Part shown: positions 1 to 64,000 of the stretch, piece by piece
How positions within the stretch are numbered: the first letter of the stretch is position 1
How the letters are laid out: each line of letters begins with the position of its first letter
DNA from: Octopus sinensis
Taxonomy: Eukaryota
NCBI RefSeq assembly: GCF_006345805.1
Contig: NC_043005.1
Location: 21,824,001-21,888,000, forward strand
Length of the DNA: 64,000 bases
Direction: 5' to 3'
Made by a program: the position numbers and the translations under genes
The notes under the pieces: generated by a model
Seen by the model: the letters and a program-made list of their open reading frames with translations, nothing else
Database searches by the model: none
Told to the model about the DNA's origin: nothing

Positions 1-282
1 TTGTCAACCAGCCATGGATTTCTCCTTCTTCTTATCATTATTATTGATTTGACTCAGGCTTTGTCTTATTCTTGGCAGTATTTTTGTGGGTAATGGATAC
101 AACCTGTAACCTTAGGTATCTACTAACTTTCAATAGTCTTTCAAGTGTGGGGAGTTTTTGATATCACCTCATATAATAGATATACTATTTTAAAAAATTA
201 TGTGATGCATGCATCATGTGTTGAGTGTGTGTGGCGGGGTATAAAATGTACTTATTGTTTTCTCTTTTTTTTTTCCTTCCAG

Positions 283-516
283 CTGATGATACGGAAATTA
301 AGCTTTCTAAAGTTAGCGCACCTGGACATAATGTTTTAAAGAAACTTCAGAATGTGAACTCAAAGAAGTGTAATGAAGCTTGCCTCCAACATTCAGAATG
401 TAATTCTTATGAGTACAATAAGAAAGAAAAGGTCTGTGATTTGAGTGATGTGACTCATTTGACTGATAAACTTAAACCCAATAATGGAAATTGGGATATT
501 TACATCATTGATACAG
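283..516 (+). CDS. Exon 1 (A0): PAN/apple type A domain
   Basis: ttccttccag|CT GAT GAT ... GAT ACA G|gtcagt; 234 nt; [77 protein letters not shown]. Confidence 0.88.
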
Positions 517-3500
517 GTCAGTAGAGTATTACCATTTTATTTTTATATGCATGTCTGTATATCTTTATATATATGTATATGAGTGTGTCATATATATATA
601 TTTGAAAGCATTGGCAATGATAAATCATATTACAGTACTTCATACTCGTGGAGTGCTGTTCTAAAAGCATTTCATTTATGCTTGTGCATGCCAGGCCCTG
701 CCCCTAAACTAATTCTGCTTCATCAAGCATTCCCAAATCTCATTACACTAACCCACCCGAACACCCATCCATTCATTATTTCTCTATTTGTAGCACTAAT
801 TGGCACCTGTAATGACTTGAGAGCAGAATTTGCATATATCATTTCCCCCATCCATTCTTTGTACTACCAGGTTCCTCCTTCCCTTCCCCCATCCCCTACT
901 GGTACCACTTCCATCCTTCATTCTTGTTACCTTCCCTTCCTACATTATTGACATTGGTCACTTCCTGTCTGCCACTTCACTTCTCTCTCCCTCTTCTCTG
1001 CCAAACTCCATCATAACACCTCACATATCTGCTATCAGCCAACCATAAGTACCTCAATATCTCTTTCTCCACTACTCCTACACTTTGCCCTTCCCCCCTC
1101 ATCTTCTGACATCTTCCTAAGCCACATCTATCTTTCTCATCTTATACCCTCTTCATACTGACATTACCCATCAACTGCATATTCACCTTTGTTCATCACT
1201 TACTACGTTCACTTCTAGCCTCATCTGTTTCCATCATTTGCTCTCCCCTCACTTACTTATAAAATTACTTGCCCCTTTCTTCCTCCTCACTGATCCTCTG
1301 TATATATCCTCTCTTATACGCAACTTGTAAATTGTAAATTTTAATCTGGCGACCATTCACTACCATTTTTATTTTCTTCCTAGCTACACTCATCTACCCT
1401 TTCATAATGTGAAAATGTTAGCCATGCACCTATCATGTGTTTAAAAAGTAGAAGTTTAAAAAGTAACACACATTGATATGTATAACAAAAATAAAACAAG
1501 GTAGAAAATGCTAAAATAATTTTATTGCGAAGTACATTTTAGTACCAGTTTCCAGCTTTTAAACTTTTTCAACTAAGAGTAAAATACGAAAAACAATTAA
1601 ATTGGAGAAAAAAATTAAGTGAAATGTTTTGTAAATATTTCCATAGTCTTCAAATAGTCTGTCTCTTGCTCTCTCTCCCTTTGTGAATACTTGGTAGGTA
1701 TGCAGTAGCAAATCTGAAGAAATAGTTTTATGAGTACAAAGAATTGGTTTAGAACAAGAACAAGAATCAGGAGGAGGAGAAGATGAAGAGAAGTAGGAGT
1801 AGGGAAAGAAGGGGAAGAAGGAGAAAACAATGAAAAAGACAAGTGGTGTGACACAGTAAATTGTTCATGACCTAAAAGTGACCTTTTGTGGTCTTAACAG
1901 TGATGGTTGGAATTGTTCTAAATTCTTGTAGTAGTTTCATCTGTGGTGGAAGCATTCAAAAGAAGTTTATATTTTGCTTCTTTGCTCATGCACTGATTAT
2001 AGTTTGCATTGTCCCTGAATTTATAGAGGGGAAAATTTTTTAAATTGGGTTAGAACAATTCCAACCACTATTTCTTCGACCACAACAGGTCACTTTTAGG
2101 TCATTTGACCATTAAAGAAGATTCCATGAACAATCTACTGTGTCACACCACTCCTGTCTTTTTCTTTTCTTTCTCCTTCTTCCTCGTCTTTCTCTGCTCC
2201 TACTTCTCTTCATCTCCTTTTTCTCCACTTCCACCTTTTCCTTTCCTTCTCCTTCTTCTTGTTCTCCTTCTCCTCCCTTGGCTGCTCCTGCTTAAACCAT
2301 CAATTCTCTGTACTTATAAAACTATTTCTTCAGATTTGCTACTACCTACCTACCAATCATGCACAAAGGAATAGAGAGAGGGACAGACTATTTGAAGACT
2401 ATGGAAATATTTACAAAACATTTCACATGCAGTGTGTAATGTGTGTAGGGGTGCAATGTATGTGAAGGGGTATACATTGCAGGTGATTGAAGGCAGTCTG
2501 TTTGTGGGATGTCCACCTTATAAGGATGTGTGTGTGTGCATAGGTGTGTGCTTTAGGCAAACTTTTTGCCAGGCGCGAGGGCATTGGTGGAAGCCTGAGG
2601 CTTGAGACCTGTGGTTGCAGTCATATTGGGGCATGCAGGTATGTTAGGATGTATTTCTTTTCATGTGGGCAGCAATCAAACACCTCACTCCTGCTTTTCA
2701 GGTAAACATCTGAGTATTGGGTACCCTTTAAAATTGCTCTCTTCTCAGCTGGGCACACCCTCTCTGTTAACAGTTATATGAGTGCATCTTTTTCCTGATT
2801 GATGGTCTCCTAGGCAACTCATGTATATATTTATATCTATATAAATATATACATGAGTTGCCTAGGAGACCATTAATCAGGGAAAAGATGCATTCATATA
2901 TTTGGATGTATGTATATGTGTGTGTGCATGTTTGTATGTGTATGTATACATATACCAGATTGAGTCAAAAGTTTTTTACCTATTTCAAGCTTTAATAAAG
3001 AGTTTGATAAAATTACATACAAAAATAATTTATTCATCAAGCTATAACCCATCATATTCTATTGTGCCAGAATTTCAATTCAATGCTTATACCATTTGAC
3101 TGGAATCTCAGTTCAACATTTATACCATTTAACTGATTTAGAGAAAGCAAATTCTCCTGGCATCCATTTTCAACCACATCTATATTATTGAACCTCCTTC
3201 TATGCAGAAAATGAACCATGGTTCAGAAAAGGTGGTAACTTGATAATGCAAGGTCTGGACTGTAGGCAGGATGATGCAGCACTTCCAGCACCTCAAATTC
3301 CTCAAGTTTGCATTTGGTCTCATTGGCAGTGTGTGCTGGGGCATTGTCATACTGTAGGAGTGCACATCTTCAATTGATCAATACCAGATAGGAGGCTTTC
3401 AAAGCATCATATACTCACTGCAGTTGTTGAGCATAAAGGTTAGCATTCAAAGTATGACCATCTGGGACAACCTCAAAACTCTTCAAACTGCCTTTGTTTG

Positions 3501-6500
3501 ACAACAGGTTCTGAAGCCTGGCTGGAATGAAGCCACTGGTTTCTCTTAATAGGATTATGAAAATACATCTGTCTTTCATCCGCAGCTGTAATTCAATGCC
3601 AAAAATAGGCATCATGAGGAGTTGGCCACAATTGTTGGTAAATGTTCACATGTCATTGAGCCTAGTCATTGGTTCGTTCAAGAGGAACTTCTCCACAGCA
3701 TCTGTTCACAAGTCTGAGCTTATGGTGGTGTTGATTAATGGTGCTTTGCGAAGGACCAAGTTCTGCTGACCATGTATGTCTGTTTGGGCTTGGTTTTTGT
3801 TCAGCCATTTCTAGCAAAGCAAAGTCTTCCACAACAGAAGGTCTCCCTGGCCTTGGTTTGTCTTTGAGGCTGGTGTCATCTTAAAGTGTTTAAAACAGCT
3901 TTGTGGCTGATGTTCATAAACAGTTCCTGGTCCTTCCAAATCACTAATTTCTTTTGCCATTGCCCTTACACTTAATCCTTTTTTCTACAGCTTCAATAAA
4001 ATGGCTCTAATTGCAATTTTTCCACCACTCATTATCAAAGCTGTAAAATAAAGGATAACCAATTTGTGATTAATATGTTCATCATTATCATCATCATCAT
4101 CATCGTTTAATGCCCGCTTTCCATGCTAGCATGGGTTGGACGATTTGACTGAAGGCTGGCGAACCAGAAAGCTGCACCAGGCTCCAATCTGATCTGGCAG
4201 AGTTTCTACAGCTGGATGCCCTTCCTAACACCAACCACTCCGAGAGTGTAGTGCGTGCTTCTACATGCCACTGGCATGAGGGCCAGTCAGGCAGCACTGG
4301 CAATGGCCATGCTCAAATGATGTTGTTTACGTGCCACCTGCACAGGAACCAGTCCAGCAGCACTGGCAATGACCTCACTCGAATGTCGTTTTTCACATGC
4401 CAGTAAGGTGATGCTAGTAACGATCACACTCGAATGGTGCATTTTACGTGCCACCAGCAGGGAAGCCAGTTTGCTGCTCTGGCAATGATCACACTCAGAT
4501 AGTGCTCTTAGCGTTCCATTAGCACAGATGCCAGTCATCGAATTTGATTTTGATTTCACTTGCCTCAACAGGTCTTCGCAAGCAGAGTTTAGTGTCCAAT
4601 GAAGGAAAGGTATGCATAAGTGGACTGGTTACACCCCTGGCATTGGCCACAAGGTTATGGTCTCACTTGGCTTGCTGGTTCTTATCAAGCCCAGCATATT
4701 TCCAAAGATCCCGGTTACTAGTCATTGAGAAGAAAATGCATACATTCATACATACGTACGTACATACATACATACATACATACATACATGCATACATACA
4801 TATATACATACATACATACATGCATACATACATTTTTATACGTGTGTTTGCATCTGTGTATGTATTTGTCTTTGTGAGCAGATGTCTTCAGATTATTACG
4901 CTCAATACTTTTCATCGTAAGATTGTCATTAACTCCTTATTCTCACCCTCCCCCAAACATACTCTCACCATTGACACCAGTTTCTTCTTTCAATTCCAGT
5001 TTACTCCGAAGTTAACTGTGGACCACCAAAAGACATTGTTGGTGCTGACAAGTCCTACAATAGCACCTCCTATAATTCTGAAGCGACCTACACTTGTCCA
5101 GAAGGAGACAAACTAAAGTCAAAATGTAAAAAGGATAATAAATGGTCTCCAGTAAATTCTTCATGTAAAGGTAATGTAAATAACTTCCTTTTTGTTGTCA
5201 CTGTCAGGGTAATCTTATTTTATTTTTGTGCTAAATGTCTTTGCCAGAGGAAGTCAGCTGACTCTTTGACAATTTATGCAGTGTTTGTAGCTGGTGGAAG
5301 AGACAAAGGAAGTTGTCCTCAGACCAGATACTTCCCAAAATGCTTGCAACAGAGTGGACATCATTAATTCTATCCTAGGGTAAAGTATTAAATTGGGTGA
5401 CAGATTAAGTCTCTCAACAGAAAATTTGAAATGTGATGGTCTGTTCCCTCCAGCAGATATCCATAGTTTCCATTTACCAGATTTCATCCTTAATTCCGAA
5501 GCAAATTTTTAACAAACTTTTCATCACATAACTAAGATTCTACCCAGGACCACAGTATTTTGAAGTATTGTTCTTAACCTCATAGTCATACTGAGGATGT
5601 CTATGTAGATCTCTTAATTTCCAACCTAACCTTTTTCCCTTGTACCATGTATCCTCATCCAAAACTCTGTGCAATATAATGCTCCTAAGTCCTTCCTCAC
5701 TAAAATTCAACAATCTTTTGAAATAGCCTTCCAATACTCTAACAATTCTTCTAATCTACCACCCTTAATTGTAATAAATGCAATTAATATCAATGATGGG
5801 TTTCTTTTAATTTATTCACAAGGCCAAGAATTTTTGATGGCAAGAGTTTAGACTTTTCCCTTGACTTCAGTACTTGAATAGTACTGACTTTTATCAATCC
5901 CCAAATGGATAACAGGCAAAGTTGACCTTTACTGGATTTGAACGCAGAGCATAAAGAGCTTAAATATACAATGTTACAGATTTTTGCCAATGTTCTAATG
6001 ATTCTTTGAGTGAACAATTCTTAATTATAAAAATATTAACAATTATTAACATATAAAAGCAGATGGTATATATTTAAAAAGAAATGATGATGATAACAAC
6101 AACAGTGATGACACCAATGATGTCATGAACAATGATAGCACCATCAATAACAAGGGTGCCATCAACAATGACAATGGCAAGGACACTGACAAATCCACCA
6201 ACAACAATGTTCATGGTGCATTCCTGCAAATACAGGAGGACTCTTCTCTATGGCTTATCAAGAAATCCCATGGTCCAAAATCACTGTATACACTGAGTAG
6301 ATATATCCTCACCAATTGTCATCCTCTGACCTACAACCTCATACAGATTTGTCCCAATAACTCTTGTAAATTTTGCCACTTACACACACTTTTGATTGAA
6401 TTTACCCTTCCCACCCTCACTTTCATTTACAAGTGAAACTTTAAAACACAATGAATTATCAACCAAAGTTACAATTGGACATTTCAAACATCCACCTCCA

Positions 6501-9500
6501 ACTTTCTTTTTTATGGCTTCACGAATATAACATCATAAATTCTAGATCCATGATAGAATGCATTCAGTATATTTTGTAATATATGTAGTAAATTAGTATT
6601 GAGATCACAGTGTTGAGAGGAACTTTATTCTTGTCTTGACCACGGTATGATGACAACCTATGAAATACTGGTGCCATAATTAAATACACCTTGTACAATC
6701 TGTTAAGTAGTTGGTGTTCAGAAGGGGATCCAGCCAAGAAAGTATGCCAAAATAAAACATACAAGTGAGAAGTGCCCCCGATTTCTGACCAGGGTTTGAG
6801 GGGCAGTAACTTTGAATAAAAACTGACTCAGATATGACAAGCTGTCTAGTCCTAGCCAGCATCATGGAAAGAGGACATAAAATGATAATGATGATGATAT
6901 ATATATATATATACATGGTTTTATATGTGTGTGTTGGTTTCTTGATACAAACAGGAAAAAATAGGGCTCAAAAGACAAACATATAAATTGATTTTTAACT
7001 GCAGAACTTGTGTGTGTGGGTGTCTCCCCACATGTTCAGATCATCACTTCTGATGGTCAAATCATTGTCAGAGTCTTCTCTTTTGCTCATTCCATCTTAT
7101 TCCTCTTATACTTAAATTTTTCCTCAACACATTTGCACTTTCTATGCATGCACAATAATGTTGCACATTCATTAGATCACACTAGCTCTATTTTCTCTCT
7201 AGTCTTTGTACATCTTCTGTATTTATGGCCTTTCTCTCACTGCCATGTATTGTAGGTGATGATACACAAGTAACACACAATCTGCCTTTCACTCATAGTG
7301 AGAGACCATTTGGTGCCACCAGAGCTTATAGCTTTCTGAACTTTCTCCATCTTGTTATTCAACTATACATACTTAACATCCTCTTCCTCTGCTAATTAGG
7401 TCACCAAGTTAAGAGAAACCATTTACAGCTTCCAGGGAACCTCCTGGGAATTCGAGAAAATCCAGTTCCTGTGTGTTTATTGTTTCTGCACATCTGTCAC
7501 GTACAAAGACATCTTTCTTGGTTAACATTCCTGTGATTCCAGTGCATCTCTGATGTGTCCATATGTCGCACTGGGTACACCATATGGAATTCCTACCAAC
7601 ACCTTTCCTATATATTGGGCAGAGCACGCACATAATATACATGCAGTATTGATATCAATTTCTGTTCTCAATTTCAGCTTATGCAAATATTAACTGCGGA
7701 ACTCCAAAGGAAGTTGTTGGTGCATCAAAGTCCTACAAAACAACCACCTATAAATCTGAAGTGACCTATACTTGTCCAAAGGGAGAACAACTAAAGTCAG
7801 TATGTGAAAAGAACAATAAATGGACTCCAGTGGTAGAAGCCTGTGAAGGTAACGCAAATAGCTCATCTACTGTTGTTTCTGTCTATGTAATTTTGTTTTA
7901 TTTTTATGTTAAATGTGTTTGTCAGTGGAAGACTAACAGAATGCATACTAAGTTCTATTGTGCTTATGGCTGATGATGAAGGAGAACTTGTTATCCTTGG
8001 ATCAGAGATCTCACAAATGCTTGCAACAGAGTGGACATCATTAATTCTACCCAGGGGCCAGGTGATGGTATTAAACTAGAGAATGGATTAAGTCCAGGAA
8101 ACAAGAGTTGGTAGCTTAGAAACTTGTTCTTCTCCTGCAAGCTTTCACATAACTTGTATCCACTATATTTCATTCCCAAAGCTTAGTTGTGAAGTTAATT
8201 TTTAACCATGCAGACAAAACTCCACCATCCTCGATATTATTGTAAACTTATTACCTCCAAATCTAATCTTGATGGATATTCTCTTAATTTCTAACTTGAT
8301 TTTTCTCACCCATTCTTTGTGGCATCCTGCCTGTTAAGTGGGGATAAATATAATGTATGAGTTCTTCTTTACTAAAACTCTGCACTTCTCTGAAACAGTC
8401 TTCTGATGTTCTTGTTATCTTCCAATCCACCACCCTTAAAAATAATATTGCTACTAATAATAATAATGAAGATTTCTGATTTAGTCACAAACCAATTATT
8501 TCTGACATCATCTTCATTACCATCATCATTTAACAGCTGTTTTCTATGCTCACATGGCTTGGATGGTTTGACAGTGTCCAGTGAACCACAGAACTGCATC
8601 AAGCCCCAGTGTTAATTTTGGCATGGTTTCCACAACTGAATAACTTTCCTCACAGTAAACACTTTACAGTGTGAACTGGATCCCTTTCCTTGGTACTAGT
8701 AAGGTCACCATTAACTTGCAAGACAAAATAAAGGAAAATGAAGAAGCCCCCTTTTGAGAAAGAAGGAGCTACATTTGTGAAGGATGAAGTATAATAGAGG
8801 GAGGAGCATAGTTGTTTTACTATAGAGGGAATGCATGTTTACTCCATGTTATATGAGGGTGGGTGTGAGTAGCTGAAAGAGAGATAAAATTTGTGATGGC
8901 AGGGTGCCAGATCTCACTTTCAAGGCACAAGAAGGTTATTATAAGAAAGAATATAGACAGTTGATCAAGAGGGAAGGAAAGGGTGGATAATTTAATAAGA
9001 GTATGGGAAGAGAGTGTCAGATGGTTAGAGACTGGGCTAGAGGTAGGTGTAGTGAGGGATGAAAAAGGGTGAGTGTTGTTGATGGTAAATATCAGTATGG
9101 TGGGGAAGTTGAAAGATAGAAGTGGCTCAAGAAAGGTGGGGATGACAAGCAGCATCACATGAGAAGTGGAGAGCATCAGTATCATATATGGGTGGAGAGA
9201 TGAGAAAGTAAGGAGATGATATATAGGATGATAGTGTGTAGGGTGAGAGGGTGTGACTTCAGCAGCTGAGTAGTACTAGGTACACATGAAATGTAAATAT
9301 GAGGATGAGGATGCAATCCTTTTGAATGTTGAAGAATCTCTGTCTAGAAACATTTCTAGAAACCCACCATCAAAGATCACCCTGAACTTCAAGTTCAAGT
9401 GCCCTCTCCAATTATTGTTCTCTGAGCTACAGGTTTATGCACTGTAATCCCCATTCACTCAAGCCATTTTTACCATGCTCACTTTGCTTTCAGTAATTTA

Positions 9501-11597
9501 CCTTGAGAACAGTACCTTCCTCTCTATCCCTGCTCTCTCTGCAAGTGAAATTTACAAATGCAGATGAGGGATTGACCAAGGAGGAAGTCATTATTGTCTG
9601 ACATTTCAAATTCATTCACTTAACGATCTCATTTGCTATAGGTACCTCACAGAGGTAAAATGCTGTCTCTGCCCAGATAAAGAAGGGTGTGAGGTAATCA
9701 TTCTACACATAATACCAGCTGTTTGATATAACTTCACAACCCAACAATGCATGCATCTCAAATTGGCTTGTCCTAGCATTTCATTGAATGGAGATTTTAT
9801 TTTGATCCAGGAGAGCCCCTTTGTTAGCACTGCCAAAGCAAGGACTTCAGAAAGTTTCCCAGTGTTATTCCTTGAACAAAAAGTCCTTCAAAACAAACTT
9901 AGCAGTTCATTGTCAATGATGACCAATTAAACCTGAGAATGTCATTGTTTTATCCCCCCATTAACTCTCAATAGATTGTTAGAGTGGAACATTCACCAAT
10001 CTCATTGCCTCGGTCATATCTGATCTTGTACACTGTATTTTCTGTATTTTTTTTTATTACATTAGATAATGTGAATACCTTTTTTAAAGATGGTTAGGAA
10101 TGATTGATATTTCTGACATATTGGGCATCTACATAGGGATGCTGAACTTAATATTGCAAGCTCAGAGATTTGACACAGCATATCCTCTGATTTAATCTGT
10201 TACCTGGTTCAGCACCACTACCTGGCCATTCAGCTAGTTGTGGTGATTGTAGTGGACAATACTTGGTCAATATTTATATATTTACTAGCAGCGATACCCA
10301 GCATTGCCCGTGTTCCATACAATTGAAGAATTAGACTTTTCTGTTATATTTTCTCTAATGAACTGGAATATCTATATTTCGAATTTCATCAAAATTGCAG
10401 ATGAGAGTATTTTCCTCTTTATTCACCCCCAAAAAATTGTAATCGTATCACATGTATCCCATACTGCTGATTTTTATGCGCATATTCCAAAATTCCAGTC
10501 TTATTGAACCTGTTAAAAAGATTTTGCTCCTGAAAAATGAAGGTCATGGAGCTCTAAAATGTGAGAGTTAAGGCACCTGTTGGGAGTGGGCATCTTAATG
10601 TCAACCAGAAAAGTTGAATTGTTGAGAATCTTTTTAACTTGGGTCTTATATCTATTGTTTGAATTTCTTTGAAATAGGAAATATATGTTCACTGAGTTTG
10701 TAAAAGAGAGCAAAGCTAAAGGAAACCAAAAGACAAATGATCACAATAAGCAGTCAGTTATCCTACCCTAGTTGTTACCACTCCTAATGTAGGATTCCTC
10801 ACCATCCAGGTGATAGGCACAGCCGTAAGATGCATTACGAATCTATAGCAATTGGAAGAGCATGGCCCAACTAAAATAAACATTAACAACTGTGTGATGT
10901 GAGGGCTAAGGAGAAATGAAAGTGTCACCTCTGGAGTTTGCAAATGATCACTATACTGATACGTAACTGGACAGAATAAACTTACAATCTATAAATGTCT
11001 TTGAATAACCAGTCACTCATCTGGGAAGGCCTTGAAATCAATGTTAGTATCTGGGGACTATGTGTGACCGAGTGATAATAGAAAGACTGAAAGGAGGTCT
11101 GCAATCAAATAACTTTACTCAACACTTTGAAACTGATGCAAAGATGCCTCTCAATTACTCGACAATTTATGCACCACATTGCAGAAATTCCAATGTAAGT
11201 GCATGTCAAAGCAAACTGTCACACTGTTGTACCATTGAATTAAAAATAATGCTCAAATTTATGCTCGGGTAACCCTACAGCTTCCAAGAGCACAACTGTA
11301 TTCGTTTTTGCTTAGATAAAATGACAAAATTATGGGTGTTAAGTCCCCATGGAGGGGTCTTTCTAACTTGTAAGAAGATGAAACTTTATAAATATTACTT
11401 CATTTGTGTCTAATATCTATGGTTAAGATTTCATCAACAGCAAAAATATATGAATTGTCATGGGGGTTATGGCTCTTATGCATAGAATATAATTTCCAAA
11501 TTTCATAAAGATCCATTCACTACTTTTGCCTAGTTTTGGATCATAAAAGAAATACTAAAATTTGGGAGTTAAGGCTCCCGTTAGGGTGTTATATATA

Positions 11598-11682
<85 letters not shown>

Positions 11683-11687
11683 GATAA

Positions 11688-11738
<51 letters not shown>

Positions 11739-14700
11739 TAGATATATTCACACACACACATACAAAGATAAATTGATAGATACAACTGAGTGGGCAAACA
11801 AAAATATGAGGTACAGCTTAGTGCTTTTTTTTATGTTGATAAGCCTGGTACTCATTTTATTAGTTTGTTCTTATGAAATCAGTAAGTTATGTGGATGTAA
11901 ATAAATGAACAACAGTTGTGAAGCAGTGATAAGGGCGAAACACAGAGACAAAGACACACACACATACATTTACATATATACATACATATATATACGATTG
12001 ATTTGTTTCAGTTCCTGTCTACGAAATCCATATATATTGTTGTTGGCATTCTTTTTGTCTCCGGAGACAATGGAGTTGCGCATAAAATAATCTAGTCCGG
12101 CTTTTACATCTCATGTCCTAATACATCTCCTGCTGTAGCTGTGTAATCATATCCTGGACAAACACTCCCTCTGGCAGGTGCCGCAAATGTAGCGAAGACT
12201 TTGCCTGTCTGGTTGTAATGTCATAGTTTCTTGTTGACGTCTTTTCTTGTTTTTCCATTTCTCCTCTCTCTCTATCTCACTCCTTTGTGTTCCCTCTTTT
12301 ACGGTACGTCGCCAATCTCCATGGTTATTGGCAACTGCTTCCCAGCTGGTAATATTGATGTTGCAGGCATTTATGGTCCCTTTTGCAAACATCCTTGTAT
12401 CGTAAGAACTGTCTTCCCACAGACCTAGTGCCCCTAGCAAGCTCTCCGAAGAGTATGTCCTTGGGGATTCTGCCATCTTCCATACGGCTAACATGTCCCA
12501 GCCATCTCATACGTGTTTGTGTGAGGAGTGCAAACATGCTTGGTATTCCTGCTTGCTTGAAGACATCTTTGTTGGGGACATGATTCTGCCATTTGATGTG
12601 AAGGATTTTCTGGAGGCAATGCAGGTGAAAGATATTCAGGCGATGCTCTTGGCGTGTGTATGGCGTCCAAGTCTCACTTCCATACAGTAGAGTGCTAACT
12701 ACACATGCCTGGCAAATCTTCATTTTTGTAGTCTTGGTCAGCTTATTGTTGTCCCATGCCCATTTGGAGAGTTGGGCCATCACAGCAGCTGCCTTGCCAA
12801 TGTGTATATTGAGCTCAGCATCAAGGGATAGGTTGTAGGTGATGGTAGAGCCAAGATAGGTAAACTTATCCACCTCCTATATTCTGTGGTCTCCAATATG
12901 TATGTTTGGGATATCCGATGTAGCCTGACCCATGATGTTGGTCTTCTTGGGGCTGATAACTAAGCCAAAGTCGCTACATGCTTGCTCAAAACAGTTGATG
13001 AGCCTTTGTAGGGCTTCTTCTGTGTGTGATACCAGAGTGGCATCATCAGCAAATAGCATCTCCTTGATCAGGATGCTTCTGATTTTGGTCTTGGCTTGCA
13101 GACGCGAGAGATTGAACAGTTTCCCGTCACTTCTACTGTGCAGAAACACTCCATCATCTGATGTCTCAAAGGCATATAACAGCAGCAGCGAGAAGATGCC
13201 AAATAATGTAGGAGCAAGAACACAACCTTGCTTAACCCAATTTTTTATTTGGAAGGCGGCTGATGTTGAACCATTGTGCTGTATGGTGCCTTGCATATCA
13301 TCATGGAAAGATTTGATGATCCTCAGCAGCTTTGGAGCAGGATGAAGAGGTCTTTTCTACTTACCAAGTCAAAGGCCTTTGTCCGATCAATGAAGGCCAT
13401 ATATAATGGCCTTTTCTGCTCTCTGGACTTCTCCTGAAGTTGGCGTATGGAGAATATCATGTCAATAGTTGATCTGCTTCTTCTAAAACCACACTGTGAT
13501 TCTGGATAAATTCGAGAAACAAGCAGTTGTAGCCTGGACAGGATAACGTGAGCAAAGGCCTTTCCAACAGTGCTCAGAAGAGATATTCCACGGTAATTGT
13601 TACAATCACCACGGTCATCTTTGTTTTTGTAAAGCGTAATGATGTTAGCATCCCGCATATCCTGAGGGACTGTACCCTCTTCCCAGCTCTGACACAGAAG
13701 CTCACGAAGGTGCCAAAGCAGGATGGTGTTTTTGCCAGTTTTGATGATCTCAAAAAGGATGCCGTCTTTTCCCGGAGCATTGGTGAGCTCTGCTATAGAT
13801 AGCAGACTGTCAAGTTCACACATGACTGGCAAGATCTTGACACCCTCGATTGCAGCCTCAGCTACTGTGGTCTCCCATAAGTAGAGATCCTGGTAGTACT
13901 CCACCCATCTATCCATTTGCTTGTTTTGGTCCTTCATGATATCTCCAGTAGTTGATTTCAGAGGGGCTGACTTGGTTGCGGATGAACCGAGAGCCTTCTT
14001 CAAACTGACATACATCCCACAGGTGTCACCACTGTCAGCAGCTGACTGGATACTCTGACAGATTTCCTGCCAATACCTATTTGCACAGCATCTGGCAGTC
14101 AGTTGGATTTTATTTCTTGCCTTTCTGAGTTCTTCGAGTGACTTTGTAGAAGAATCACTCTTGTATTGCATCAGAGCTGCGCGCTTTGCTTTGATAACTG
14201 TTTCCAGCTCTTAGAGCTCAGCACTGAACCAATCTGGGTTTTGCCTTTCTCTCATGCTGAAAGTATCTATTGATGTGGTATAGAAAGCTTCCTGATATAA
14301 TTCCACCTACTTTCAGCAGAGGAGATTGGGCAGCTACTGAGGGCAACCTTGATAGAAACATATATGTATGTATATATGTAAGTGTATGTGTTTTGGTATT
14401 GGCAACATGAATGACAATGGTCAGAGACTACTTGAATTTTGCACACACCATAACCTGTGCATCACCAACACATTCTTTGCTAACAAGACATCCCACAAGG
14501 CATCTTGGAGTTTGCCATCATGGTTTATTATTAATTAAGCTTATGTCGATTCCTCAGTGGTGTTAGTTTGCATTTATAAAAGAATAGATATATACAAATT
14601 ATAAAAATGATTTTAAAAATATACAATACAGTATTGTTTCTACTTCATGGATTTTCACCTATTGTGGGTGGTTTTGGAGCATAACACATGTGATAATCAA

Positions 14701-17700
14701 AGCGATTATTGTATAAAAAATTATTACTATTGTTGTTATTTACACTCCCCTAAATTTTCCTTTAATTCCAGTTTCTCAGATCAATTTTGTGAAAGTAAAA
14801 GATGCAACTCTGGATGTATCCGGGAAAATATTGTGGAAAGAGAAAAATGTAACAGCAGATGCTTGTGCGGAAGGATGTTTGTCTAATGAAAATTGTTTAT
14901 CATTTGAAATAAATAAAAATGATGGAAAATGTTACTTTTCAAGGCAAACAGCAGCTACCAACAAAAAAATGAAGACAACCAAGAGCAGAGATTACTACCA
15001 ACGAGTTAAATGTAATTCTGTGCATTTTATTATTGCAATTCTCTTTTCCTCTTACTTCTAAAATTTGTGATTCCATTTGTAATTCATAATGTACAGACAT
15101 TGACATGACTCTGTCTTTACAGAAAGACATAGACATATTCCTGAAAAACAATGAGCAATATTAGGAAATGGAAATACTGAATTTGTTCCTTTTGAACACT
15201 TTTATGCATGTTTCAATTGTATTTTATGTAAGTTAAGAGCATTCTGATAAGGAGAGAGCTACTTCTCCTTGAACAATTACTGCTGTGTCTGAAATAGTTG
15301 AAATAGGTCAGCTTGTGTACGTTTTTTTGTTTACTAGTCTTCAAATGGAGAAGATCACTTTCCCAAAAGAAGTTTTCTGTCACAAGGGTACTGACCAAAA
15401 ATTTCACTCTTCGAATTCAAGAAGACACCCTGATCATGCAAATTCAGTCATTGTCTTCTTGGCCAAACAAAGTTTACACCATTTACTTCCATTGAAGCAT
15501 GGCACAAGTTATTCTAACAGCTTCCAAGTACCAATTGCAATTCATAGTTGCCCCCAGCAGAACATTTTTGGGGGCTTGCTCTGCTCTCATGTCAACTCCA
15601 ACTTCTCTGACATGTTTCTGTTGTTGTTGTTGTTATTGTTTCTACTAATACTACTACTGCTGCTGCTGCTGCAACTACTACAACTGCTACTTTATAGATA
15701 TATCTAAAATAGATGATTATGCACATGTACCAGCAATCAAAACTTTGAGTAAAATATGGGAAAGCCTTGTGTTGCATTATTTTATAAGTGGAGGATACAT
15801 AAAAATAAAAACAGTACCCATTATTTTCCAGTGTAAGACATTGTAAGTATTGAGATATGTTTTGAAATAAGTGTCAAGATGTTCTACAGCACACATGGAT
15901 TCTGATTAGGGTGACATTTTGAGAATCAATCATTTCTTTATTATAAATCATGCATTTACATAATTTTGTATGGATACTTTACAATATCTAATGCATGAAT
16001 GTGGTGTGTGTGTTTTGGGTAGTTGGAGGAGTGTAAAATGTATTTCTTGTTCTCTCTTTCTTTTTCCAGCTGACAAACCTGTTATGTTTAGAAAAGCTAG
16101 CTTGCCAAGCAAAGCTACTTTAGGACAGCTTGAGGATAAAACTTTAAAAGAGTGTGATAAGGCCTGTCATCACTATATAGGATGTAACTCATACCAGTAC
16201 AATGCTGAAGCTAAGTTGTGTGATCTGAGTAATGTGACTCAGTTAAATAATGTACTTAAACCCAATGATGGAAATTGGGATATATTTTTGCTTAACCCAG
16301 GTGAGTAGTGTTTCCATTTTATTTATTTTGTACCTGTGAGTTTACATATATGTGTGTAGTGTGTATGTACATATATATATATATATATACCGTAAAAACC
16401 CAGTCTTCTCTATGTCTTGGCATCTGTATCTCTTGCAAACCAACTGTACATTTTTCTTCCATGCTGTTTCTTTTTTTGAGTTCTTTTTCTCTTTAAGTTA
16501 GCCATCTTTACACAATTCTCAGTTTTAATGATGCTGACCTTCTTCACATGTTTCAACAATGGTTCCATGGCATTTTTTAAATGCCACCCTAAGCTGTTAT
16601 CCTCTGCTTCGATACAATCCTAGCAACTGATCAAATCTCCCCCATCCTTTCTTCGGGACAAGTACAGCCTATCGGTATCACTCTCAGCGTGGAAGGCTCC
16701 ATGCATTGTCCTTGTTTGTTTTCTCCTCATATTCATTTACATCAGATCTTTCTTTTGCCATTTTATAATTCCAGCTCCATGCCGAAGTGACCTACATATT
16801 AACTTTTGCTTCTCTTGCAAACTGACCTTACATTCTTTCCTAATGTGACTATGTTCCTATAGTTTTCCTCATTTACCTAATATTAATGCAACTTAGATAT
16901 TGATTTCATTGTTGCTGTAACATTTTTCATGCTCACTTAGCTAATTGTAACTACTTGAAAAGTGGGTTTTGTTCTTTATACTCAGAAGAACTCATTTCGG
17001 TAGTACTGTATGGTAATCTAGTAGCATAGCAGAACTTTGACTCATAATAAGTTCAGAAAGATAATGATCAAAAATCTTAACTAAAACATTTCATTGACAC
17101 ACACACACACGTGTCATAGTCAGTCAGTCTGTGAATATATTTATTTATCCACTTGTCATGCCTTACTGGCACTGGATCCCCATGCTAGTAGGGTGCTAAG
17201 AGCACCATCTGAGCATGATTGTTGCCAGAGCGGCTAACTGGCTTCCATGCCGGTGGCACATGAGAGGCACCATTCGAGCGGGATCATTACCAGTATCGCC
17301 TTACTGGCTCCTGTGCCGGTGACATGTGTAAAAAGATTCGAGCGAGGTCATTGCCAGTACCACCTGACTGGCCCCCATGCTGGTGGCACGTAAAAGCGCC
17401 CACTACACTCTTGGAGTGGTTGGCATTAGGAAGGGTATCCAGCTGTAGAAACTTTGCCAGATCAAGATTGGAGCCTGGTGCAGCCATCTGGTTCGCCAGC
17501 CCTCAGTCAAATCGTCCAACCCATACTAGCATGGAAAGCAGACATTAAATGATAATGATGATTATTATCATCACCATCATTAACCTTCTTCCGCATTTTC
17601 TTTTTCTTCTTCTTCATCTTCTTTGTCATATAATTATTATTATTATTACTATTATGTGATGAAAATTCACAGCTTATTTTGCTGGGCATGATGGAAAGTG

Positions 17701-20700
17701 TCGGCTGTCCGCAGCCAGCAGACTAAGATATTCGTTCACTTGTCATAATTCAAGAACTCTGTGAAGAATTCTTCCACTTCCAAGCAATGCTGATTTTTGT
17801 AGGTGTTCTACCTTCACACTTGCACCAATCTTTTTAAACCATCATTGCTGTTGTTGTTGTTATATTTCTGGTTGGAAGGCTAGAATGTCGGTGGAAGCTT
17901 GACAGGTATTTTTGCAATCAAAGCGACTATCTTTGTTGATATTATTCTTTAAAAGGGAGCATAAGACAATAGGCTTTGTCCCCAGAAAAAAAGAACTAAA
18001 TAAAATAATATTTGGGCACAAGGCCCAAATATTAGTATTTGCGAAATATTTACATGTTCATAAGCGAAAACTGGCATGAAGGGGCATAACCTTCTAATGC
18101 AAAACAAAGCCATTTGTGAGAAAAATGTGAATTTTTAATTATTTTCTGAGATTTTACAAAAACAACCAAAATGTAATTTTCACTGAACAGATAATAATTT
18201 CAGGGACAAAATTGACAATGAATCCAAAAGCAACACAAACTCTATAGACAGTGATAAAATTAACCACAAAGAACAAAGAAGTATTCTGACAGAGGAAAGT
18301 GACACAATGGAAAACACACAATCACCCCATAGTTGAATAGACAACAAAAATGTAACTGCCAACTCCCCAAAGAGAAATAATGTGGAAAATACCATGATGA
18401 CTGATATCATCACAGAAAATAACTCCAACAACACAGAATAGAGAAGCTTAACACAAAAAACAATAACAGAACGAATAATGACAACAAAAACATTGAAGAG
18501 AACACAACCAATACCAACATCAACACCAACAACAGAGAGGTGTTTGTATTTGGAAGTAACAATAGCAGTAACAATGTGAACAATTACACCACCACCATTA
18601 CCAGTGAGAACGGAACAAATACTTTTACAGCAGTACCTACAAAACGCCAACAAAAGTACTATGAGATAGAGAAAAAGACAAAAAAAAACTGGGCTAATCT
18701 TGCAATCCCAGCTGAAGTGAAGGCAGAAAGTGAGAAGAGAACAGTAAAGTACAGGTGCATGTCAGTGCAGTCTCGGAGAGCAGAACAACCTGCCCACCTT
18801 CAAGTGGAGATGGCACTGAGATGAATTTGAGAGGATATCAAATTCATTCAAAGGGTCTGCAGAATTTCATTGGCACTTTGTTGAACTGTACAGGGCACAC
18901 TTAGTGGTCCAGAGGCAGAGGTGAACTTCACTTCCTACCTCAATGGTCTGCTGGAGCTTTTGGCCAGGGATGTGGAGTTATGCAAAATGCTGATAATAGC
19001 TGAAGATATACGTGATGCATTGGTGAGTTGCATGATGGAGAAGTCTCTGGGATTGGATGGTCTGCCCTCCAAGCTTTATATTCATATGCCAGACTTTTTC
19101 AGTGAGCTTTTGCTGGGTGTCTACCACAATTGGCAGCAGGACAGAAGAAACCCCAGATCTGTGAGCCGAGGTGTGGTGGCACTACTGAGAAAGGATCTGA
19201 ACAAGGGAGACATTGTTGATAACTTTAGGCCCATAACTCTGCTAAATGCTGATTACAAAATTATGGCCAAGCTGTTAGCAAATAGGGTGGCATTTGTCAT
19301 TGACAGACTGGTGAGTAATGCACAGACTTGCGCTATCCCCAACAGATCTGTCCGTGACAACCTCCACCTCATGCGATACATCATAGAGAGGGTTGGTAAA
19401 GAACCTGGCATGGTGGGACCCTAATCAATTTGGATCAATCAAACGATTTTGACAGGGTTGACCATCAGTTCTTGGAGGCTGTCCTTAAGGTGGCTGGTTT
19501 CAGTCCCATTTTCAGAGGCTGGATTGCTGCAATGTGCAGCAACATCTTTTTGGTGGTCAAAGTAAATGGCCTCTTGTTGGAAACGTTTAGCATCACATGT
19601 TCAGTCTGTCAAGGATGCCCTCTCTCACTCCTTCTCTACATACTGGCACTCGAGCCATTATTGCAGAAGCTGGATGTTTTGAGGGACATTTCTGGATGCA
19701 TGAACTAGGATACAGAAGGTTTGTGTCAGCATATGCAGACAACATCACTGTGATAGTTTCGGATGTCCTGGAAATCAAGATGGTCAGCACTACCCTAAGG
19801 GATTACAAAACAGTGACAGAAGCAATCATTAACTATGAGAAGTCAGTGGGCCTACAGCTTGGCACCTGGAGAAGCAGATCCTTGCTGACCAAGCATTTCT
19901 GGAGTGTTGGACGGAAGGAACAGTTAAGTTTCTTGGGGTCTGGTTTGGTCCAGACCTCCAAGTGGACAAGAACTGGGGTGAGGTGTCAGACAGAGTAGCT
20001 AGTCTCACCCAGAAATGGGCCAAGAGGAAGCTGTTCTCAAAGGTGGGATGGAGGTGGCAAATGCGTACATCACATCCGTCATATACTACTGCCTGACTGC
20101 TGACCCTTGTCCCACTTCATGGCTGAATGTGCTGGTGCACTTACTCTTCTACTTCCTGTGGAAGGGATAGGTACCACTTGTCAGACAGACCATTTGCTGT
20201 CAGCACCTGTTGTATGGAGGACTAGGCATGCCATGGCTGATGATGTGCAAACATGTGCTGAGGCTGCAACATCTCCAGCAATACCATAATGGTGAGCAGG
20301 TGTGGTCGCCGTTTGTTGGATGCGCTTTTCCAGAGCTCGTCTCCTTGGTGGAGCGACTGTCTTGGATCAGCCATAGACCAAGACAGGGCGCTTGACGCCT
20401 AGAGTGTCTCAAATGCTCACAGCCCTCAGAGGACTTTCAGGTCGGGGCCTGTGGATAACTTACAGAAATCTCTGACCTGTCAGTGCTACTGGGGTATGGG
20501 GTGGGGAGCTCTGCTAGTTCACAATAAGCTCTACAGGCATGGATGTACAGTCAGACGGGCATTTCTGAGATGCACACAGAGCGATGCATACTCTCATACA
20601 GTGTCCATGCATTGCTGACTTGTGGAGCTTTGTCGAACAGTTATTGTCATATGTAGTACAGATCTGGTTACCATCCAAGTTCATCATGAAGATTGCCTCA

Positions 20701-23700
20701 CTTCCTTCCTTTGCCCAGGAAGGACAGGCAGTTTTTCTCTGCCTGGTGGCTACTGCAAAAATGGTTGTTAGGTAGACACAATTGAAAGGGTTGAAGACAG
20801 GTACCTTCCTCTTTGGCCAAGGCCTCATTGGCTTTTCCAGGTTTCACCTGAAAAGGAAAGTAAGGCTGGAGATAGTGGTTCTGTCACCCAGATAGTGTGC
20901 CTGCAGTGCACATTCACCACTTATGGCTACCAGACTTCATTGGCATTACTGTTCATTCATATCTGGATCTATGTCTGGAATTCCTAGGTACATGTTGGGT
21001 ATATTTTAAATGATTGATATGGAAGACAGAGTGTAACTAGAAGTTTTATTAATAAAACAATCATTTCAGCTTCAGTCTGCACTGCTCTCAAGTGGATGTG
21101 GTACAAAGTAATGACATCAGATACCATGCACAGTGCAGTGAGCCTCATCAGGTGTTCAGATGTCTTCAGTTTGTTTTAGTCAATATTTTTATTTCTAAAT
21201 TAGTCCTTGTTCTCAGCCACTCCTGGTATACATGTACCACTGATATCAATTTCTCTTATCTTTCAGTTTACACAAAAGTTGACTGTGGGCCTCCAAAAGA
21301 TGTTGTTGATGCCAAGAAGACCTACAATACCACCACCTTTAAATCTAAAGTAATCTACACTTGTCCAGAAGGAGAAATATTTAAATCAGTATGTAAAGAG
21401 GATCATAAATGGTCTCCTGTACCGTCCACTTGTAAAGGTAAATTAATATAAACAGGTTCTCTCTTAATGTTTCTGTTTCGATAATTTTGTTTAATTTTTT
21501 CTGAAATATCTTTGTAAGAGAAAGAAAGACTGATTCGTTGATAATTTTCATGGTGTTGTTGGCTGATGTCAGGGAAAGAGTAAGCTATCCTCAGATCAGT
21601 GACATCCCCAAATGCTTGTAACAGAATAGACTTCATCAAACTCATCCAAGTTACAGGTTATGGTATTAAATTTGATAATGGATTAAATCTGCTAGCCAAG
21701 AGTAGCAAGTGTAGCAGCTTGTCCTCCCCAGTAGGCTTACACATAGTTTCCAGCCACCAAATTTCATTCACAAGGCTTAGTTGTGAAGCAGATACAGCCA
21801 GAAATTCTCACAATACCATATTATTGTCAAGTTATAGCTCAGCTCATCTTCGTCATTTTCCTCTTCATTTCTAACTCTTCATTTTTCACCCATTCTTCAT
21901 GTCATCATCTTAAATTCTGTACAATAAATAGCCCTGGGTACTTCTTTACTAGAATTCAGCAGCTGACTGAAGGATTTCTGATGCTTTACTGATCTTCCAG
22001 TTCACTATTCTAAATTATGATAATAATTTGAAATTTTGGCACAAGGTCAGTAATTTTAGGGGAGGAGTAAGTCAATCACATCAACTCCAGTGCACAATGG
22101 GTATTTATTTTATTGACCCCAAAGGGGTGAGCAACAAAGTCAGCTTTGGCAGGGTTTGAACTCAGACTGTAAAGACAGACAAAATGCTTAGCAGCAGTTT
22201 GTCTGGCATGCTAAAAATTCTGCCAGCTCACCACCTTATCCTAAATTATGGTAATACAAATAATAACAATGCTTTCTGGTTTGAAAGAAAAAAAAAATTT
22301 GATAGAAGGGGTTTAGTCACTATTATTGACTCCAGTGCTTGACTTGTATTACATGATACTGGTCCCCACAAGAAAGAAAAGCAAATGTGACATAAGCTAG
22401 ATTTGAACTGAAAGCACGAAGAGTCTAAATACATACTGTGAAATATTTCTTCCAATGCCCTAATTAGTATACAAGTATCATCATCATCATCATCATCACC
22501 ATCAGTTTTCCATGCTAGCATGGGTAGGACAGTTTGACAGGAACTTACAAGTCAGAAAACTTCACCAAGCTCTACTGTCTGTTTTAGCATAGTTTCTATG
22601 GTTACATGCTCTTTCTAATGCCAACAGCTTTATAGAGTCTACTGTGTGCTTTTTACATGGCTCCAACACCAATGAGACCACCACATAGCTTACAGGACAG
22701 GATCCCTCAGCTGAAGGGAGTAGTATTGAAGGACAGAAATATTTATTGTATGTGAAACCTTCCCCCACCAATCAAAGATCACCAGGTACTCCAAGGACAA
22801 GTGCCCTCTACAATTAATATTTAAGCACTGTGGGTCACATCTACTTTCACATCAATTTCAATAATTTCCCTTGAAGTGAGCATCTTCCTCTCCATCCTCA
22901 CAAGGTATAAACTTTAAAAATGCAAATTAGGGATTGACCAAAGTGGAAGTCCCCATTATCAGACCTTTCGACCTCAAGTGGCACACAACCTCCTTTCTCA
23001 GAGCAACAAAATAGAGAAAAACTGCTTTCTCTGGATTAAAAGAACGTGGGGCAACCATCATGATGGTCTTGTCTGACAGCCTAATTTGAACTACATACAA
23101 AAGCTTAAATGTTTGACCTAAATCTACAAGTCAAAAATGCCTGGACATTCAACATGTACGTGTAAAACTAGCTTGTTGCACTGTGCACATCTCAGACAGG
23201 ACTGCCTGATGGCACCTCTGTGATTGTAGATTATATCCAGAACTATTAGAGCCTTTTGGTAAATTTGTCAAGGACTTCAGGAAGTTCTCCATAGTATTCT
23301 CAGAATAAAAAGTTATCTTTCAAATAAATTTTTCACTTCATTCTAATCAAAGCCCAGAGTGTCTCTGAGAATATCAGTGCTCTTTCCCCACCACTAATAT
23401 TCTATAGGTAACTCGAGTGTAATACCTATCAATTTCATTGCCCAAGTCAGGTTTGATCCAGGATCTTTAGGACTACATTAGATAATCAAGCCTTCCTTTT
23501 TTAAGATACTGGGGTGTGATTGAGAGTGATTTTCTTAATATGTCTAATAAGACAGGCATGCACTTAGAGGGCTTCCACCATGGTGGTCAACAGTAAATAT
23601 TGAACTTAAAATTGCAAGCTAACAGATATGACATGGTTTATCCTCTTGTATGAATTTTTAATCTTTTTTAGTACCACTTTCTGACACATCAGCTAGTCAA

Positions 23701-26700
23701 GGTGATGGTTGTGAACAATGCTTGATCCAATGTAAACATATTTATTGCAATAATAGACACTGACATTGACCACCACCACCACCCCTAGATGCTCATGCAG
23801 GGCATTGATCACATTAATCTTACAAGTGTAGGAGGGAGTGTGGTTTCAGAATTTCTTGACAGCTATTTTTGCCACAACTAGCTTGTTACAAGATATAAGG
23901 ACCACCTCATTGTAATAAGTTATGTATTCATTATTAAGGTAAATGGCCAAACATAATTAGAGAAAGCAATGAAAGTGAGTGATATTCATGTCTTACTTAA
24001 GAGTAGTGACTGTCTAAGTAAAGTGAACTGACTTGGACAGAGAATCAAATCCAGATTACTCACTCAAGCCATGTATATGTACTAAGACAACAATGCAGGA
24101 AATTACTCAGGTCATTTCCTGCATGGGAAACGAATAGTAAAGTGGCCACTTATTGAACCAACATATTATGATTTCACCCTCAAAGTCTTGTAAAATTATT
24201 GTTAATGACTCATTCTGGTCATGAAACTCAGAAGAGACATCTTTATAAAGATAAACACTTTTTTTTCTGTTTCATTAAAAGAATAATTTTGATTAATTAA
24301 TATTTATTAGTTTGGCTGTCCATATTTATTACATATATATTTATTCACTAGACGATGGTGAGAGTGAAATTATTTTAGTTTTTCCAGGCAAAATATTGTG
24401 AAAGGTAATGGGTTGTAGGCCTTGTGATGACCAGCCATATTTAGTTATGTCCTTTTACATTCTGGGTTCAAATCACACCTGGATGTACTTTTGGTTCATA
24501 AAGCAAATATTAGTCAAGTACTGAGATAGATCTCTTCATATGTATTCTCAATGCAGAAAGTGTGGTCTTGGCCTCTCACACCAATCCTAAAATATCATTC
24601 TAAAGACTACCAGCCACCAATCTCATAGCTACAAGATAATGCAAGATTAATTCAAAACTTGAATAAATAAGCTTTACATTAGATAGAATAACATGAATGC
24701 TAAAGGGTTAAGTTGGGAACAATTATCATTAATATTGTTAACATCAGCAATAGTTATAATTATTCTTGAGTGTTGGGCCTCATGGAGGCAAAGTGGCTGA
24801 GTTCCTTTTGAGTTTTGGGCCTCACAAAGGCAATGACCAAGAGCTTTGGCATTATGTTGTGCTTTAGAAGACCTATCAAGCTGAAGAAAATCACAGTCAT
24901 GGCAGATACTGATATCACACAATTGGCACCTGTGCCGGTAGCATGTAAAAGCATCCATTACACTCTTGGAGTGGTTGGCGTTATAAAACCATGCAAAACA
25001 GTCTGAATTCTGGTGCAGCCCTCCAGCTTGCTAGCCCCAGTCAAACTGTCCAACCTATGCCAGCAAGGACAATGGACATTAAATGATGATGATGATGATG
25101 ATTCTTCTGGTAAGGAGGTATTCATAGAATCATTTGAGCATCAGACAAATTGTGTTGTGGTTTTAGTTCTGACTCGTTAACTTCAGAGTTCATATCATGA
25201 TGATGTTAACTTTGCCCTTCCAGGGCTAATAAAATACAATGCTACACAGGTGTAGAGACCAATTTAATTGATCACATTTTTCCTAGTTTTGGCCTTCTTT
25301 CAGTGTGAGAAATTATTATTGTTGTTCTTGTTTTGTTTTCAATTGTCTCAATCTTGCTTTAAATTCCAGTTGCTCAGATCCATTTTGTGAAAGTAAAAGA
25401 TGCAGTTCTGGATGTATCTGGGAAAGCATTGTTGCACAAGAAAAATGTAACAGCTGATGCTTGTGGTAAAGAGTGTTTGTCTGACAAAACTTGTTTGTCA
25501 TTTGAAATGAATAAAGAAAACGGAGATTGTTACTTATCAAAGCAAACTGCAACTAAATCCAAGAAAATGAAATCAGACAAAAGCAGAGATTACTACCAAC
25601 GAATAAAATGTAATTATTTTTTTGTATTTTATCGTTGGATTCCCTTTGCCTCTTTTCTCTGTAATTTGTGATTCTATTTGTACTTCATGATATGTATATA
25701 CAACCATTTCTGTAAAGACATTGACAGGGTTGCCTAAAAGATCTGTGGTAGGAGTAATTAGTGCGGAGTTGGAAACTGGGATATCCAAGCATATCTAAAA
25801 GGTAAAATGTGAATAGAAGAGAGAGTGGGAATAGATTAAGAGGAATGGGGTGGGGTAGAGGTTGCAAGTGTTTGGGAGCAGAGTGAGAGAAGTTAGATAG
25901 CTTGTGGATGATTATGGTGAATAGTGGTCAAGGATGGAGTGATGATTGATGATAAACATGATTTTGAGGGAAGGGGACAGGAGGTGATGGCTAGTAGCAT
26001 AGAAAGGGTGAAGAACATCAGAATGTTAATTATAAAATAATAGAAATGGGGAAGAAAACAGAGAGGGAGATTAAGGGTAGGTTTTAAGGTGTGTCTAGAG
26101 AGTGAGAGATCTTGAGCGATAGGTGGTCAGGGGTAGATAAGTGTGAGTCAACTGAAAATGGTTCAGGTGAGAGGGAAAGACAGAAAGGAAAATATGTGTG
26201 GGAAAAGACAACGTTAAGAATGAAGGATGAATGCAAAAGGATGTGGTAATAGGGAGTGAGAGAGATAATTGATAATGCAAACAATGATGATGAAATAAGT
26301 AGTTCTAATCTCATTTAACTATAACAGCAAAATAATGCAGATGTGAGGAGCACAATGAAGGGAAATAAGGGGTGTGGAAAGCTTAACTGTAACAAGTTTG
26401 GTGAAGGACCCAGTTGTGAGCACATACATTATGTTTCCAGAACATTAGCTTCACCATGTTGTGCAGGTCTTGCAACCTTGTAGCAATGCGATTCATATAC
26501 AATTCTCATACAATCTGATTTTTACTCTAAGAGAGAAGCCTTTTGTAAACCAAAGAAAGATAATAGCTCTCTGAACTTTCTCCAACTCTTCTTACTTTGG
26601 CTATTATTCTTTCAGTACACCCCATTCCCTTCTAATTATATCACCTAGGAACAGAAGCTATCTACTGCCTCCAGAGAGTTTCTCGGGCATTTGAGAAAAT

Positions 26701-29700
26701 CACTTTCCTGTGCACTCTTACTGTTTATTGTTCTTGCACATCTTTCACAGACAAAGCTTACTTTCTGTTAACCAGCCTGTAATTCTACAGCACCTCTTGT
26801 GTATTCATAGTTCACTCTGATTACATGATATAGAAGTTCTACCTGCTCCTTTTCTACATATTGAGTAATGTCATTTCCTTTATGGCGGTATAGTTGTGTC
26901 TCATTTCCTACTTATTAAAACTTAAGTGTTTACTAAGTTAATTTTCATGCCATTTGCTTCCACACCCTGCGTTTCATTTCTAATTCCACAACAGACTGGC
27001 TATTATAACAAGGTCATTAGCATAGAATGGTTTCCATGGGCATTCATTCTTAAACTTCTTTGTTATGACCAGGAGGACTACAACAAAAAGAAAAGAACTC
27101 CAAACCAAGCCCAGGTGAACTACTACCTGCACAACAGATTTGCTACTGCACTCATTGCTAACTTTCACAATAAGCGATTTTCTTATGAACTACATTAGTT
27201 GAGTACATTAGTAACACCATATGGCTTTATCAAAGCCTCAAATATGAAGTGCAATTTAGTTGGGAAAAGAATTACATTTATGTATATTTATAGGATAAAG
27301 CATTACCAAGAAGAAAGCAAACATGTACATGGGGAGGAAAATCAAGGGCTTCTCCCATAAATAGAATAACATTAGTTTTAAGATGTGTATTAAGATGGGT
27401 GTATACAGTTTTAGATAAAGAGTAATTAGATCTAACAGTAGAAATATATGCATGCATACACACACACACACACACACACACTCACTCATATACGAGTATG
27501 TGTGTGTATGTATCTGCAGGTACTTGATAGCATCACAATGCCAAATTGTGCTCATTTTCAAGAGACATTGCATTTAGTTACTTCTGAAGTCAGATGTCAG
27601 TTTAGTTGGAGAGAAATAATGCAGTTATTAATAAAAACAGCTGAAATTAATACCTACGAGAATTCACAGCTCTAGTATCACTCCTTTATAGTCAGTGGAA
27701 ACACCCAGCTTCACTTGTTCCAAAGAAGGCCATGGTTGTTTCATCTGTGGGGAAGGTGATGGTCTTAGTTTGTTGAGATAAAAAAGGCATTATGTTTATT
27801 GACTATCTTCAAAAGGGCCATACCATCAATGAAGAGTACATTACCAACTTGCTGAGTCAGTTACAAAAAGCTATCATGACCAAACACCCAGGAAAACTGA
27901 TGAGGTCTTGTTTCATCAGAACAATGTTCCAGCACACAAGTCCTTGGTTTCATGGTTGCTATGTCTGGCTGTGACTTTGATCACTCTTGCTATTCTCCTG
28001 ATTTGGCCCCATCTGACCATCATCTATACCCCAACAGGAAAAAAACACTTGGCTGGGAACCAGTATTGCAGTGATGACATCATATCTGCCGTTGATGGCT
28101 TTTTTTTAGTAGTAGGAAGAAAGCTTCTTTACCAATGGGATCCAGAGCACTGCAATACCAGTGTAAGAAGTATATGGACCACACGGGGAACTATATTGAA
28201 AAATAAACCTCATTTGGTTAAATTCCATGAGAGTATTTTGGTCAAGGTATAAACTTTTCAGCTGACTTCGTATTTGTTATAAATAAATTCTACATTTAAA
28301 ACAATTTATGAATTGGTTGCTATATAATTTTTAATTTGTGTGTGGGAGTATAAAAAGTATTTCTTGTTTACTTTCTTATTTTTCTAGCCAAAGATGATGT
28401 TTTGGTACTTAAAAGCACTTCCATACCAGGGCATGATAGTTTTGAGCGGCTGAAAGATGTGAGCTTAAAGGAGTGTGATCATGCTTGTCATCAAAATCCA
28501 GGATGTAACTCTTATGAGTATAATGAAAAACTTAAGTTGTGTGATCAAAGTAATGTGACTCACTTGACTCAAGACCTTCTACCCAACACATGGGAATGGA
28601 ATACTTACATCATTAACCCAGGTCAGTAGAGTGTTTTTATTCTTTTGCTTTGTATGCTTACATATCTATATGTTTGTATGTATTTACATATACCTAAATG
28701 TGTGTTTATAATATATATAAACTGCACAGTGGATACCATAACCTCAGCCCCTGTGTGAACTTGGATCCTCATAGCTTATCAGCTGGAGCACTCAGACTGC
28801 ATATAGATTAATTTAGGTTACTAGTGACCTAAAATCTTCATATTCTGCATATACATATTCCACATGCTGGTAGCTGCCTGTGCTGGTGGCTGCCCATGCT
28901 GGTGCCACATAAAAAGCACCTTTGAGCATTGGGCCTCACAGAGGCAATGTGGCTGATGTTGGTGTCATGTAACTAGCACACCAGTGACACATAAAAAGCA
29001 CCTTCCATATACTGGGCTTCACAGAGGCAATGACAAATTACATACTTAAGAAGATCCATCAAACCAAGTGAAATCGTAGTCATGGCAGATATTGGTGTCA
29101 TGCAAACTGACACCCACACCAGTGTGCATGTAAAAGCACTTGTTACACTCTCAGAGTGGTTGGCTTTAGGAAGGGCATCCATCCACAGAAACCATATCAA
29201 ATCAAACTAGAGTCTGGTGCAACCTTCAGCCTACAAGCTCCAGTCAAACTGTCAGCCCATGCTAGCATGAACAACAGATGTTAAACAATGATGATATTGA
29301 TGATATGTGTGGATAGTATTTAAGGACACATGCATTTTTAGTCATTATTTTATTTGACTAATTTTTATTGAACTTCTATTTCAGAAAAAAACAATGACAG
29401 GCCATATGTTTACTAATGAACTGAAAATGCATGCTGTGATTGTGGCTCTGAAGGCTAAGCATGGTGATTTAGAAATTTCTCATTTTCTGAAAGTTGCAAC
29501 ATCTTTTGTCCACAAGATTCAGTGTGAGTTAGAGAAAGAAGATGGAAGCATATTACCTGTATCAAAATGTAAAAAGCATTCCAAACGCTCTGATTCTATC
29601 AGGACACCTGAATTTATTCAGAAAGTTAAGCAAAACATTGAAGACAATCCAGGAAAATCAATGAAGTCAATTGCAAAAACATTTTGTGTACCAGAAAAAA

Positions 29701-32700
29701 CAATCAGAAATGCTGTGCATGAAGACATCAGATACAAATCTTAAATGATGAGGTGAGGTCAATTCATGTCAGAAAAAGCAAAAGAAAACTGTTTAATTAA
29801 ATCCAAAAGACTTTTGAACAAACTTAAAAATTCATCAGAAGATGGTGTGATTTGGTTTTTCTTAGATGAGAAAAACTTTGACTAGGACCAGAAACTAATA
29901 AAAGAAATGACAGATGGATATGTACAGTCCCTTCTGAGATTCCAAGAGTAATGTACACAAAATTTCCAGCAAGTGCCATGGTTTTAGGTGTTGTTAGCAA
30001 TGACAGACATGTGATGCCGCCTCACTTTTTACTACAAGGCCTTAGGGTGAATGCTGCTACATGTATTGAGGTTCTGGATAAAGTTGTTAAGCCTTGGGTC
30101 AACAATGTATGCAATGGGATGCCTTATGTCTTTCAACAAGATTCTGCACATGGCTCATATGACACAAGAATGGATGGCCAACAATTTTCATGATCACATC
30201 ACCGCCAACATTTGACCTCCTAATTCTCCAGATCTCAATCCACTGGACTACTTTGAATGGAACATCATTGAGAAAAATGTCAATTAACTCCCCCATAGCA
30301 TCTTATAAAGCTAGATTTATATATCCTAAATTTGCAGAAGAATTTGTCATTGGGTCAGTTTAGCTTAATGGTAAAGCACTGTAATCACAGAGATGTGAGT
30401 TCGAGTCTCATGGGTGGCCACTAACTGATTTTTCTGCAAAATATGGATAGTTTATCCTGCATTTGAGAATAAAATTATTCCCTTATCTGTATCTTTCAAT
30501 ACATCTCAATGCTTCTAAATTAAACTTTGTTTGTTGACTTTCAATGTAAGTTGAATGTAAAGTTGAATTTAGCATACATATATATTATATATAAATATAA
30601 TATGTGACAAATAGTTGGTTGTCATAATAAAACTCAGAGTTTTGGATACTGGGGTTGAAGTCTGCTCTGGCATCTCATCAGTTATTAAGCCAAAAACGCT
30701 ATGTAAAAACTGTTGAATAAAGATAAATTATTCCAATAGGCATGGTGAAAGTAATACTTCATTCATAGAATCCACATATGCACACATATACACACTCACA
30801 CACACATGTACGCGCACACACACACACACACATGTATGTCTATATATCTAAATACATACACACTCATGTGTATATACATACAAACACACATATATACATA
30901 TATACGTCTACGCATACACATACGTTCACCTACATATATGCCCATGCACGCATCATTACGCTCATATATACATCCCTACACACACACACATATATATACA
31001 TACATACATGGATATACAAAATTTAGTTTATATACACATGCATATACATATGTGGAATACATATATACAAATAAAAACACATACGCAAAAATGCACACAT
31101 CATTATGTTCATATACACATCTCTATGCACACATACACATACATACGCAGATATACAAAATGTAGACTATACGCACATACACATATATACATGGATAGAC
31201 GTATATACAAATAAAAACACATACACAAAAAACATAAACCATAAAACATTCACATTTGCTGCAAAACTTGAATATATAAATGAGTTATATATGTATATAC
31301 ACAAATACACCCTCCTGTCTGTCAAATACATCTACATCTGTAGATATATAAACATATATACATACATATATGTATGAAGGAAGTACAACAGGTAGAGTCT
31401 TGCACTCGTATATATACTGTCATTAATACACATGTATATGTGCATGCACATATACATTAGGTGTATACTACACACATATAAGTTACACAGTTATAAAGGG
31501 TGAAAAATAATATACAGAAAAAATATATGAAGTAATAAAATATATAAATATGTAAGAGATATTAAGACATATGAAAGGCTTGTATGTGGACGTAATATAA
31601 AAAGCCGGTTCTATCTGTGATCTTGTTGGGTCCAGAAATGTAGCAAATATTTTGCCAGATGTGGACACGACCCAAAAAGTTCAGTTCTTGGACTTTTCCA
31701 GATAAGCCATCTTTCCATATTGCAAAGACAGAACTTTCCACTATGAGGCTCACTGAAAGATCTTGGCCAAGTGTAAGCCTTACACCAACAGTAGTGGAAA
31801 GTGTGGTCTTTGCAATATGGAAAGATGGCTTATCTGAAAACGTTCTTTAGAACCCGCTGGAATTTTCAGATGTGGAAGAAGTGAAGAAAAGAAACAATAG
31901 AAATGTTAAAAGGCATCACTTCACAAAAGTTCCAGCACTGCTTCAGACAGTGGAAAACACACCTGGTCTGATACATTGCTTCAAATGGAGAATACTTTGA
32001 AGGTGATAAAAGTGTAAACATGTAAAGCTAAGTGAATAAAATAATATTTGGGTAACCCCTCATATATACATAAATACATACATTGATGCTTACATACATA
32101 CATATATACATGCATACACAGTGTAAAACTCAACAATCCTCTGAAACAGATTTCCGATATTCTTGCTATCTTCCAATCTACCACCCTTACTTATAATAAT
32201 ATTAATGATAATTTCTGATTTAGGCACAAAGCAAACATTTTCTGACAGATGCTTTTTTTTTCAATACCTCAATCCCTACAATTTGACTAGTATATTATGT
32301 TATCTATCCCTGCAAGTAAGGTTGACCTCAGCTTGATTTTACCTAAAAAGCAAAACATTACAAAATCAGTAAAGTTATATTTAGTTACATCTTTTAACAT
32401 TGTGGCTTCAAATCCCAACAAAACATACTTCACTGGTCTTCACTAAGGAAATAACAAGGGACCAGGAGTTGTGGCAATTTGCTGAGGATGCACCAAGATA
32501 AGTCATGTCGCTGTTATCTATACATATAAGTTTGTCCTTTACAGGTGCTGGTGCCACATACAATTCACTCATGCTGGTGCTGCATAAATGTACCTATGCC
32601 AGTAGCACAAACATACATTCATATGTATTTATTTGTCACTGGCATGGATGTACATACATACATTCATACACACACATACATACTTACATGTATTATATCT

Positions 32701-33751
32701 ATGTGCAAATTTCATTAATTTGATTCACTTTGTATCTTTTATTGTAACATTGTCATTATTTCTTTATTCTCATCCTGTTCCTAATATTGATGTCAATTTA
32801 TTTCCTCAATTTCAGTTAACTCAAAAATTAACTGTGGACAACCAAAAGACATTGTTGGTGCTGAAAAGGACTACAAATCTACCGACTATAAATCTGAAGT
32901 GACCTATACTTGTCCATCAAGTGAGACAATAAAGTCTATATGTGAAAAGAACAGCACATGGACTCCAGTACCACCTATTTGTTACGGTAACATAAATAGC
33001 TTCTCTCTTATTGTTTTTGTCCATGTAATTTTGTTTTATTTTTGTGCTAAGTGTCTTTGTCAGAGGAGGACTGACAAACTCTATGACAATTTCCACAGTT
33101 ATTGTAACTGGTAGAAGCTATCCTTAGAGAGGAATTTATCCTCAGACCAGAGACCTCACCAAATACTTGTAACAGACTGCATTCCCTTAATTCTTCCCAA
33201 GGGCAAGGTAATGCTATTTAATCAAGTGATGGATTAAGTATGCTGATCAAGAACTGGTAGTTTGAAAGCTTCCACATTGACCTTTCTCGCCAATACTCTT
33301 TGTCATCATTACACTGTGGCTTCAAATCCCAACAAGACATATTTTACTGGGCTTCACTAAGGAAATGAAAGGGACTAAGAGTTGTGGTAATTTGCTGTAC
33401 TTAGGAGGATGTGCTTAGTTAAGTGAAATTGGTGTCATCTATACATACAGCTTGTCTTTTCCAGGTGCTAGTGCTGCATAACATGCACTCATGCTGGTAC
33501 TGCATAAAAGCACCCATACCAGTGGCACATTAAGAGCACCCAATACACACACTGTAAAGTGTCTGGCATTAGGAAGGACATCCAGCCTGAGAAATCATGT
33601 CATAACAAACAACTGGAGTTTGGATGGCACCCTGGCTGGCAAGTTCCTGTCAAATCATCCAACCCATGCCAACATGAATGATAGACGTTAAATGATGATG
33701 ATGATGATGATGATGTGTGTGTGTGTGTGTATATATATATATGTATTTATA

Positions 33752-33805
<54 letters not shown>

Positions 33806-35093
33806 AATATATATATATGTGTGTGTGTATGTGTGTGTGTACACATACATATATATACATACATACCAGACTGAGTCAAAATGTTTTCTGTATTTCAAGC
33901 TTTAATAGTTTTATCAAGTTACATGCAAGAACTATTTATTCATCAATTCCATGCTTATATCATTTGACTGATTTAGAGACAGAAAACTCCCTGCATCTAC
34001 ATTATTGAACCTCTAGCCATGCAGAAAAGGAGTCATGGTTCAACAAAGATGGTAATCTGATGATGCAAGGTCTGGACTGTAGGCAGAGTGAGGTAGCACT
34101 TCCAGCACCTCAAATTTCTCAAGTTTGCATTTAGTCACTTTGGGAGTTTGTGCTGGGGCATTGTCATGCTGTAGGAGTGCACATCTTCAATTGATCAATG
34201 TCAGATAGCAGGCTTTCAAAGCATCATAGACTCACTGCAGTTGTTGAGCATAAGGTTAGCATTCACAGCATGACTATCTAGGACAAGTTCAAAGTACAAC
34301 ACCCTCTCAAAATTCCACCAAACACACATGACCTGTTCAAACTGCCTTTGTTTGACAACAGATTCTGAAGCTTTGCTAGAATAAAGCCACTGATTTTGGA
34401 AATAGGATTTTGAAAATACATCTGTCTCTCATACCCAGTTCCAATTCAATGCTAAAAAAAAAGACATCGTGAGGATTTGTCCACTGTTGTTCACAAATGT
34501 TTGCATGTCATTGAGCCTAGTCATTGGTTTGTTCATGAGGAACTTCTCCACAGCATTTGTTTACAAGGCTGAACTAATGATGGTGTTGAATAATGGTGCT
34601 TTGTGAAGAACCAGGTTCTACTGACAATGTATGAGTGATTGGGCCTGGTTGTTGTTCAACCATTTCAAGCAAAGCAGTGTCTTCCAAACAGAATGTCTGC
34701 CTGACCTTGGTTTGTCTTCAAGGCTAGTGTCACCTTCCTTGAAATGTCTGAACCAGTTTTGTGCCACATGTTTACTGACAGTTGCTCGGCCATCCACATA
34801 ATTTACTTCCTTTGACACTTACCTTGCACTTAATTATTTTTTCTATAGGTTGAATAAAATGGCTCTAATTGCAATTTTTTCACCACACATTATCAGAGCT
34901 GTAAAATAAAGAATAAGCAGTTAGTGATTATATGTTATGTATGAAAATTAACAGTAAAAAATTCAGCAGTGATTGGACAAGTTGTTTCAAATTCCTGATA
35001 GAACATGGGGATACAAGTTACCAAATATCATCAGTGAAAATCAAAATGTTTGACACAATCTGTTATGTGTGTGTGTTTGTGTGTATGCATATG

Positions 35094-35127
<34 letters not shown>

Positions 35128-36946
35128 TGTATGTATGTATGTATGTATGTATGTATACAGATAGATAGATAAATAGATAGATAGACAGACAGACATTATT
35201 GGAGCAAAGTATGAGTGAACTTGAGATCAAGCAGAGAGAATGCAAATCCTTAATTCATATGCTATAAATGATCATGATATCTTGGACTATAAAAATCTGC
35301 AAACCTTCTTAAGGTTTAAAGTTCCTTCACAACCTTGCTATCTTGTCAAAATCTATTCTCAAATTAAAAGGAGAAGAAAATACACACACTCACACATACA
35401 AGGTATCCCCCCCCACACACACACACACCAAATGATTGATTGTTAAGTTAGTATTTATGAATAGAAATTAATAGAAAGGAATCTTTTTGTGTACAGTTAT
35501 TTTCAAACTGAAGGCCATTTTGCCTAGGCACTATTGATAATGTGAAGTAATAAAATTGGAAACATAAGAAACATTTTGTTTGGTATGTGTCTATTTTTAC
35601 ACAACAGTTGTTTTTGGTTCATCGACTTCTGCTTGTTTTGTACCATAAATATTATTTTGTAAGCATCTGCATAAAAAAAACTGAGTGATGTAAGATTTGG
35701 AGACGGCAGAGTTTATTTTACAGAATCTCTTCTTCCACTCCTCCAGTTCAGCCCCACCTCATCAAGATTAGTCATTACTGTGATAGTCTGGGGGTGCTCT
35801 GTCTTCCTGGAAATAAAACTCCACATCTTCAAAATCCTCTTGAATGCTTGGCATGGTAGATAGTCATCGCAGGTTCAAGTAAATAAGATCGCTCACTGTA
35901 CTATCAAAAAGAATGATCTGGTTATTCAATTTGAATATAAGCTGTGCCATACTTTTAACTCCTGATAAATTAACGTGATGTTCCTCAGTAATATGTGGAT
36001 TCTAAGGACCCCAGAAGGTTGACTGTGACAGCTGAGCCATTTAATTTAGATACAGCCTCATCACACTAAACAATCTTTCTTAGAATGTATGCACTTCCTA
36101 TACATCTTGTCAAGTACACACACAAAACTCTGGGACTATAGAAATCTAAAGATTTAGAGGATAATGAATAAAATAAAATGCTTTCCCTTACAATCTTACT
36201 AGCAAGCAGGTGGCCAATCAAAGTGTATTCTAAATTAAAAAGAGAAAAAGAACATGCATGCACGCACGTGCACATACACAGGCATACACACATACTTACA
36301 TACATGCATACACACACACATACATACATGCATGCATGGTGGCTGCCCCCTCGTTATCGAGTGTGGCCATTGCGCAAAGCTTAATCAATGTTGTTATCGT
36401 GCAATGCCTGTGCAAGAAGATTTTTTTTAAAGTGAGGAAAGGCTGTGCACTGAGTCAGTCCCACTCACTAAGCAACAGCAGCCATAATCCAAAAAGAAGA
36501 ACAAGTCAACAGCATCAGTAACCACTGAGCCACAGGTTTTATGTCAGAGTTATCCCAGTTACCTGAGTTACCTTCTCCTCGAAGGATGCCCTAACAAACG
36601 CTAGAAGTTCTTCACTCCCAATGGTTTAACCGCATGGTCGGGTATTCAGTCCAATTATTTCTATGTCCCCACGCATGATACAGCCTTAAGACATTTATTG
36701 GATGGCCGTTGACTCTCAAGAGTTCCTCCACCCTTTGACGGGTTTTGTTTTTCATCCCGCAGGGTGTCCAATAAACACCCTCCTCACCAAGCAAGCAAGC
36801 TTGGTGGGGTTGCCGGTTTAGTCGCTGACGACCCGACCATGCAACAGGTTGTACTGGGTTACATGTTACCAGTAGCACTCGAAAGTGACCTGACATACAC
36901 ATGCATGCATACATACATACATACATACATACATACATACATACAC

Positions 36947-36977
<31 letters not shown>

Positions 36978-39900
36978 TACATACATACATACATATATAC
37001 ATACATACTTACATATATACATTTTTATATGTGTGCTTGCATCTAAGTATGTATTAGTATGCAGATGTCTTCAGACTGTTTCACTCAATATTTTCATTGT
37101 AACATTGTCATTATCTCCTTATTCTCACCCTCCCCCAAACATACTCTCACCATTGACACCAGTTTCTCCTTTCAATTTCAGTTCACTCCAAAGTTAACTG
37201 TGGACCACCAAAAGACATTGTTGGTGCTGACAAGTCCTACAATAGCACCTCCTATAATTCTGAAGTGACCTACACTTGTCCAGAAGGAGAACACTTTAAG
37301 TCAATATGTAAAAAGGATAATAAATGGTCTCCAGTAAATTCTTCATGTAAAGGTAATGTAAATAACTTCCTTTTTGTTGTCATTGTCAGGGTAATCTTAT
37401 TTTATTTTTGTGCTAAATGTCTTTGCCAGAGGAAGTCAGCTGACTCTTTGACAATTTATGCAGTGTTTGTAGCTGGTGGAAGAGACAAAGGAAGTTGTCC
37501 TCAGACCAGATACTTCCCAAAATGCTTGCAACAGAGTGGACATCATTAATTCTATCCAAGGGTAAAGTATTAAATTGGGTGACAGATTAAGTCTCCCAAC
37601 AGAAAATTTGAAATGTGATAGTCTGTTCCCTCCAGCAGATATCCATAGTTTCCATTTACCAGATTTCATCCTTAATTCTGAAGCAAATTTTTAATAAACT
37701 TTTCACCACATAACTAATATTCCACCCAGGACCACAGTATTTTGAAGTATTGTTCTTAACCTCATAGTCATACTGAGGATGTCTATGTAGATCTCTTAAT
37801 TTCCAACCTAACCTTTTTCCCTTGTACCATGTATCCTCATCCAAAACTCTGTGCAATATAATGCTCCTAAGTCCTTCCTCACTAAAATTCAACAATCTTT
37901 TGAAATAGCCTTCCAATATTCTAACAATCCTTCTAATCCACCAACCTTAATTATCATCATCATCATCATCATCATCGTTTAACGTCCGCTTTCTATGCTA
38001 GCATGGGTTGGACAGTTCGACTGGGGTCTGGGAATCCAGGAGGCTGCACCAGGCCCAGTCTGATTTGGCAGTGTTTCTACAGCTGGATGCCATTCCTAAC
38101 GCCAACCACTCCGTGATTATAATAATTATAATAAATGCAATTAATATCAATGATGGGTTTCTTTTAATTTATTCACAAGACCAAAAATTTTTGATGGCAG
38201 GTGTTTAGTCTTTACGCTTGACTTCAGTACTTGACTGGTACTGAATTTTATCAATCCCCAAATGGATAACAGACAAAGTTGACCTTTTCTGGATTTGAAC
38301 TCAGAAAATAAAAAGCTTGAATACATAATGCAACAGCTTCTTGTCAATGTTCTAACGATTCTTTGAGTGAACAATTCTTAATAATAAAAATGATAATAAC
38401 AATTATTAACATATAATTGCAGATGACATACATTTTAAAAGGGATGATGTTGATGTTGATGGTGATGGTGATGTCAATGACAGCAATAATGACAACAATG
38501 ATGTCATTTACAATAATGATAATGATGCAATTCTACTGATACAGGAGTACTTCTCTCTAGGGCTTATAAAGTAATCCCATGGTCCAACATCACTATGTTC
38601 ACTGAGTAGATATGTCCTCACCAATTGTCATCCTCTGATCTCCAACCTTATACAGATTTGTCCAAATAACTCTTGTAAATTTTGCCACTTACACACACTT
38701 TTCAATGAATTTACCCTTCCCACCTTCACTTTTATTTACAAGTGAAACTTTGCAAGATGATGATTTAATAACCAAATATAAAAGTCACAGCTGTTTCTAG
38801 ACATTTCATTTATCCGCCTCCAACTTACTTTTTTACAGCTTCATTAATATAACATCATAAATTCTAGATCTATGATAGAATGCACTCAGTATATTCCATA
38901 ATATGTTTAGTAAATGAGTACTGAGATCACAGTGTTGAGAAGAACTTTATTCTTGCCTTGACCACAATATGATGACAATTTATGAAATGCTGGTGCCATA
39001 ATTAAATACACCTTATACACTCTGTAAAGTAGTTGGTGTTCAGAAAGGGATCCAGCCAAGAAAGTATGCCAAAATAAAACATACAAGTGAGAAGTGACCC
39101 TCAATTCTGACCAGAGTGTGAAGGGCAGTAACTTTGAATAAAAACTGACCCAGATGCTGTCCAGTCTTATCCAGCATCATGGAAAGTGGACATAAAATGA
39201 TAATGACAATATATCTATATATATAAAACTCAACTTGTGTGTGTGTGTGTCTGTGTGTTTAACTTCCCAGCACATCTCCTCCTAGCCAACAAATCGTAGA
39301 ACCACCAAAAATGGGTCACTTAAAGTTTAGGCGAATGAAAATTGAACTGTGCTATTTCTGTTCCGAAATTCATCTCACTAGTGCAAAAATCGATAATGTG
39401 CTTGTTTAGGCCTTATCCCATGCATTGAATAGTGAACTTTACTCACTCAGCTGTTTGACATGAACTGTGTTCATCACACGTGCAAGCATGCGTAAAATGC
39501 ATGAAAAATAAAAAATCAAGATATAAAAACTAATCGCTGTAAACATTGTAGAAATTCGGCAAAGAAATGAATTTTCGGGATGTAGCCTGAAGGGTTTTTT
39601 CGTATTAATCGTTTGGACTTTGTGAACACATACCAATTGTTTTCATAACATTTTTAACGCTTTGAATTAAATGTGACCATTTTGCGTTGAGTCTGCAGTT
39701 TGAATCACTTTAACCAAATTTTAGCAGGCCGGATTTTTGATCATCATGATACATCACCAGCGACTCCCTGAAACTCTCCTCTGAAATCCCCGTTGAGAAA
39801 TACTGATCTAAAAGAATAATTCAACAATGCAATTATTTGATCAACAAAAATTTATGAAATGCTTCTACGTACTTCCTATTGAGGAAATGGAACACATAAG

Positions 39901-42900
39901 CGCAAAAAAGAGGGCATTAAATGCTTGATTTTAAAACAAAATAATTGAATTTTGATTGAACTTCATCCAAGTTTAGCTTAATTCGTGCGTGCATAGAATG
40001 CACGAGCGCACGAGCCGGGCAATACTGCTAGTATATATATATATGTATATGTACATACATGTTTTGTATGCACACACAGGTATTTTTTTGTGTGAGTGTG
40101 TGTATTTCATCATCATTATTATTTCAAATCCATGTTTCATGCTGACATGGGGTTGGACAGTTTGGCAAGATCCAATGGGTCCAATGAGTCATTGTCCTCC
40201 AATGTCTGCTTCAACATGGTGTCTATGACTGGATGTCCTTCCTAACACTAACTATTTAACAATATCTACAGGGAGATTTTTTTTCATATTACCAATACTA
40301 TTGAACTTGCCAAGTAACTTACAAGACTATGAACTTCAACGGAAAGTTGGGGCTTCTTATGTTAGGAAATGAGGGACTAAAGTGTGAGAGAAGGGGATAG
40401 TGGGTCAGAGCAGATACTGTAGAAAAGCTACACATTTACTAACATTTATTAAGTAGGAGAGAATGATTAGTTGGAGCTGCAAGTAGATAGATAGTAGAGA
40501 TGAACTGTCCAGGTAATCCCTGAAAGTAAGTAGAAATGGGTGGTGGGTATGTAAGATTGTATGGAGTAGAGAGGATGGGGAGGCAGAATGCAACAGTAAA
40601 ACACTAGGTAGTGTTGAAAAACAATGACTGATCATGCAGAAGTTGGGGAAGAGAAGGGGATGCAGAAGAGAGCAGGTAGTGTGTAGAGTAACAGGATAAT
40701 AATGATAAAGTTTACAAAGGGAGAACAGGAGAGAGATGACAGAATGCATCTACAATTTCTTGGTAACAGAAACCACAAACAATCTCTAGGGAACCTCCTG
40801 AGCATTTGAGGAAGTCCAGTTCCTGTGTATTTATTGCATATGCACATCTGTCACGTACAAAGACTTCTTTCTTTGTCAACATTCCTGTTATTCCAGTGTA
40901 CCTCTGATGTGTCCACTGGGTACACCATATGGAATTCCTACCTTTCCTATATATTGAGCAGAGTACACACATAATATACATGCAGTATTGATATCAATGA
41001 CCGTTCTCAATTTCAGTTTATGCAAAAATTAACTGTGGAACTCCAAAGGAAGTTGTTGGTGCATCAAAGTCCTACAAAACCACTACCTATAAATCTGAAG
41101 TGACCTATACTTGTCCAAAGGGAGAACAACTAAAGTCAGTATGTGAAATAAACAATAAATGGACTCCAGTGGCAGAAGCCTGTGAAGGTAATGTAAATAG
41201 CTCATCTACTGTTGGTTCTGTCTATGTAATTTTGTTTTATTCTTATGTTAAATGTGTTTGTCAGCGGAAGACTAACAGAATGCATACTAAGTTCTATTGT
41301 GCTTGTGGCTGATGATGAAGGAGAACTTGTTATCCTTGGATCAGAGATCTCACAAATGCTTGCAACAGAGTGAACGTCATTAATTCTACCCAGGGGTCAG
41401 GTGATGGTATTAAACTAGAGAATGGATTAAGTCCAGAAAACAAGAGTTGGGAGCTTAGAAACTTGTTCTTCTCCTGCAAGCTTTCACATAACTTGCATCC
41501 ACTACATTTCATTCCCAAGGCTTAGTTGTGAAGTTAATTTTTAACCATGCAGACAAAACTCCACCCTTCTCGATATTGTTGTATTCTTATTACCTCCAAA
41601 TCTAATCTTGATGGATATTCTCTTAATTTCTAACTTGAATTTTCTCACCCATACTTTGTGGCATCCTGCCTGTTAAGTGGGGATAAATATAGTGTATGAG
41701 CTCTTCTTTACTAAAACTCCACACTTCTCTGATGTTCTTGTTATCTTCCAGTCCACCACCCTTAATTATTATATAGCTACTAATAATAATAATAAAGATT
41801 TTTGATTTAGGCACAAAGCAAAGAATTTCTGAATGGAAGTATTTAATCAATACCATCAACCTTGGAATTTGGTTTTACTTTATGTTATTCACTGCAACGA
41901 AAAGCAGAGTTGACCTTGGCTTGTTTTGAACCCCCAGTCAAAAGAACCTGCATACACACTCTAAAGCATTTCTTCCAATACTCTAAAACATTTCTTCCAA
42001 TACTGCAATTAGTATTCATGTCATCATCTTCATTACCATCGTCATTTAACAGCTGTTTTCTACACCTTACTTAGGTTGGATGGGTTGACAGTGTCCAGTG
42101 AACCACAGAACTGCGTCAGGCCCCAGTGTCAACTTTGACCTGGTTTCCACTACCAGATAACTTTCCTCACTGTAACCACTTTACAGTGGGTATTGAGTCC
42201 CTTTCCTTGGTACTAGTAAGGTCACCAATAACTTGCAAGACAAAATAAAGGAAAACGAAAAATTCCCCTTTTGAAAGAAAAGAAGATAGATTTGTACCCA
42301 ATGTTAAAAGCTAAAGTATGATAGAGGGAGAAGCATAGGTATTTTACTATAGAAGAGATACATGTCTGTTCCACGTTATATGAAGGTGGGTGAGAGAGGC
42401 TGAAAGTTAGATAAAGTTAGCGATGACAGGATGCCAGGTCTCACTTTGAGGGTACAAGAAGGTTAGTATAAGTGAGAATATAGACAGTGGTTCAAAAGTG
42501 AAGGAGGGGTGATAATTTCATAAGAATGTGGGAGGAGAGTGTCAGATGGTTAGAGATTGGGCTAGAGGTAGATGTAGTGAGGGATAAAAGAGGTTGAAGG
42601 TGTGGTCAATATTAATCAGTATGGTTGGAAGGTGAAAGATAGAAGTGGCTCAAGAAAGGTGGGGATGACAAGCAGCATCACATAAGGAGAAGAGAGCAGC
42701 AGATTCATATATGTGCAGAGAGATGACAAAGATGACATGCAGGATGATAGAGAGCAGGGAGGTGGGAGAGTACTAACAAGGTACACTCTTTTTCTCCATC
42801 TCGTTAAAAGTGTAATTTTGATTAATCAAAATTTCTTGGGAATATCCACATTTACTACATATTTATATTTATTCACTAGATGATGATAGAAAGAATTATT

Positions 42901-45900
42901 TTTGTTTCCCCAGGCAAACAAAAAGAGTGAGAGAGTAAAGTAATGGGTTATAACCCTTGCCATTACTAAGTACATTTAGATACATACTTTTACATTCTGG
43001 GTTCAAATCCCACCTGGAAGTACTTCACCTTTCATAATTCTGAGATTGATAAAACAAGTACTAAGCTTGATATATTTTCATGTATCCTCTCTGCAGAATC
43101 TGTGGTATTGTGTTTGTCATTGAAATTAGCAATTTCAGCAATAATTATAATTATTTTTGTATTTTAGGGTGATGGATTGACAGAATCATTAGAGCATCAG
43201 ACAAATTGTGCTGTGGCATTTGTTCTCATATTTGATCTCACCTCATATTTTTATTGTTTTTTTTCTATATTAGAAATTATTACTATTGTTGTTGTTATTT
43301 TCATTTGTCTAAATTTTCCTTTAATTCCAGTTTCTCAGATCAATTTTGTGAAAGTAAATGATGCAACTCTGGATATATCCGGGAAAACATTGTGGGAGAA
43401 GACAAATGCAACAGCAGATGATTGTGCAGAAAAGTGTTTGTCTGACAAATATTGTTTATCATTTGAAATAAAGAAAGATGATGGAAAATGTTTCTTATCA
43501 AGGCAAACAGCAGCTACTAACAAAAAAATGAAAACAACCAAGAGCAGAGATTACTACCAACGAGTTAAATGTAATTCTGTGCATTTTATTATTGCAATTC
43601 TCTTTTCCTCATACTTTTGAGATTTGTGATTCCATTTGTAATTCATAATGTATAGACAACCATTTCTGTAAAGACATTGACAGACATTGATATGTCTCTG
43701 TCTTTATAGAAAGACATAGACACATTCCTGAAAAACAAAGAGCAACATCAGGAAATGGAAATATTGTTAGGCTATTCCCATACAAAGTTTGTTCCTCTTG
43801 AACACTTTTATGCATGCTTTCAGTTGTATTTTATGTAAGAAAAGAACCTCATGTTGTTTTTCTTAAACCCAAAGAGTAATAGTATTAATACTACTAGTAG
43901 CAGTCGTGGTGGTAGTGGCAGAGGTGACAGCAGTGGTGGTAATGGTAGCAGCAGCAGCTATAGCAACAACAGCAGTAGCAGCAGCAACAACAGTTTCTTC
44001 TTTATTTCTCCATGTTGACATGGCTTAAACAGTGTTATTACAACACAGTGTCTCATAAGTAGTTGTTGCCCTTTGTAATTTGCCATACAAAATAACAGAA
44101 AAAGTTCTATAATCCATGTAGTCATGTATTTGCTCCATTTCGTCACAGTTATTAGAGCAAGATGGCCTTCTTGTCACCAGCCATTATATCACATGAAAAG
44201 AATAGGTTTTCCCATACTACTAGAGTAAAAGATATTGTATGTTGATACTGATGAATCCTTTCTACCTAAAGTAAGTTTCTCTTCAGAATAGATCCATGGT
44301 ATTAAGTACTAGACAGCCTGCAAATTCATTCAGGATGACTCAAAAGTTTGGCTCTTTTTTGTTGAAATCCTTCTTTTTTGAAACTTTAGACATCAGGAGA
44401 AATTCATTCAGTCTAGTGATCTCATTATTAGAATACTCATGAATGCTATGATGTCATTGCCATAATGATGAATCTTTCTGGGTTAAAATTAAATGCTATA
44501 ATGTCATTGAAATAATGATGAAACTAAGGGTCAAAATGAAAAAGGAGCCATTTCACTATTCATATATCTGTGAGGGCATTCAACAGAGCTGAAAAGGAAG
44601 TTGAGCTTTAAAAAGAAGTGTTGTCCTCCAGCAAATTTGTTGACATGTGAATGAGAGTGGTGAGCATGATCCAAATGAACAGGACAGCTCTGAGCATACA
44701 CTTGTAGATTGGGGACAGATAACTGGGAAAGTGCACTTATCTCAGTGATGAGATTGACTGTGGTTTTATTGGGATTCCACAATTTTTCAACTTCCTTGTC
44801 CATGCTTGGCCAATATACAAAATTTCGCACCAGCGCTTTCATTCTAGTAATGCCTGGGTATTCCACATGGAACTCTTAGCATTCTCTCTAAACATACATT
44901 AGTATACTATCACATATAGAGTACATTTTCACATCTTGGCAGTTCTTTGCATCAGGCCTTTCTTTATTTCCTTTTGTCAGCCAGTTTTCTTTTTTGCCAC
45001 ATTAATAACTTTATCATCATTCACATTTCTTTTTATTTCTTCCAAATTTACTGGTAGTTCATAGACAATGTTCCACATCACTGTTTTTGTTTCTGTTTCC
45101 ACTCTTAGTGCTGCTATTACAGTGTCTTCAAGTGGTTCATTATTACACAAAGCACTTATGGGTGTATCCCATAAATTAAATTTCTCCAGTGCCAAATAAC
45201 TTCATGGATTTTTTCAACACATAAACATTCTCTATTTTGGTTTGACCTTTGAACATTATACTACAAATGTGATCGTCCAAGAAATATAATTTTCTTCCAG
45301 TAACACCATACTCTATTTTGTTTGAATTACATAATTTCGATTTACCCATTTGTTCCTATGTTTTCATATTTATGATTGTGATGTCACTTCCCCTGTCTAA
45401 TTGCATTCTGATAAAGAGAAAATTCAAGAATTCTCACATTCTTGAATTTTCTCTTTGTTGTAGTCACAACTGTTCCTGCTGACAAACTATTTATTTTTTT
45501 TTGTTTGTTCCATTTTCCTATCATTTTAGTTTTACAGTGCAATTTTATATGTCCTGTCAACCTGCAGTGAAAACACTTTGATTTTTATATGGACAATCTT
45601 TTTTCAGGTGCATCCCACCACATGCCATACATGGGTCTATATCCTGATATTTTTTCTGTTTTTCCTGCAACACTTTGTCTTCTGACATTTTTGATCACTT
45701 TGACACCTGATGCATGATACACTGTGCATCTGTTCAGGCAATGTTGATTTGATGGAGAGAGTGATCTAATGTACAGAGGATATATTTGATCACTATAAGT
45801 AAAACATTCGTTCAGGTTGTTTGGCAAAGGCTGAACACTCATGCATCATTTTCAATGGAAGAGTCCATGATTATTGTTGTTGCTGTTGTTGTTATTGGTG

Positions 45901-48241
45901 GTGGTGGTGGTGGTGGTGGTGGCGGCGGCGGCGGTGGTGGTGGTGAGCTGGCAAAACTGCTACCATGCCAGGCAAAACGCTGTGATCGACTGTCTCCCTC
46001 CCCACAAAATCCAGACCCTATGCCTATTGTAGAAAAGATTATTATTATTATTATTGAATGAGAGAGCAGTGCATGCCATCAAAGTTACACTGGGGTAGAA
46101 TATATGAATTCCAGTATAATCATCATGTCTACCCATCTGATGAGGGTACATTAGGCACATACATCACAAGCATATGTGTGCAACATGGTGACTTCATATC
46201 AAGATAAACAACACATGATCTAGCAGGTGGGGCCCAGTTAGAATTTCCTTCAGGTCAAGTAGACCATCCCACTCCAAAGCTTCCTGAATAATAGTTGTTT
46301 AAGGCTGTCAAACGTAACACCCACGTTCGCAGTGGTGAATTATTCAAACTCCATAAAATTCATCTCAACACATGGCTATGATACTCTCTCACTGCTTCTG
46401 CTCATGATCAGAGATGCAAATATCGTCAGCCACCAAAGGACATGCTCAACTGGTTAAGGTCAAACAACTGACAAGCTATTCTGTGGTATTGAGCAGAATA
46501 TTATTACTACTACTACTACTACTACTACTACAATGATGATGACGATGACTACTTTATAAATATATTTAAAATAGATGCTTGACTGGCACCCGTGCCAGTG
46601 GCACATAAAAAGCACCATATGAGCATGGTCAGTGCCAGTCCCATGGGACTGGCTCCTGTGCTGGTGGCATGTAAAGTGTGCTATTCAAGTATGGTCATTA
46701 CCAGTTCTACCTAACTGGTTCCTATGCTAGTGGCAGATAAAAAGCACCATTTGAGGGTGGTTGATGCCAGTACTGCCTCACTGGCCCTCATGCAAGTGAC
46801 ACATAAAATGCACCCACTACACTTTTGGAGTGGTTGGTGTTAGGAAGGGCATCCAGCTGTAGAAACCTTGCCAGATCAGACTGGAGCCTGGTGCAGCCTT
46901 CTGGCTTGCCAGTCCTCAGTCAAACTGTCCAACCCATGCCAGCATGGAAAGCAGACGTTAAATGATGATGATGATCATGAGATAATTAAGCACAAATACC
47001 AGCAATCAAGATTTTGAATAAAATATGAGAAAATCCTCTGTTGCATTGTTTTATAAGAGAATTCATAAAAATAAAAACAGTTCCCATCTACAAAATTATT
47101 TTCCAGTTTAGGACACTGTAAGTACTGAGATATGTTTTGAAATAAGTCTCAAGATGTTCTACAGCTCACATGGAATCTGATTAGGGTGACATTTTGTGAA
47201 TTTTTTACTTATTTATTATAAATTATCCATTTACAGAATTTTGCACAGATACTTTATAATATCTAATATATGAATGTGTGTGTGTGTGTGTGAGTTGGGT
47301 GGTTGGAGTGTAAAATGTATTTCTTGTTCTCTCTTTCTTTTTCCAGCTAACAAACCTTTTATGCTGAAAAAAGTTAGCATACCAAAGAAGGATTCTTTAG
47401 GACAGATTAAGAATAAGACCTTAAAGGAGTGTGCTAAGGCTTGTCAACATTATATAGGATGTAACTCTTATCAGTACAATGAGAAAGATAAGTTATGTGA
47501 TCTGAATAATGCGACTCAGTTACCTGATGTACTTAAACCCAACGACGGAAATTGGGATATATATTTGCTTAACCCAGGTCAGTAGAGTATTTCCATTTTA
47601 TTTATTTTGTACCTGTGTATTTACATATGTGTGTGGTGTATGTATATATATATATATATATAATAAAATATTAGGGAATAAATCCAAACTTACAGGGAAA
47701 AATCAGATTTAGGATTAAATCCAATTTTATAGTATAAATATATTATATTATATTATATTAAATTAGAGATAAAACCACTATTAGGCAAATCAAACAATGA
47801 AAAACATAAGCCAATACATAAAATTAATTAATTTATATTTTAGATATATATCAAAAGTATTAAAAATTTAATAAAAGATAAAGAGTAAAACACTACGATC
47901 GTTTCATGGCTGTACAATTCGTAATAATTCGAGTTATGGTTACAGTCAATCTTCAGGTTAATTGAAATATCTAAAATATAAAATATAATCAGAAATATTT
48001 AAACAATATTTTAAAGATATAAATAATATAATAATTTTACTTATAATAAACTCTATTATCAAACTAGAAACATAAAACTTAACAATTATGATTATATCAA
48101 AATCGACTATAATGTTAAATATTAATTTTAATTTATAAGGTAGGAAACCCACCAATAATCTAATATCGGTATAAGTCTATATCTAATATATACAATATGT
48201 ATATGTATGTATATATATATATATAAATATATATATATATG

Positions 48242-48327
<86 letters not shown>

Positions 48328-51300
48328 CATATTGTTTCATAAGTGGCTGTGGTGAAAAATGTCAACTTCTTAAAGTTTTGCTGAGAAAAGAAGGTGGGGT
48401 GGGAAAAGAATGTGCTACCTCTCAGGGAATTTGGGAAAAAATGGCTGACAATGGCAAAAACAGTTAGAGTGAATGGCCCTGCTCTAAGCCTGCGCAACTG
48501 TTGGGAGAGGACTTGTGCCTTTGATGGTCAGGGTAATCCTGGATCTGTTGGGTTCCCTGATTGGCCCAAGTTGGAGCTTTTCCTGTATCGTGAGGACTGC
48601 ATCAGACATATTGTTACATACTTTGTACAATATGTATACTTTTATCACATTTTACCGTCCTTTCCATTTATTTCTCCTCATTTTTTAATGCCTCGCGCAA
48701 ATTGTTAATCATCCTTGCGATATCCCTCTCATCTGTGATGCCTCTGTAGGTAATTAAAGGAAGCATTATCATTATTATAATTGTTGTTGTTATTATATGA
48801 AAACTCACAGCTTATTTTTCTGGGTATAGTGGAAAGTGTCAGCTGTGCACAACCAGCAGACTAAGGTGACGTTTGTTTACTGGTCATGCTTCAAGAACCC
48901 TGCAAGGAATTCTTGCAGTTCCAAGTAATGCTAATTTTTGTAGATGTTCTATCTTCATACTTGCACCAATCTTTTTCAGCCATGTTGGTAGTGAAGTGCT
49001 GATATTTTCAAGTGCACCAATTACTATTGGTATCACATCTACTCTCTTCATTGATCACAACCTTTGTATTTCTCACTTTAAATCATCAAAAGTGTTTATT
49101 TTGTCTTCTTTTAATCCTGTTCTCACCAGAGAATGATATGTTGATGATCATATTTGTTCTTTCTTTTTTATTTATCACAACAATGTCCAATTTCCTATGT
49201 CTGGTTAGGTGGTTGCACTGGATTGTTACATCCCACAGGATTTTGTAATTCTCATTTTCAGTGACTCCTTCTGGAGTTTGGTCATACTATGTCTTTGCTC
49301 TTTGTAGACCATGATTGCTACAGAGCTCCCAGTGGATCATTCTTGCGACATTGTCATGGCATCGTTTGTATTCATGTTGTGCCAATTTCAGGCATTCGCT
49401 AACGGTGTGCCATACCGTTTTGCCCCTCTCATCACCCATTCTGCATTTGTCACTATCGGATGGATGGATATCTTTTTATTATGGCCGCACAGGGCTAAAC
49501 ACAGAAAATAGACAAAATACAATGTACAGTTTTTCTTTTCAACGTGGGATGGGTGGGACACACAAAGAAAAAGTTTGATCAATAGGGATCTTTGGGTTAT
49601 GTGGTGTACAAAAAAAGAAAGAAATATATAAAGTTCCCCAAAAAAAGAGGCGGGGATCGATATTGTTCACAGTTTAGGTGTAACCTTAGAAAGAAAAACC
49701 TACAAAAAAGACCAAGGTCACCTCAGCCAGTTCAAAATGTACATATGAGTAAGAACCTTTCCTATCGTTTTCTCTTTTTGTTACAGATTTATACTTAAAA
49801 TGGTGTCGTCTTTCATACTGACCATTCTTGTCATATTTACCCATTTTTTATTGAAACTTTCATTCGACAACACTTTCCTCTCTATTCTCATCCTCTTTTT
49901 CAAGTGGTACTTGAAAAAGTTGACGAGAGACTGACCAGAGAGGAAAGTGTTTATTTGTAAGCCTTTCAAATGCATCCACCACATGCATTCTTTCGCCATA
50001 GCTGTCAGTGTTACGAAAACTATTTTACCTTCCCGTTTAAAGGCAGGTGGTGGAACAATATTCACGATAGACTCGGCCAATAAGCGGGTCCGTCCTACAC
50101 GTGACAACAGCTATTCAACGAAGGTCCACAGCTCTGAAATATCTGGACACTGCACGAGTGTGTGCAGAACGGTTTCATCGCTCTGACCGCATCTTGGGCA
50201 GGTCAGTCCAGTGGTTTTCGAACCGTGTCTGTAGCTCTTCTCTCAAACCAGCAGTGCATCCCGATAGCACTGCCAAGCCAGGGATCTCTGGAAGTTATCC
50301 ATAGGCCCCGACCTGAACGTCGTCCTGAAAAGGTGGGTTAGGAATTTCTCGTCGATGCCCAGGTTTGCCCTGAGTGTATCGTCGGACCTCCCCTCCACTA
50401 GTCCTCTATAGAACGTGTCGGTCATTTGAAAGTTGCACAAGTTTGATCCCAGACGGCAGAGCTGCTGTAGAACTTGGAGGCACTCTCAGTGCCAATCACC
50501 AAGTTTTGGTCTCTTTTTGATTCATGTTTGCAGTTCGGTCAGTGAGACGAGCTGCGGGAAGGTGCGCCTCACAAATGGTGCCCACACTTGTTCACCGTCG
50601 TTGATGAAGTTCCAGAGATGCTGCAGTCTCAGTGCATGCCTGTGCATCATTAACCACGGCATGCCCAGTCCTCCATTTAACGGATGTTGACAGGAAATGG
50701 ACCGCCTCACCATCGGAATGCCACCCTTCCACAGAAAGTGGAAGAGTATGCGTTCTAGTTTTGTGATGGTAGCATCGGAACAAGGCAGGATGGTCAGGTG
50801 GTAATCGATGATAGATGCGTTATATGCATTAGCCACCTACGCCTGACCTTTTAGAGACAGCTTTCTCTCGGTCCATGTTTGACTGAGAGCGACCACTCTA
50901 CTCATGATCTCATCCCAGTTCTTATCCATTTGGAGGTCCGGACTGAACCAGATCCCGAGCAATTTAACCGGTCCATCCGTCCAGTGTTCCACTACTGAGT
51001 TGCTGTTTGATGGCATGGGCTTGCTTCTCCGGGTGCCATGTAGCAAATCCACTGACTTTTCTGGGTTAATTTTCACTCCCATCACCATTTCGTATTCTTT
51101 TAGTGTCTCACCTAGCATCTCGATGTGCTTTTTGCTCAACACTATGATGGTGACATCGTCCGCATATGCCGACACACTAGTCCTGCAACCCAGTTCCTGT
51201 GGGATGCCCCTCAGTGTCACCATCTTCCACAGTAGTGGCTCAAGAGTCAATACATACAGAAGCACTGATGGGACATCCCTGACAGACCGAACGCGTGAAG

Positions 51301-52743
51301 TCAAATGGTTTTCACAGCTGACCGTTCACCCGAATTACCAATCGGATGCCGCTATACAAGGCAGCAATCCAACTGTGGAAGACGGACCAAGCCAGCCGCC
51401 CTGGGGATGGCTGCCAGGTACTGATGGTCGACCCTATTGAAAGCTTTATATTGATCCAAATTGATCAGCGCCCCACCCATGCCAGGATCCTTATCTACCC
51501 TGTCCACGATGTAGCACATCAGATGGAGGTTGTCATGGATGGTTCTGCCCGGCACAGCGCATGTTTGCACCTTGTCGACCAGTTTATCGATGATAAGCGC
51601 CAACCTCTCGGCTATTACTTTGGTCAAAAATTTCAAATCTGCATTGAGCAGAGTATTGGGCCTGAAATTATCTATAAAATTCCACTTGTTTGGGTCTTTC
51701 TTCAGCAACGTCACTGCACTTTGGCTCACCAAACCGGGGATTCTCCTGTTTTGTTGCCAGTTGCAGTAGACGGATGCCAAGAGGTCGCCAAACAAGTCTG
51801 GCATTTGACAATACAGCTCGTAGGGTAGACCATCCAATTCAGGCAACTTATCCTTTGCGCAGCCCGCCATCGCATCCCATACTTCTGCAGCTGTGATAGA
51901 ACTCTCACAACACTCTGCTGTTGAAAGGCCTCACACATCCTTTCGGGTTCAAGTAAACTGTATCCCTGTTGATCTATTAGAGACCAAATGGTGGCTTTGT
52001 TGCCACGTTGCGCCACTGCTACCCAGGCCCCTCACGCAGCTTCAATTCCTTCATTCCTCAAGGCATGCATCTTAGCTCTGATGATGCAAGCTTAGTCTAT
52101 ATGTATACAACCATAGTCTATATGTATACACGAAGTGAGTTTTGTATGCGAGCAAGATTGCGTATACATATGTGTACATGTATTTGTGTGTATATTTTCG
52201 TTTTGCATTTATATGTCTGTATATGTATGTGGTCTGCGCATATCTATCTGTGTATTTTGATGTATATATGTATATTGATGGTTTAGCATGTGTATATACT
52301 GTTGTGAAATATTATATTTTAATATATTTTAATTTCAATTTTTATGTATTAATTGTATTAATCAAATTATATTTTCTACATAATTAATGACAATATGCAT
52401 CTTCGATTTAAGGTTTTTCCTCGATTTTTATAATTTTATATGGAATTCATTTATTTGTTTTGTTTATTTTTGTTTATCACTCACATATGACCATTATTTG
52501 AAAGGACCAATCAAACAAATCCATTTTTAAAGGTGTGTCGCTTATGCTAGTCTTGATCAAATTGTCATTTCGGTTCTATTTTAACAAAACTGTCCGACGA
52601 ACGGAGATGTGAAACTCCGAGTAACAGCTTTTGTTACATTTCTGCTGCTTTTAAATAAAGCATATTACTCTACCTCTGGTATTTGAGTACTCTTTTTTCC
52701 ACCTTGTTTCACATTTATGTGTTTACTTCGGTATATATATACA

Positions 52744-52779
<36 letters not shown>

Positions 52780-52878
52780 TATATATTAAGATGGAGAGAT
52801 TTGCCTTGCAGTTACTTTGCATTGTTCTGGCCTTACCCACGTTCCTTTATATTATACATATATATATATATATATATA

Positions 52879-52955
<77 letters not shown>

Positions 52956-54391
52956 TTATATATATATTATTGAGTTAGAAAACAGAGTGTTCTAAAGGAT
53001 ACAAATTTATTCATTAATTAATCAACATATTAACCAACAATTGTTTCATTTCTCAAATAAGATTAAAATTACAAAATATATATAAAAATATACTTTTGCA
53101 TTTTAAATACCTTATAAGGAAAATTTTAATTTTATTTGAGAAGTGAAACAATTGTTGGTTAATATAATGATTAATAAATTAATTTGTATCCATTAGAGCT
53201 CTCTGTTTTTTTAACTCAATAAAAATGTATGATATCTTATGATATTCTATATAATATATTCATTGAAAGATTATCTCTTAAAAACTTGCTATATTAAACC
53301 AGTGTACCTTGGATAAAAATCCCTAGAAGAAGTATGAATATCTTCATTGTGACTATCTATATTTATATTTATATATATAGCTGTGTGTAGTTTGTTTTAG
53401 TCAATATTTTTATTTCTAAATTCACCTTGATTTCCTTGTTCTCAACCACTCCTGGTATACATGCACCACTGATATCAATTTCTCTTATCTTTCAGCTTTC
53501 AGAGAAGTTGACTGTGGACCACCAAAAGATGTTGTTGGTGCCAAGAAGTCTTACAAAACCACCACCTATAAATCTGAAGTAACCTACACTTGTCCAGAAG
53601 GAGAAAAATTACAATCAGTATGTAAAGAGGATCGTAAATGGTCTCCTGTAGCGTCTGCTTGTAAAGGTAAATTAATGTAATCAGGTTCTCTCTTGATGTC
53701 TCTGTTTCAGTAATTTTGTTTAATTTTTTTCTTAGATATTGTTGTCAAGTTATAGCTCAGCTCATCTTCGTCATTTTCCTCTTCATTTTTAACTCTTCTC
53801 TTTTCACCCATTCTTCATGTCATCATCTGAAACTTTGTACAATAAATAGCCCTGGGTACTTCTTTACTAGAATTCAGCAGCTGACTGAAAGATTTCTGAT
53901 GCTTTACTGATCTTCCAGTTCACTATTCTAAATTATGATAATAATTTGAAATATTGGCACAAGGTCAGTAATTTTAGGGGAGGAGTAAGTCAATCACATC
54001 AACTCCAGTGCACCATGGGTATTTATTTTATCGACCCCAAAGGGATGAGAGACAAAGTCAGCTTTGGCAGGGTTTGAACTCAGACTGTAAAGACAGACAA
54101 AATGCTTAGCAGCAGTTTGTCTGGCATGCTAACAATTCTGCCAGCTCACCACCTTATCCTAAATTATGATAATATAAAAAATAACGATCTTTCTAGGTGA
54201 GAGGGAAAAAAATTTAGATAGAAGGGGTTTAGTCATTATTATTGACTCCAGTGCTTGACTTGTATTACGTGATATTGGTCCCCACAAGAAAGAAAAGCAA
54301 AGGTGACATAAGCTAGATTTGAACTGAAAACATGAAGAGTCTAAGTAATTCCCTGAAGTATTTCTTCTAATGCTCTAATTAGTATACAGGT

Positions 54392-54422
<31 letters not shown>

Positions 54423-57400
54423 CCATCAGTTTTCCATGATAGTATGGGTAGGACAGTTTGACAGGAACTTACAAGTCAAAAAACTTCACCAAGCTCTACT
54501 GTCTGTTTTAGCATGGTTTCTATGGTTGCATACACTTTATAGAGTAAACAGGATGCTTTTTACATGGCTCCAGCACCAAAGAGATCACCACATAGCTTAC
54601 AGACAAGACTCTCAACTGGTGGGGGAGTAGTATTGAGTAGTATGTTGTGTACTTGAAGAGAATCTTGGCTTCCTCAAATGAAGAAGTGAGAGACAAGAGA
54701 AAAATGGTGCAGGTGTGACAGAAGTGGGGGCAGGGGCCATAGACTCATATACAGGGTGATGTGTATAATGGAATAGACCAGGGATCAGAGAGGTGGGTGA
54801 TTGAAAATTAGAATGATGATACAATTCTGTGGAATGAAGGAGGTTCCCTATCAGGAGCCAATTGAAAAACCTCACGATCAACAATCATCAGTAACTCCTA
54901 GGACAAGTGTCCTCTCCAATTAATATTTAAGCACTGTGGGCCACATCTACTTTCACATGAATTTTTTAAAATTCCCTTGAGGAGAGCATCTTCCTCTCTA
55001 TCCTCACAAGGGAAACTTTAAAAATGCAGATTAGGGATTGACTAAAGAGGAAGTCCCCATTGTCAGACCTTTCAACCTCATCCACCACACAACCTTTTTT
55101 GTCATAGCAACAAAACAGAGAAAAACTGCTTTCTCTGCTGGATTAAAAGAACATGTGGGGCAATCATCATGATGGACATAGCTGACAGACTAATTTGAAC
55201 CACACACAATAGCTGCTGTTTGACTTAAGGCTACAAGTCAAAAATGTCTGGACATTCAACATGGATATGTAAAATTAGTTTGTTGCACTGTGCAGATCTC
55301 AGATAGGACTGTCTGATGACACCTCTGTGGCTGTAGATTATATATTGGGCTTTTAGAGCCCTTTGGTAGACTTTTGCCAAGGACTTCAGGAAGTTGTCCA
55401 TAGTATTCTTGGAACAAAAAGTTATCTTTCAAATAAATTTTTTACCTCATTTTAATCAAAATCCAGAGAGTTTCTGAGAATGTCAGTGCTCTTTCCCTCT
55501 GATGAATCTTTTATTAACTACTAGAGTGTAATACCTACCATTTCTATTGCCCAGTTGAGGTTTGATCCATCCAGTATGTTTAGGACTACTTTAGATAACC
55601 TAGCCTTCCTTTTTTCATATAGTGGAGTGTGATTGAGAGAGATTTTCATAATAGGTCTACCAAGATGGGCATCTACACTGGGGGCTTTCAACATGATGGT
55701 CAACAGTAAATATTGAACTTAAAATTGCAAGCTAACAGATATGACATGGTTTATCCTCTTGTATGAATTTTTAATCTTTTTTAGTACCACTTTCTGACAC
55801 TTCAGCTAGTCAAGGTGATGGTTGTGAACAATGCTTGATCCAATGTAAACATATTTATTGCAATAATAGACACTGACATTGACCACCACCACCACCACTA
55901 CTCCTAGATGTTCATGTAGGGCATTGATCACATTAATCTTACAAGTGTAGGAGGGAGTGTGGCTTCAGAATTTCATGACAGCTATTTTTGCCACTGTTAG
56001 CTTATTCAAAGATATGAGGACCACCTCATTGTAATAAGTTATGTATTCATTATTAAGGTAAATGGCCAAACATAATTAGAGAAAGCAATGAAAGTGAGTG
56101 ATATTCATGTCTTACTTAAGAGTAGTGACTGTCTAAGTAAAGTGAACTGACTTGGACAGAGAATCAAATCCATATTACTCACTCAAGCCATGTATATGTA
56201 CCAAGACAACAATGCAGGAAGTTACTCAGGTCATTTCCTGCATGGGAAACGAATAGTGAAGTGGCTACTTATTGAATCAAGGTATTATGATTTCACCCTC
56301 AAAGTCTTGTAAAATTATTGTTAATGACTCATTCATTAAAAGAATAATTTTGATTAATTAATATTTCTTAGCTTGTTACATTAAATTGTGGCTGTCCACA
56401 TTTACTACATATATATTTATTCACCAGACAATGATGAAAGTAAAATTATTTTAGTTTTTCTAGGCGTAATGTTGCAAAATGTGATGGGTTGTAGGCCTTG
56501 TCATGACCAGCCAGATTTAGTTATGTCCTTTTACATTCTGGGTTCAAATCACACTTGGATGTACTTTTGGTTCATAAAGTAAACATTAGTCAAGCAGCAA
56601 AATAGATTTCTTCATATGTATTCTCACTGCAGAATGAGTGGCTTTGGCCACACCAATCCTAAAATATCATTCTAAAGATTACAAGCCACCAATCTCATAG
56701 CTACAAGATAATGCAAGAGTCATTCAAAACTTGAATAAATAAGCTTTACATTAGACAAAATAATTTGAATGCGAAAGGGTTAAGTTAGGAACCATTATCA
56801 TTAATATTGTTACCATCAACAATAATTATAATTATTCTTGGGCGTTGGGCTTCACGGAGGCAAAGGGGCTTGGTTTCTTTCGAGCACTGGTCCTCATGGA
56901 GGCAAAGTGGATAAGTTCCTTTTGAGCATTGGGCTTCATGGTGGCAAAGTGGATGAGTTCCTTTCAAGCATTGGGCCTCACGGAAGCAAAGTGGTTGAGT
57001 TCCTTTCGAGCATTGAGCCTCATGGAGGCAATGTGGCTGAGACTGTTTGGAGTGTTAAGCCTCACAAAGGCAATTACCAAGACCTTTGGCATTATTTTGT
57101 ACTTGAGAAGAAGCCCCATCAAGCTGAGCAAAATCATAATCATGACAGATACTGGTATCATACAAATAGCACCCATGCCAGTGGTATGGAAAAGCACCCA
57201 TTACACTCTCACAGTGGTTGGAGTTAGAAAACCATGCCAAATCATACTGGAGTCTGGTGCAGCCTTCCAGTTTGCCAGACCCGCTCAAAGTATCCAACCT
57301 ATGCCAGCAAGGCATATGTTAAATGATGATGATGATGATTCTTCTTCTGATAAGGAGGTATTCATAGAATCATTTGAACATCAGGCAAAATGTGTTGTGG

Positions 57401-60400
57401 TTTTAGTTCTAGCTCTTTAACTTCGAAGTACATATCCTGCTGATGTTAACTTTCCCCTTCTTGGGCCAATAAAATACAATACTACTCAGGTATATAGTAC
57501 AATGTAATTGACCACATTCTTCCTCAAAGTTTTGGCCTTCTTTCAATGTTAGAAATTATTTTTGTTGTTCAGATCGACTACATCCTCGCCAGAAAGAGAG
57601 AAAGAGGGCTGTTTATAAATGCCAAAACCTTCCCAGGCGAGGAATGTACTCCTCAACATAGATTAGTAGTTAGCGACTTCAGGATCAGGGCCAAATGGCT
57701 GCCCAGAAGAAGACCAGCTCAGAGGAGAAGAGTCTGGAAACTTAAAGGTCCTGTAAATGGACGGAGATTTAGAGAAGTTCTACTCGAAGCTTTCGACGAA
57801 ATAGAAGAGGAAATAGCTTCACATAGTGTAGAAGACAACTTGAGGTTTCTACAGGACAACCTGCTGAGAGCCACTGACCAGATCTGTGGATGGAGCAAAG
57901 TCCCATCTCGTCCCAGGGTAACGTGGTGGTGGAACAATGTTGTAGACAGGGCTATTAGAGACAAGAGACAGGCTTGGAAGGACTGGAGGAAAGGCGGTAG
58001 TAGGGAATTGTATCAGACTGCGAAAAGAGAAGCTAAGAGACAGGTATATTTAGCTAGAGGGGAAGCAGATAGGAAAAAATTTGCCAATGTTCTGCACCGT
58101 GAGGACCAAAGACTTGAGGTGTTTCGTGTTGCAAGACAGTGTGTGAGAGAGAATCGTGATGTGGTAGGAGAGAAATGTGATCGCATGGATGATGGTTCAC
58201 TTGCGCTAAATGAGGATGCAAAGAGAGAGGTTTGGAGATGCCACTATGAAAGGTTGCTCAACAAAGAGAATGAATGGGATAAAGAGAGTCTGCCGAATGT
58301 CGACCCAATAGAGGGACCAGCCATCCGAGTTGACAGTTCCATAGTAGTTAAGGCAATTGGAAGCATGAAGACAGGGAAAGCCCCAGGCCCATCAGGAATT
58401 ACTGCTGAGATGCTCAAAATATCTAGCAGTGTCGGCTATAGCCTAGTCACCCGTATAGTTAACCAGGTGATACACGAAGGAGTCATACCCAATGACTGGT
58501 GTAGTAGCATAATAGTCAACTGTTACAAAGGTAAAGGTGACGCCCTAGATACAAGTAATTACAGAGGTATCAAGCTGTTGGACCAGGTAATGAAGGTTAT
58601 GGAAAGGGTCATGGCCCAACTGATTAGAGAGAGAGTCAACTTGGATGAGATGCAGTTTGGTTTCGTGCCAGGGAAAAGCACCACTGATGCCATATTTCTG
58701 ATAAGACAGCTGCAGGAGAAATACCTAGCCAAAGATAAAATTCTGTACCTGGCTTTCATTGACTTGGAGAAAGCCTTTGACAGGGTCCCCCGTTCCCTTA
58801 TCTGGTGGTCAATGAGGAAACTAGGGATAGATGAATGGTTAGTGAGAGCTATGCGTGCCATGTACAGGGATGCTGTTAGTAAGGTGAGGGTTGGCAACGA
58901 GTATGGTGAAGAATTCCGGGTGGAGGTTGGGGTTCACCAAGGCTCAGTCCTCAGCCCCCTCCTATTTATCATAGTCCTCCAGGCAATAATGGAGGAATTC
59001 AAGACAGGATGCCCCTGGGAGCTCCTCTATGCTGACGACCTTGCTCTAATTACTGAATCACTATCAGAACTCGAGGAGAAGTTTCAGGCGTGGAAGCAAG
59101 GATTAGAATCGAAAGGACTTAGAGTCAATCTAGCTAAAACCAAAGTCCTAATAAGTAGGAAGGTAGACAAATCTCAAACGCCTTCAGGTAGATGGCCCTG
59201 CTCGATCTGTAGAAAAGGCGTAGGTAGGAACTCTATAAGATGCACCAAGTGTAAGCTATGGACACATAAGAGGTGCAGCAATGTCAAAGGAAGGCTAACT
59301 AGGAATATAGTTTTTGTATGTGGCAGATGCTCTGGTGCAATAAACACTGAAAATGCGCAGAGACCATCTTCCGCCACATTCCAGGGAGAAAAACTTGAAA
59401 TAGTTGATAGTTTCCATTACCTAGGTGACCAAGTCAGTTGCGGGGGTGGGTGTGCCGAAAGTGTAACTGCTAGAGTAAGAATAGCCTGGGCAAAGTTCAG
59501 AGAGCTCTTACCTCTGCTGGTGACAAAAGGCCTCTCGCTCAGAGTAAAAGGCAGACTGTATGACGCATGTGTGCTAACAGCCATGCTACATGGCAGTGAA
59601 ACATGGGCCGTGACTGCTGAGGATATGCATAAGCTCGCAAGAAATGAAGCCAGTATGCTCCGTTGGATGTGTAATGTCCGTGTTCATACCCGACAGAGTG
59701 TAAGTGCCTTGAGAGAAAAGTTAGACCTAAGAAGCATCAGATGTGGTGTGCAAGAGAGGCGTCTACGCTGGTATGGACACGTAGTAAGAATGGATGAAGA
59801 TAGTTGTGTGAAAAAGTGCCACACCCTAGCGGTTGAGGGAACCTGTGGAAGAGGTAGACCCAGGAAAACCTGGGATGAGGTGGTGAAGAACGACCTTCGC
59901 TCTTTAGGTCTCACCGAGGAAATGACCAGAGACCGAGACCTTTGGAAGTATGCTGTGCGCGAGAAGACCCGGTAGGACAAGTGAGGCCATAACCCATGGC
60001 CCCTACCTGGGACGTAGTCAGTCCACCTGTGCATACCTTCCTTCTTGGGACACATAACTCTACTTGTGAAGACCTGTTGAAGCAAGTGAAAATCAAAAAA
60101 TCAAAATCGATGAACATCAATGGAATTTGTAGTGTTGTGATACCAGTGCCGGTGGCACATAAGAAAACCATCCGAACGTGGCCATAGCCAGTACCACATC
60201 GACTGGCCTCCGTGCTGGTGGCACGTAACAAACACCATCTGATCGTGGCCATGCCGGTGGCACGTAAAACACACCATCCGAGCGTGGCTGTTCGCCAGCC
60301 TCGTCTGGCACCTGTGTTGGTAGCACATAAAAAGCACCCACTACACTCACGGAGTGGTTGGCATTAGGAAGGGCATCCAGCTGTAGAAACACTGCCAGAT

Positions 60401-61063
60401 CTGACTGGCCTGGTGCAGCCTTCGGGCTTCCCAGACCCCAGTTGAACCGTCCAACCCATGCTAGCATGGAAAGCAGACGTTAAACGATGATGATGATGAT
60501 GATGATGTTAAGTTTCCAATTGTTTCAATCTTGCTTTAATTCCAGCTGCTAAGATCCATTTTGTGAAAGTAAAAGATGCAGTTCTGGATGTATCTGGGAA
60601 AGCATTGTTTCACCAGAAAAATATATCAGCAGATGATTGTGCTACAGTGTGTTTGTCTGATGAAACTTGTTTGTCATTTGAAATAAAGAAGGAAGATGGA
60701 GAATGTTATTTATCAAAGAAAACTGCAACTAAATCCAAGAAAATGAAATCAACCCAAGGCTATGATTATTACCAGCGAATACAACGTAATTATTCTTTGT
60801 ATTTTATTGTTGGATTCTCATTTCCTCTTTTTTTGAAATTTGTGATTCCATTTGTACTTCTACCATGATAGATCGCTAGCCACTAAACATTTTTCTATTT
60901 TCTCTGCCTGTTTATATCTGTGTTCTTTTCTGCTGAAAAGCATAGGCTCGAAACATAAAAGACTTTCTCACTTCTTGAGTATTAAACTAATGCATCTGTT
61001 TGTTGTTTATACAGCTGTCTTCACTTTTTGTAAATTTTCCAAATTCTCACTATATACACTATA

Positions 61064-61146
<83 letters not shown>

Positions 61147-61984
61147 GTATATAATTCTAAGAGAGTTAGAGGTTGTGAATCCAACCAACTAAGGGATAAT
61201 ATCTAGCCAGTATACTGCTGGTAGAATACCCAATTATAAATGCACAAGTGTTTTTTTCATTGCATGGCAATTATATTATTGAGTGTAATAAATGGGTGAT
61301 GGTAAAACGTTATTTTACCCTTAATTTATATAGCAATAAGAAAATGGAGGGGATCAAGAGTTGATATGTATTTATATTTATAACTTAACCTTATGAACTT
61401 TCTAAACTCTCTACTGAAGCCCAGAGACACACCCAAGTACCTTAATCTTATCTACCAAATACTTCAGTTCACTGGAGGGATAAAAGTAGAATGGGGTACT
61501 ATAGCCTCTTGGCTGAAACAGCTGTAAGATTTTACCCTACTTTCTATGTTCTACGTTATATATTTTAATAATTACTGATATTTTTATATTTTATATATTA
61601 TATATGTAAAGCATAATATGTTATACATGTATGTATATTGCTATAATTTGTACATTTGAACAATTTATGCTTTGGACGCTATATAATTTTTAATGTGAGT
61701 GTGTGTGAGAGTATAAAATGTATTTCTTATTTTCTTCCTTTTTTTCCTAGACAAAGATGATGTTTTGATACTTAAAAGCACTTCCGTACCAGGGTATGAT
61801 ACATTTGAGCGGCTGAAAGATGTGAGCTTAAAGGAGTGTGATCATGCTTGTCATCAAAATCCAGGATGTAACTCTTATGAGTATAATGAAAAACTTAAGT
61901 TGTGTGATCAAAGTAATGTGACTCACTTGACTCAGGACCTTGTACCCGACACATGGGAATGGAATACTTACATCATTAACCCAG
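283..61984 (+). CDS. Partial multi-exon gene (16 exons in window, 1107 codons) encoding a large, probably extracellular PAN/apple + sushi (CCP) repeat protein; both ends lie outside the window
   Basis: 16 exons have polypyrimidine-AG acceptors and GT donors, lengths 171/231/234/240 nt, all phase 1-1. The concatenated frame has no stop. Cys spacing matches PAN/apple (C-x3-C-x5-C-x-S-[FY]-x7-C) and sushi (4 Cys, W before the last Cys). There are many N-x-S/T sequons. Confidence 0.88.
2955..4075 (-). mobile_element. Degenerate mariner-family DNA transposon
   Basis: Minus-strand fragments resemble mariner transposase (..[20 protein letters not shown], cf. ELLPxGxTINxxxYxxQL), with many stops and frameshifts; related to 33866-34930. 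Confidence 0.65.
4085..4732 (-). mobile_element. 5'-truncated RTE LINE copy (ORF end + 3' UTR + (GAT)n tail)
   Basis: Reverse complement matches ~59910-60506, including the ORF-terminal RDLWKYA region and the CATGCTAGCATGGAAAGC..TTAAACGATGATGAT tail. Confidence 0.8.
5000..5170 (+). CDS. Exon 2 (Sa): compact sushi/CCP domain
   Basis: caattccag|TT TAC ... TGT AAA G|gtaatg; 171 nt; [56 protein letters not shown] (not shown in this frame by the ORF track). Confidence 0.87.
7400..7645 (-). mobile_element. Old fragment of the PHD-containing RTE RT region (paralogous relic at ~40790-40985)
   Basis: Translation [44 protein letters not shown] resembles the PHD insert of the 57570-59975 ORF. Confidence 0.75.
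7678..7848 (+). CDS. Exon 3 (Sb): compact sushi/CCP domain
   Basis: aatttcag|CT TAT ... TGT GAA G|gtaacg; 171 nt; [56 protein letters not shown]. Confidence 0.87.
11596..11760. repeat. Compound microsatellite (TA)n-(GA)n-(GATA)n-(CA)n
   Basis: Direct reading. Confidence 0.95.
12036..14350 (-). mobile_element. RTE (BovB-like) LINE, 5'-truncated and frameshifted
   Basis: Overlapping minus ORFs carry RT motifs [66 protein letters not shown], a C-terminal [14 protein letters not shown] and [11 protein letters not shown], and an RTE-type 3' end. Confidence 0.88.
14388..14510 (+). mobile_element. RTE endonuclease fragment, inverted relative to the adjacent RTE body
   Basis: + strand reads [39 protein letters not shown], an APE endonuclease motif of RTE. 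Confidence 0.75.
14772..15011 (+). CDS. Exon 4 (B1): PAN/apple type B domain
   Basis: aattccag|TT TCT CAG ... GTT AAA T|gtaatt; 240 nt; [79 protein letters not shown]. Confidence 0.85.
16070..16300 (+). CDS. Exon 5 (A2): PAN/apple type A domain
   Basis: tttttccag|CT GAC ... AAC CCA G|gtgagt; 231 nt; [76 protein letters not shown]. Confidence 0.88.
17160..17575 (+). mobile_element. RTE 3' UTR-derived repeat with (GAT)n-like tail
   Basis: Matches 60140-60506. Further copies lie at about 6700-6900(+), 8515-8650(-), 22478-22690(-), 24770-25100(+), 28860-29300(+), 33465-33714(+), 37953-38113(-), 40110-40250(-), 42030-42185(-), 46580-46978(+), 54392-54600(-) and 56830-57345(+). Confidence 0.75.
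18880..20450 (+). mobile_element. Degenerate Tx1/L1-clade LINE ORF2 (RT region); flanking 18180-18750(+) and 20480-20950(-) may be ORF1 remnants
   Basis: [69 protein letters not shown]; stops and frameshifts. The ORF1 assignment is tentative. Confidence 0.8.
21267..21437 (+). CDS. Exon 6 (Sc): compact sushi/CCP domain
   Basis: tctttcag|TT TAC ... TGT AAA G|gtaaat; 171 nt; [56 protein letters not shown]. Confidence 0.87.
22035..22240 (-). mobile_element. tRNA-derived SINE (paralogous copy at ~53955-54155)
   Basis: Reverse complement has pol III A-box (TGGCAGAAT) and B-box (GAGTTCAAACC) followed by a body seen repeatedly in the window. Confidence 0.6.
25370..25609 (+). CDS. Exon 7 (B2): PAN/apple type B domain
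   Basis: aattccag|TT GCT ... ATA AAA T|gtaatt; 240 nt; [79 protein letters not shown]. Confidence 0.85.
27690..28272 (+). mobile_element. Mariner transposase relic, 3' half with TIR-like end
   Basis: [25 protein letters not shown], a YSPDLAPSD-like motif; ends in AAACTTTTCAGCTGACTTCG-TA. Confidence 0.75.
28388..28621 (+). CDS. Exon 8 (A3): PAN/apple type A domain
   Basis: ttttctag|CC AAA ... AAC CCA G|gtcagt; 234 nt; [77 protein letters not shown]. Confidence 0.88.
29390..30300 (+). mobile_element. Tc1/mariner superfamily relic, maT (DD37D)-like
   Basis: HTH region [27 protein letters not shown], then [27 protein letters not shown]; several stops. Confidence 0.75.
30353..30420 (+). pseudogene. 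tRNA-derived sequence (tRNA-Thr-like pseudogene or SINE head) with a shortened anticodon arm
   Basis: D-stem GCTT/AAGC around AATGGTA, T-arm GTGAG-TTCGAGT-CTCAT, A and B boxes; anticodon arm is ~5 nt short, so not a functional tRNA. Confidence 0.5.
30775..31460. repeat. Degenerate (CA)/(TA)-rich low-complexity tract with an internal ~140 bp tandem duplication
   Basis: 31011-31090 recurs at ~31150-31230. Confidence 0.8.
32816..32986 (+). CDS. Exon 9 (Sd): compact sushi/CCP domain
   Basis: aatttcag|TT AAC ... TGT TAC G|gtaaca; 171 nt; [56 protein letters not shown]. Confidence 0.87.
33866..34930 (-). mobile_element. Degenerate mariner-family DNA transposon
   Basis: [28 protein letters not shown] is the mariner HTH/RSGRP motif; same family as 2955-4075. 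Confidence 0.75.
37182..37352 (+). CDS. Exon 10 (Sa'): compact sushi/CCP domain, paralog of exon 2
   Basis: aatttcag|TT CAC ... TGT AAA G|gtaatg; 171 nt; [56 protein letters not shown]. Confidence 0.87.
41017..41187 (+). CDS. Exon 11 (Sb'): compact sushi/CCP domain, paralog of exon 3
   Basis: aatttcag|TT TAT ... TGT GAA G|gtaatg; 171 nt; [56 protein letters not shown]. Confidence 0.87.
43331..43570 (+). CDS. Exon 12 (B1'): PAN/apple type B domain, paralog of exon 4
   Basis: aattccag|TT TCT ... GTT AAA T|gtaatt; 240 nt; [79 protein letters not shown]. Confidence 0.85.
44530..45350 (-). mobile_element. Gypsy/Ty3 LTR-retrotransposon pol relic (RNase H end to integrase Zn-binding region)
   Basis: [27 protein letters not shown] and (H)[24 protein letters not shown]; no LTRs recognised. 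Confidence 0.7.
46055..46500 (-). mobile_element. SINE-like interspersed repeat (unclassified)
   Basis: GC-richer block bounded by simple-repeat tails and absent from the paralogous intron 15012-16069; family not named with certainty. Confidence 0.45.
47347..47577 (+). CDS. Exon 13 (A2'): PAN/apple type A domain, paralog of exon 5
   Basis: tttttccag|CT AAC ... AAC CCA G|gtcagt; 231 nt; [76 protein letters not shown]. Confidence 0.88.
48795..49290 (-). mobile_element. 3' end of a restriction-like-endonuclease LINE (R4/Dong-like); shorter copy at ~17665-17840
   Basis: Minus strand: [27 protein letters not shown].. and [21 protein letters not shown], typical RLE C-terminal motifs. Confidence 0.65.
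49780..52075 (-). mobile_element. Tx1/L1-clade LINE, 5'-truncated and frameshifted, ORF2 RT to C-terminus
   Basis: [76 protein letters not shown]-terminal [21 protein letters not shown]. Confidence 0.85.
52582..52636 (+). ncRNA. Type I hammerhead-ribozyme-like motif (Penelope-type minimal HHR) with U4C core variant
   Basis: Stem I TAACAAAA-CTGT/ACAG-c-TTTTGTTA; core CCGACGA (52594-52600); short stem II; GAAA (52611-52614); palindromic stem III ACTC-c-GAGT; predicted cleavage after GUA (52623). Confidence 0.55.
53496..53666 (+). CDS. Exon 14 (Sc'): compact sushi/CCP domain, paralog of exon 6
   Basis: tctttcag|CT TTC ... TGT AAA G|gtaaat; 171 nt; [56 protein letters not shown] (missed by the ORF track). 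Confidence 0.87.
57570..60506 (+). mobile_element. Young 5'-truncated RTE-clade LINE: uninterrupted ~800-codon ORF (end of APE, RT with PHD insert) + ~530 nt 3' UTR + (GAT)7
   Basis: QIDYIL..QHRLVV (APE), [84 protein letters not shown]; stop at 59973-59975; absent from the paralogous site near 25330. Confidence 0.93.
60546..60785 (+). CDS. Exon 15 (B2'): PAN/apple type B domain, paralog of exon 7
   Basis: aattccag|CT GCT ... ATA CAA C|gtaatt; 240 nt; [79 protein letters not shown]. Confidence 0.85.
61751..61984 (+). CDS. Exon 16 (A3'): PAN/apple type A domain, paralog of exon 8
   Basis: tttcctag|AC AAA ... AAC CCA G|gtcagt; 234 nt; [77 protein letters not shown]. Confidence 0.88.
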
Positions 61985-62120
61985 GTCAGTAGAGTGTTTG
62001 TTTTTATTTTTTTACTTTGTGTGCTCGCATATCTATATGTTTGCATGTATTTACATATACATGTATGTATGTTTATAATAAGTGTGTATATATATGTGTA
62101 TGTATGTATGCATGCATGTA

Positions 62121-62161
<41 letters not shown>

Positions 62162-63264
62162 ACATATTCTTTTACTTGTTTTCTTCCATGAAGACATCTT
62201 AGAGCACAGTCTTGTCTTGTGTTAGATTATATTTAGAAGTGAAAATTTGATACATTTACTCTACATATAAATCACATCTTTTACCCACTATTCTATAAGG
62301 TTTAGCAAATTTTTCCCATTTGGCTGCCAAGGTTTCAAAAATTAAATGTTTATTGAAAATTTTAAAATTTGGTACAATGATGTAATTTTCAGAGCTGAAT
62401 TGCTGGAGTTCTTTCACATTTTCCAGAAAAATGTTTTTAAAAAGTTATAGAGGTTTAAAGTTTGATCATTTTCACCCAGTCAGGAAACAGGACTGTGTCA
62501 ACATCCTGAAAATAGCACAAGTTGTCAATATTTATATTCTACACCTAGAAAATGAGTAACCAACATTTCCTTTGTAGTTTTAAGCATTCAATATGCATTT
62601 ACTGCGATAAACAGCACATTAAAAATTTAAAATTTTTAAAAAACAAACATTTAATCATTCAAAATGCATTTTGGTAGGTAAAACAATAGAACACAGTGCC
62701 AACAAGTGGTTTCAATATATTTGCCAACACGTGCTTTCTCACAGACAAAAGATTTCTCATGTCCAGGTTGTTACTATGGAAACAGGCATGAATGTGTCTG
62801 TGGCTTACGATTGGCTAAAATTACCCAAAATTTTCAAACTTTTATAGACAATAACTCTTTATTTATTGATTTATAGCAAAAGTGATTTTCATGGCATTGA
62901 TTAACCTGTAAAAGTATATCATTACACTAAATATGAAATCAATTCAAACAGAAATTGTAATTGGCAGCTAAACAGAAAAGATCTGGTTTAGCCTTACTAA
63001 TAATATCCCAGCCAATTGAATATTTTTGTTACTATCTTTTAACAACCAAATTAATTTACTTTTTGGGACTGAACCTAGAACCATGTGGTTTGGAAGGAAG
63101 CTTTTTTGTGACTCAAGGTCTGATAGTTTTGTGTTTTGGCATGCACAAACCTCTCAGACCTTGAATCAATTCATTACTTTGGCTAAATATTAATAAAAAT
63201 ATGCATATACTCATATTTTGAGTTCTATTTTTCCTGTTTGTTCCACCATCACCATACCTGTATA

Positions 63265-63440
<176 letters not shown>

Positions 63441-63589
63441 GGCAGGTAGGCAGGCACATAGAAGCTAATAAAACAAGGAAGGGTAAGAGGTAAAGTTTTT
63501 TGATGTTTCCATTGAAGTTATAGCAATTTCATAATCTACTGAAAGAGAGAAATGATGACATAAGAACAGAGGTGATAATGTGTGGTGAA

Positions 63590-63990
63590 GAACTGTGGAA
63601 ATCCTTGTTCTGCCATTCAGTCACCTTCTGAAGGAAGGTAAAATAACCTCACTGTGGCAAAAGTTGAATCCCACCATGCATAATAAGAAGGGTGGCAAAG
63701 CAGATATAAGAAACTACTATCCCATATGCATCTTCTCTCACCTCTATAAGCTGTTTACAAAGGTCATTGTCATTAGACTATTGAAGCATCTTGTTGATCA
63801 GTAGCTGAGGAAGAAAACAGATTTACATATGGACTACAGTACAGTGGACCACATATTGAAGCTAACATAGGTTATAGAACAAGCAAAAGACTACAAATTG
63901 CCTCTGTGTTTCACTTTCATTGACTATGGAAAATCCCTCAATAATGTTCAGATGAACACAATGCAAAAATGTCTGGAAGTGTAAGGTGTC
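63590..63990 (+). mobile_element. Degenerate LINE RT fragment (RTE-like)
   Basis: KKGGKADIRNYYPICIFSHLYKLFTKVI..STVDHI..LPLCFTFIDY, with stops. Confidence 0.6.
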
Positions 63991-64000
63991 AAGGCATAAT

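Follow-up and report, generated by a model that had tools for sequence, protein, structure and literature searches.

What kind of gene spreads one-domain exons over some 60 kb of TE-filled introns? The first-pass annotation of this Octopus sinensis locus (64,000 nucleotides, called here the window) pictured a lineage-expanded extracellular protein whose interchangeable exons might be spliced combinatorially. Following up that proposal, we find that the window probably comes from the interior of a single giant gene of the Octopus lineage, constitutively spliced, that encodes a secreted multivalent binding protein.

The exon array and its duplication history

tblastn and six-frame profile HMMs detect exactly 16 domain-coding segments in the window, all on the + strand between 283 and 61984. 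They fall into three classes, five A, seven S and four B, and run A,S,S,B,A,S,B,A,S,S,S,B,A,S,B,A. Each of the 16 exons carries a pyrimidine tract with an AG acceptor and a GT donor and is phase 1-1, and their lengths (A 234 or 231 nt, S 171 nt, B 240 nt) are all divisible by 3. The array was thus described correctly from the outset, because tblastn, HMMs and splice sites agree on number, one-domain content, phase, order and span. Spliced together, the exons give a product of 3321 nt, or 1107 codons, from the first exon start at 283 to the last exon end at 61984. The six-frame HMMs find only intact exons and no relic or pseudo-exon in the window (noise appears only from E>=0.6), as the first-pass annotation had also stated. 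The introns do contain TEs: four reverse-transcriptase ORFs, one mariner transposase relic and SINE-like repeats. The product is Lys-rich (14%), as had been claimed, but its N-x-S/T sequons, said to be many, are not enriched (15 versus 11.3 +/- 3.0 in shuffles, P=0.13).

Much of this array is duplicated. Fourteen of the 16 exons form seven pairs produced by one tandem duplication of about 32 kb, which copied a 7-exon cassette with its introns and was followed by TE insertions. Cassette copy 1 (Sb, Sc, B1, A1, Sd, B2, A2 and their introns; 3120-28713, +) and copy 2 (33955-62080, +) are joined by colinear blastn blocks of 78-94% identity that run through exons as well as introns. Exon 2 (Sushi/CCP type Sb, 171 nt, 5000-5170) pairs with exon 10 (37182-37352) at 94.7% nucleotide identity, and exon 3 (Sushi/CCP type Sc, 7678-7848) with exon 11 (41017-41187) at 95%. 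Exon 4 (PAN type B1, 240 nt, with a T-ending donor, 14772-15011) pairs with exon 12 (43331-43570), and exon 5 (PAN type A1, 231 nt, 16070-16300), whose nearest relative is P0001 residues 1333-1408, with exon 13 (47347-47577). Exon 6 (Sushi/CCP type Sd, 21267-21437) is matched by exon 14 (53496-53666), exon 7 (PAN type B2, 25370-25609) by exon 15 (60546-60785, C-ending donor), and exon 8 (PAN type A2, 28388-28621) by exon 16 (61751-61984) at 96% nucleotide identity, after which the gene runs on past the window. All copy-2 exons are supported by tblastn, splice sites and the blastn duplication.

Two exons stand outside these pairs. Exon 1 (PAN type A3, 234 nt, phase 1-1, 283-516; tblastn, HMM, splice sites and Pfam) shares 79% identity with the domain at the end of fragment P0012, and its partner B exon lies upstream, outside the window. 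Exon 9 (Sushi/CCP type Sa, 32816-32986; tblastn, HMM and splice sites) sits between the cassette copies with no partner in the window and shares 82-84% identity with P0001 domains of type Sa. Because one duplication paired 14 of the exons, the 16 do not count as 16 independent observations. The suggestion that copy number could vary is borne out directly by this visible cassette duplication.

Selection can be read from the comparison of the two copies. There is no indel in 1458 nt of paired exon, while the homologous intron carries about 10 gap openings per kb, so that about 14.6 would be expected in exon (P~5e-7). No stop occurs in 42 ungapped S exons drawn from the window and the O. bimaculoides loci. 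The array is therefore real and under selection. At the amino-acid level, omega is 0.67 between the cassette copies, 0.56 between the window and the O. bimaculoides cassette and 0.48 across the 42 S exons, and codon position 3 is about as conserved as positions 1+2; these values show weak amino-acid constraint, and some exons could be dispensable.

PAN pairs and Sushi modules

Pfam, the check proposed for the 1107-residue product, matches PAN_1 (PF00024) to the whole product in nine stretches (221.7 bits, E=6.8e-67) and to single exons of class A at 41.6 bits and class B at 39.6 bits (curated cut-off 21.4). The core PAN cysteines, C-x3-C-x5-C-x11, are invariant in the five A exons, the four B exons and 29 B-A pairs. 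In PAN domains of the HGF N type, the four core cysteines form two disulfides, whereas strict apple domains have six cysteines, with a third disulfide joining the N- and C-terminal ends. Strict apple domains, as in factor XI and prekallikrein, are ruled out by the four cysteines per module. Hence, of the original PAN/apple label, the first half stands on Pfam and on AF2/Foldseek and the second falls with the missing outer disulfide: A and B modules are PAN, not apple in the strict sense.

The S exons had been called mini-sushi. A single S exon scores 23.7 bits against Sushi (PF00084; cut-off 20.7) over profile positions 1-56 of 56, and C6, C32, C42, W48 and C55 are invariant in all seven window exons; these are ordinary short Sushi/CCP modules, full length and not miniature. 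PAN and Sushi are the only Pfam families above cut-off in the window product.

An AF2 model of a B-A pair (pLDDT 91.3, pTM 0.87) bears the PAN fold, a helix on an antiparallel sheet, and in Foldseek each half superposes on the HGF N domain (2.7-2.9 A) or on plasminogen PAp (1.5-1.9 A). B and A are thus predicted to form a compact PAN pair, so that the array is better parsed as B-A followed by one to three S modules, a point missed in the first reading.

A giant locus and its possible readings

Database searches return relatives of more than 50% identity from Octopus species only, in line with the proposed lineage-specific expansion. The best is O. bimaculoides LOC106869390 (XP_014770598.1), 77-93% identical per domain; others are its neighbours LOC128248837-40 and LOC106869402, O. 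sinensis LOC118764741/2 and O. vulgaris CAI9728790.1 (4470 aa). The LOC106869390 group has the three exon and domain classes, grammar, exon lengths and splice phases of the window, and also the cassette order Sb Sc B1 A1 Sd B2 A2 Sa, but none of the window exons is 100% identical to it, which would make the window either a further cassette copy or the ortholog from a close relative. Its entries are uncharacterised fragmentary predictions, some of them mislabelled SVEP1-like. In O. bimaculoides each exon again codes for one domain, with exon lengths and splice sites identical to those of the window cassette, and all nine homologous models, drawn from O. bimaculoides, O. sinensis and O. vulgaris, follow one grammar, (A S{1-3} B)n. 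Precomputed Pfam lists of homologs hold PAN, Sushi and GON, with faint MBD matches in two, and the related short ORFs in databases are all unspliced genomic single exons.

On O. bimaculoides CM046610.1, same-strand in-grammar exons continue uninterrupted in every sampled stretch from 88,248,352 or before to 88,815,828, a locus of at least 0.57 Mb of which about 170 kb was read as DNA and about 390 kb was not. The array ends there in a GON domain (E=1.2e-34) with its stop at 88,815,828. The first reading had missed that the window array belongs to a much larger locus with a GON domain at its end. Upstream, exons reach the edge of the furthest sequence examined, and up to there the array showed no 5' end and no signal peptide. 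NCBI and ENA divide the region into models of 667-4470 aa named 'uncharacterized protein' or, wrongly, 'SVEP1-like', and our literature search found no paper mentioning this architecture; that no named gene was recognised is therefore no surprise.

Could these models simply be right, with the window lying inside one member of a tandem cluster of separate medium-sized genes? Their sizes speak for it, as do the roughly 390 kb of O. bimaculoides array not read as DNA and the demands of a transcript of more than 0.5 Mb. However, all three model boundaries examined on CM046610.1 are artefacts (a B-donor read-through, an ATG within 13 nt of an A exon's end, an N gap in a B exon), unannotated in-grammar exons occupy the gaps between models, and no model examined has an initial signal peptide, a natural C-terminus being present only in the last, GON-bearing one. 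We consider a gene cluster unlikely. The reading of the array as a decaying, non-functional repeat, or as a product of repeat collapse or expansion in the assembly, could draw on the weak amino-acid constraint (omega 0.5-0.7) and on the repeat-rich surroundings. It is largely refuted by the indel test: the 16 window exons have neither indels nor stops, the 42 S exons no stops, although introns of equal age carry about 10 gap openings per kb, and the O. bimaculoides cassette preserves exon lengths and splice sites. The copies also differ by 4-17% in exons and 6-22% across colinear blocks, and they carry private TE insertions, such as 57571-60505 in copy 2, which is missing at the homologous point of copy 1 (25327/25329), so that they are not assembly duplicates. 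Decay or artefact is extremely improbable.

A further alternative, the one first proposed, is combinatorial use of the phase 1-1 exons: regulated skipping, or a choice among like exons, would make an isoform repertoire for recognition. Skipping any exon would cause neither frameshift nor stop, and fast amino-acid change would fit a recognition role. Yet shuffled extracellular modules are in symmetric phase 1 by default, and duplication passes that phase on, so that it does not argue for choice. The absence of exons starting with AA, AG or GA had been offered as a further argument. It is a fact: window exons start with CT, TT, CC or AC and end with G (12), T (3) or C (1), and none of the 120 forward donor-acceptor combinations creates a stop. 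As an argument it is nearly empty, because only the three T-ending B donors could form a stop and the exon after B is invariably A, which means that constitutive splicing needs the same constraint; moreover, S and B acceptors go back to two ancestors, and by our arithmetic stop-forming starts would be missing by chance with P ~0.66. The case shrinks to 2-3 independent ancestors. Regulated splicing is hinted at solely by the 60-120 nt of intron next to the exons. In a comparison of 89 paralogous exons, intron sequence matches the exons in conservation over 60-90 nt after the donor and 30-120 nt before the acceptor (mean pairwise identity 0.66-0.79, versus 0.63-0.77 at codon position 3 and 0.35-0.55 further out), and conserved flanks reportedly mark regulated cassette exons in vertebrates. 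Signals for exon definition, needed in long TE-rich introns, or tracts of gene conversion would account for the octopus flanks just as well. In addition, consecutive exons are joined in predicted models of three species, and a Dscam-like cluster would show a run of same-class alternatives, whereas here three classes alternate in a fixed grammar, the same across cassettes and species, with S subtypes Sa, Sb and Sc each conserved as a distinct type. Judged from these gene models, constitutive use fits better than Dscam-like choice. Combinatorial use is quite unlikely, and we regard as very unlikely the full proposal that the array of at least 0.57 Mb is one transcription unit of an estimated 150 or so one-domain exons, encoding more than 10,000 residues, whose intron flanks drive programmed in-frame skipping.

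We therefore return to one giant, constitutively spliced gene. A single transcription unit over at least 0.57 Mb is suggested by strand, grammar and the artefactual model ends, and expression and splicing in the stated order are suggested by conservation and the predicted gene models. Each exon would encode one disulfide-bonded extracellular module, PAN or Sushi/CCP, and consecutive splicing of phase 1-1 exons would yield a long module string whose repeating unit may be B and A packed as a compact PAN pair, with one to three CCP spacers after it. The array presumably grew as multi-exon cassettes, introns included, were duplicated in tandem again and again; TEs then entered the introns, while selection would hold the frame, length, splice sites and cysteines of every exon and let most other residues change fast. 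An extracellular location, as proposed earlier, is plausible, since all domains are of extracellular types and shorter relatives have signal peptides, judged by eye. By analogy, the protein may be a giant multivalent glycan- or protein-binding part of an extracellular secretion or matrix, and saliva, mucus, sucker or egg-coat secretions and recognition are candidate settings.

If the array is one gene, it would be among the largest animal protein-coding genes and a clean, datable case of a giant extracellular protein assembled from a small PAN/Sushi+GON ancestor as exons were duplicated cassette by cassette, a build-up that combines concerted evolution, intronic TE accumulation and selection on frame and cysteines while surfaces diverge. 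Should programmed skipping prove true, one locus would supply a large tunable repertoire of PAN/CCP binding proteins, a cephalopod-specific diversity generator beside the known protocadherin expansion and RNA editing. There is also a practical problem: octopus annotations chop the locus into arbitrary mislabelled fragments.

Relation to known modular proteins

By profile, the nearest solved structures are apicomplexan PAN/apple adhesins (4a5v, E=4.9e-6), and HGF N and plasminogen PAp match the fold of each domain (rmsd 1.5-2.9 A), although identity across this group is only 12-27%; known PAN tandems do not superpose on the predicted B-A orientation (rmsd 10-14 A). Galactose or heparin binding is known for the PAN modules of MIC4, SML-2 and the HGF N domain, tandem PAN modules of such adhesins act as lectins or heparin binders, and CCP modules are rigid spacers. 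Unlike the octopus array, T. gondii MIC4, Sarcocystis SML-2, Eimeria MIC5 and HGF N / plasminogen PAp are without CCP modules.

SVEP1, CSMD, complement receptor genes, Drosophila dumpy and hemicentin also encode long extracellular strings with one module per phase 1-1 exon, and this class grows when exons or cassettes are duplicated in tandem. An architecture in which PAN pairs and CCPs take turns before a GON end differs from theirs. Pfam finds no vWA, EGF, pentraxin, CUB or ZP domain in the window product, and SVEP1, the name annotated in O. vulgaris and O. sinensis, is rejected for want of vWA, EGF, HYR or pentraxin beside the CCPs. ADAMTS9/20 and C. elegans GON-1 have a C-terminal GON domain, as at the O. 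bimaculoides array end, but are likewise rejected, neither the window product nor the GON-bearing model having a reprolysin metalloprotease, disintegrin or TSP1. The GON domain of ADAMTS9/GON-1 works in ER-to-Golgi transport (PMC3338439).

Small secreted molluscan proteins are another close comparison. Pfam confirms Sushi+GON in the cuttlefish 'GON-Sep-2' (UniRef R4FJA6), PAN+Sushi+GON in Acanthosepion pharaonis CAE1175485.1 (two Sushi by eye) and PAN+GON in Haliotis 'ADAMTS9/20-like' proteins of about 300 aa, and it finds four PAN stretches, in B-A-B-A order by eye, in an Argonauta relative. The A-type PAN motif SNVTH..L.P..W.WD.YI.NP is common to the window and the cuttlefish protein. Of the features of this class, PAN and Sushi occur in the window, which itself holds no GON domain, GON appears only in the O. 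bimaculoides continuation, and no signal peptide was found as far upstream as the array was followed. The small proteins have the same module types and the same C-terminal GON, but they lack the repeated B-A pair and place 1-3 modules before GON, versus on the order of 100+ in the octopus array. The octopus protein would be a hugely expanded version of these small molluscan PAN/Sushi+GON secreted proteins.

Domain exons and a duplicated cassette

A tblastn search that used a single query per exon class recovered 16 plus-strand segments. They run A,S,S,B,A,S,B,A,S,S,S,B,A,S,B,A, where A and B are two classes of PAN exon and S is a Sushi (CCP) exon. When profile HMMs trained on the full set of octopus domains scan all open segments in the six frames of the window, with filters off, they find the identical 16 (five A, seven S and four B, all at E<=1e-27). 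The best hit beyond them has E>=0.6; since nothing falls between these values the count is exact, and the scan detects no decayed exon copies in the window. The A exons (234 or 231 nt) lie at 283-516, 16070-16300, 28388-28621, 47347-47577 and 61751-61984; the B exons (240 nt) at 14772-15011, 25370-25609, 43331-43570 and 60546-60785; and the S exons (171 nt) at 5000-5170, 7678-7848, 21267-21437, 32816-32986, 37182-37352, 41017-41187 and 53496-53666. Each is bounded by a pyrimidine tract and AG upstream and by GT downstream, the sole boundaries compatible with its open frame. All 16 are phase 1-1 and splice into a product of 3321 nt, as the first-pass annotation had it: coordinates, order, phases and product length were all right.

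The spliced product matches Pfam PAN_1 (E=6.8e-67, in nine stretches) and Sushi (E=7.7e-17), and single A, B and S exons alike pass the curated cut-offs. The S exon covers positions 1-56 of the 56 in the Sushi profile, with four cysteines and a tryptophan invariant. The modules formerly called "mini-sushi" are Sushi indeed, yet not mini: they are normal short CCP modules. A and B exons each hold four invariant cysteines (spacing C-x3-C-x5-C-x11), the pattern of the PAN core, and lack the additional disulfide of apple domains; their nearest PDB profile matches are T. gondii MIC4, Sarcocystis SML-2, Eimeria MIC5 and the HGF N domain. The product (pI 8.6) is as Lys-rich as had been claimed, at 14% Lys. 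A supposed wealth of N-x-S/T sequons dissolves on counting: 15 are present where 11.3 +/- 3.0 are expected, so we reject enrichment.

How should the array be parsed? In every case A comes after B, across the shortest introns (965-3776 nt). From a 29-sequence alignment of B-A pairs, AlphaFold2 builds a 157-residue two-domain model with pLDDT 91.3 and pTM 0.87, implying a fixed, compact PAN pair. Foldseek matches each half of the model to PAN/apple structures (the HGF N domain, plasminogen PAp, FXI/prekallikrein, MIC4 and SML-2); among these matches, the orientation of the pair superposes on no known tandem. A 356-aa protein of Argonauta hians contains four PAN stretches and no Sushi by Pfam; read by eye, its sequence carries a signal peptide and alternates as B-A-B-A. 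Given the constant B-then-A order across the shortest introns and the compact model, a B-A PAN pair followed by one to three CCP modules is the better parse.

On self-comparison, 3120-28713 aligns colinearly with 33955-62080, at 78-94% identity in introns as well as exons. Thus, the window consists of exon A3, a seven-exon cassette (Sb Sc B1 A1 Sd B2 A2, the suffixes denoting subtypes), exon Sa and a second cassette copy. An insertion in copy 2 (57571-60505) comprises an 809-aa reverse-transcriptase ORF and a SINE-like element whose tail is (GAT)n; the homologous site in copy 1 (25327/25329) is uninterrupted and without it. The non-LTR retrotransposon concerned (plus strand, ORF 57546-59975, tail to about 60507), 5' truncated but with an intact ORF carrying the reverse-transcriptase domain and a PHD-like finger, therefore inserted after the cassette duplication. 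Colinear copies at this level of identity, each with private insertions, led us to reject an assembly artefact, and the duplication is real and fairly old. Identity between the copies is patchy: it reaches 90-94% in blocks 4736-5770, 7410-8505 and 28283-28713 and 88-90% in two more, against 78-86% in most others. The two window copies of Sb, Sc and A2 resemble each other more than either resembles any O. bimaculoides copy; of B1, A1, Sd and B2, one or both window copies lie nearer to an O. bimaculoides domain than to the window partner. This patchiness suggests gene conversion or several rounds of duplication.

The introns hold further repeats. Three degraded reverse-transcriptase elements, identified by domain matches at 12147-14171 (minus), 18921-20343 (plus) and 50544-51892 (minus), fall at local GC peaks of 0.42-0.50, and the last two are related to each other in inverted orientation (67.5% identity). 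At least 12 copies of a SINE-like repeat, ~200-330 bp long and 70-92% alike, are scattered over both strands (4073-4402, 17271-17571, 22477-22669, 29106-29308, 33510-33716, 37946-38116, 46665-46997, 60252-60511 and others); copies are present in O. bimaculoides loci too, and ARAGORN detects no tRNA-like head in the repeat. DNA transposons and an LTR element have left relics at 27792-27974 (plus), 34618-34818 (minus) and 44531-44866 (minus): a mariner-type Transposase_1 match reaches 24.5 bits where the cut-off is 24, and Mos1 HTH and integrase zinc-binding matches are weak, below their cut-offs. (CATA), (TATG) and (TA) microsatellites occupy 4739-4833, 11590-11747, 33730-33818, 35064-35156, 36899-37022, 48178-48332, 52848-52967, 61051-61153 and 63261-63436, and a 42-nt minisatellite 56845-57073.

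Selection and splicing

The seven exon pairs between cassette copies show 0 indels in 1458 nt. Within colinear BLAST blocks, to which this comparison is restricted, homologous introns accumulate ~10 gap openings per kb, a rate that predicts 14.6 for the paired exons (P~5e-7). Together with the lack of decayed exons, this led us to reject a pseudogene array. Substitutions are only weakly constrained, with a pooled dN/dS of 0.67 for the two copies compared with each other, 0.56 in the comparison with the O. bimaculoides cassette and 0.48 across every pairing of 42 S exons; codon position 3 is barely less conserved than positions 1+2. Thus, the exons hold on to their frame, length, splice sites and cysteines, while most surface residues are free to vary.

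Are these phase 1-1 exons used combinatorially under regulation, as was first proposed? We think it unlikely. One observation in its favour comes from the intron flanks of 89 paralogous exons (all 16 in the window and 73 from four O. bimaculoides loci), which are as conserved as the exons and decay with distance. In the 60-90 nt that follow an exon and the 30-120 nt that precede it, mean pairwise identity is 0.66-0.79; codon position 3 gives 0.63-0.77. Flank identity falls to 0.35-0.55 by 150-240 nt; paralog alignment places examples at 5171-5260, 7849-7940, 15012-15100 and 16301-16330, beside plus-strand exons. Conserved proximal flanks are typical of regulated cassette exons, but they are equally expected of exon-definition signals in long, TE-rich introns or of gene-conversion tracts, so that the flanks could be splicing enhancers or either of these. 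It is also true that no exon starts with AA, AG or GA and that no junction creates a stop, but this carries little weight as evidence. A stop could arise only after the three T-ending B donors; because A always follows B, A exons must avoid these dinucleotides for ordinary splicing; and the acceptors of S and B exons trace back to two ancestors, which leaves a chance probability of about 0.66 by our own arithmetic.

Two other leads were rejected. Short database proteins 45-79% identical to the family are unspliced single-exon genomic ORFs reading into introns rather than transcripts, and carry no information on splicing. Open frames of 40-60 codons with a hydrophobic stretch continue past the Sa, Sb and Sc donors (plus strand; 5171-5364, 7849-7970, 32987-33111, 37353-37546 and 41188-41309), as a membrane-anchored read-through isoform or alternative C-terminus might, but stops follow after 10-20 codons in most O. 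bimaculoides copies. These frames are conserved DNA, not coding.

A probable, much larger octopus gene

A search of 5.8 billion proteins returned nine relatives, all from Octopus (bimaculoides, sinensis and vulgaris), annotated as uncharacterised or SVEP1-like. All nine of these first models obey the exon-order grammar (A S{1-3} B)n. An exhaustive search of representatives, queried with a family member rather than the window's own product, added O. sinensis LOC118764742 (2643 aa), a 4470-aa O. vulgaris model and many single-exon genomic ORFs. Exact-match queries with two ORFs of the window gave no hit. The closest relative, XP_014770598.1 (LOC106869390), is 77-93% identical per domain, with the same cassette order.

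In O. bimaculoides we sampled four loci on CM046610.1 (L001-L004), about 200 kb of DNA. They have one domain per exon, with exon lengths and splice sites identical to those of the window; by blastn the window matches them at <=92% identity, with no near-identical young TE. LOC106869402 lies directly downstream of the last LOC106869390 exons on the same strand, and the N gap between the two (L001 about 9900-9980) cuts a B exon. LOC106869402 ends C-terminally in a GON domain (E=1.2e-34), and a CACHD1-like gene comes next. Upstream, on the same strand, are LOC128248837 to -40 and a 4083-aa model, with unannotated exons between them that also fit the grammar. The LOC128248839 model terminates in read-through of a canonical B donor (L003 57033), and that of LOC128248840 takes as its start codon an ATG within the final 13 nt of an A exon (L004 10001). 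The gene-model boundaries inside the array are artefacts. In the stretches sampled, a single exon array spans at least CM046610.1 88,248,352-88,815,828, ~0.57 Mb, of which ~170 kb was seen directly as DNA; its 5' end was not reached within these loci. We counted 92 exons in that DNA and, extrapolating through gene models, estimate ~150 for the whole array.

Short molluscan GON-domain proteins

The GON-domain end ties the array to short molluscan proteins. Like the O. bimaculoides array, cuttlefish GON-Sep-2 ends in GON, but its own architecture is Sushi, GON (Pfam-confirmed). Acanthosepion pharaonis CAE1175485.1 combines an A-type PAN, two Sushi (one Pfam-confirmed) and GON, and Haliotis 'ADAMTS9/20-like' proteins of ~300 aa consist of PAN and GON (Pfam-confirmed). 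In GON-Sep-2 and the Haliotis proteins, a signal peptide was recognized by eye. Ruder et al. 2013, a study cited in the review PMC5554399, reportedly described a 'metalloprotease GON-domain' class from coleoid posterior salivary glands, which the GON-Sep name fits. This gland may offer a lead on where to seek expression; it is no evidence on the octopus gene. In ADAMTS9/GON-1, the GON domain acts in ER-to-Golgi transport (PMC3338439).

In sum, the array is real and under selection, and most likely belongs to an octopus-lineage gene of far greater size. Judged only by its parts, the product may be a secreted multivalent binder of glycans or proteins. It is less extraordinary than first thought, and re-annotation is worthwhile. 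Full-text searches turned up no paper on this gene, and PAN pairs with CCP spacers and a GON end are not described in the literature so searched; the kind is already known, that of mosaic extracellular repeat proteins built from phase 1-1 modules.

What the first reader, a model, noticed from the sequence alone, without database searches (positions are those of the whole stretch)
5000..61984. Duplicated exon pairs differ mostly at amino-acid-changing sites while Cys/Trp and frames are invariant: candidate diversifying selection
Manual codon counts (amino-acid-changing codons : purely synonymous codons) are Sa 7:0, Sb 4:3, B1 16:3, A2 22:11, Sc 16:3, B2 21:6 and A3 7:1, about 93:27 overall. That is near or above the neutral ~3:1 ratio, yet there are no stops or indels and no lost Cys in any pair. 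By eye the exons are about as diverged as their flanking introns. Many changes swap charge (K/E, K/Q, A/D, N/D, K/T). Inference: a fixed scaffold with rapidly varying surfaces, as in immune-recognition or gamete/egg-coat proteins. Counts are by hand and approximate.
Basis: partly seen in the sequence, partly recalled or inferred. Interest (0 to 1): 0.7.

Follow-up and report, generated by a model that had tools for sequence, protein, structure and literature searches.

The report
Duplicated octopus PAN–Sushi exon cassette
Two 32-kb tandem copies of a seven-exon cassette in an octopus gene for a secreted-type repeat protein differ mostly by amino-acid changes, but the pattern fits a conserved disulfide scaffold with freely drifting surface residues, and positive selection is not demonstrated.

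Summary
The window holds 16 phase 1-1 exons, each encoding one domain (Sushi, or PAN type B or A), of an octopus PAN–Sushi array gene. A ~32-kb cassette of seven exons is duplicated in tandem.

That ratio (3.4:1) is what unselected mutation gives here (3.6:1 in simulation). Formal dN/dS for the pairs is 0.69–0.87 and is not distinguishable from 1 (p=0.10–0.24). dS equals intron divergence (~0.13). Neutral decay is excluded: about 7 stops, 6 Cys losses and 19 indels were expected and none is seen.

Site models on the pairs favour about one third of codons constrained (ω≈0.2) and two thirds near ω=1. An ω>1 class is not significant (p=0.16–0.22). ω after the duplication (0.67) equals the family background (0.62).

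Across 73 exons from this and two Octopus genomes, M2a and M8 are nominally very significant (about 13% of codons, ω≈2.5–2.8). My calibration shows that test is anti-conservative. A topology-free test on 18 sister pairs, with 80% power, finds nothing.

Verdict: fixed scaffold with fast surfaces is supported; diversifying selection is unproven.

The parts
283..516 (+). Exon A1: PAN domain, type A. Lies upstream of the duplicated cassette and has no partner in the window.
   Evidence: AG/GT borders, phase 1-1, 234 nt; Pfam PAN_1; 79% aa identity to the last domain of P0005.
5000..5170 (+). Exon Sa: Sushi/CCP domain, copy 1.
   Evidence: Pair Sa/Sa': 9 nt differences, 7 aa-changing and 0 synonymous codons, ω 2.1–2.35, not different from 1 (p=0.39).
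7678..7848 (+). Exon Sb: Sushi domain, copy 1.
   Evidence: Pair Sb/Sb': 8 nt differences, 3:3 codons, ω 0.22 (p=0.06 against 1).
14772..15011 (+). Exon B1: PAN domain, type B, copy 1.
   Evidence: Pair B1/B1': 23 nt differences, 16:3, ω 0.78.
16070..16300 (+). Exon A2: PAN domain, type A, copy 1.
   Evidence: Pair A2/A2': 38 nt differences, 22:11, ω 0.45–0.51.
21267..21437 (+). Exon Sc: Sushi domain, copy 1.
   Evidence: Pair Sc/Sc': 20 nt differences, 15:3, ω 1.0.
25370..25609 (+). Exon B2: PAN domain, type B, copy 1.
   Evidence: Pair B2/B2': 32 nt differences, 20:6, ω 0.73–0.77.
28388..28621 (+). Exon A3: PAN domain, type A, copy 1.
   Evidence: Pair A3/A3': 9 nt differences, 6:1, ω 1.3–2.0 (not significant). 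This is the only exon clearly less diverged than its flanks (3.8% against 12.8%, p=0.001).
32816..32986 (+). Exon Sx: unpaired Sushi exon between the two cassettes.
   Evidence: It is not a sister of any other S exon in the window.
37182..37352 (+). Exon Sa': copy 2.
   Evidence: Lies in a ~1-kb block at only 4.9% non-coding divergence from copy 1.
41017..41187 (+). Exon Sb': copy 2.
43331..43570 (+). Exon B1': copy 2.
47347..47577 (+). Exon A2': copy 2.
53496..53666 (+). Exon Sc': copy 2.
60546..60785 (+). Exon B2': copy 2.
61751..61984 (+). Exon A3': copy 2.
2821..28713 (+). Copy 1 of the tandemly duplicated segment, as far as it aligns colinearly with copy 2.
   Evidence: Colinear BLAST chain of 14 blocks: 9696 non-coding columns, p=0.119, 13.2 gap openings per kb.
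33737..62080 (+). Copy 2 of the duplicated segment. It carries retroelement insertions that copy 1 lacks.
   Evidence: Intact reverse-transcriptase ORF at 57546–59975.

Best explanation
The window lies inside a very large, octopus-specific tandem-array gene (or gene cluster). It encodes an extracellular-type protein built of repeated modules, Sushi(1–3)–PAN(B)–PAN(A). Each domain sits on its own phase 1-1 exon.

A ~32-kb segment carrying seven such exons was duplicated in tandem. The copies have since diverged by about 12–13% at neutral sites, with patches of lower divergence that suggest gene conversion.

Both copies are still maintained as spliceable coding exons. Selection removes frameshifts, stops, and changes to the four cysteines and core aromatic or hydrophobic residues of each domain, which is about one third of codons (ω≈0.2). 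The remaining two thirds, mostly charged or polar positions, change at about the neutral rate (ω≈0.8–1).

The high ratio of replacement to silent changes is therefore the long-term baseline of this weakly constrained, redundant repeat family. It is not a burst after duplication, and it needs no positive selection.

Shown: exon structure, the duplication, the rates and the constraint classes. Inferred: both cassettes are expressed in one transcript, the protein is secreted or adhesive, and the low-divergence patches are conversion tracts.
For: Structure:
- 16 phase 1-1 exons give one 1106-aa frame.
- Pfam PAN_1 130 bits and Sushi 34.5 bits.
- The same module grammar occurs in 57 further clean exons from O. 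bimaculoides and O. sinensis loci.

Rates:
- Pairwise ω is 0.705 (NG86), 0.79 (ML) and 0.87 (YN00).
- My ML fit gives 0.776, with the LRT against 1 at p=0.24.
- dS of 0.12–0.13 equals the intron JC distance of 0.130.
- The neutral simulation gives N:S of 3.6:1 against 3.44:1 observed.

Constraint:
- 0 stops against 7.4 expected, 0 Cys losses against 6.2, and 0 indels against about 19.
- M1a beats M0 strongly; M2a is not significant on the window trees (p=0.16) or the window pairs (p=0.22).
- Across 18 independent sister pairs, M0 ω=0.68 is below 1 (p=0.003), M1a gives 33% of codons at ω=0.2 and 67% at ω=1, and M2a adds exactly nothing.
- That sister-pair test is well calibrated and had 80% power against the family-wide M2a estimate.

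No burst and no dead copy:
- Terminal ω is 0.67 against a background of 0.62 (p=0.78).
- Copy 1 at 0.51 against copy 2 at 0.92 gives p=0.30.
- Internal against terminal ω on the full trees is not significant.

Cross-validated classes give ω of 0.22, 0.80 and 1.23 in the window pairs.

Conversion: non-coding divergence ranges from 4.9% to about 20% among blocks (chi-square 173, p=4e-30).
Against: - Family-wide site models on 73 exons favour a class of about 13% of codons at ω≈2.5–2.8. M1a against M2a gives 2ΔlnL=74.5, M7 against M8 gives 67.5 and M8a against M8 gives 64.7.
- This survives half-exon-specific trees (47.8) and alternative NJ trees (74.5 and 103.8).
- It exceeds all 20 null simulations, whose maximum was 19.0.
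- Charge-changing replacements are modestly enriched (p=0.019).
- The window duplicates have a higher N:S ratio (93:27) than O. bimaculoides' own recent duplicates (22:18; p=0.008).
- ω=1 at two thirds of codons could also be a balance of positive and negative selection.
- No expression data for these exons were available.
Confidence: 0.58

Rival explanations
1. Genuine diversifying (positive) selection acts on a minority of surface codons (about 10–13%, ω≈2.5–3.5) of the PAN and Sushi domains, including in these two cassettes. The array would then be a rapidly diversifying recognition or adhesion protein, for example salivary or venom-gland, immune or reproductive.
For: - Family-level LRTs of 2ΔlnL 48–104 under four sets of trees, all above 20 null simulations.
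- The 57 non-window exons alone give 54.3.
- The window pairs alone give a point estimate of 11% of codons at ω=3.5.
- Flagged columns rank highest in the window pairs (ω 1.23 > 0.80 > 0.22) and show no excess of synonymous change, so they are not mutation hot spots.
- Charge changes are enriched.
- One O. sinensis pair has 38 replacement against 3 silent codons, ω=3.5, p=0.014 uncorrected.
- A homologue (GON-Abd-1) was named from an Abdopus aculeatus sequence. By my recollection, not checked here, it comes from a posterior salivary (venom) gland transcriptome.
Against: - No test restricted to the window's pairs is significant.
- The 18-sister-pair test, which needs no tree and is calibrated, gives 2ΔlnL=0.00. 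Under the family M2a estimate it had 80% power and never fell below 1.9 in 60 simulations.
- The ω predicted for flagged columns (2.45) is rejected in the window pairs (p=0.03).
- The full-tree procedure is anti-conservative: 3 of 12 null replicates exceeded the 5% cut-off and one reached 19.
- Half-exon trees fit far better (ΔlnL≈209), which points to reticulate history that inflates such tests.
- M2a implies a mean ω≈1.0, whereas the short-distance pairs give 0.68, significantly below 1.
Confidence: 0.3
2. One of the two cassettes is no longer used (unexpressed or always skipped) and is drifting neutrally, while the other stays constrained. The pair average then looks like ω≈0.7–0.8.
For: - The point estimates are asymmetric: copy 1 terminal branches at ω=0.51 and copy 2 at 0.92.
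- No protein model covering these exons turned up in the protein search.
- The TE comparison suggests the window may come from the O. sinensis/vulgaris lineage. If so, the O. sinensis annotation, which is in the database, may not have called a gene here.
Against: - The asymmetry is not significant (p=0.30).
- All 14 exons keep AG/GT borders, phase and length.
- By my own scaling of the results, even if only one copy had absorbed half the divergence, about 3.7 stops, 3 Cys losses and 9–10 indels would be expected in it. None is seen.
- The per-pair asymmetry in terminal branch length is not consistent in direction across the seven pairs.
Confidence: 0.06
3. The two copies are an assembly artefact, such as uncollapsed haplotypes placed in tandem, so the 'paralogous' differences are allelic.
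For: The segments are tandem, colinear and of similar length.
Against: - 12% neutral divergence, 128 gap openings and different retroelement insertions in each copy. By my own judgement this is far beyond allelic variation.
- Similar cassette duplications exist independently in the O. bimaculoides locus L001.
Confidence: 0.02

Closest known systems
Octopus bimaculoides LOC128248838 / LOC128248840 and Octopus sinensis LOC118764741 (RefSeq 'uncharacterized proteins'; P0001–P0004)
   Same: Same three exon types, same order Sushi(1–2)–PAN B–PAN A, same phase 1-1 one-domain exons and the same 4-Cys patterns. They sit in arrays of hundreds of kb, with neighbouring gene models of 709 to 4083 aa.
   Different: Only 55–79% amino-acid identity per exon to the window's exons, so they are paralogues or fast-evolving co-orthologues. 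None covers the window's cassettes. O. bimaculoides' own recent duplicates are more constrained (ω 0.14–0.29).
GON-Abd-1 of Abdopus aculeatus (UniProt R4G2C1; P0006)
   Same: An N-terminal hydrophobic leader followed by PAN B–PAN A–Sushi, at about 46–49% identity to the window's domains. This suggests the family is secreted.
   Different: It has a single module followed by a GON domain (PF08685). No GON-like sequence or leader exon is present in the window. That it comes from a venom gland is my recollection of the source study, not a tool result.
PAN/apple module superfamily: HGF and plasminogen N domains, factor XI/prekallikrein apple domains, apicomplexan micronemal lectins MIC4 and SML-2, leech antiplatelet protein
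   Same: Pfam PAN_1, PAN_2 and PAN_4 hits. Profile hits to MIC4 (E=5.6e-10), SML-2 and the HGF N domain. An AF2 model of a homologous module matches FXI apple, SML-2 and the HGF N domain (for example 2.8 Å over about 80 residues). These modules bind proteins or carbohydrates.
   Different: Four Cys per domain instead of the six of classical apple domains. They are arranged in long alternating arrays with Sushi domains. No ligand is known.
   Same: A conserved disulfide scaffold with variable, charge-rich remaining positions, tandem duplication and signs of gene conversion.
   Different: Those systems are defined by demonstrated ω>1 or polymorphism excess. Here the pairs give ω of 0.7–0.9 and no significant positively selected class. 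No expression or ligand data exist. The comparison rests on general knowledge, not on a test made here.

Membership tests
PAN domain (Pfam PF00024) | Profile score above the curated cut-off | tested here: met
   130.2 bits against a cut-off of 21.4, with 5 matched stretches in the copy-1 protein.
PAN domain (Pfam PF00024) | Conserved core cysteines (two disulfides) and the PAN fold | tested here: met
   Four invariant Cys in the 18 B-type and 19 A-type sequences aligned, and likewise in the 21 B and 23 A exons of the full alignment. The AF2 model of the homologous P0004 module (pLDDT 72, B domain 80–92) matches the HGF N domain, FXI apple and SML-2. The window's own spliced module could not be submitted.
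Classical apple domain (factor XI/prekallikrein type) | Six cysteines, including the disulfide linking the N and C termini | tested here: not met
   Only four Cys per domain in every A and B exon.
Sushi/CCP (Pfam PF00084) | Profile score above the cut-off, four Cys and a conserved Trp | tested here: met
   34.5 bits against a cut-off of 20.7. All four Cys are invariant and the Trp nearly so (one exon differs) among the 29 S exons.
Gene or exons under diversifying selection | dN/dS above 1 between the duplicated exons | tested here: not met
   Pooled ω is 0.69–0.87. No pair differs significantly from 1.
Gene or exons under diversifying selection | Site-model LRT (M1a/M2a, M7/M8) significant | tested here: inconclusive
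   Window exons p=0.16 and window pairs p=0.22. The full family gives 2ΔlnL of 48–104, but that test is anti-conservative in my calibration. It is contradicted by the sister-pair test.
Gene or exons under diversifying selection | Independent replication of the fast sites | tested here: not met
   Columns flagged without the window's data evolve at ω=1.23 in the window pairs. ω=1 is not rejected (p=0.52), and the predicted value of about 2.45 is rejected at p≈0.03 (tested at a fixed 2.40).
Pseudogenised duplicate | Stops, frameshifts, lost splice sites or lost structural residues | tested here: not met
   None in 14 exons. The probability of no stop under neutrality is 0.0006 and of no Cys loss 0.0008, and about 19 indels were expected.
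GON-domain salivary-gland protein (GON-Abd-1 type) | C-terminal GON domain and a signal peptide | tested here: not met
   No tblastn match to the GON part or the leader of P0006 anywhere in the window. The gene's ends lie outside the window, so this says nothing about the whole gene.

The most novel reading that the evidence does not exclude
The octopus PAN–Sushi arrays may be a lineage-specific, secreted recognition or adhesion system whose surface residues are under real diversifying selection. The diversity would be generated by cassette duplication, exon-scale gene conversion and possibly alternative inclusion of the all-phase-1 exons. On this reading the window's two cassettes are a young example, and the family-wide ω≈2.5–2.8 class is real.
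Probability: 0.28. Interest if true: 0.6.

Novelty: new member of a known kind. Interest (0 to 1): 0.33.

Why it matters
If the near-neutral reading is right, this is an ordinary case. It shows that a 3:1 replacement-to-silent ratio with intact cysteines is what small disulfide-rich repeat domains in a redundant array produce without positive selection. That makes it a useful caution for scans that flag such ratios.

If the minority reading is right, octopuses carry a very large, uncharacterised, fast-diversifying PAN–Sushi array of hundreds of kb, with gene models up to 4083 aa. Its biology would then be worth finding out, whether saliva or venom, mucus or adhesion, immunity or reproduction.

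In either case the family appears to be undescribed in the literature I could search.

Tried and rejected
- Literature searches for the family returned nothing relevant: octopus + PAN domain + sushi; GON-domain + posterior salivary gland; apple domain + octopus; GON/coleoid/venom.
- Exact-product look-ups for P0005 and for the window's reverse-transcriptase ORF, meant to identify the source species, found nothing. The species is only inferred from TE identities. These reach 94.5% against the O. sinensis loci, which is similar to the identity between the two O. sinensis loci themselves, and at most 88% against O. bimaculoides.
- The window's spliced module could not be submitted for structure prediction. 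A homologous module of P0004 was folded instead. No coordinates are returned, so burial could not be computed. Secondary-structure class did not separate 'positive' from 'constrained' columns (p=0.24).
- Mutation hot spots as the cause of the fast columns: rejected, because synonymous change is not elevated there.
- A burst of change after duplication: rejected.
- Older episodic selection confined to internal branches: no support.
- Uncollapsed haplotypes: rejected on divergence and private TE insertions.
- Additional family exons, a leader or a GON domain in the window: none found.
- My first attempt to fit all site models with free pair distances timed out. Later fits used M0 branch lengths multiplied by one scalar, which is an approximation.
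Full report
WHAT IS THERE. The window is AT-rich animal DNA full of microsatellites and retroelements. On the + strand it carries 16 exons. Each has AG/GT borders and a length divisible by three, and each begins and ends in phase 1. Spliced together they give one uninterrupted 1106-aa frame.

Each exon encodes one small cysteine-rich domain:
- Sushi/CCP ('S', 171 nt).
- A PAN domain of type 'B' (240 nt).
- A PAN domain of type 'A' (231–234 nt).

Pfam scores are PAN_1 130 bits and Sushi 34.5 bits.

The exon order is A1 | Sa Sb B1 A2 | Sc B2 A3 | Sx | Sa' Sb' B1' A2' | Sc' B2' A3'. Self-alignment shows a colinear tandem duplication of about 32 kb, 2821–28713 against 33737–62080, that contains the seven exons Sa to A3. 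The finding's coordinates, 5000 and 61984, are exactly the start of Sa and the end of A3'. No other exon of the family, no leader and no terminal domain lies in the window.

WHOSE GENE. The best protein matches are uncharacterised proteins of Octopus bimaculoides (LOC128248838, LOC128248840) and O. sinensis (LOC118764741), at only 55–79% identity per exon. There is also a match to 'GON-Abd-1' of Abdopus aculeatus, which has a leader, then PAN B, PAN A and Sushi, then a GON domain.

The O. bimaculoides and O. sinensis loci I fetched belong to arrays of hundreds of kb with adjacent gene models of 709 to 4083 aa. All are built from the same phase 1-1 exons in the same S(1–2)–B–A grammar. I extracted 57 further clean exons from them.

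Repeat-element identities suggest the window comes from the O. sinensis/vulgaris lineage rather than from O. bimaculoides. This is an inference only.

The closest solved structures are PAN/apple modules: Toxoplasma MIC4, the Sarcocystis SML-2 lectin, the HGF N domain and the factor XI apple domains. The octopus domains have four cysteines, not the six of classical apple domains. I found no literature on this family.

The seven pairs have identical lengths and differ at 139 of 1458 nt, with no indel and no stop. All 28 Cys and all 7 Trp are conserved.

Exons (9.5%) are as diverged as the intron sequence in the same alignment blocks (8.2%, p=0.14). They are slightly less diverged than all 9696 aligned non-coding columns (11.9%, p=0.0075). 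Only A3 is clearly more conserved than its flanks. About half of the replacements (47 of 93) change charge, against 38.6% expected (p=0.019).

WHAT THE RATIO MEANS. Random mutation of these sequences with the substitution spectrum of the introns gives 98.8 replacement and 27.4 silent codons, or 3.6:1. The observed 3.44:1 is therefore the neutral expectation, not an excess.

Formal pooled estimates are:
- dN≈0.093 and dS≈0.12–0.13.
- ω = 0.705 (NG86), 0.79 (ML), 0.83 (LWL85) and 0.87 (YN00).
- My own Goldman–Yang fit gives 0.776, with the LRT against ω=1 at p=0.24.
- With family-wide codon frequencies it gives 0.69, p=0.10.

dS equals the intron Jukes–Cantor distance of 0.130, so silent sites behave neutrally. 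No single pair differs significantly from ω=1.

NOT DECAY. Under neutrality, 139 substitutions should have produced 7.4 stops (probability of none 0.0006) and destroyed 6.2 cysteines (probability of none 0.0008). At the intron rate of 13.2 gap openings per kb, about 19 indels were also expected. None occurred, and all splice sites are intact.

The terminal branches of copy 1 and copy 2 do not differ significantly in ω (0.51 against 0.92, p=0.30). Both cassettes are therefore being kept as coding sequence.

SITE HETEROGENEITY WITHOUT DEMONSTRABLE POSITIVE SELECTION IN THE PAIRS. On trees of the window's 16 exons:
- M0 gives ω=0.64.
- The nearly neutral model M1a (44% of codons at ω=0.18, 56% at ω=1) is far better (p=5e-8).
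- M2a adds a class at ω=1.5 that is not significant (p=0.16).

Treating the seven pairs as a forest that shares alignment columns gives the same answer. M2a puts 11% of codons at ω=3.5, with p=0.22. ω on the post-duplication branches (0.67) is the same as on the older branches (0.62; p=0.78). The high replacement rate is therefore the family's baseline, not a consequence of this duplication.

THE FAMILY-WIDE TESTS AND HOW FAR TO TRUST THEM. With all 73 exons (29 S, 21 B, 23 A) on neighbour-joining trees:
- M2a beats M1a by 2ΔlnL=74.5, with 12.9% of codons at ω=2.8.
- M8 beats M7 by 67.5 and beats M8a by 64.7.
- The 57 non-window exons alone give 54.3.
- The signal persists with separate trees for exon halves (47.8).
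- It persists on trees built from amino-acid or third-position distances (74.5 and 103.8).

Because the code is my own and the trees are short-alignment NJ trees, I calibrated the test.
- Data simulated under M1a and re-analysed with re-estimated trees gave 2ΔlnL up to 19.0. Three of 12 replicates exceeded the nominal 5% cut-off.
- Simulations in which the two exon halves followed different trees gave up to 9.6 in 8 replicates.

The test is therefore anti-conservative, but the observed value lies beyond all 20 null replicates.

Against this stands a test that needs no tree. It uses 18 mutually nearest sister pairs: 7 from the window, plus 11 made up of O. bimaculoides–O. sinensis orthologous pairs and within-genome paralogous pairs of O. 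bimaculoides and of O. sinensis.
- It gives M0 ω=0.68, below 1 (p=0.003).
- M1a puts 33% of codons at ω=0.2 and 67% at ω=1.
- M2a improves the fit by exactly 0.00.
- The test showed no false positives in 40 null simulations.
- If the family-wide M2a estimates were true, it would have had 80% power and never fell below 1.9 in 60 simulations.

A cross-validation points the same way. I learnt the site classes only from non-window exons and then measured ω in the window's pairs. This gives 0.22, 0.80 and 1.23 for the 'constrained', 'neutral' and 'positive' classes. The ranking replicates. However, ω=1 is not rejected for the 'positive' class (p=0.52), and the predicted value of about 2.45 is rejected at p≈0.03 (tested at a fixed 2.40). 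The approximate interval is 0.65–2.3.

Synonymous change is not elevated at the flagged columns, so they are not mutation hot spots. Internal and terminal branches do not differ in ω. M2a implies a mean ω of about 1.0, while the short-distance pairs give 0.68. Half-exon trees fit much better than whole-exon trees (ΔlnL≈209). Both points suggest that reticulate history, meaning exon-scale gene conversion, inflates the long-tree signal.

GENE CONVERSION. Non-coding divergence between the two copies ranges from 4.9% (a 1-kb block around Sa) and 6.5–7.8% up to 17–20%. This is highly heterogeneous (chi-square 173, df 13, p=4e-30). The B exons of the window cluster together, whereas its A2 and A3 exons do not cluster with each other and group instead with different exons from the O. 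bimaculoides and O. sinensis loci. Both observations fit patchy homogenisation. Conversion lowers dN and dS together, so it does not by itself bias pairwise ω.

CONCLUSION. The step to diversifying selection is not supported. For these exon pairs every formal test is compatible with about one third of codons under purifying selection and two thirds drifting at about the neutral rate, in two cassettes that are both kept intact.

I put about 0.58 on that explanation. I put about 0.3 on real positive selection at a minority of sites: the family-level tests are suggestive but contradicted by the most robust test. I put about 0.06 on one unused copy and about 0.02 on an assembly artefact.

All likelihood analyses use my own implementation. 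It gives pairwise estimates concordant with Biopython's. Site-model fits on the trees used M0 branch lengths multiplied by a scalar. Standard software on complete arrays, polymorphism data and transcript evidence are the decisive missing pieces.

Noticed in passing
window 57546-59975 (+): Intact 809-aa ORF with a reverse-transcriptase domain (RVT_1, E=5e-33) and a weak PHD-finger match. It is a retroelement inserted in the Sc'–B2' intron of copy 2 only, so it arrived after the duplication and is possibly still active.
   Followed up: partly
window 12328-14210 (-), 18885-20116 (+), 50246-52031 (-): Degenerate reverse-transcriptase fragments, broken into several frames, in introns of one copy or the other. 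They account for much of the length difference between corresponding introns.
   Followed up: partly
window 27833-28249 and 29358-30190 (+): Open frames that looked to me like Tc1/mariner-type transposase remnants near the copy 1/copy 2 junction. Pfam gave no hit at E≤0.001.
   Followed up: partly
window 56840-57111 vs 24768-24871: A 42-nt unit is present once in copy 1 and as five tandem copies in copy 2.
   Followed up: no
window 17237-17565, 24924-25102, 29106-29308, 33510-33714, 46582-46980, 57169-57340, 60251-60508: A dispersed ~200–370-nt repeat with an internal ~66-nt tandem unit (ACTGGC…GGTGGCAC…). It is probably a SINE-like element. It also occurs in the O. bimaculoides loci at about 85% identity.
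   Followed up: no
window 4736-5775 / 36925-37957; 21818-22729 / 53736-54636: Blocks of only 4.9% and 6.5% non-coding divergence, embedded in 13–20% background. The second contains no exon. They are likely gene-conversion tracts between the two cassettes.
   Followed up: partly
window 32816-32986: An unpaired Sushi exon (Sx) sits between the cassettes and gives three Sushi exons in a row before B1'. No counterpart is found upstream of Sa in copy 1, so the duplication boundary lies between A3 and a point downstream of Sx.
   Followed up: partly
L003 16950-17183 vs 44920-45153 (O. sinensis): A pair of A-type exons differs by 38 replacement and only 3 silent codons (ω=3.5, p=0.014 uncorrected). 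This is the strongest pairwise hint of positive selection anywhere in the family.
   Followed up: partly
L001 1150/28485, 1609/31439, 9969/38333 (O. bimaculoides): O. bimaculoides has its own recent cassette duplication of about 27–30 kb. Its exon pairs are clearly constrained (ω 0.14–0.29, p=0.001–0.03), unlike the window's pairs (N:S 22:18 against 93:27, p=0.008).
   Followed up: partly
window exons, all A and B types: N-X-S/T sequons are frequent: 7 per cassette, 6 of them shared. One position, 'SNVT'/'NNAT' in the A domains, is conserved across species. This suggests a glycosylated extracellular protein.
   Followed up: partly
L001, L002 gene models (O. bimaculoides): The RefSeq models look fragmentary. 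P0002 starts at an internal Met inside an A domain. P0003 (O. sinensis) appears to contain a retained-intron-like stretch. The arrays may encode fewer and much larger proteins than annotated.
   Followed up: no
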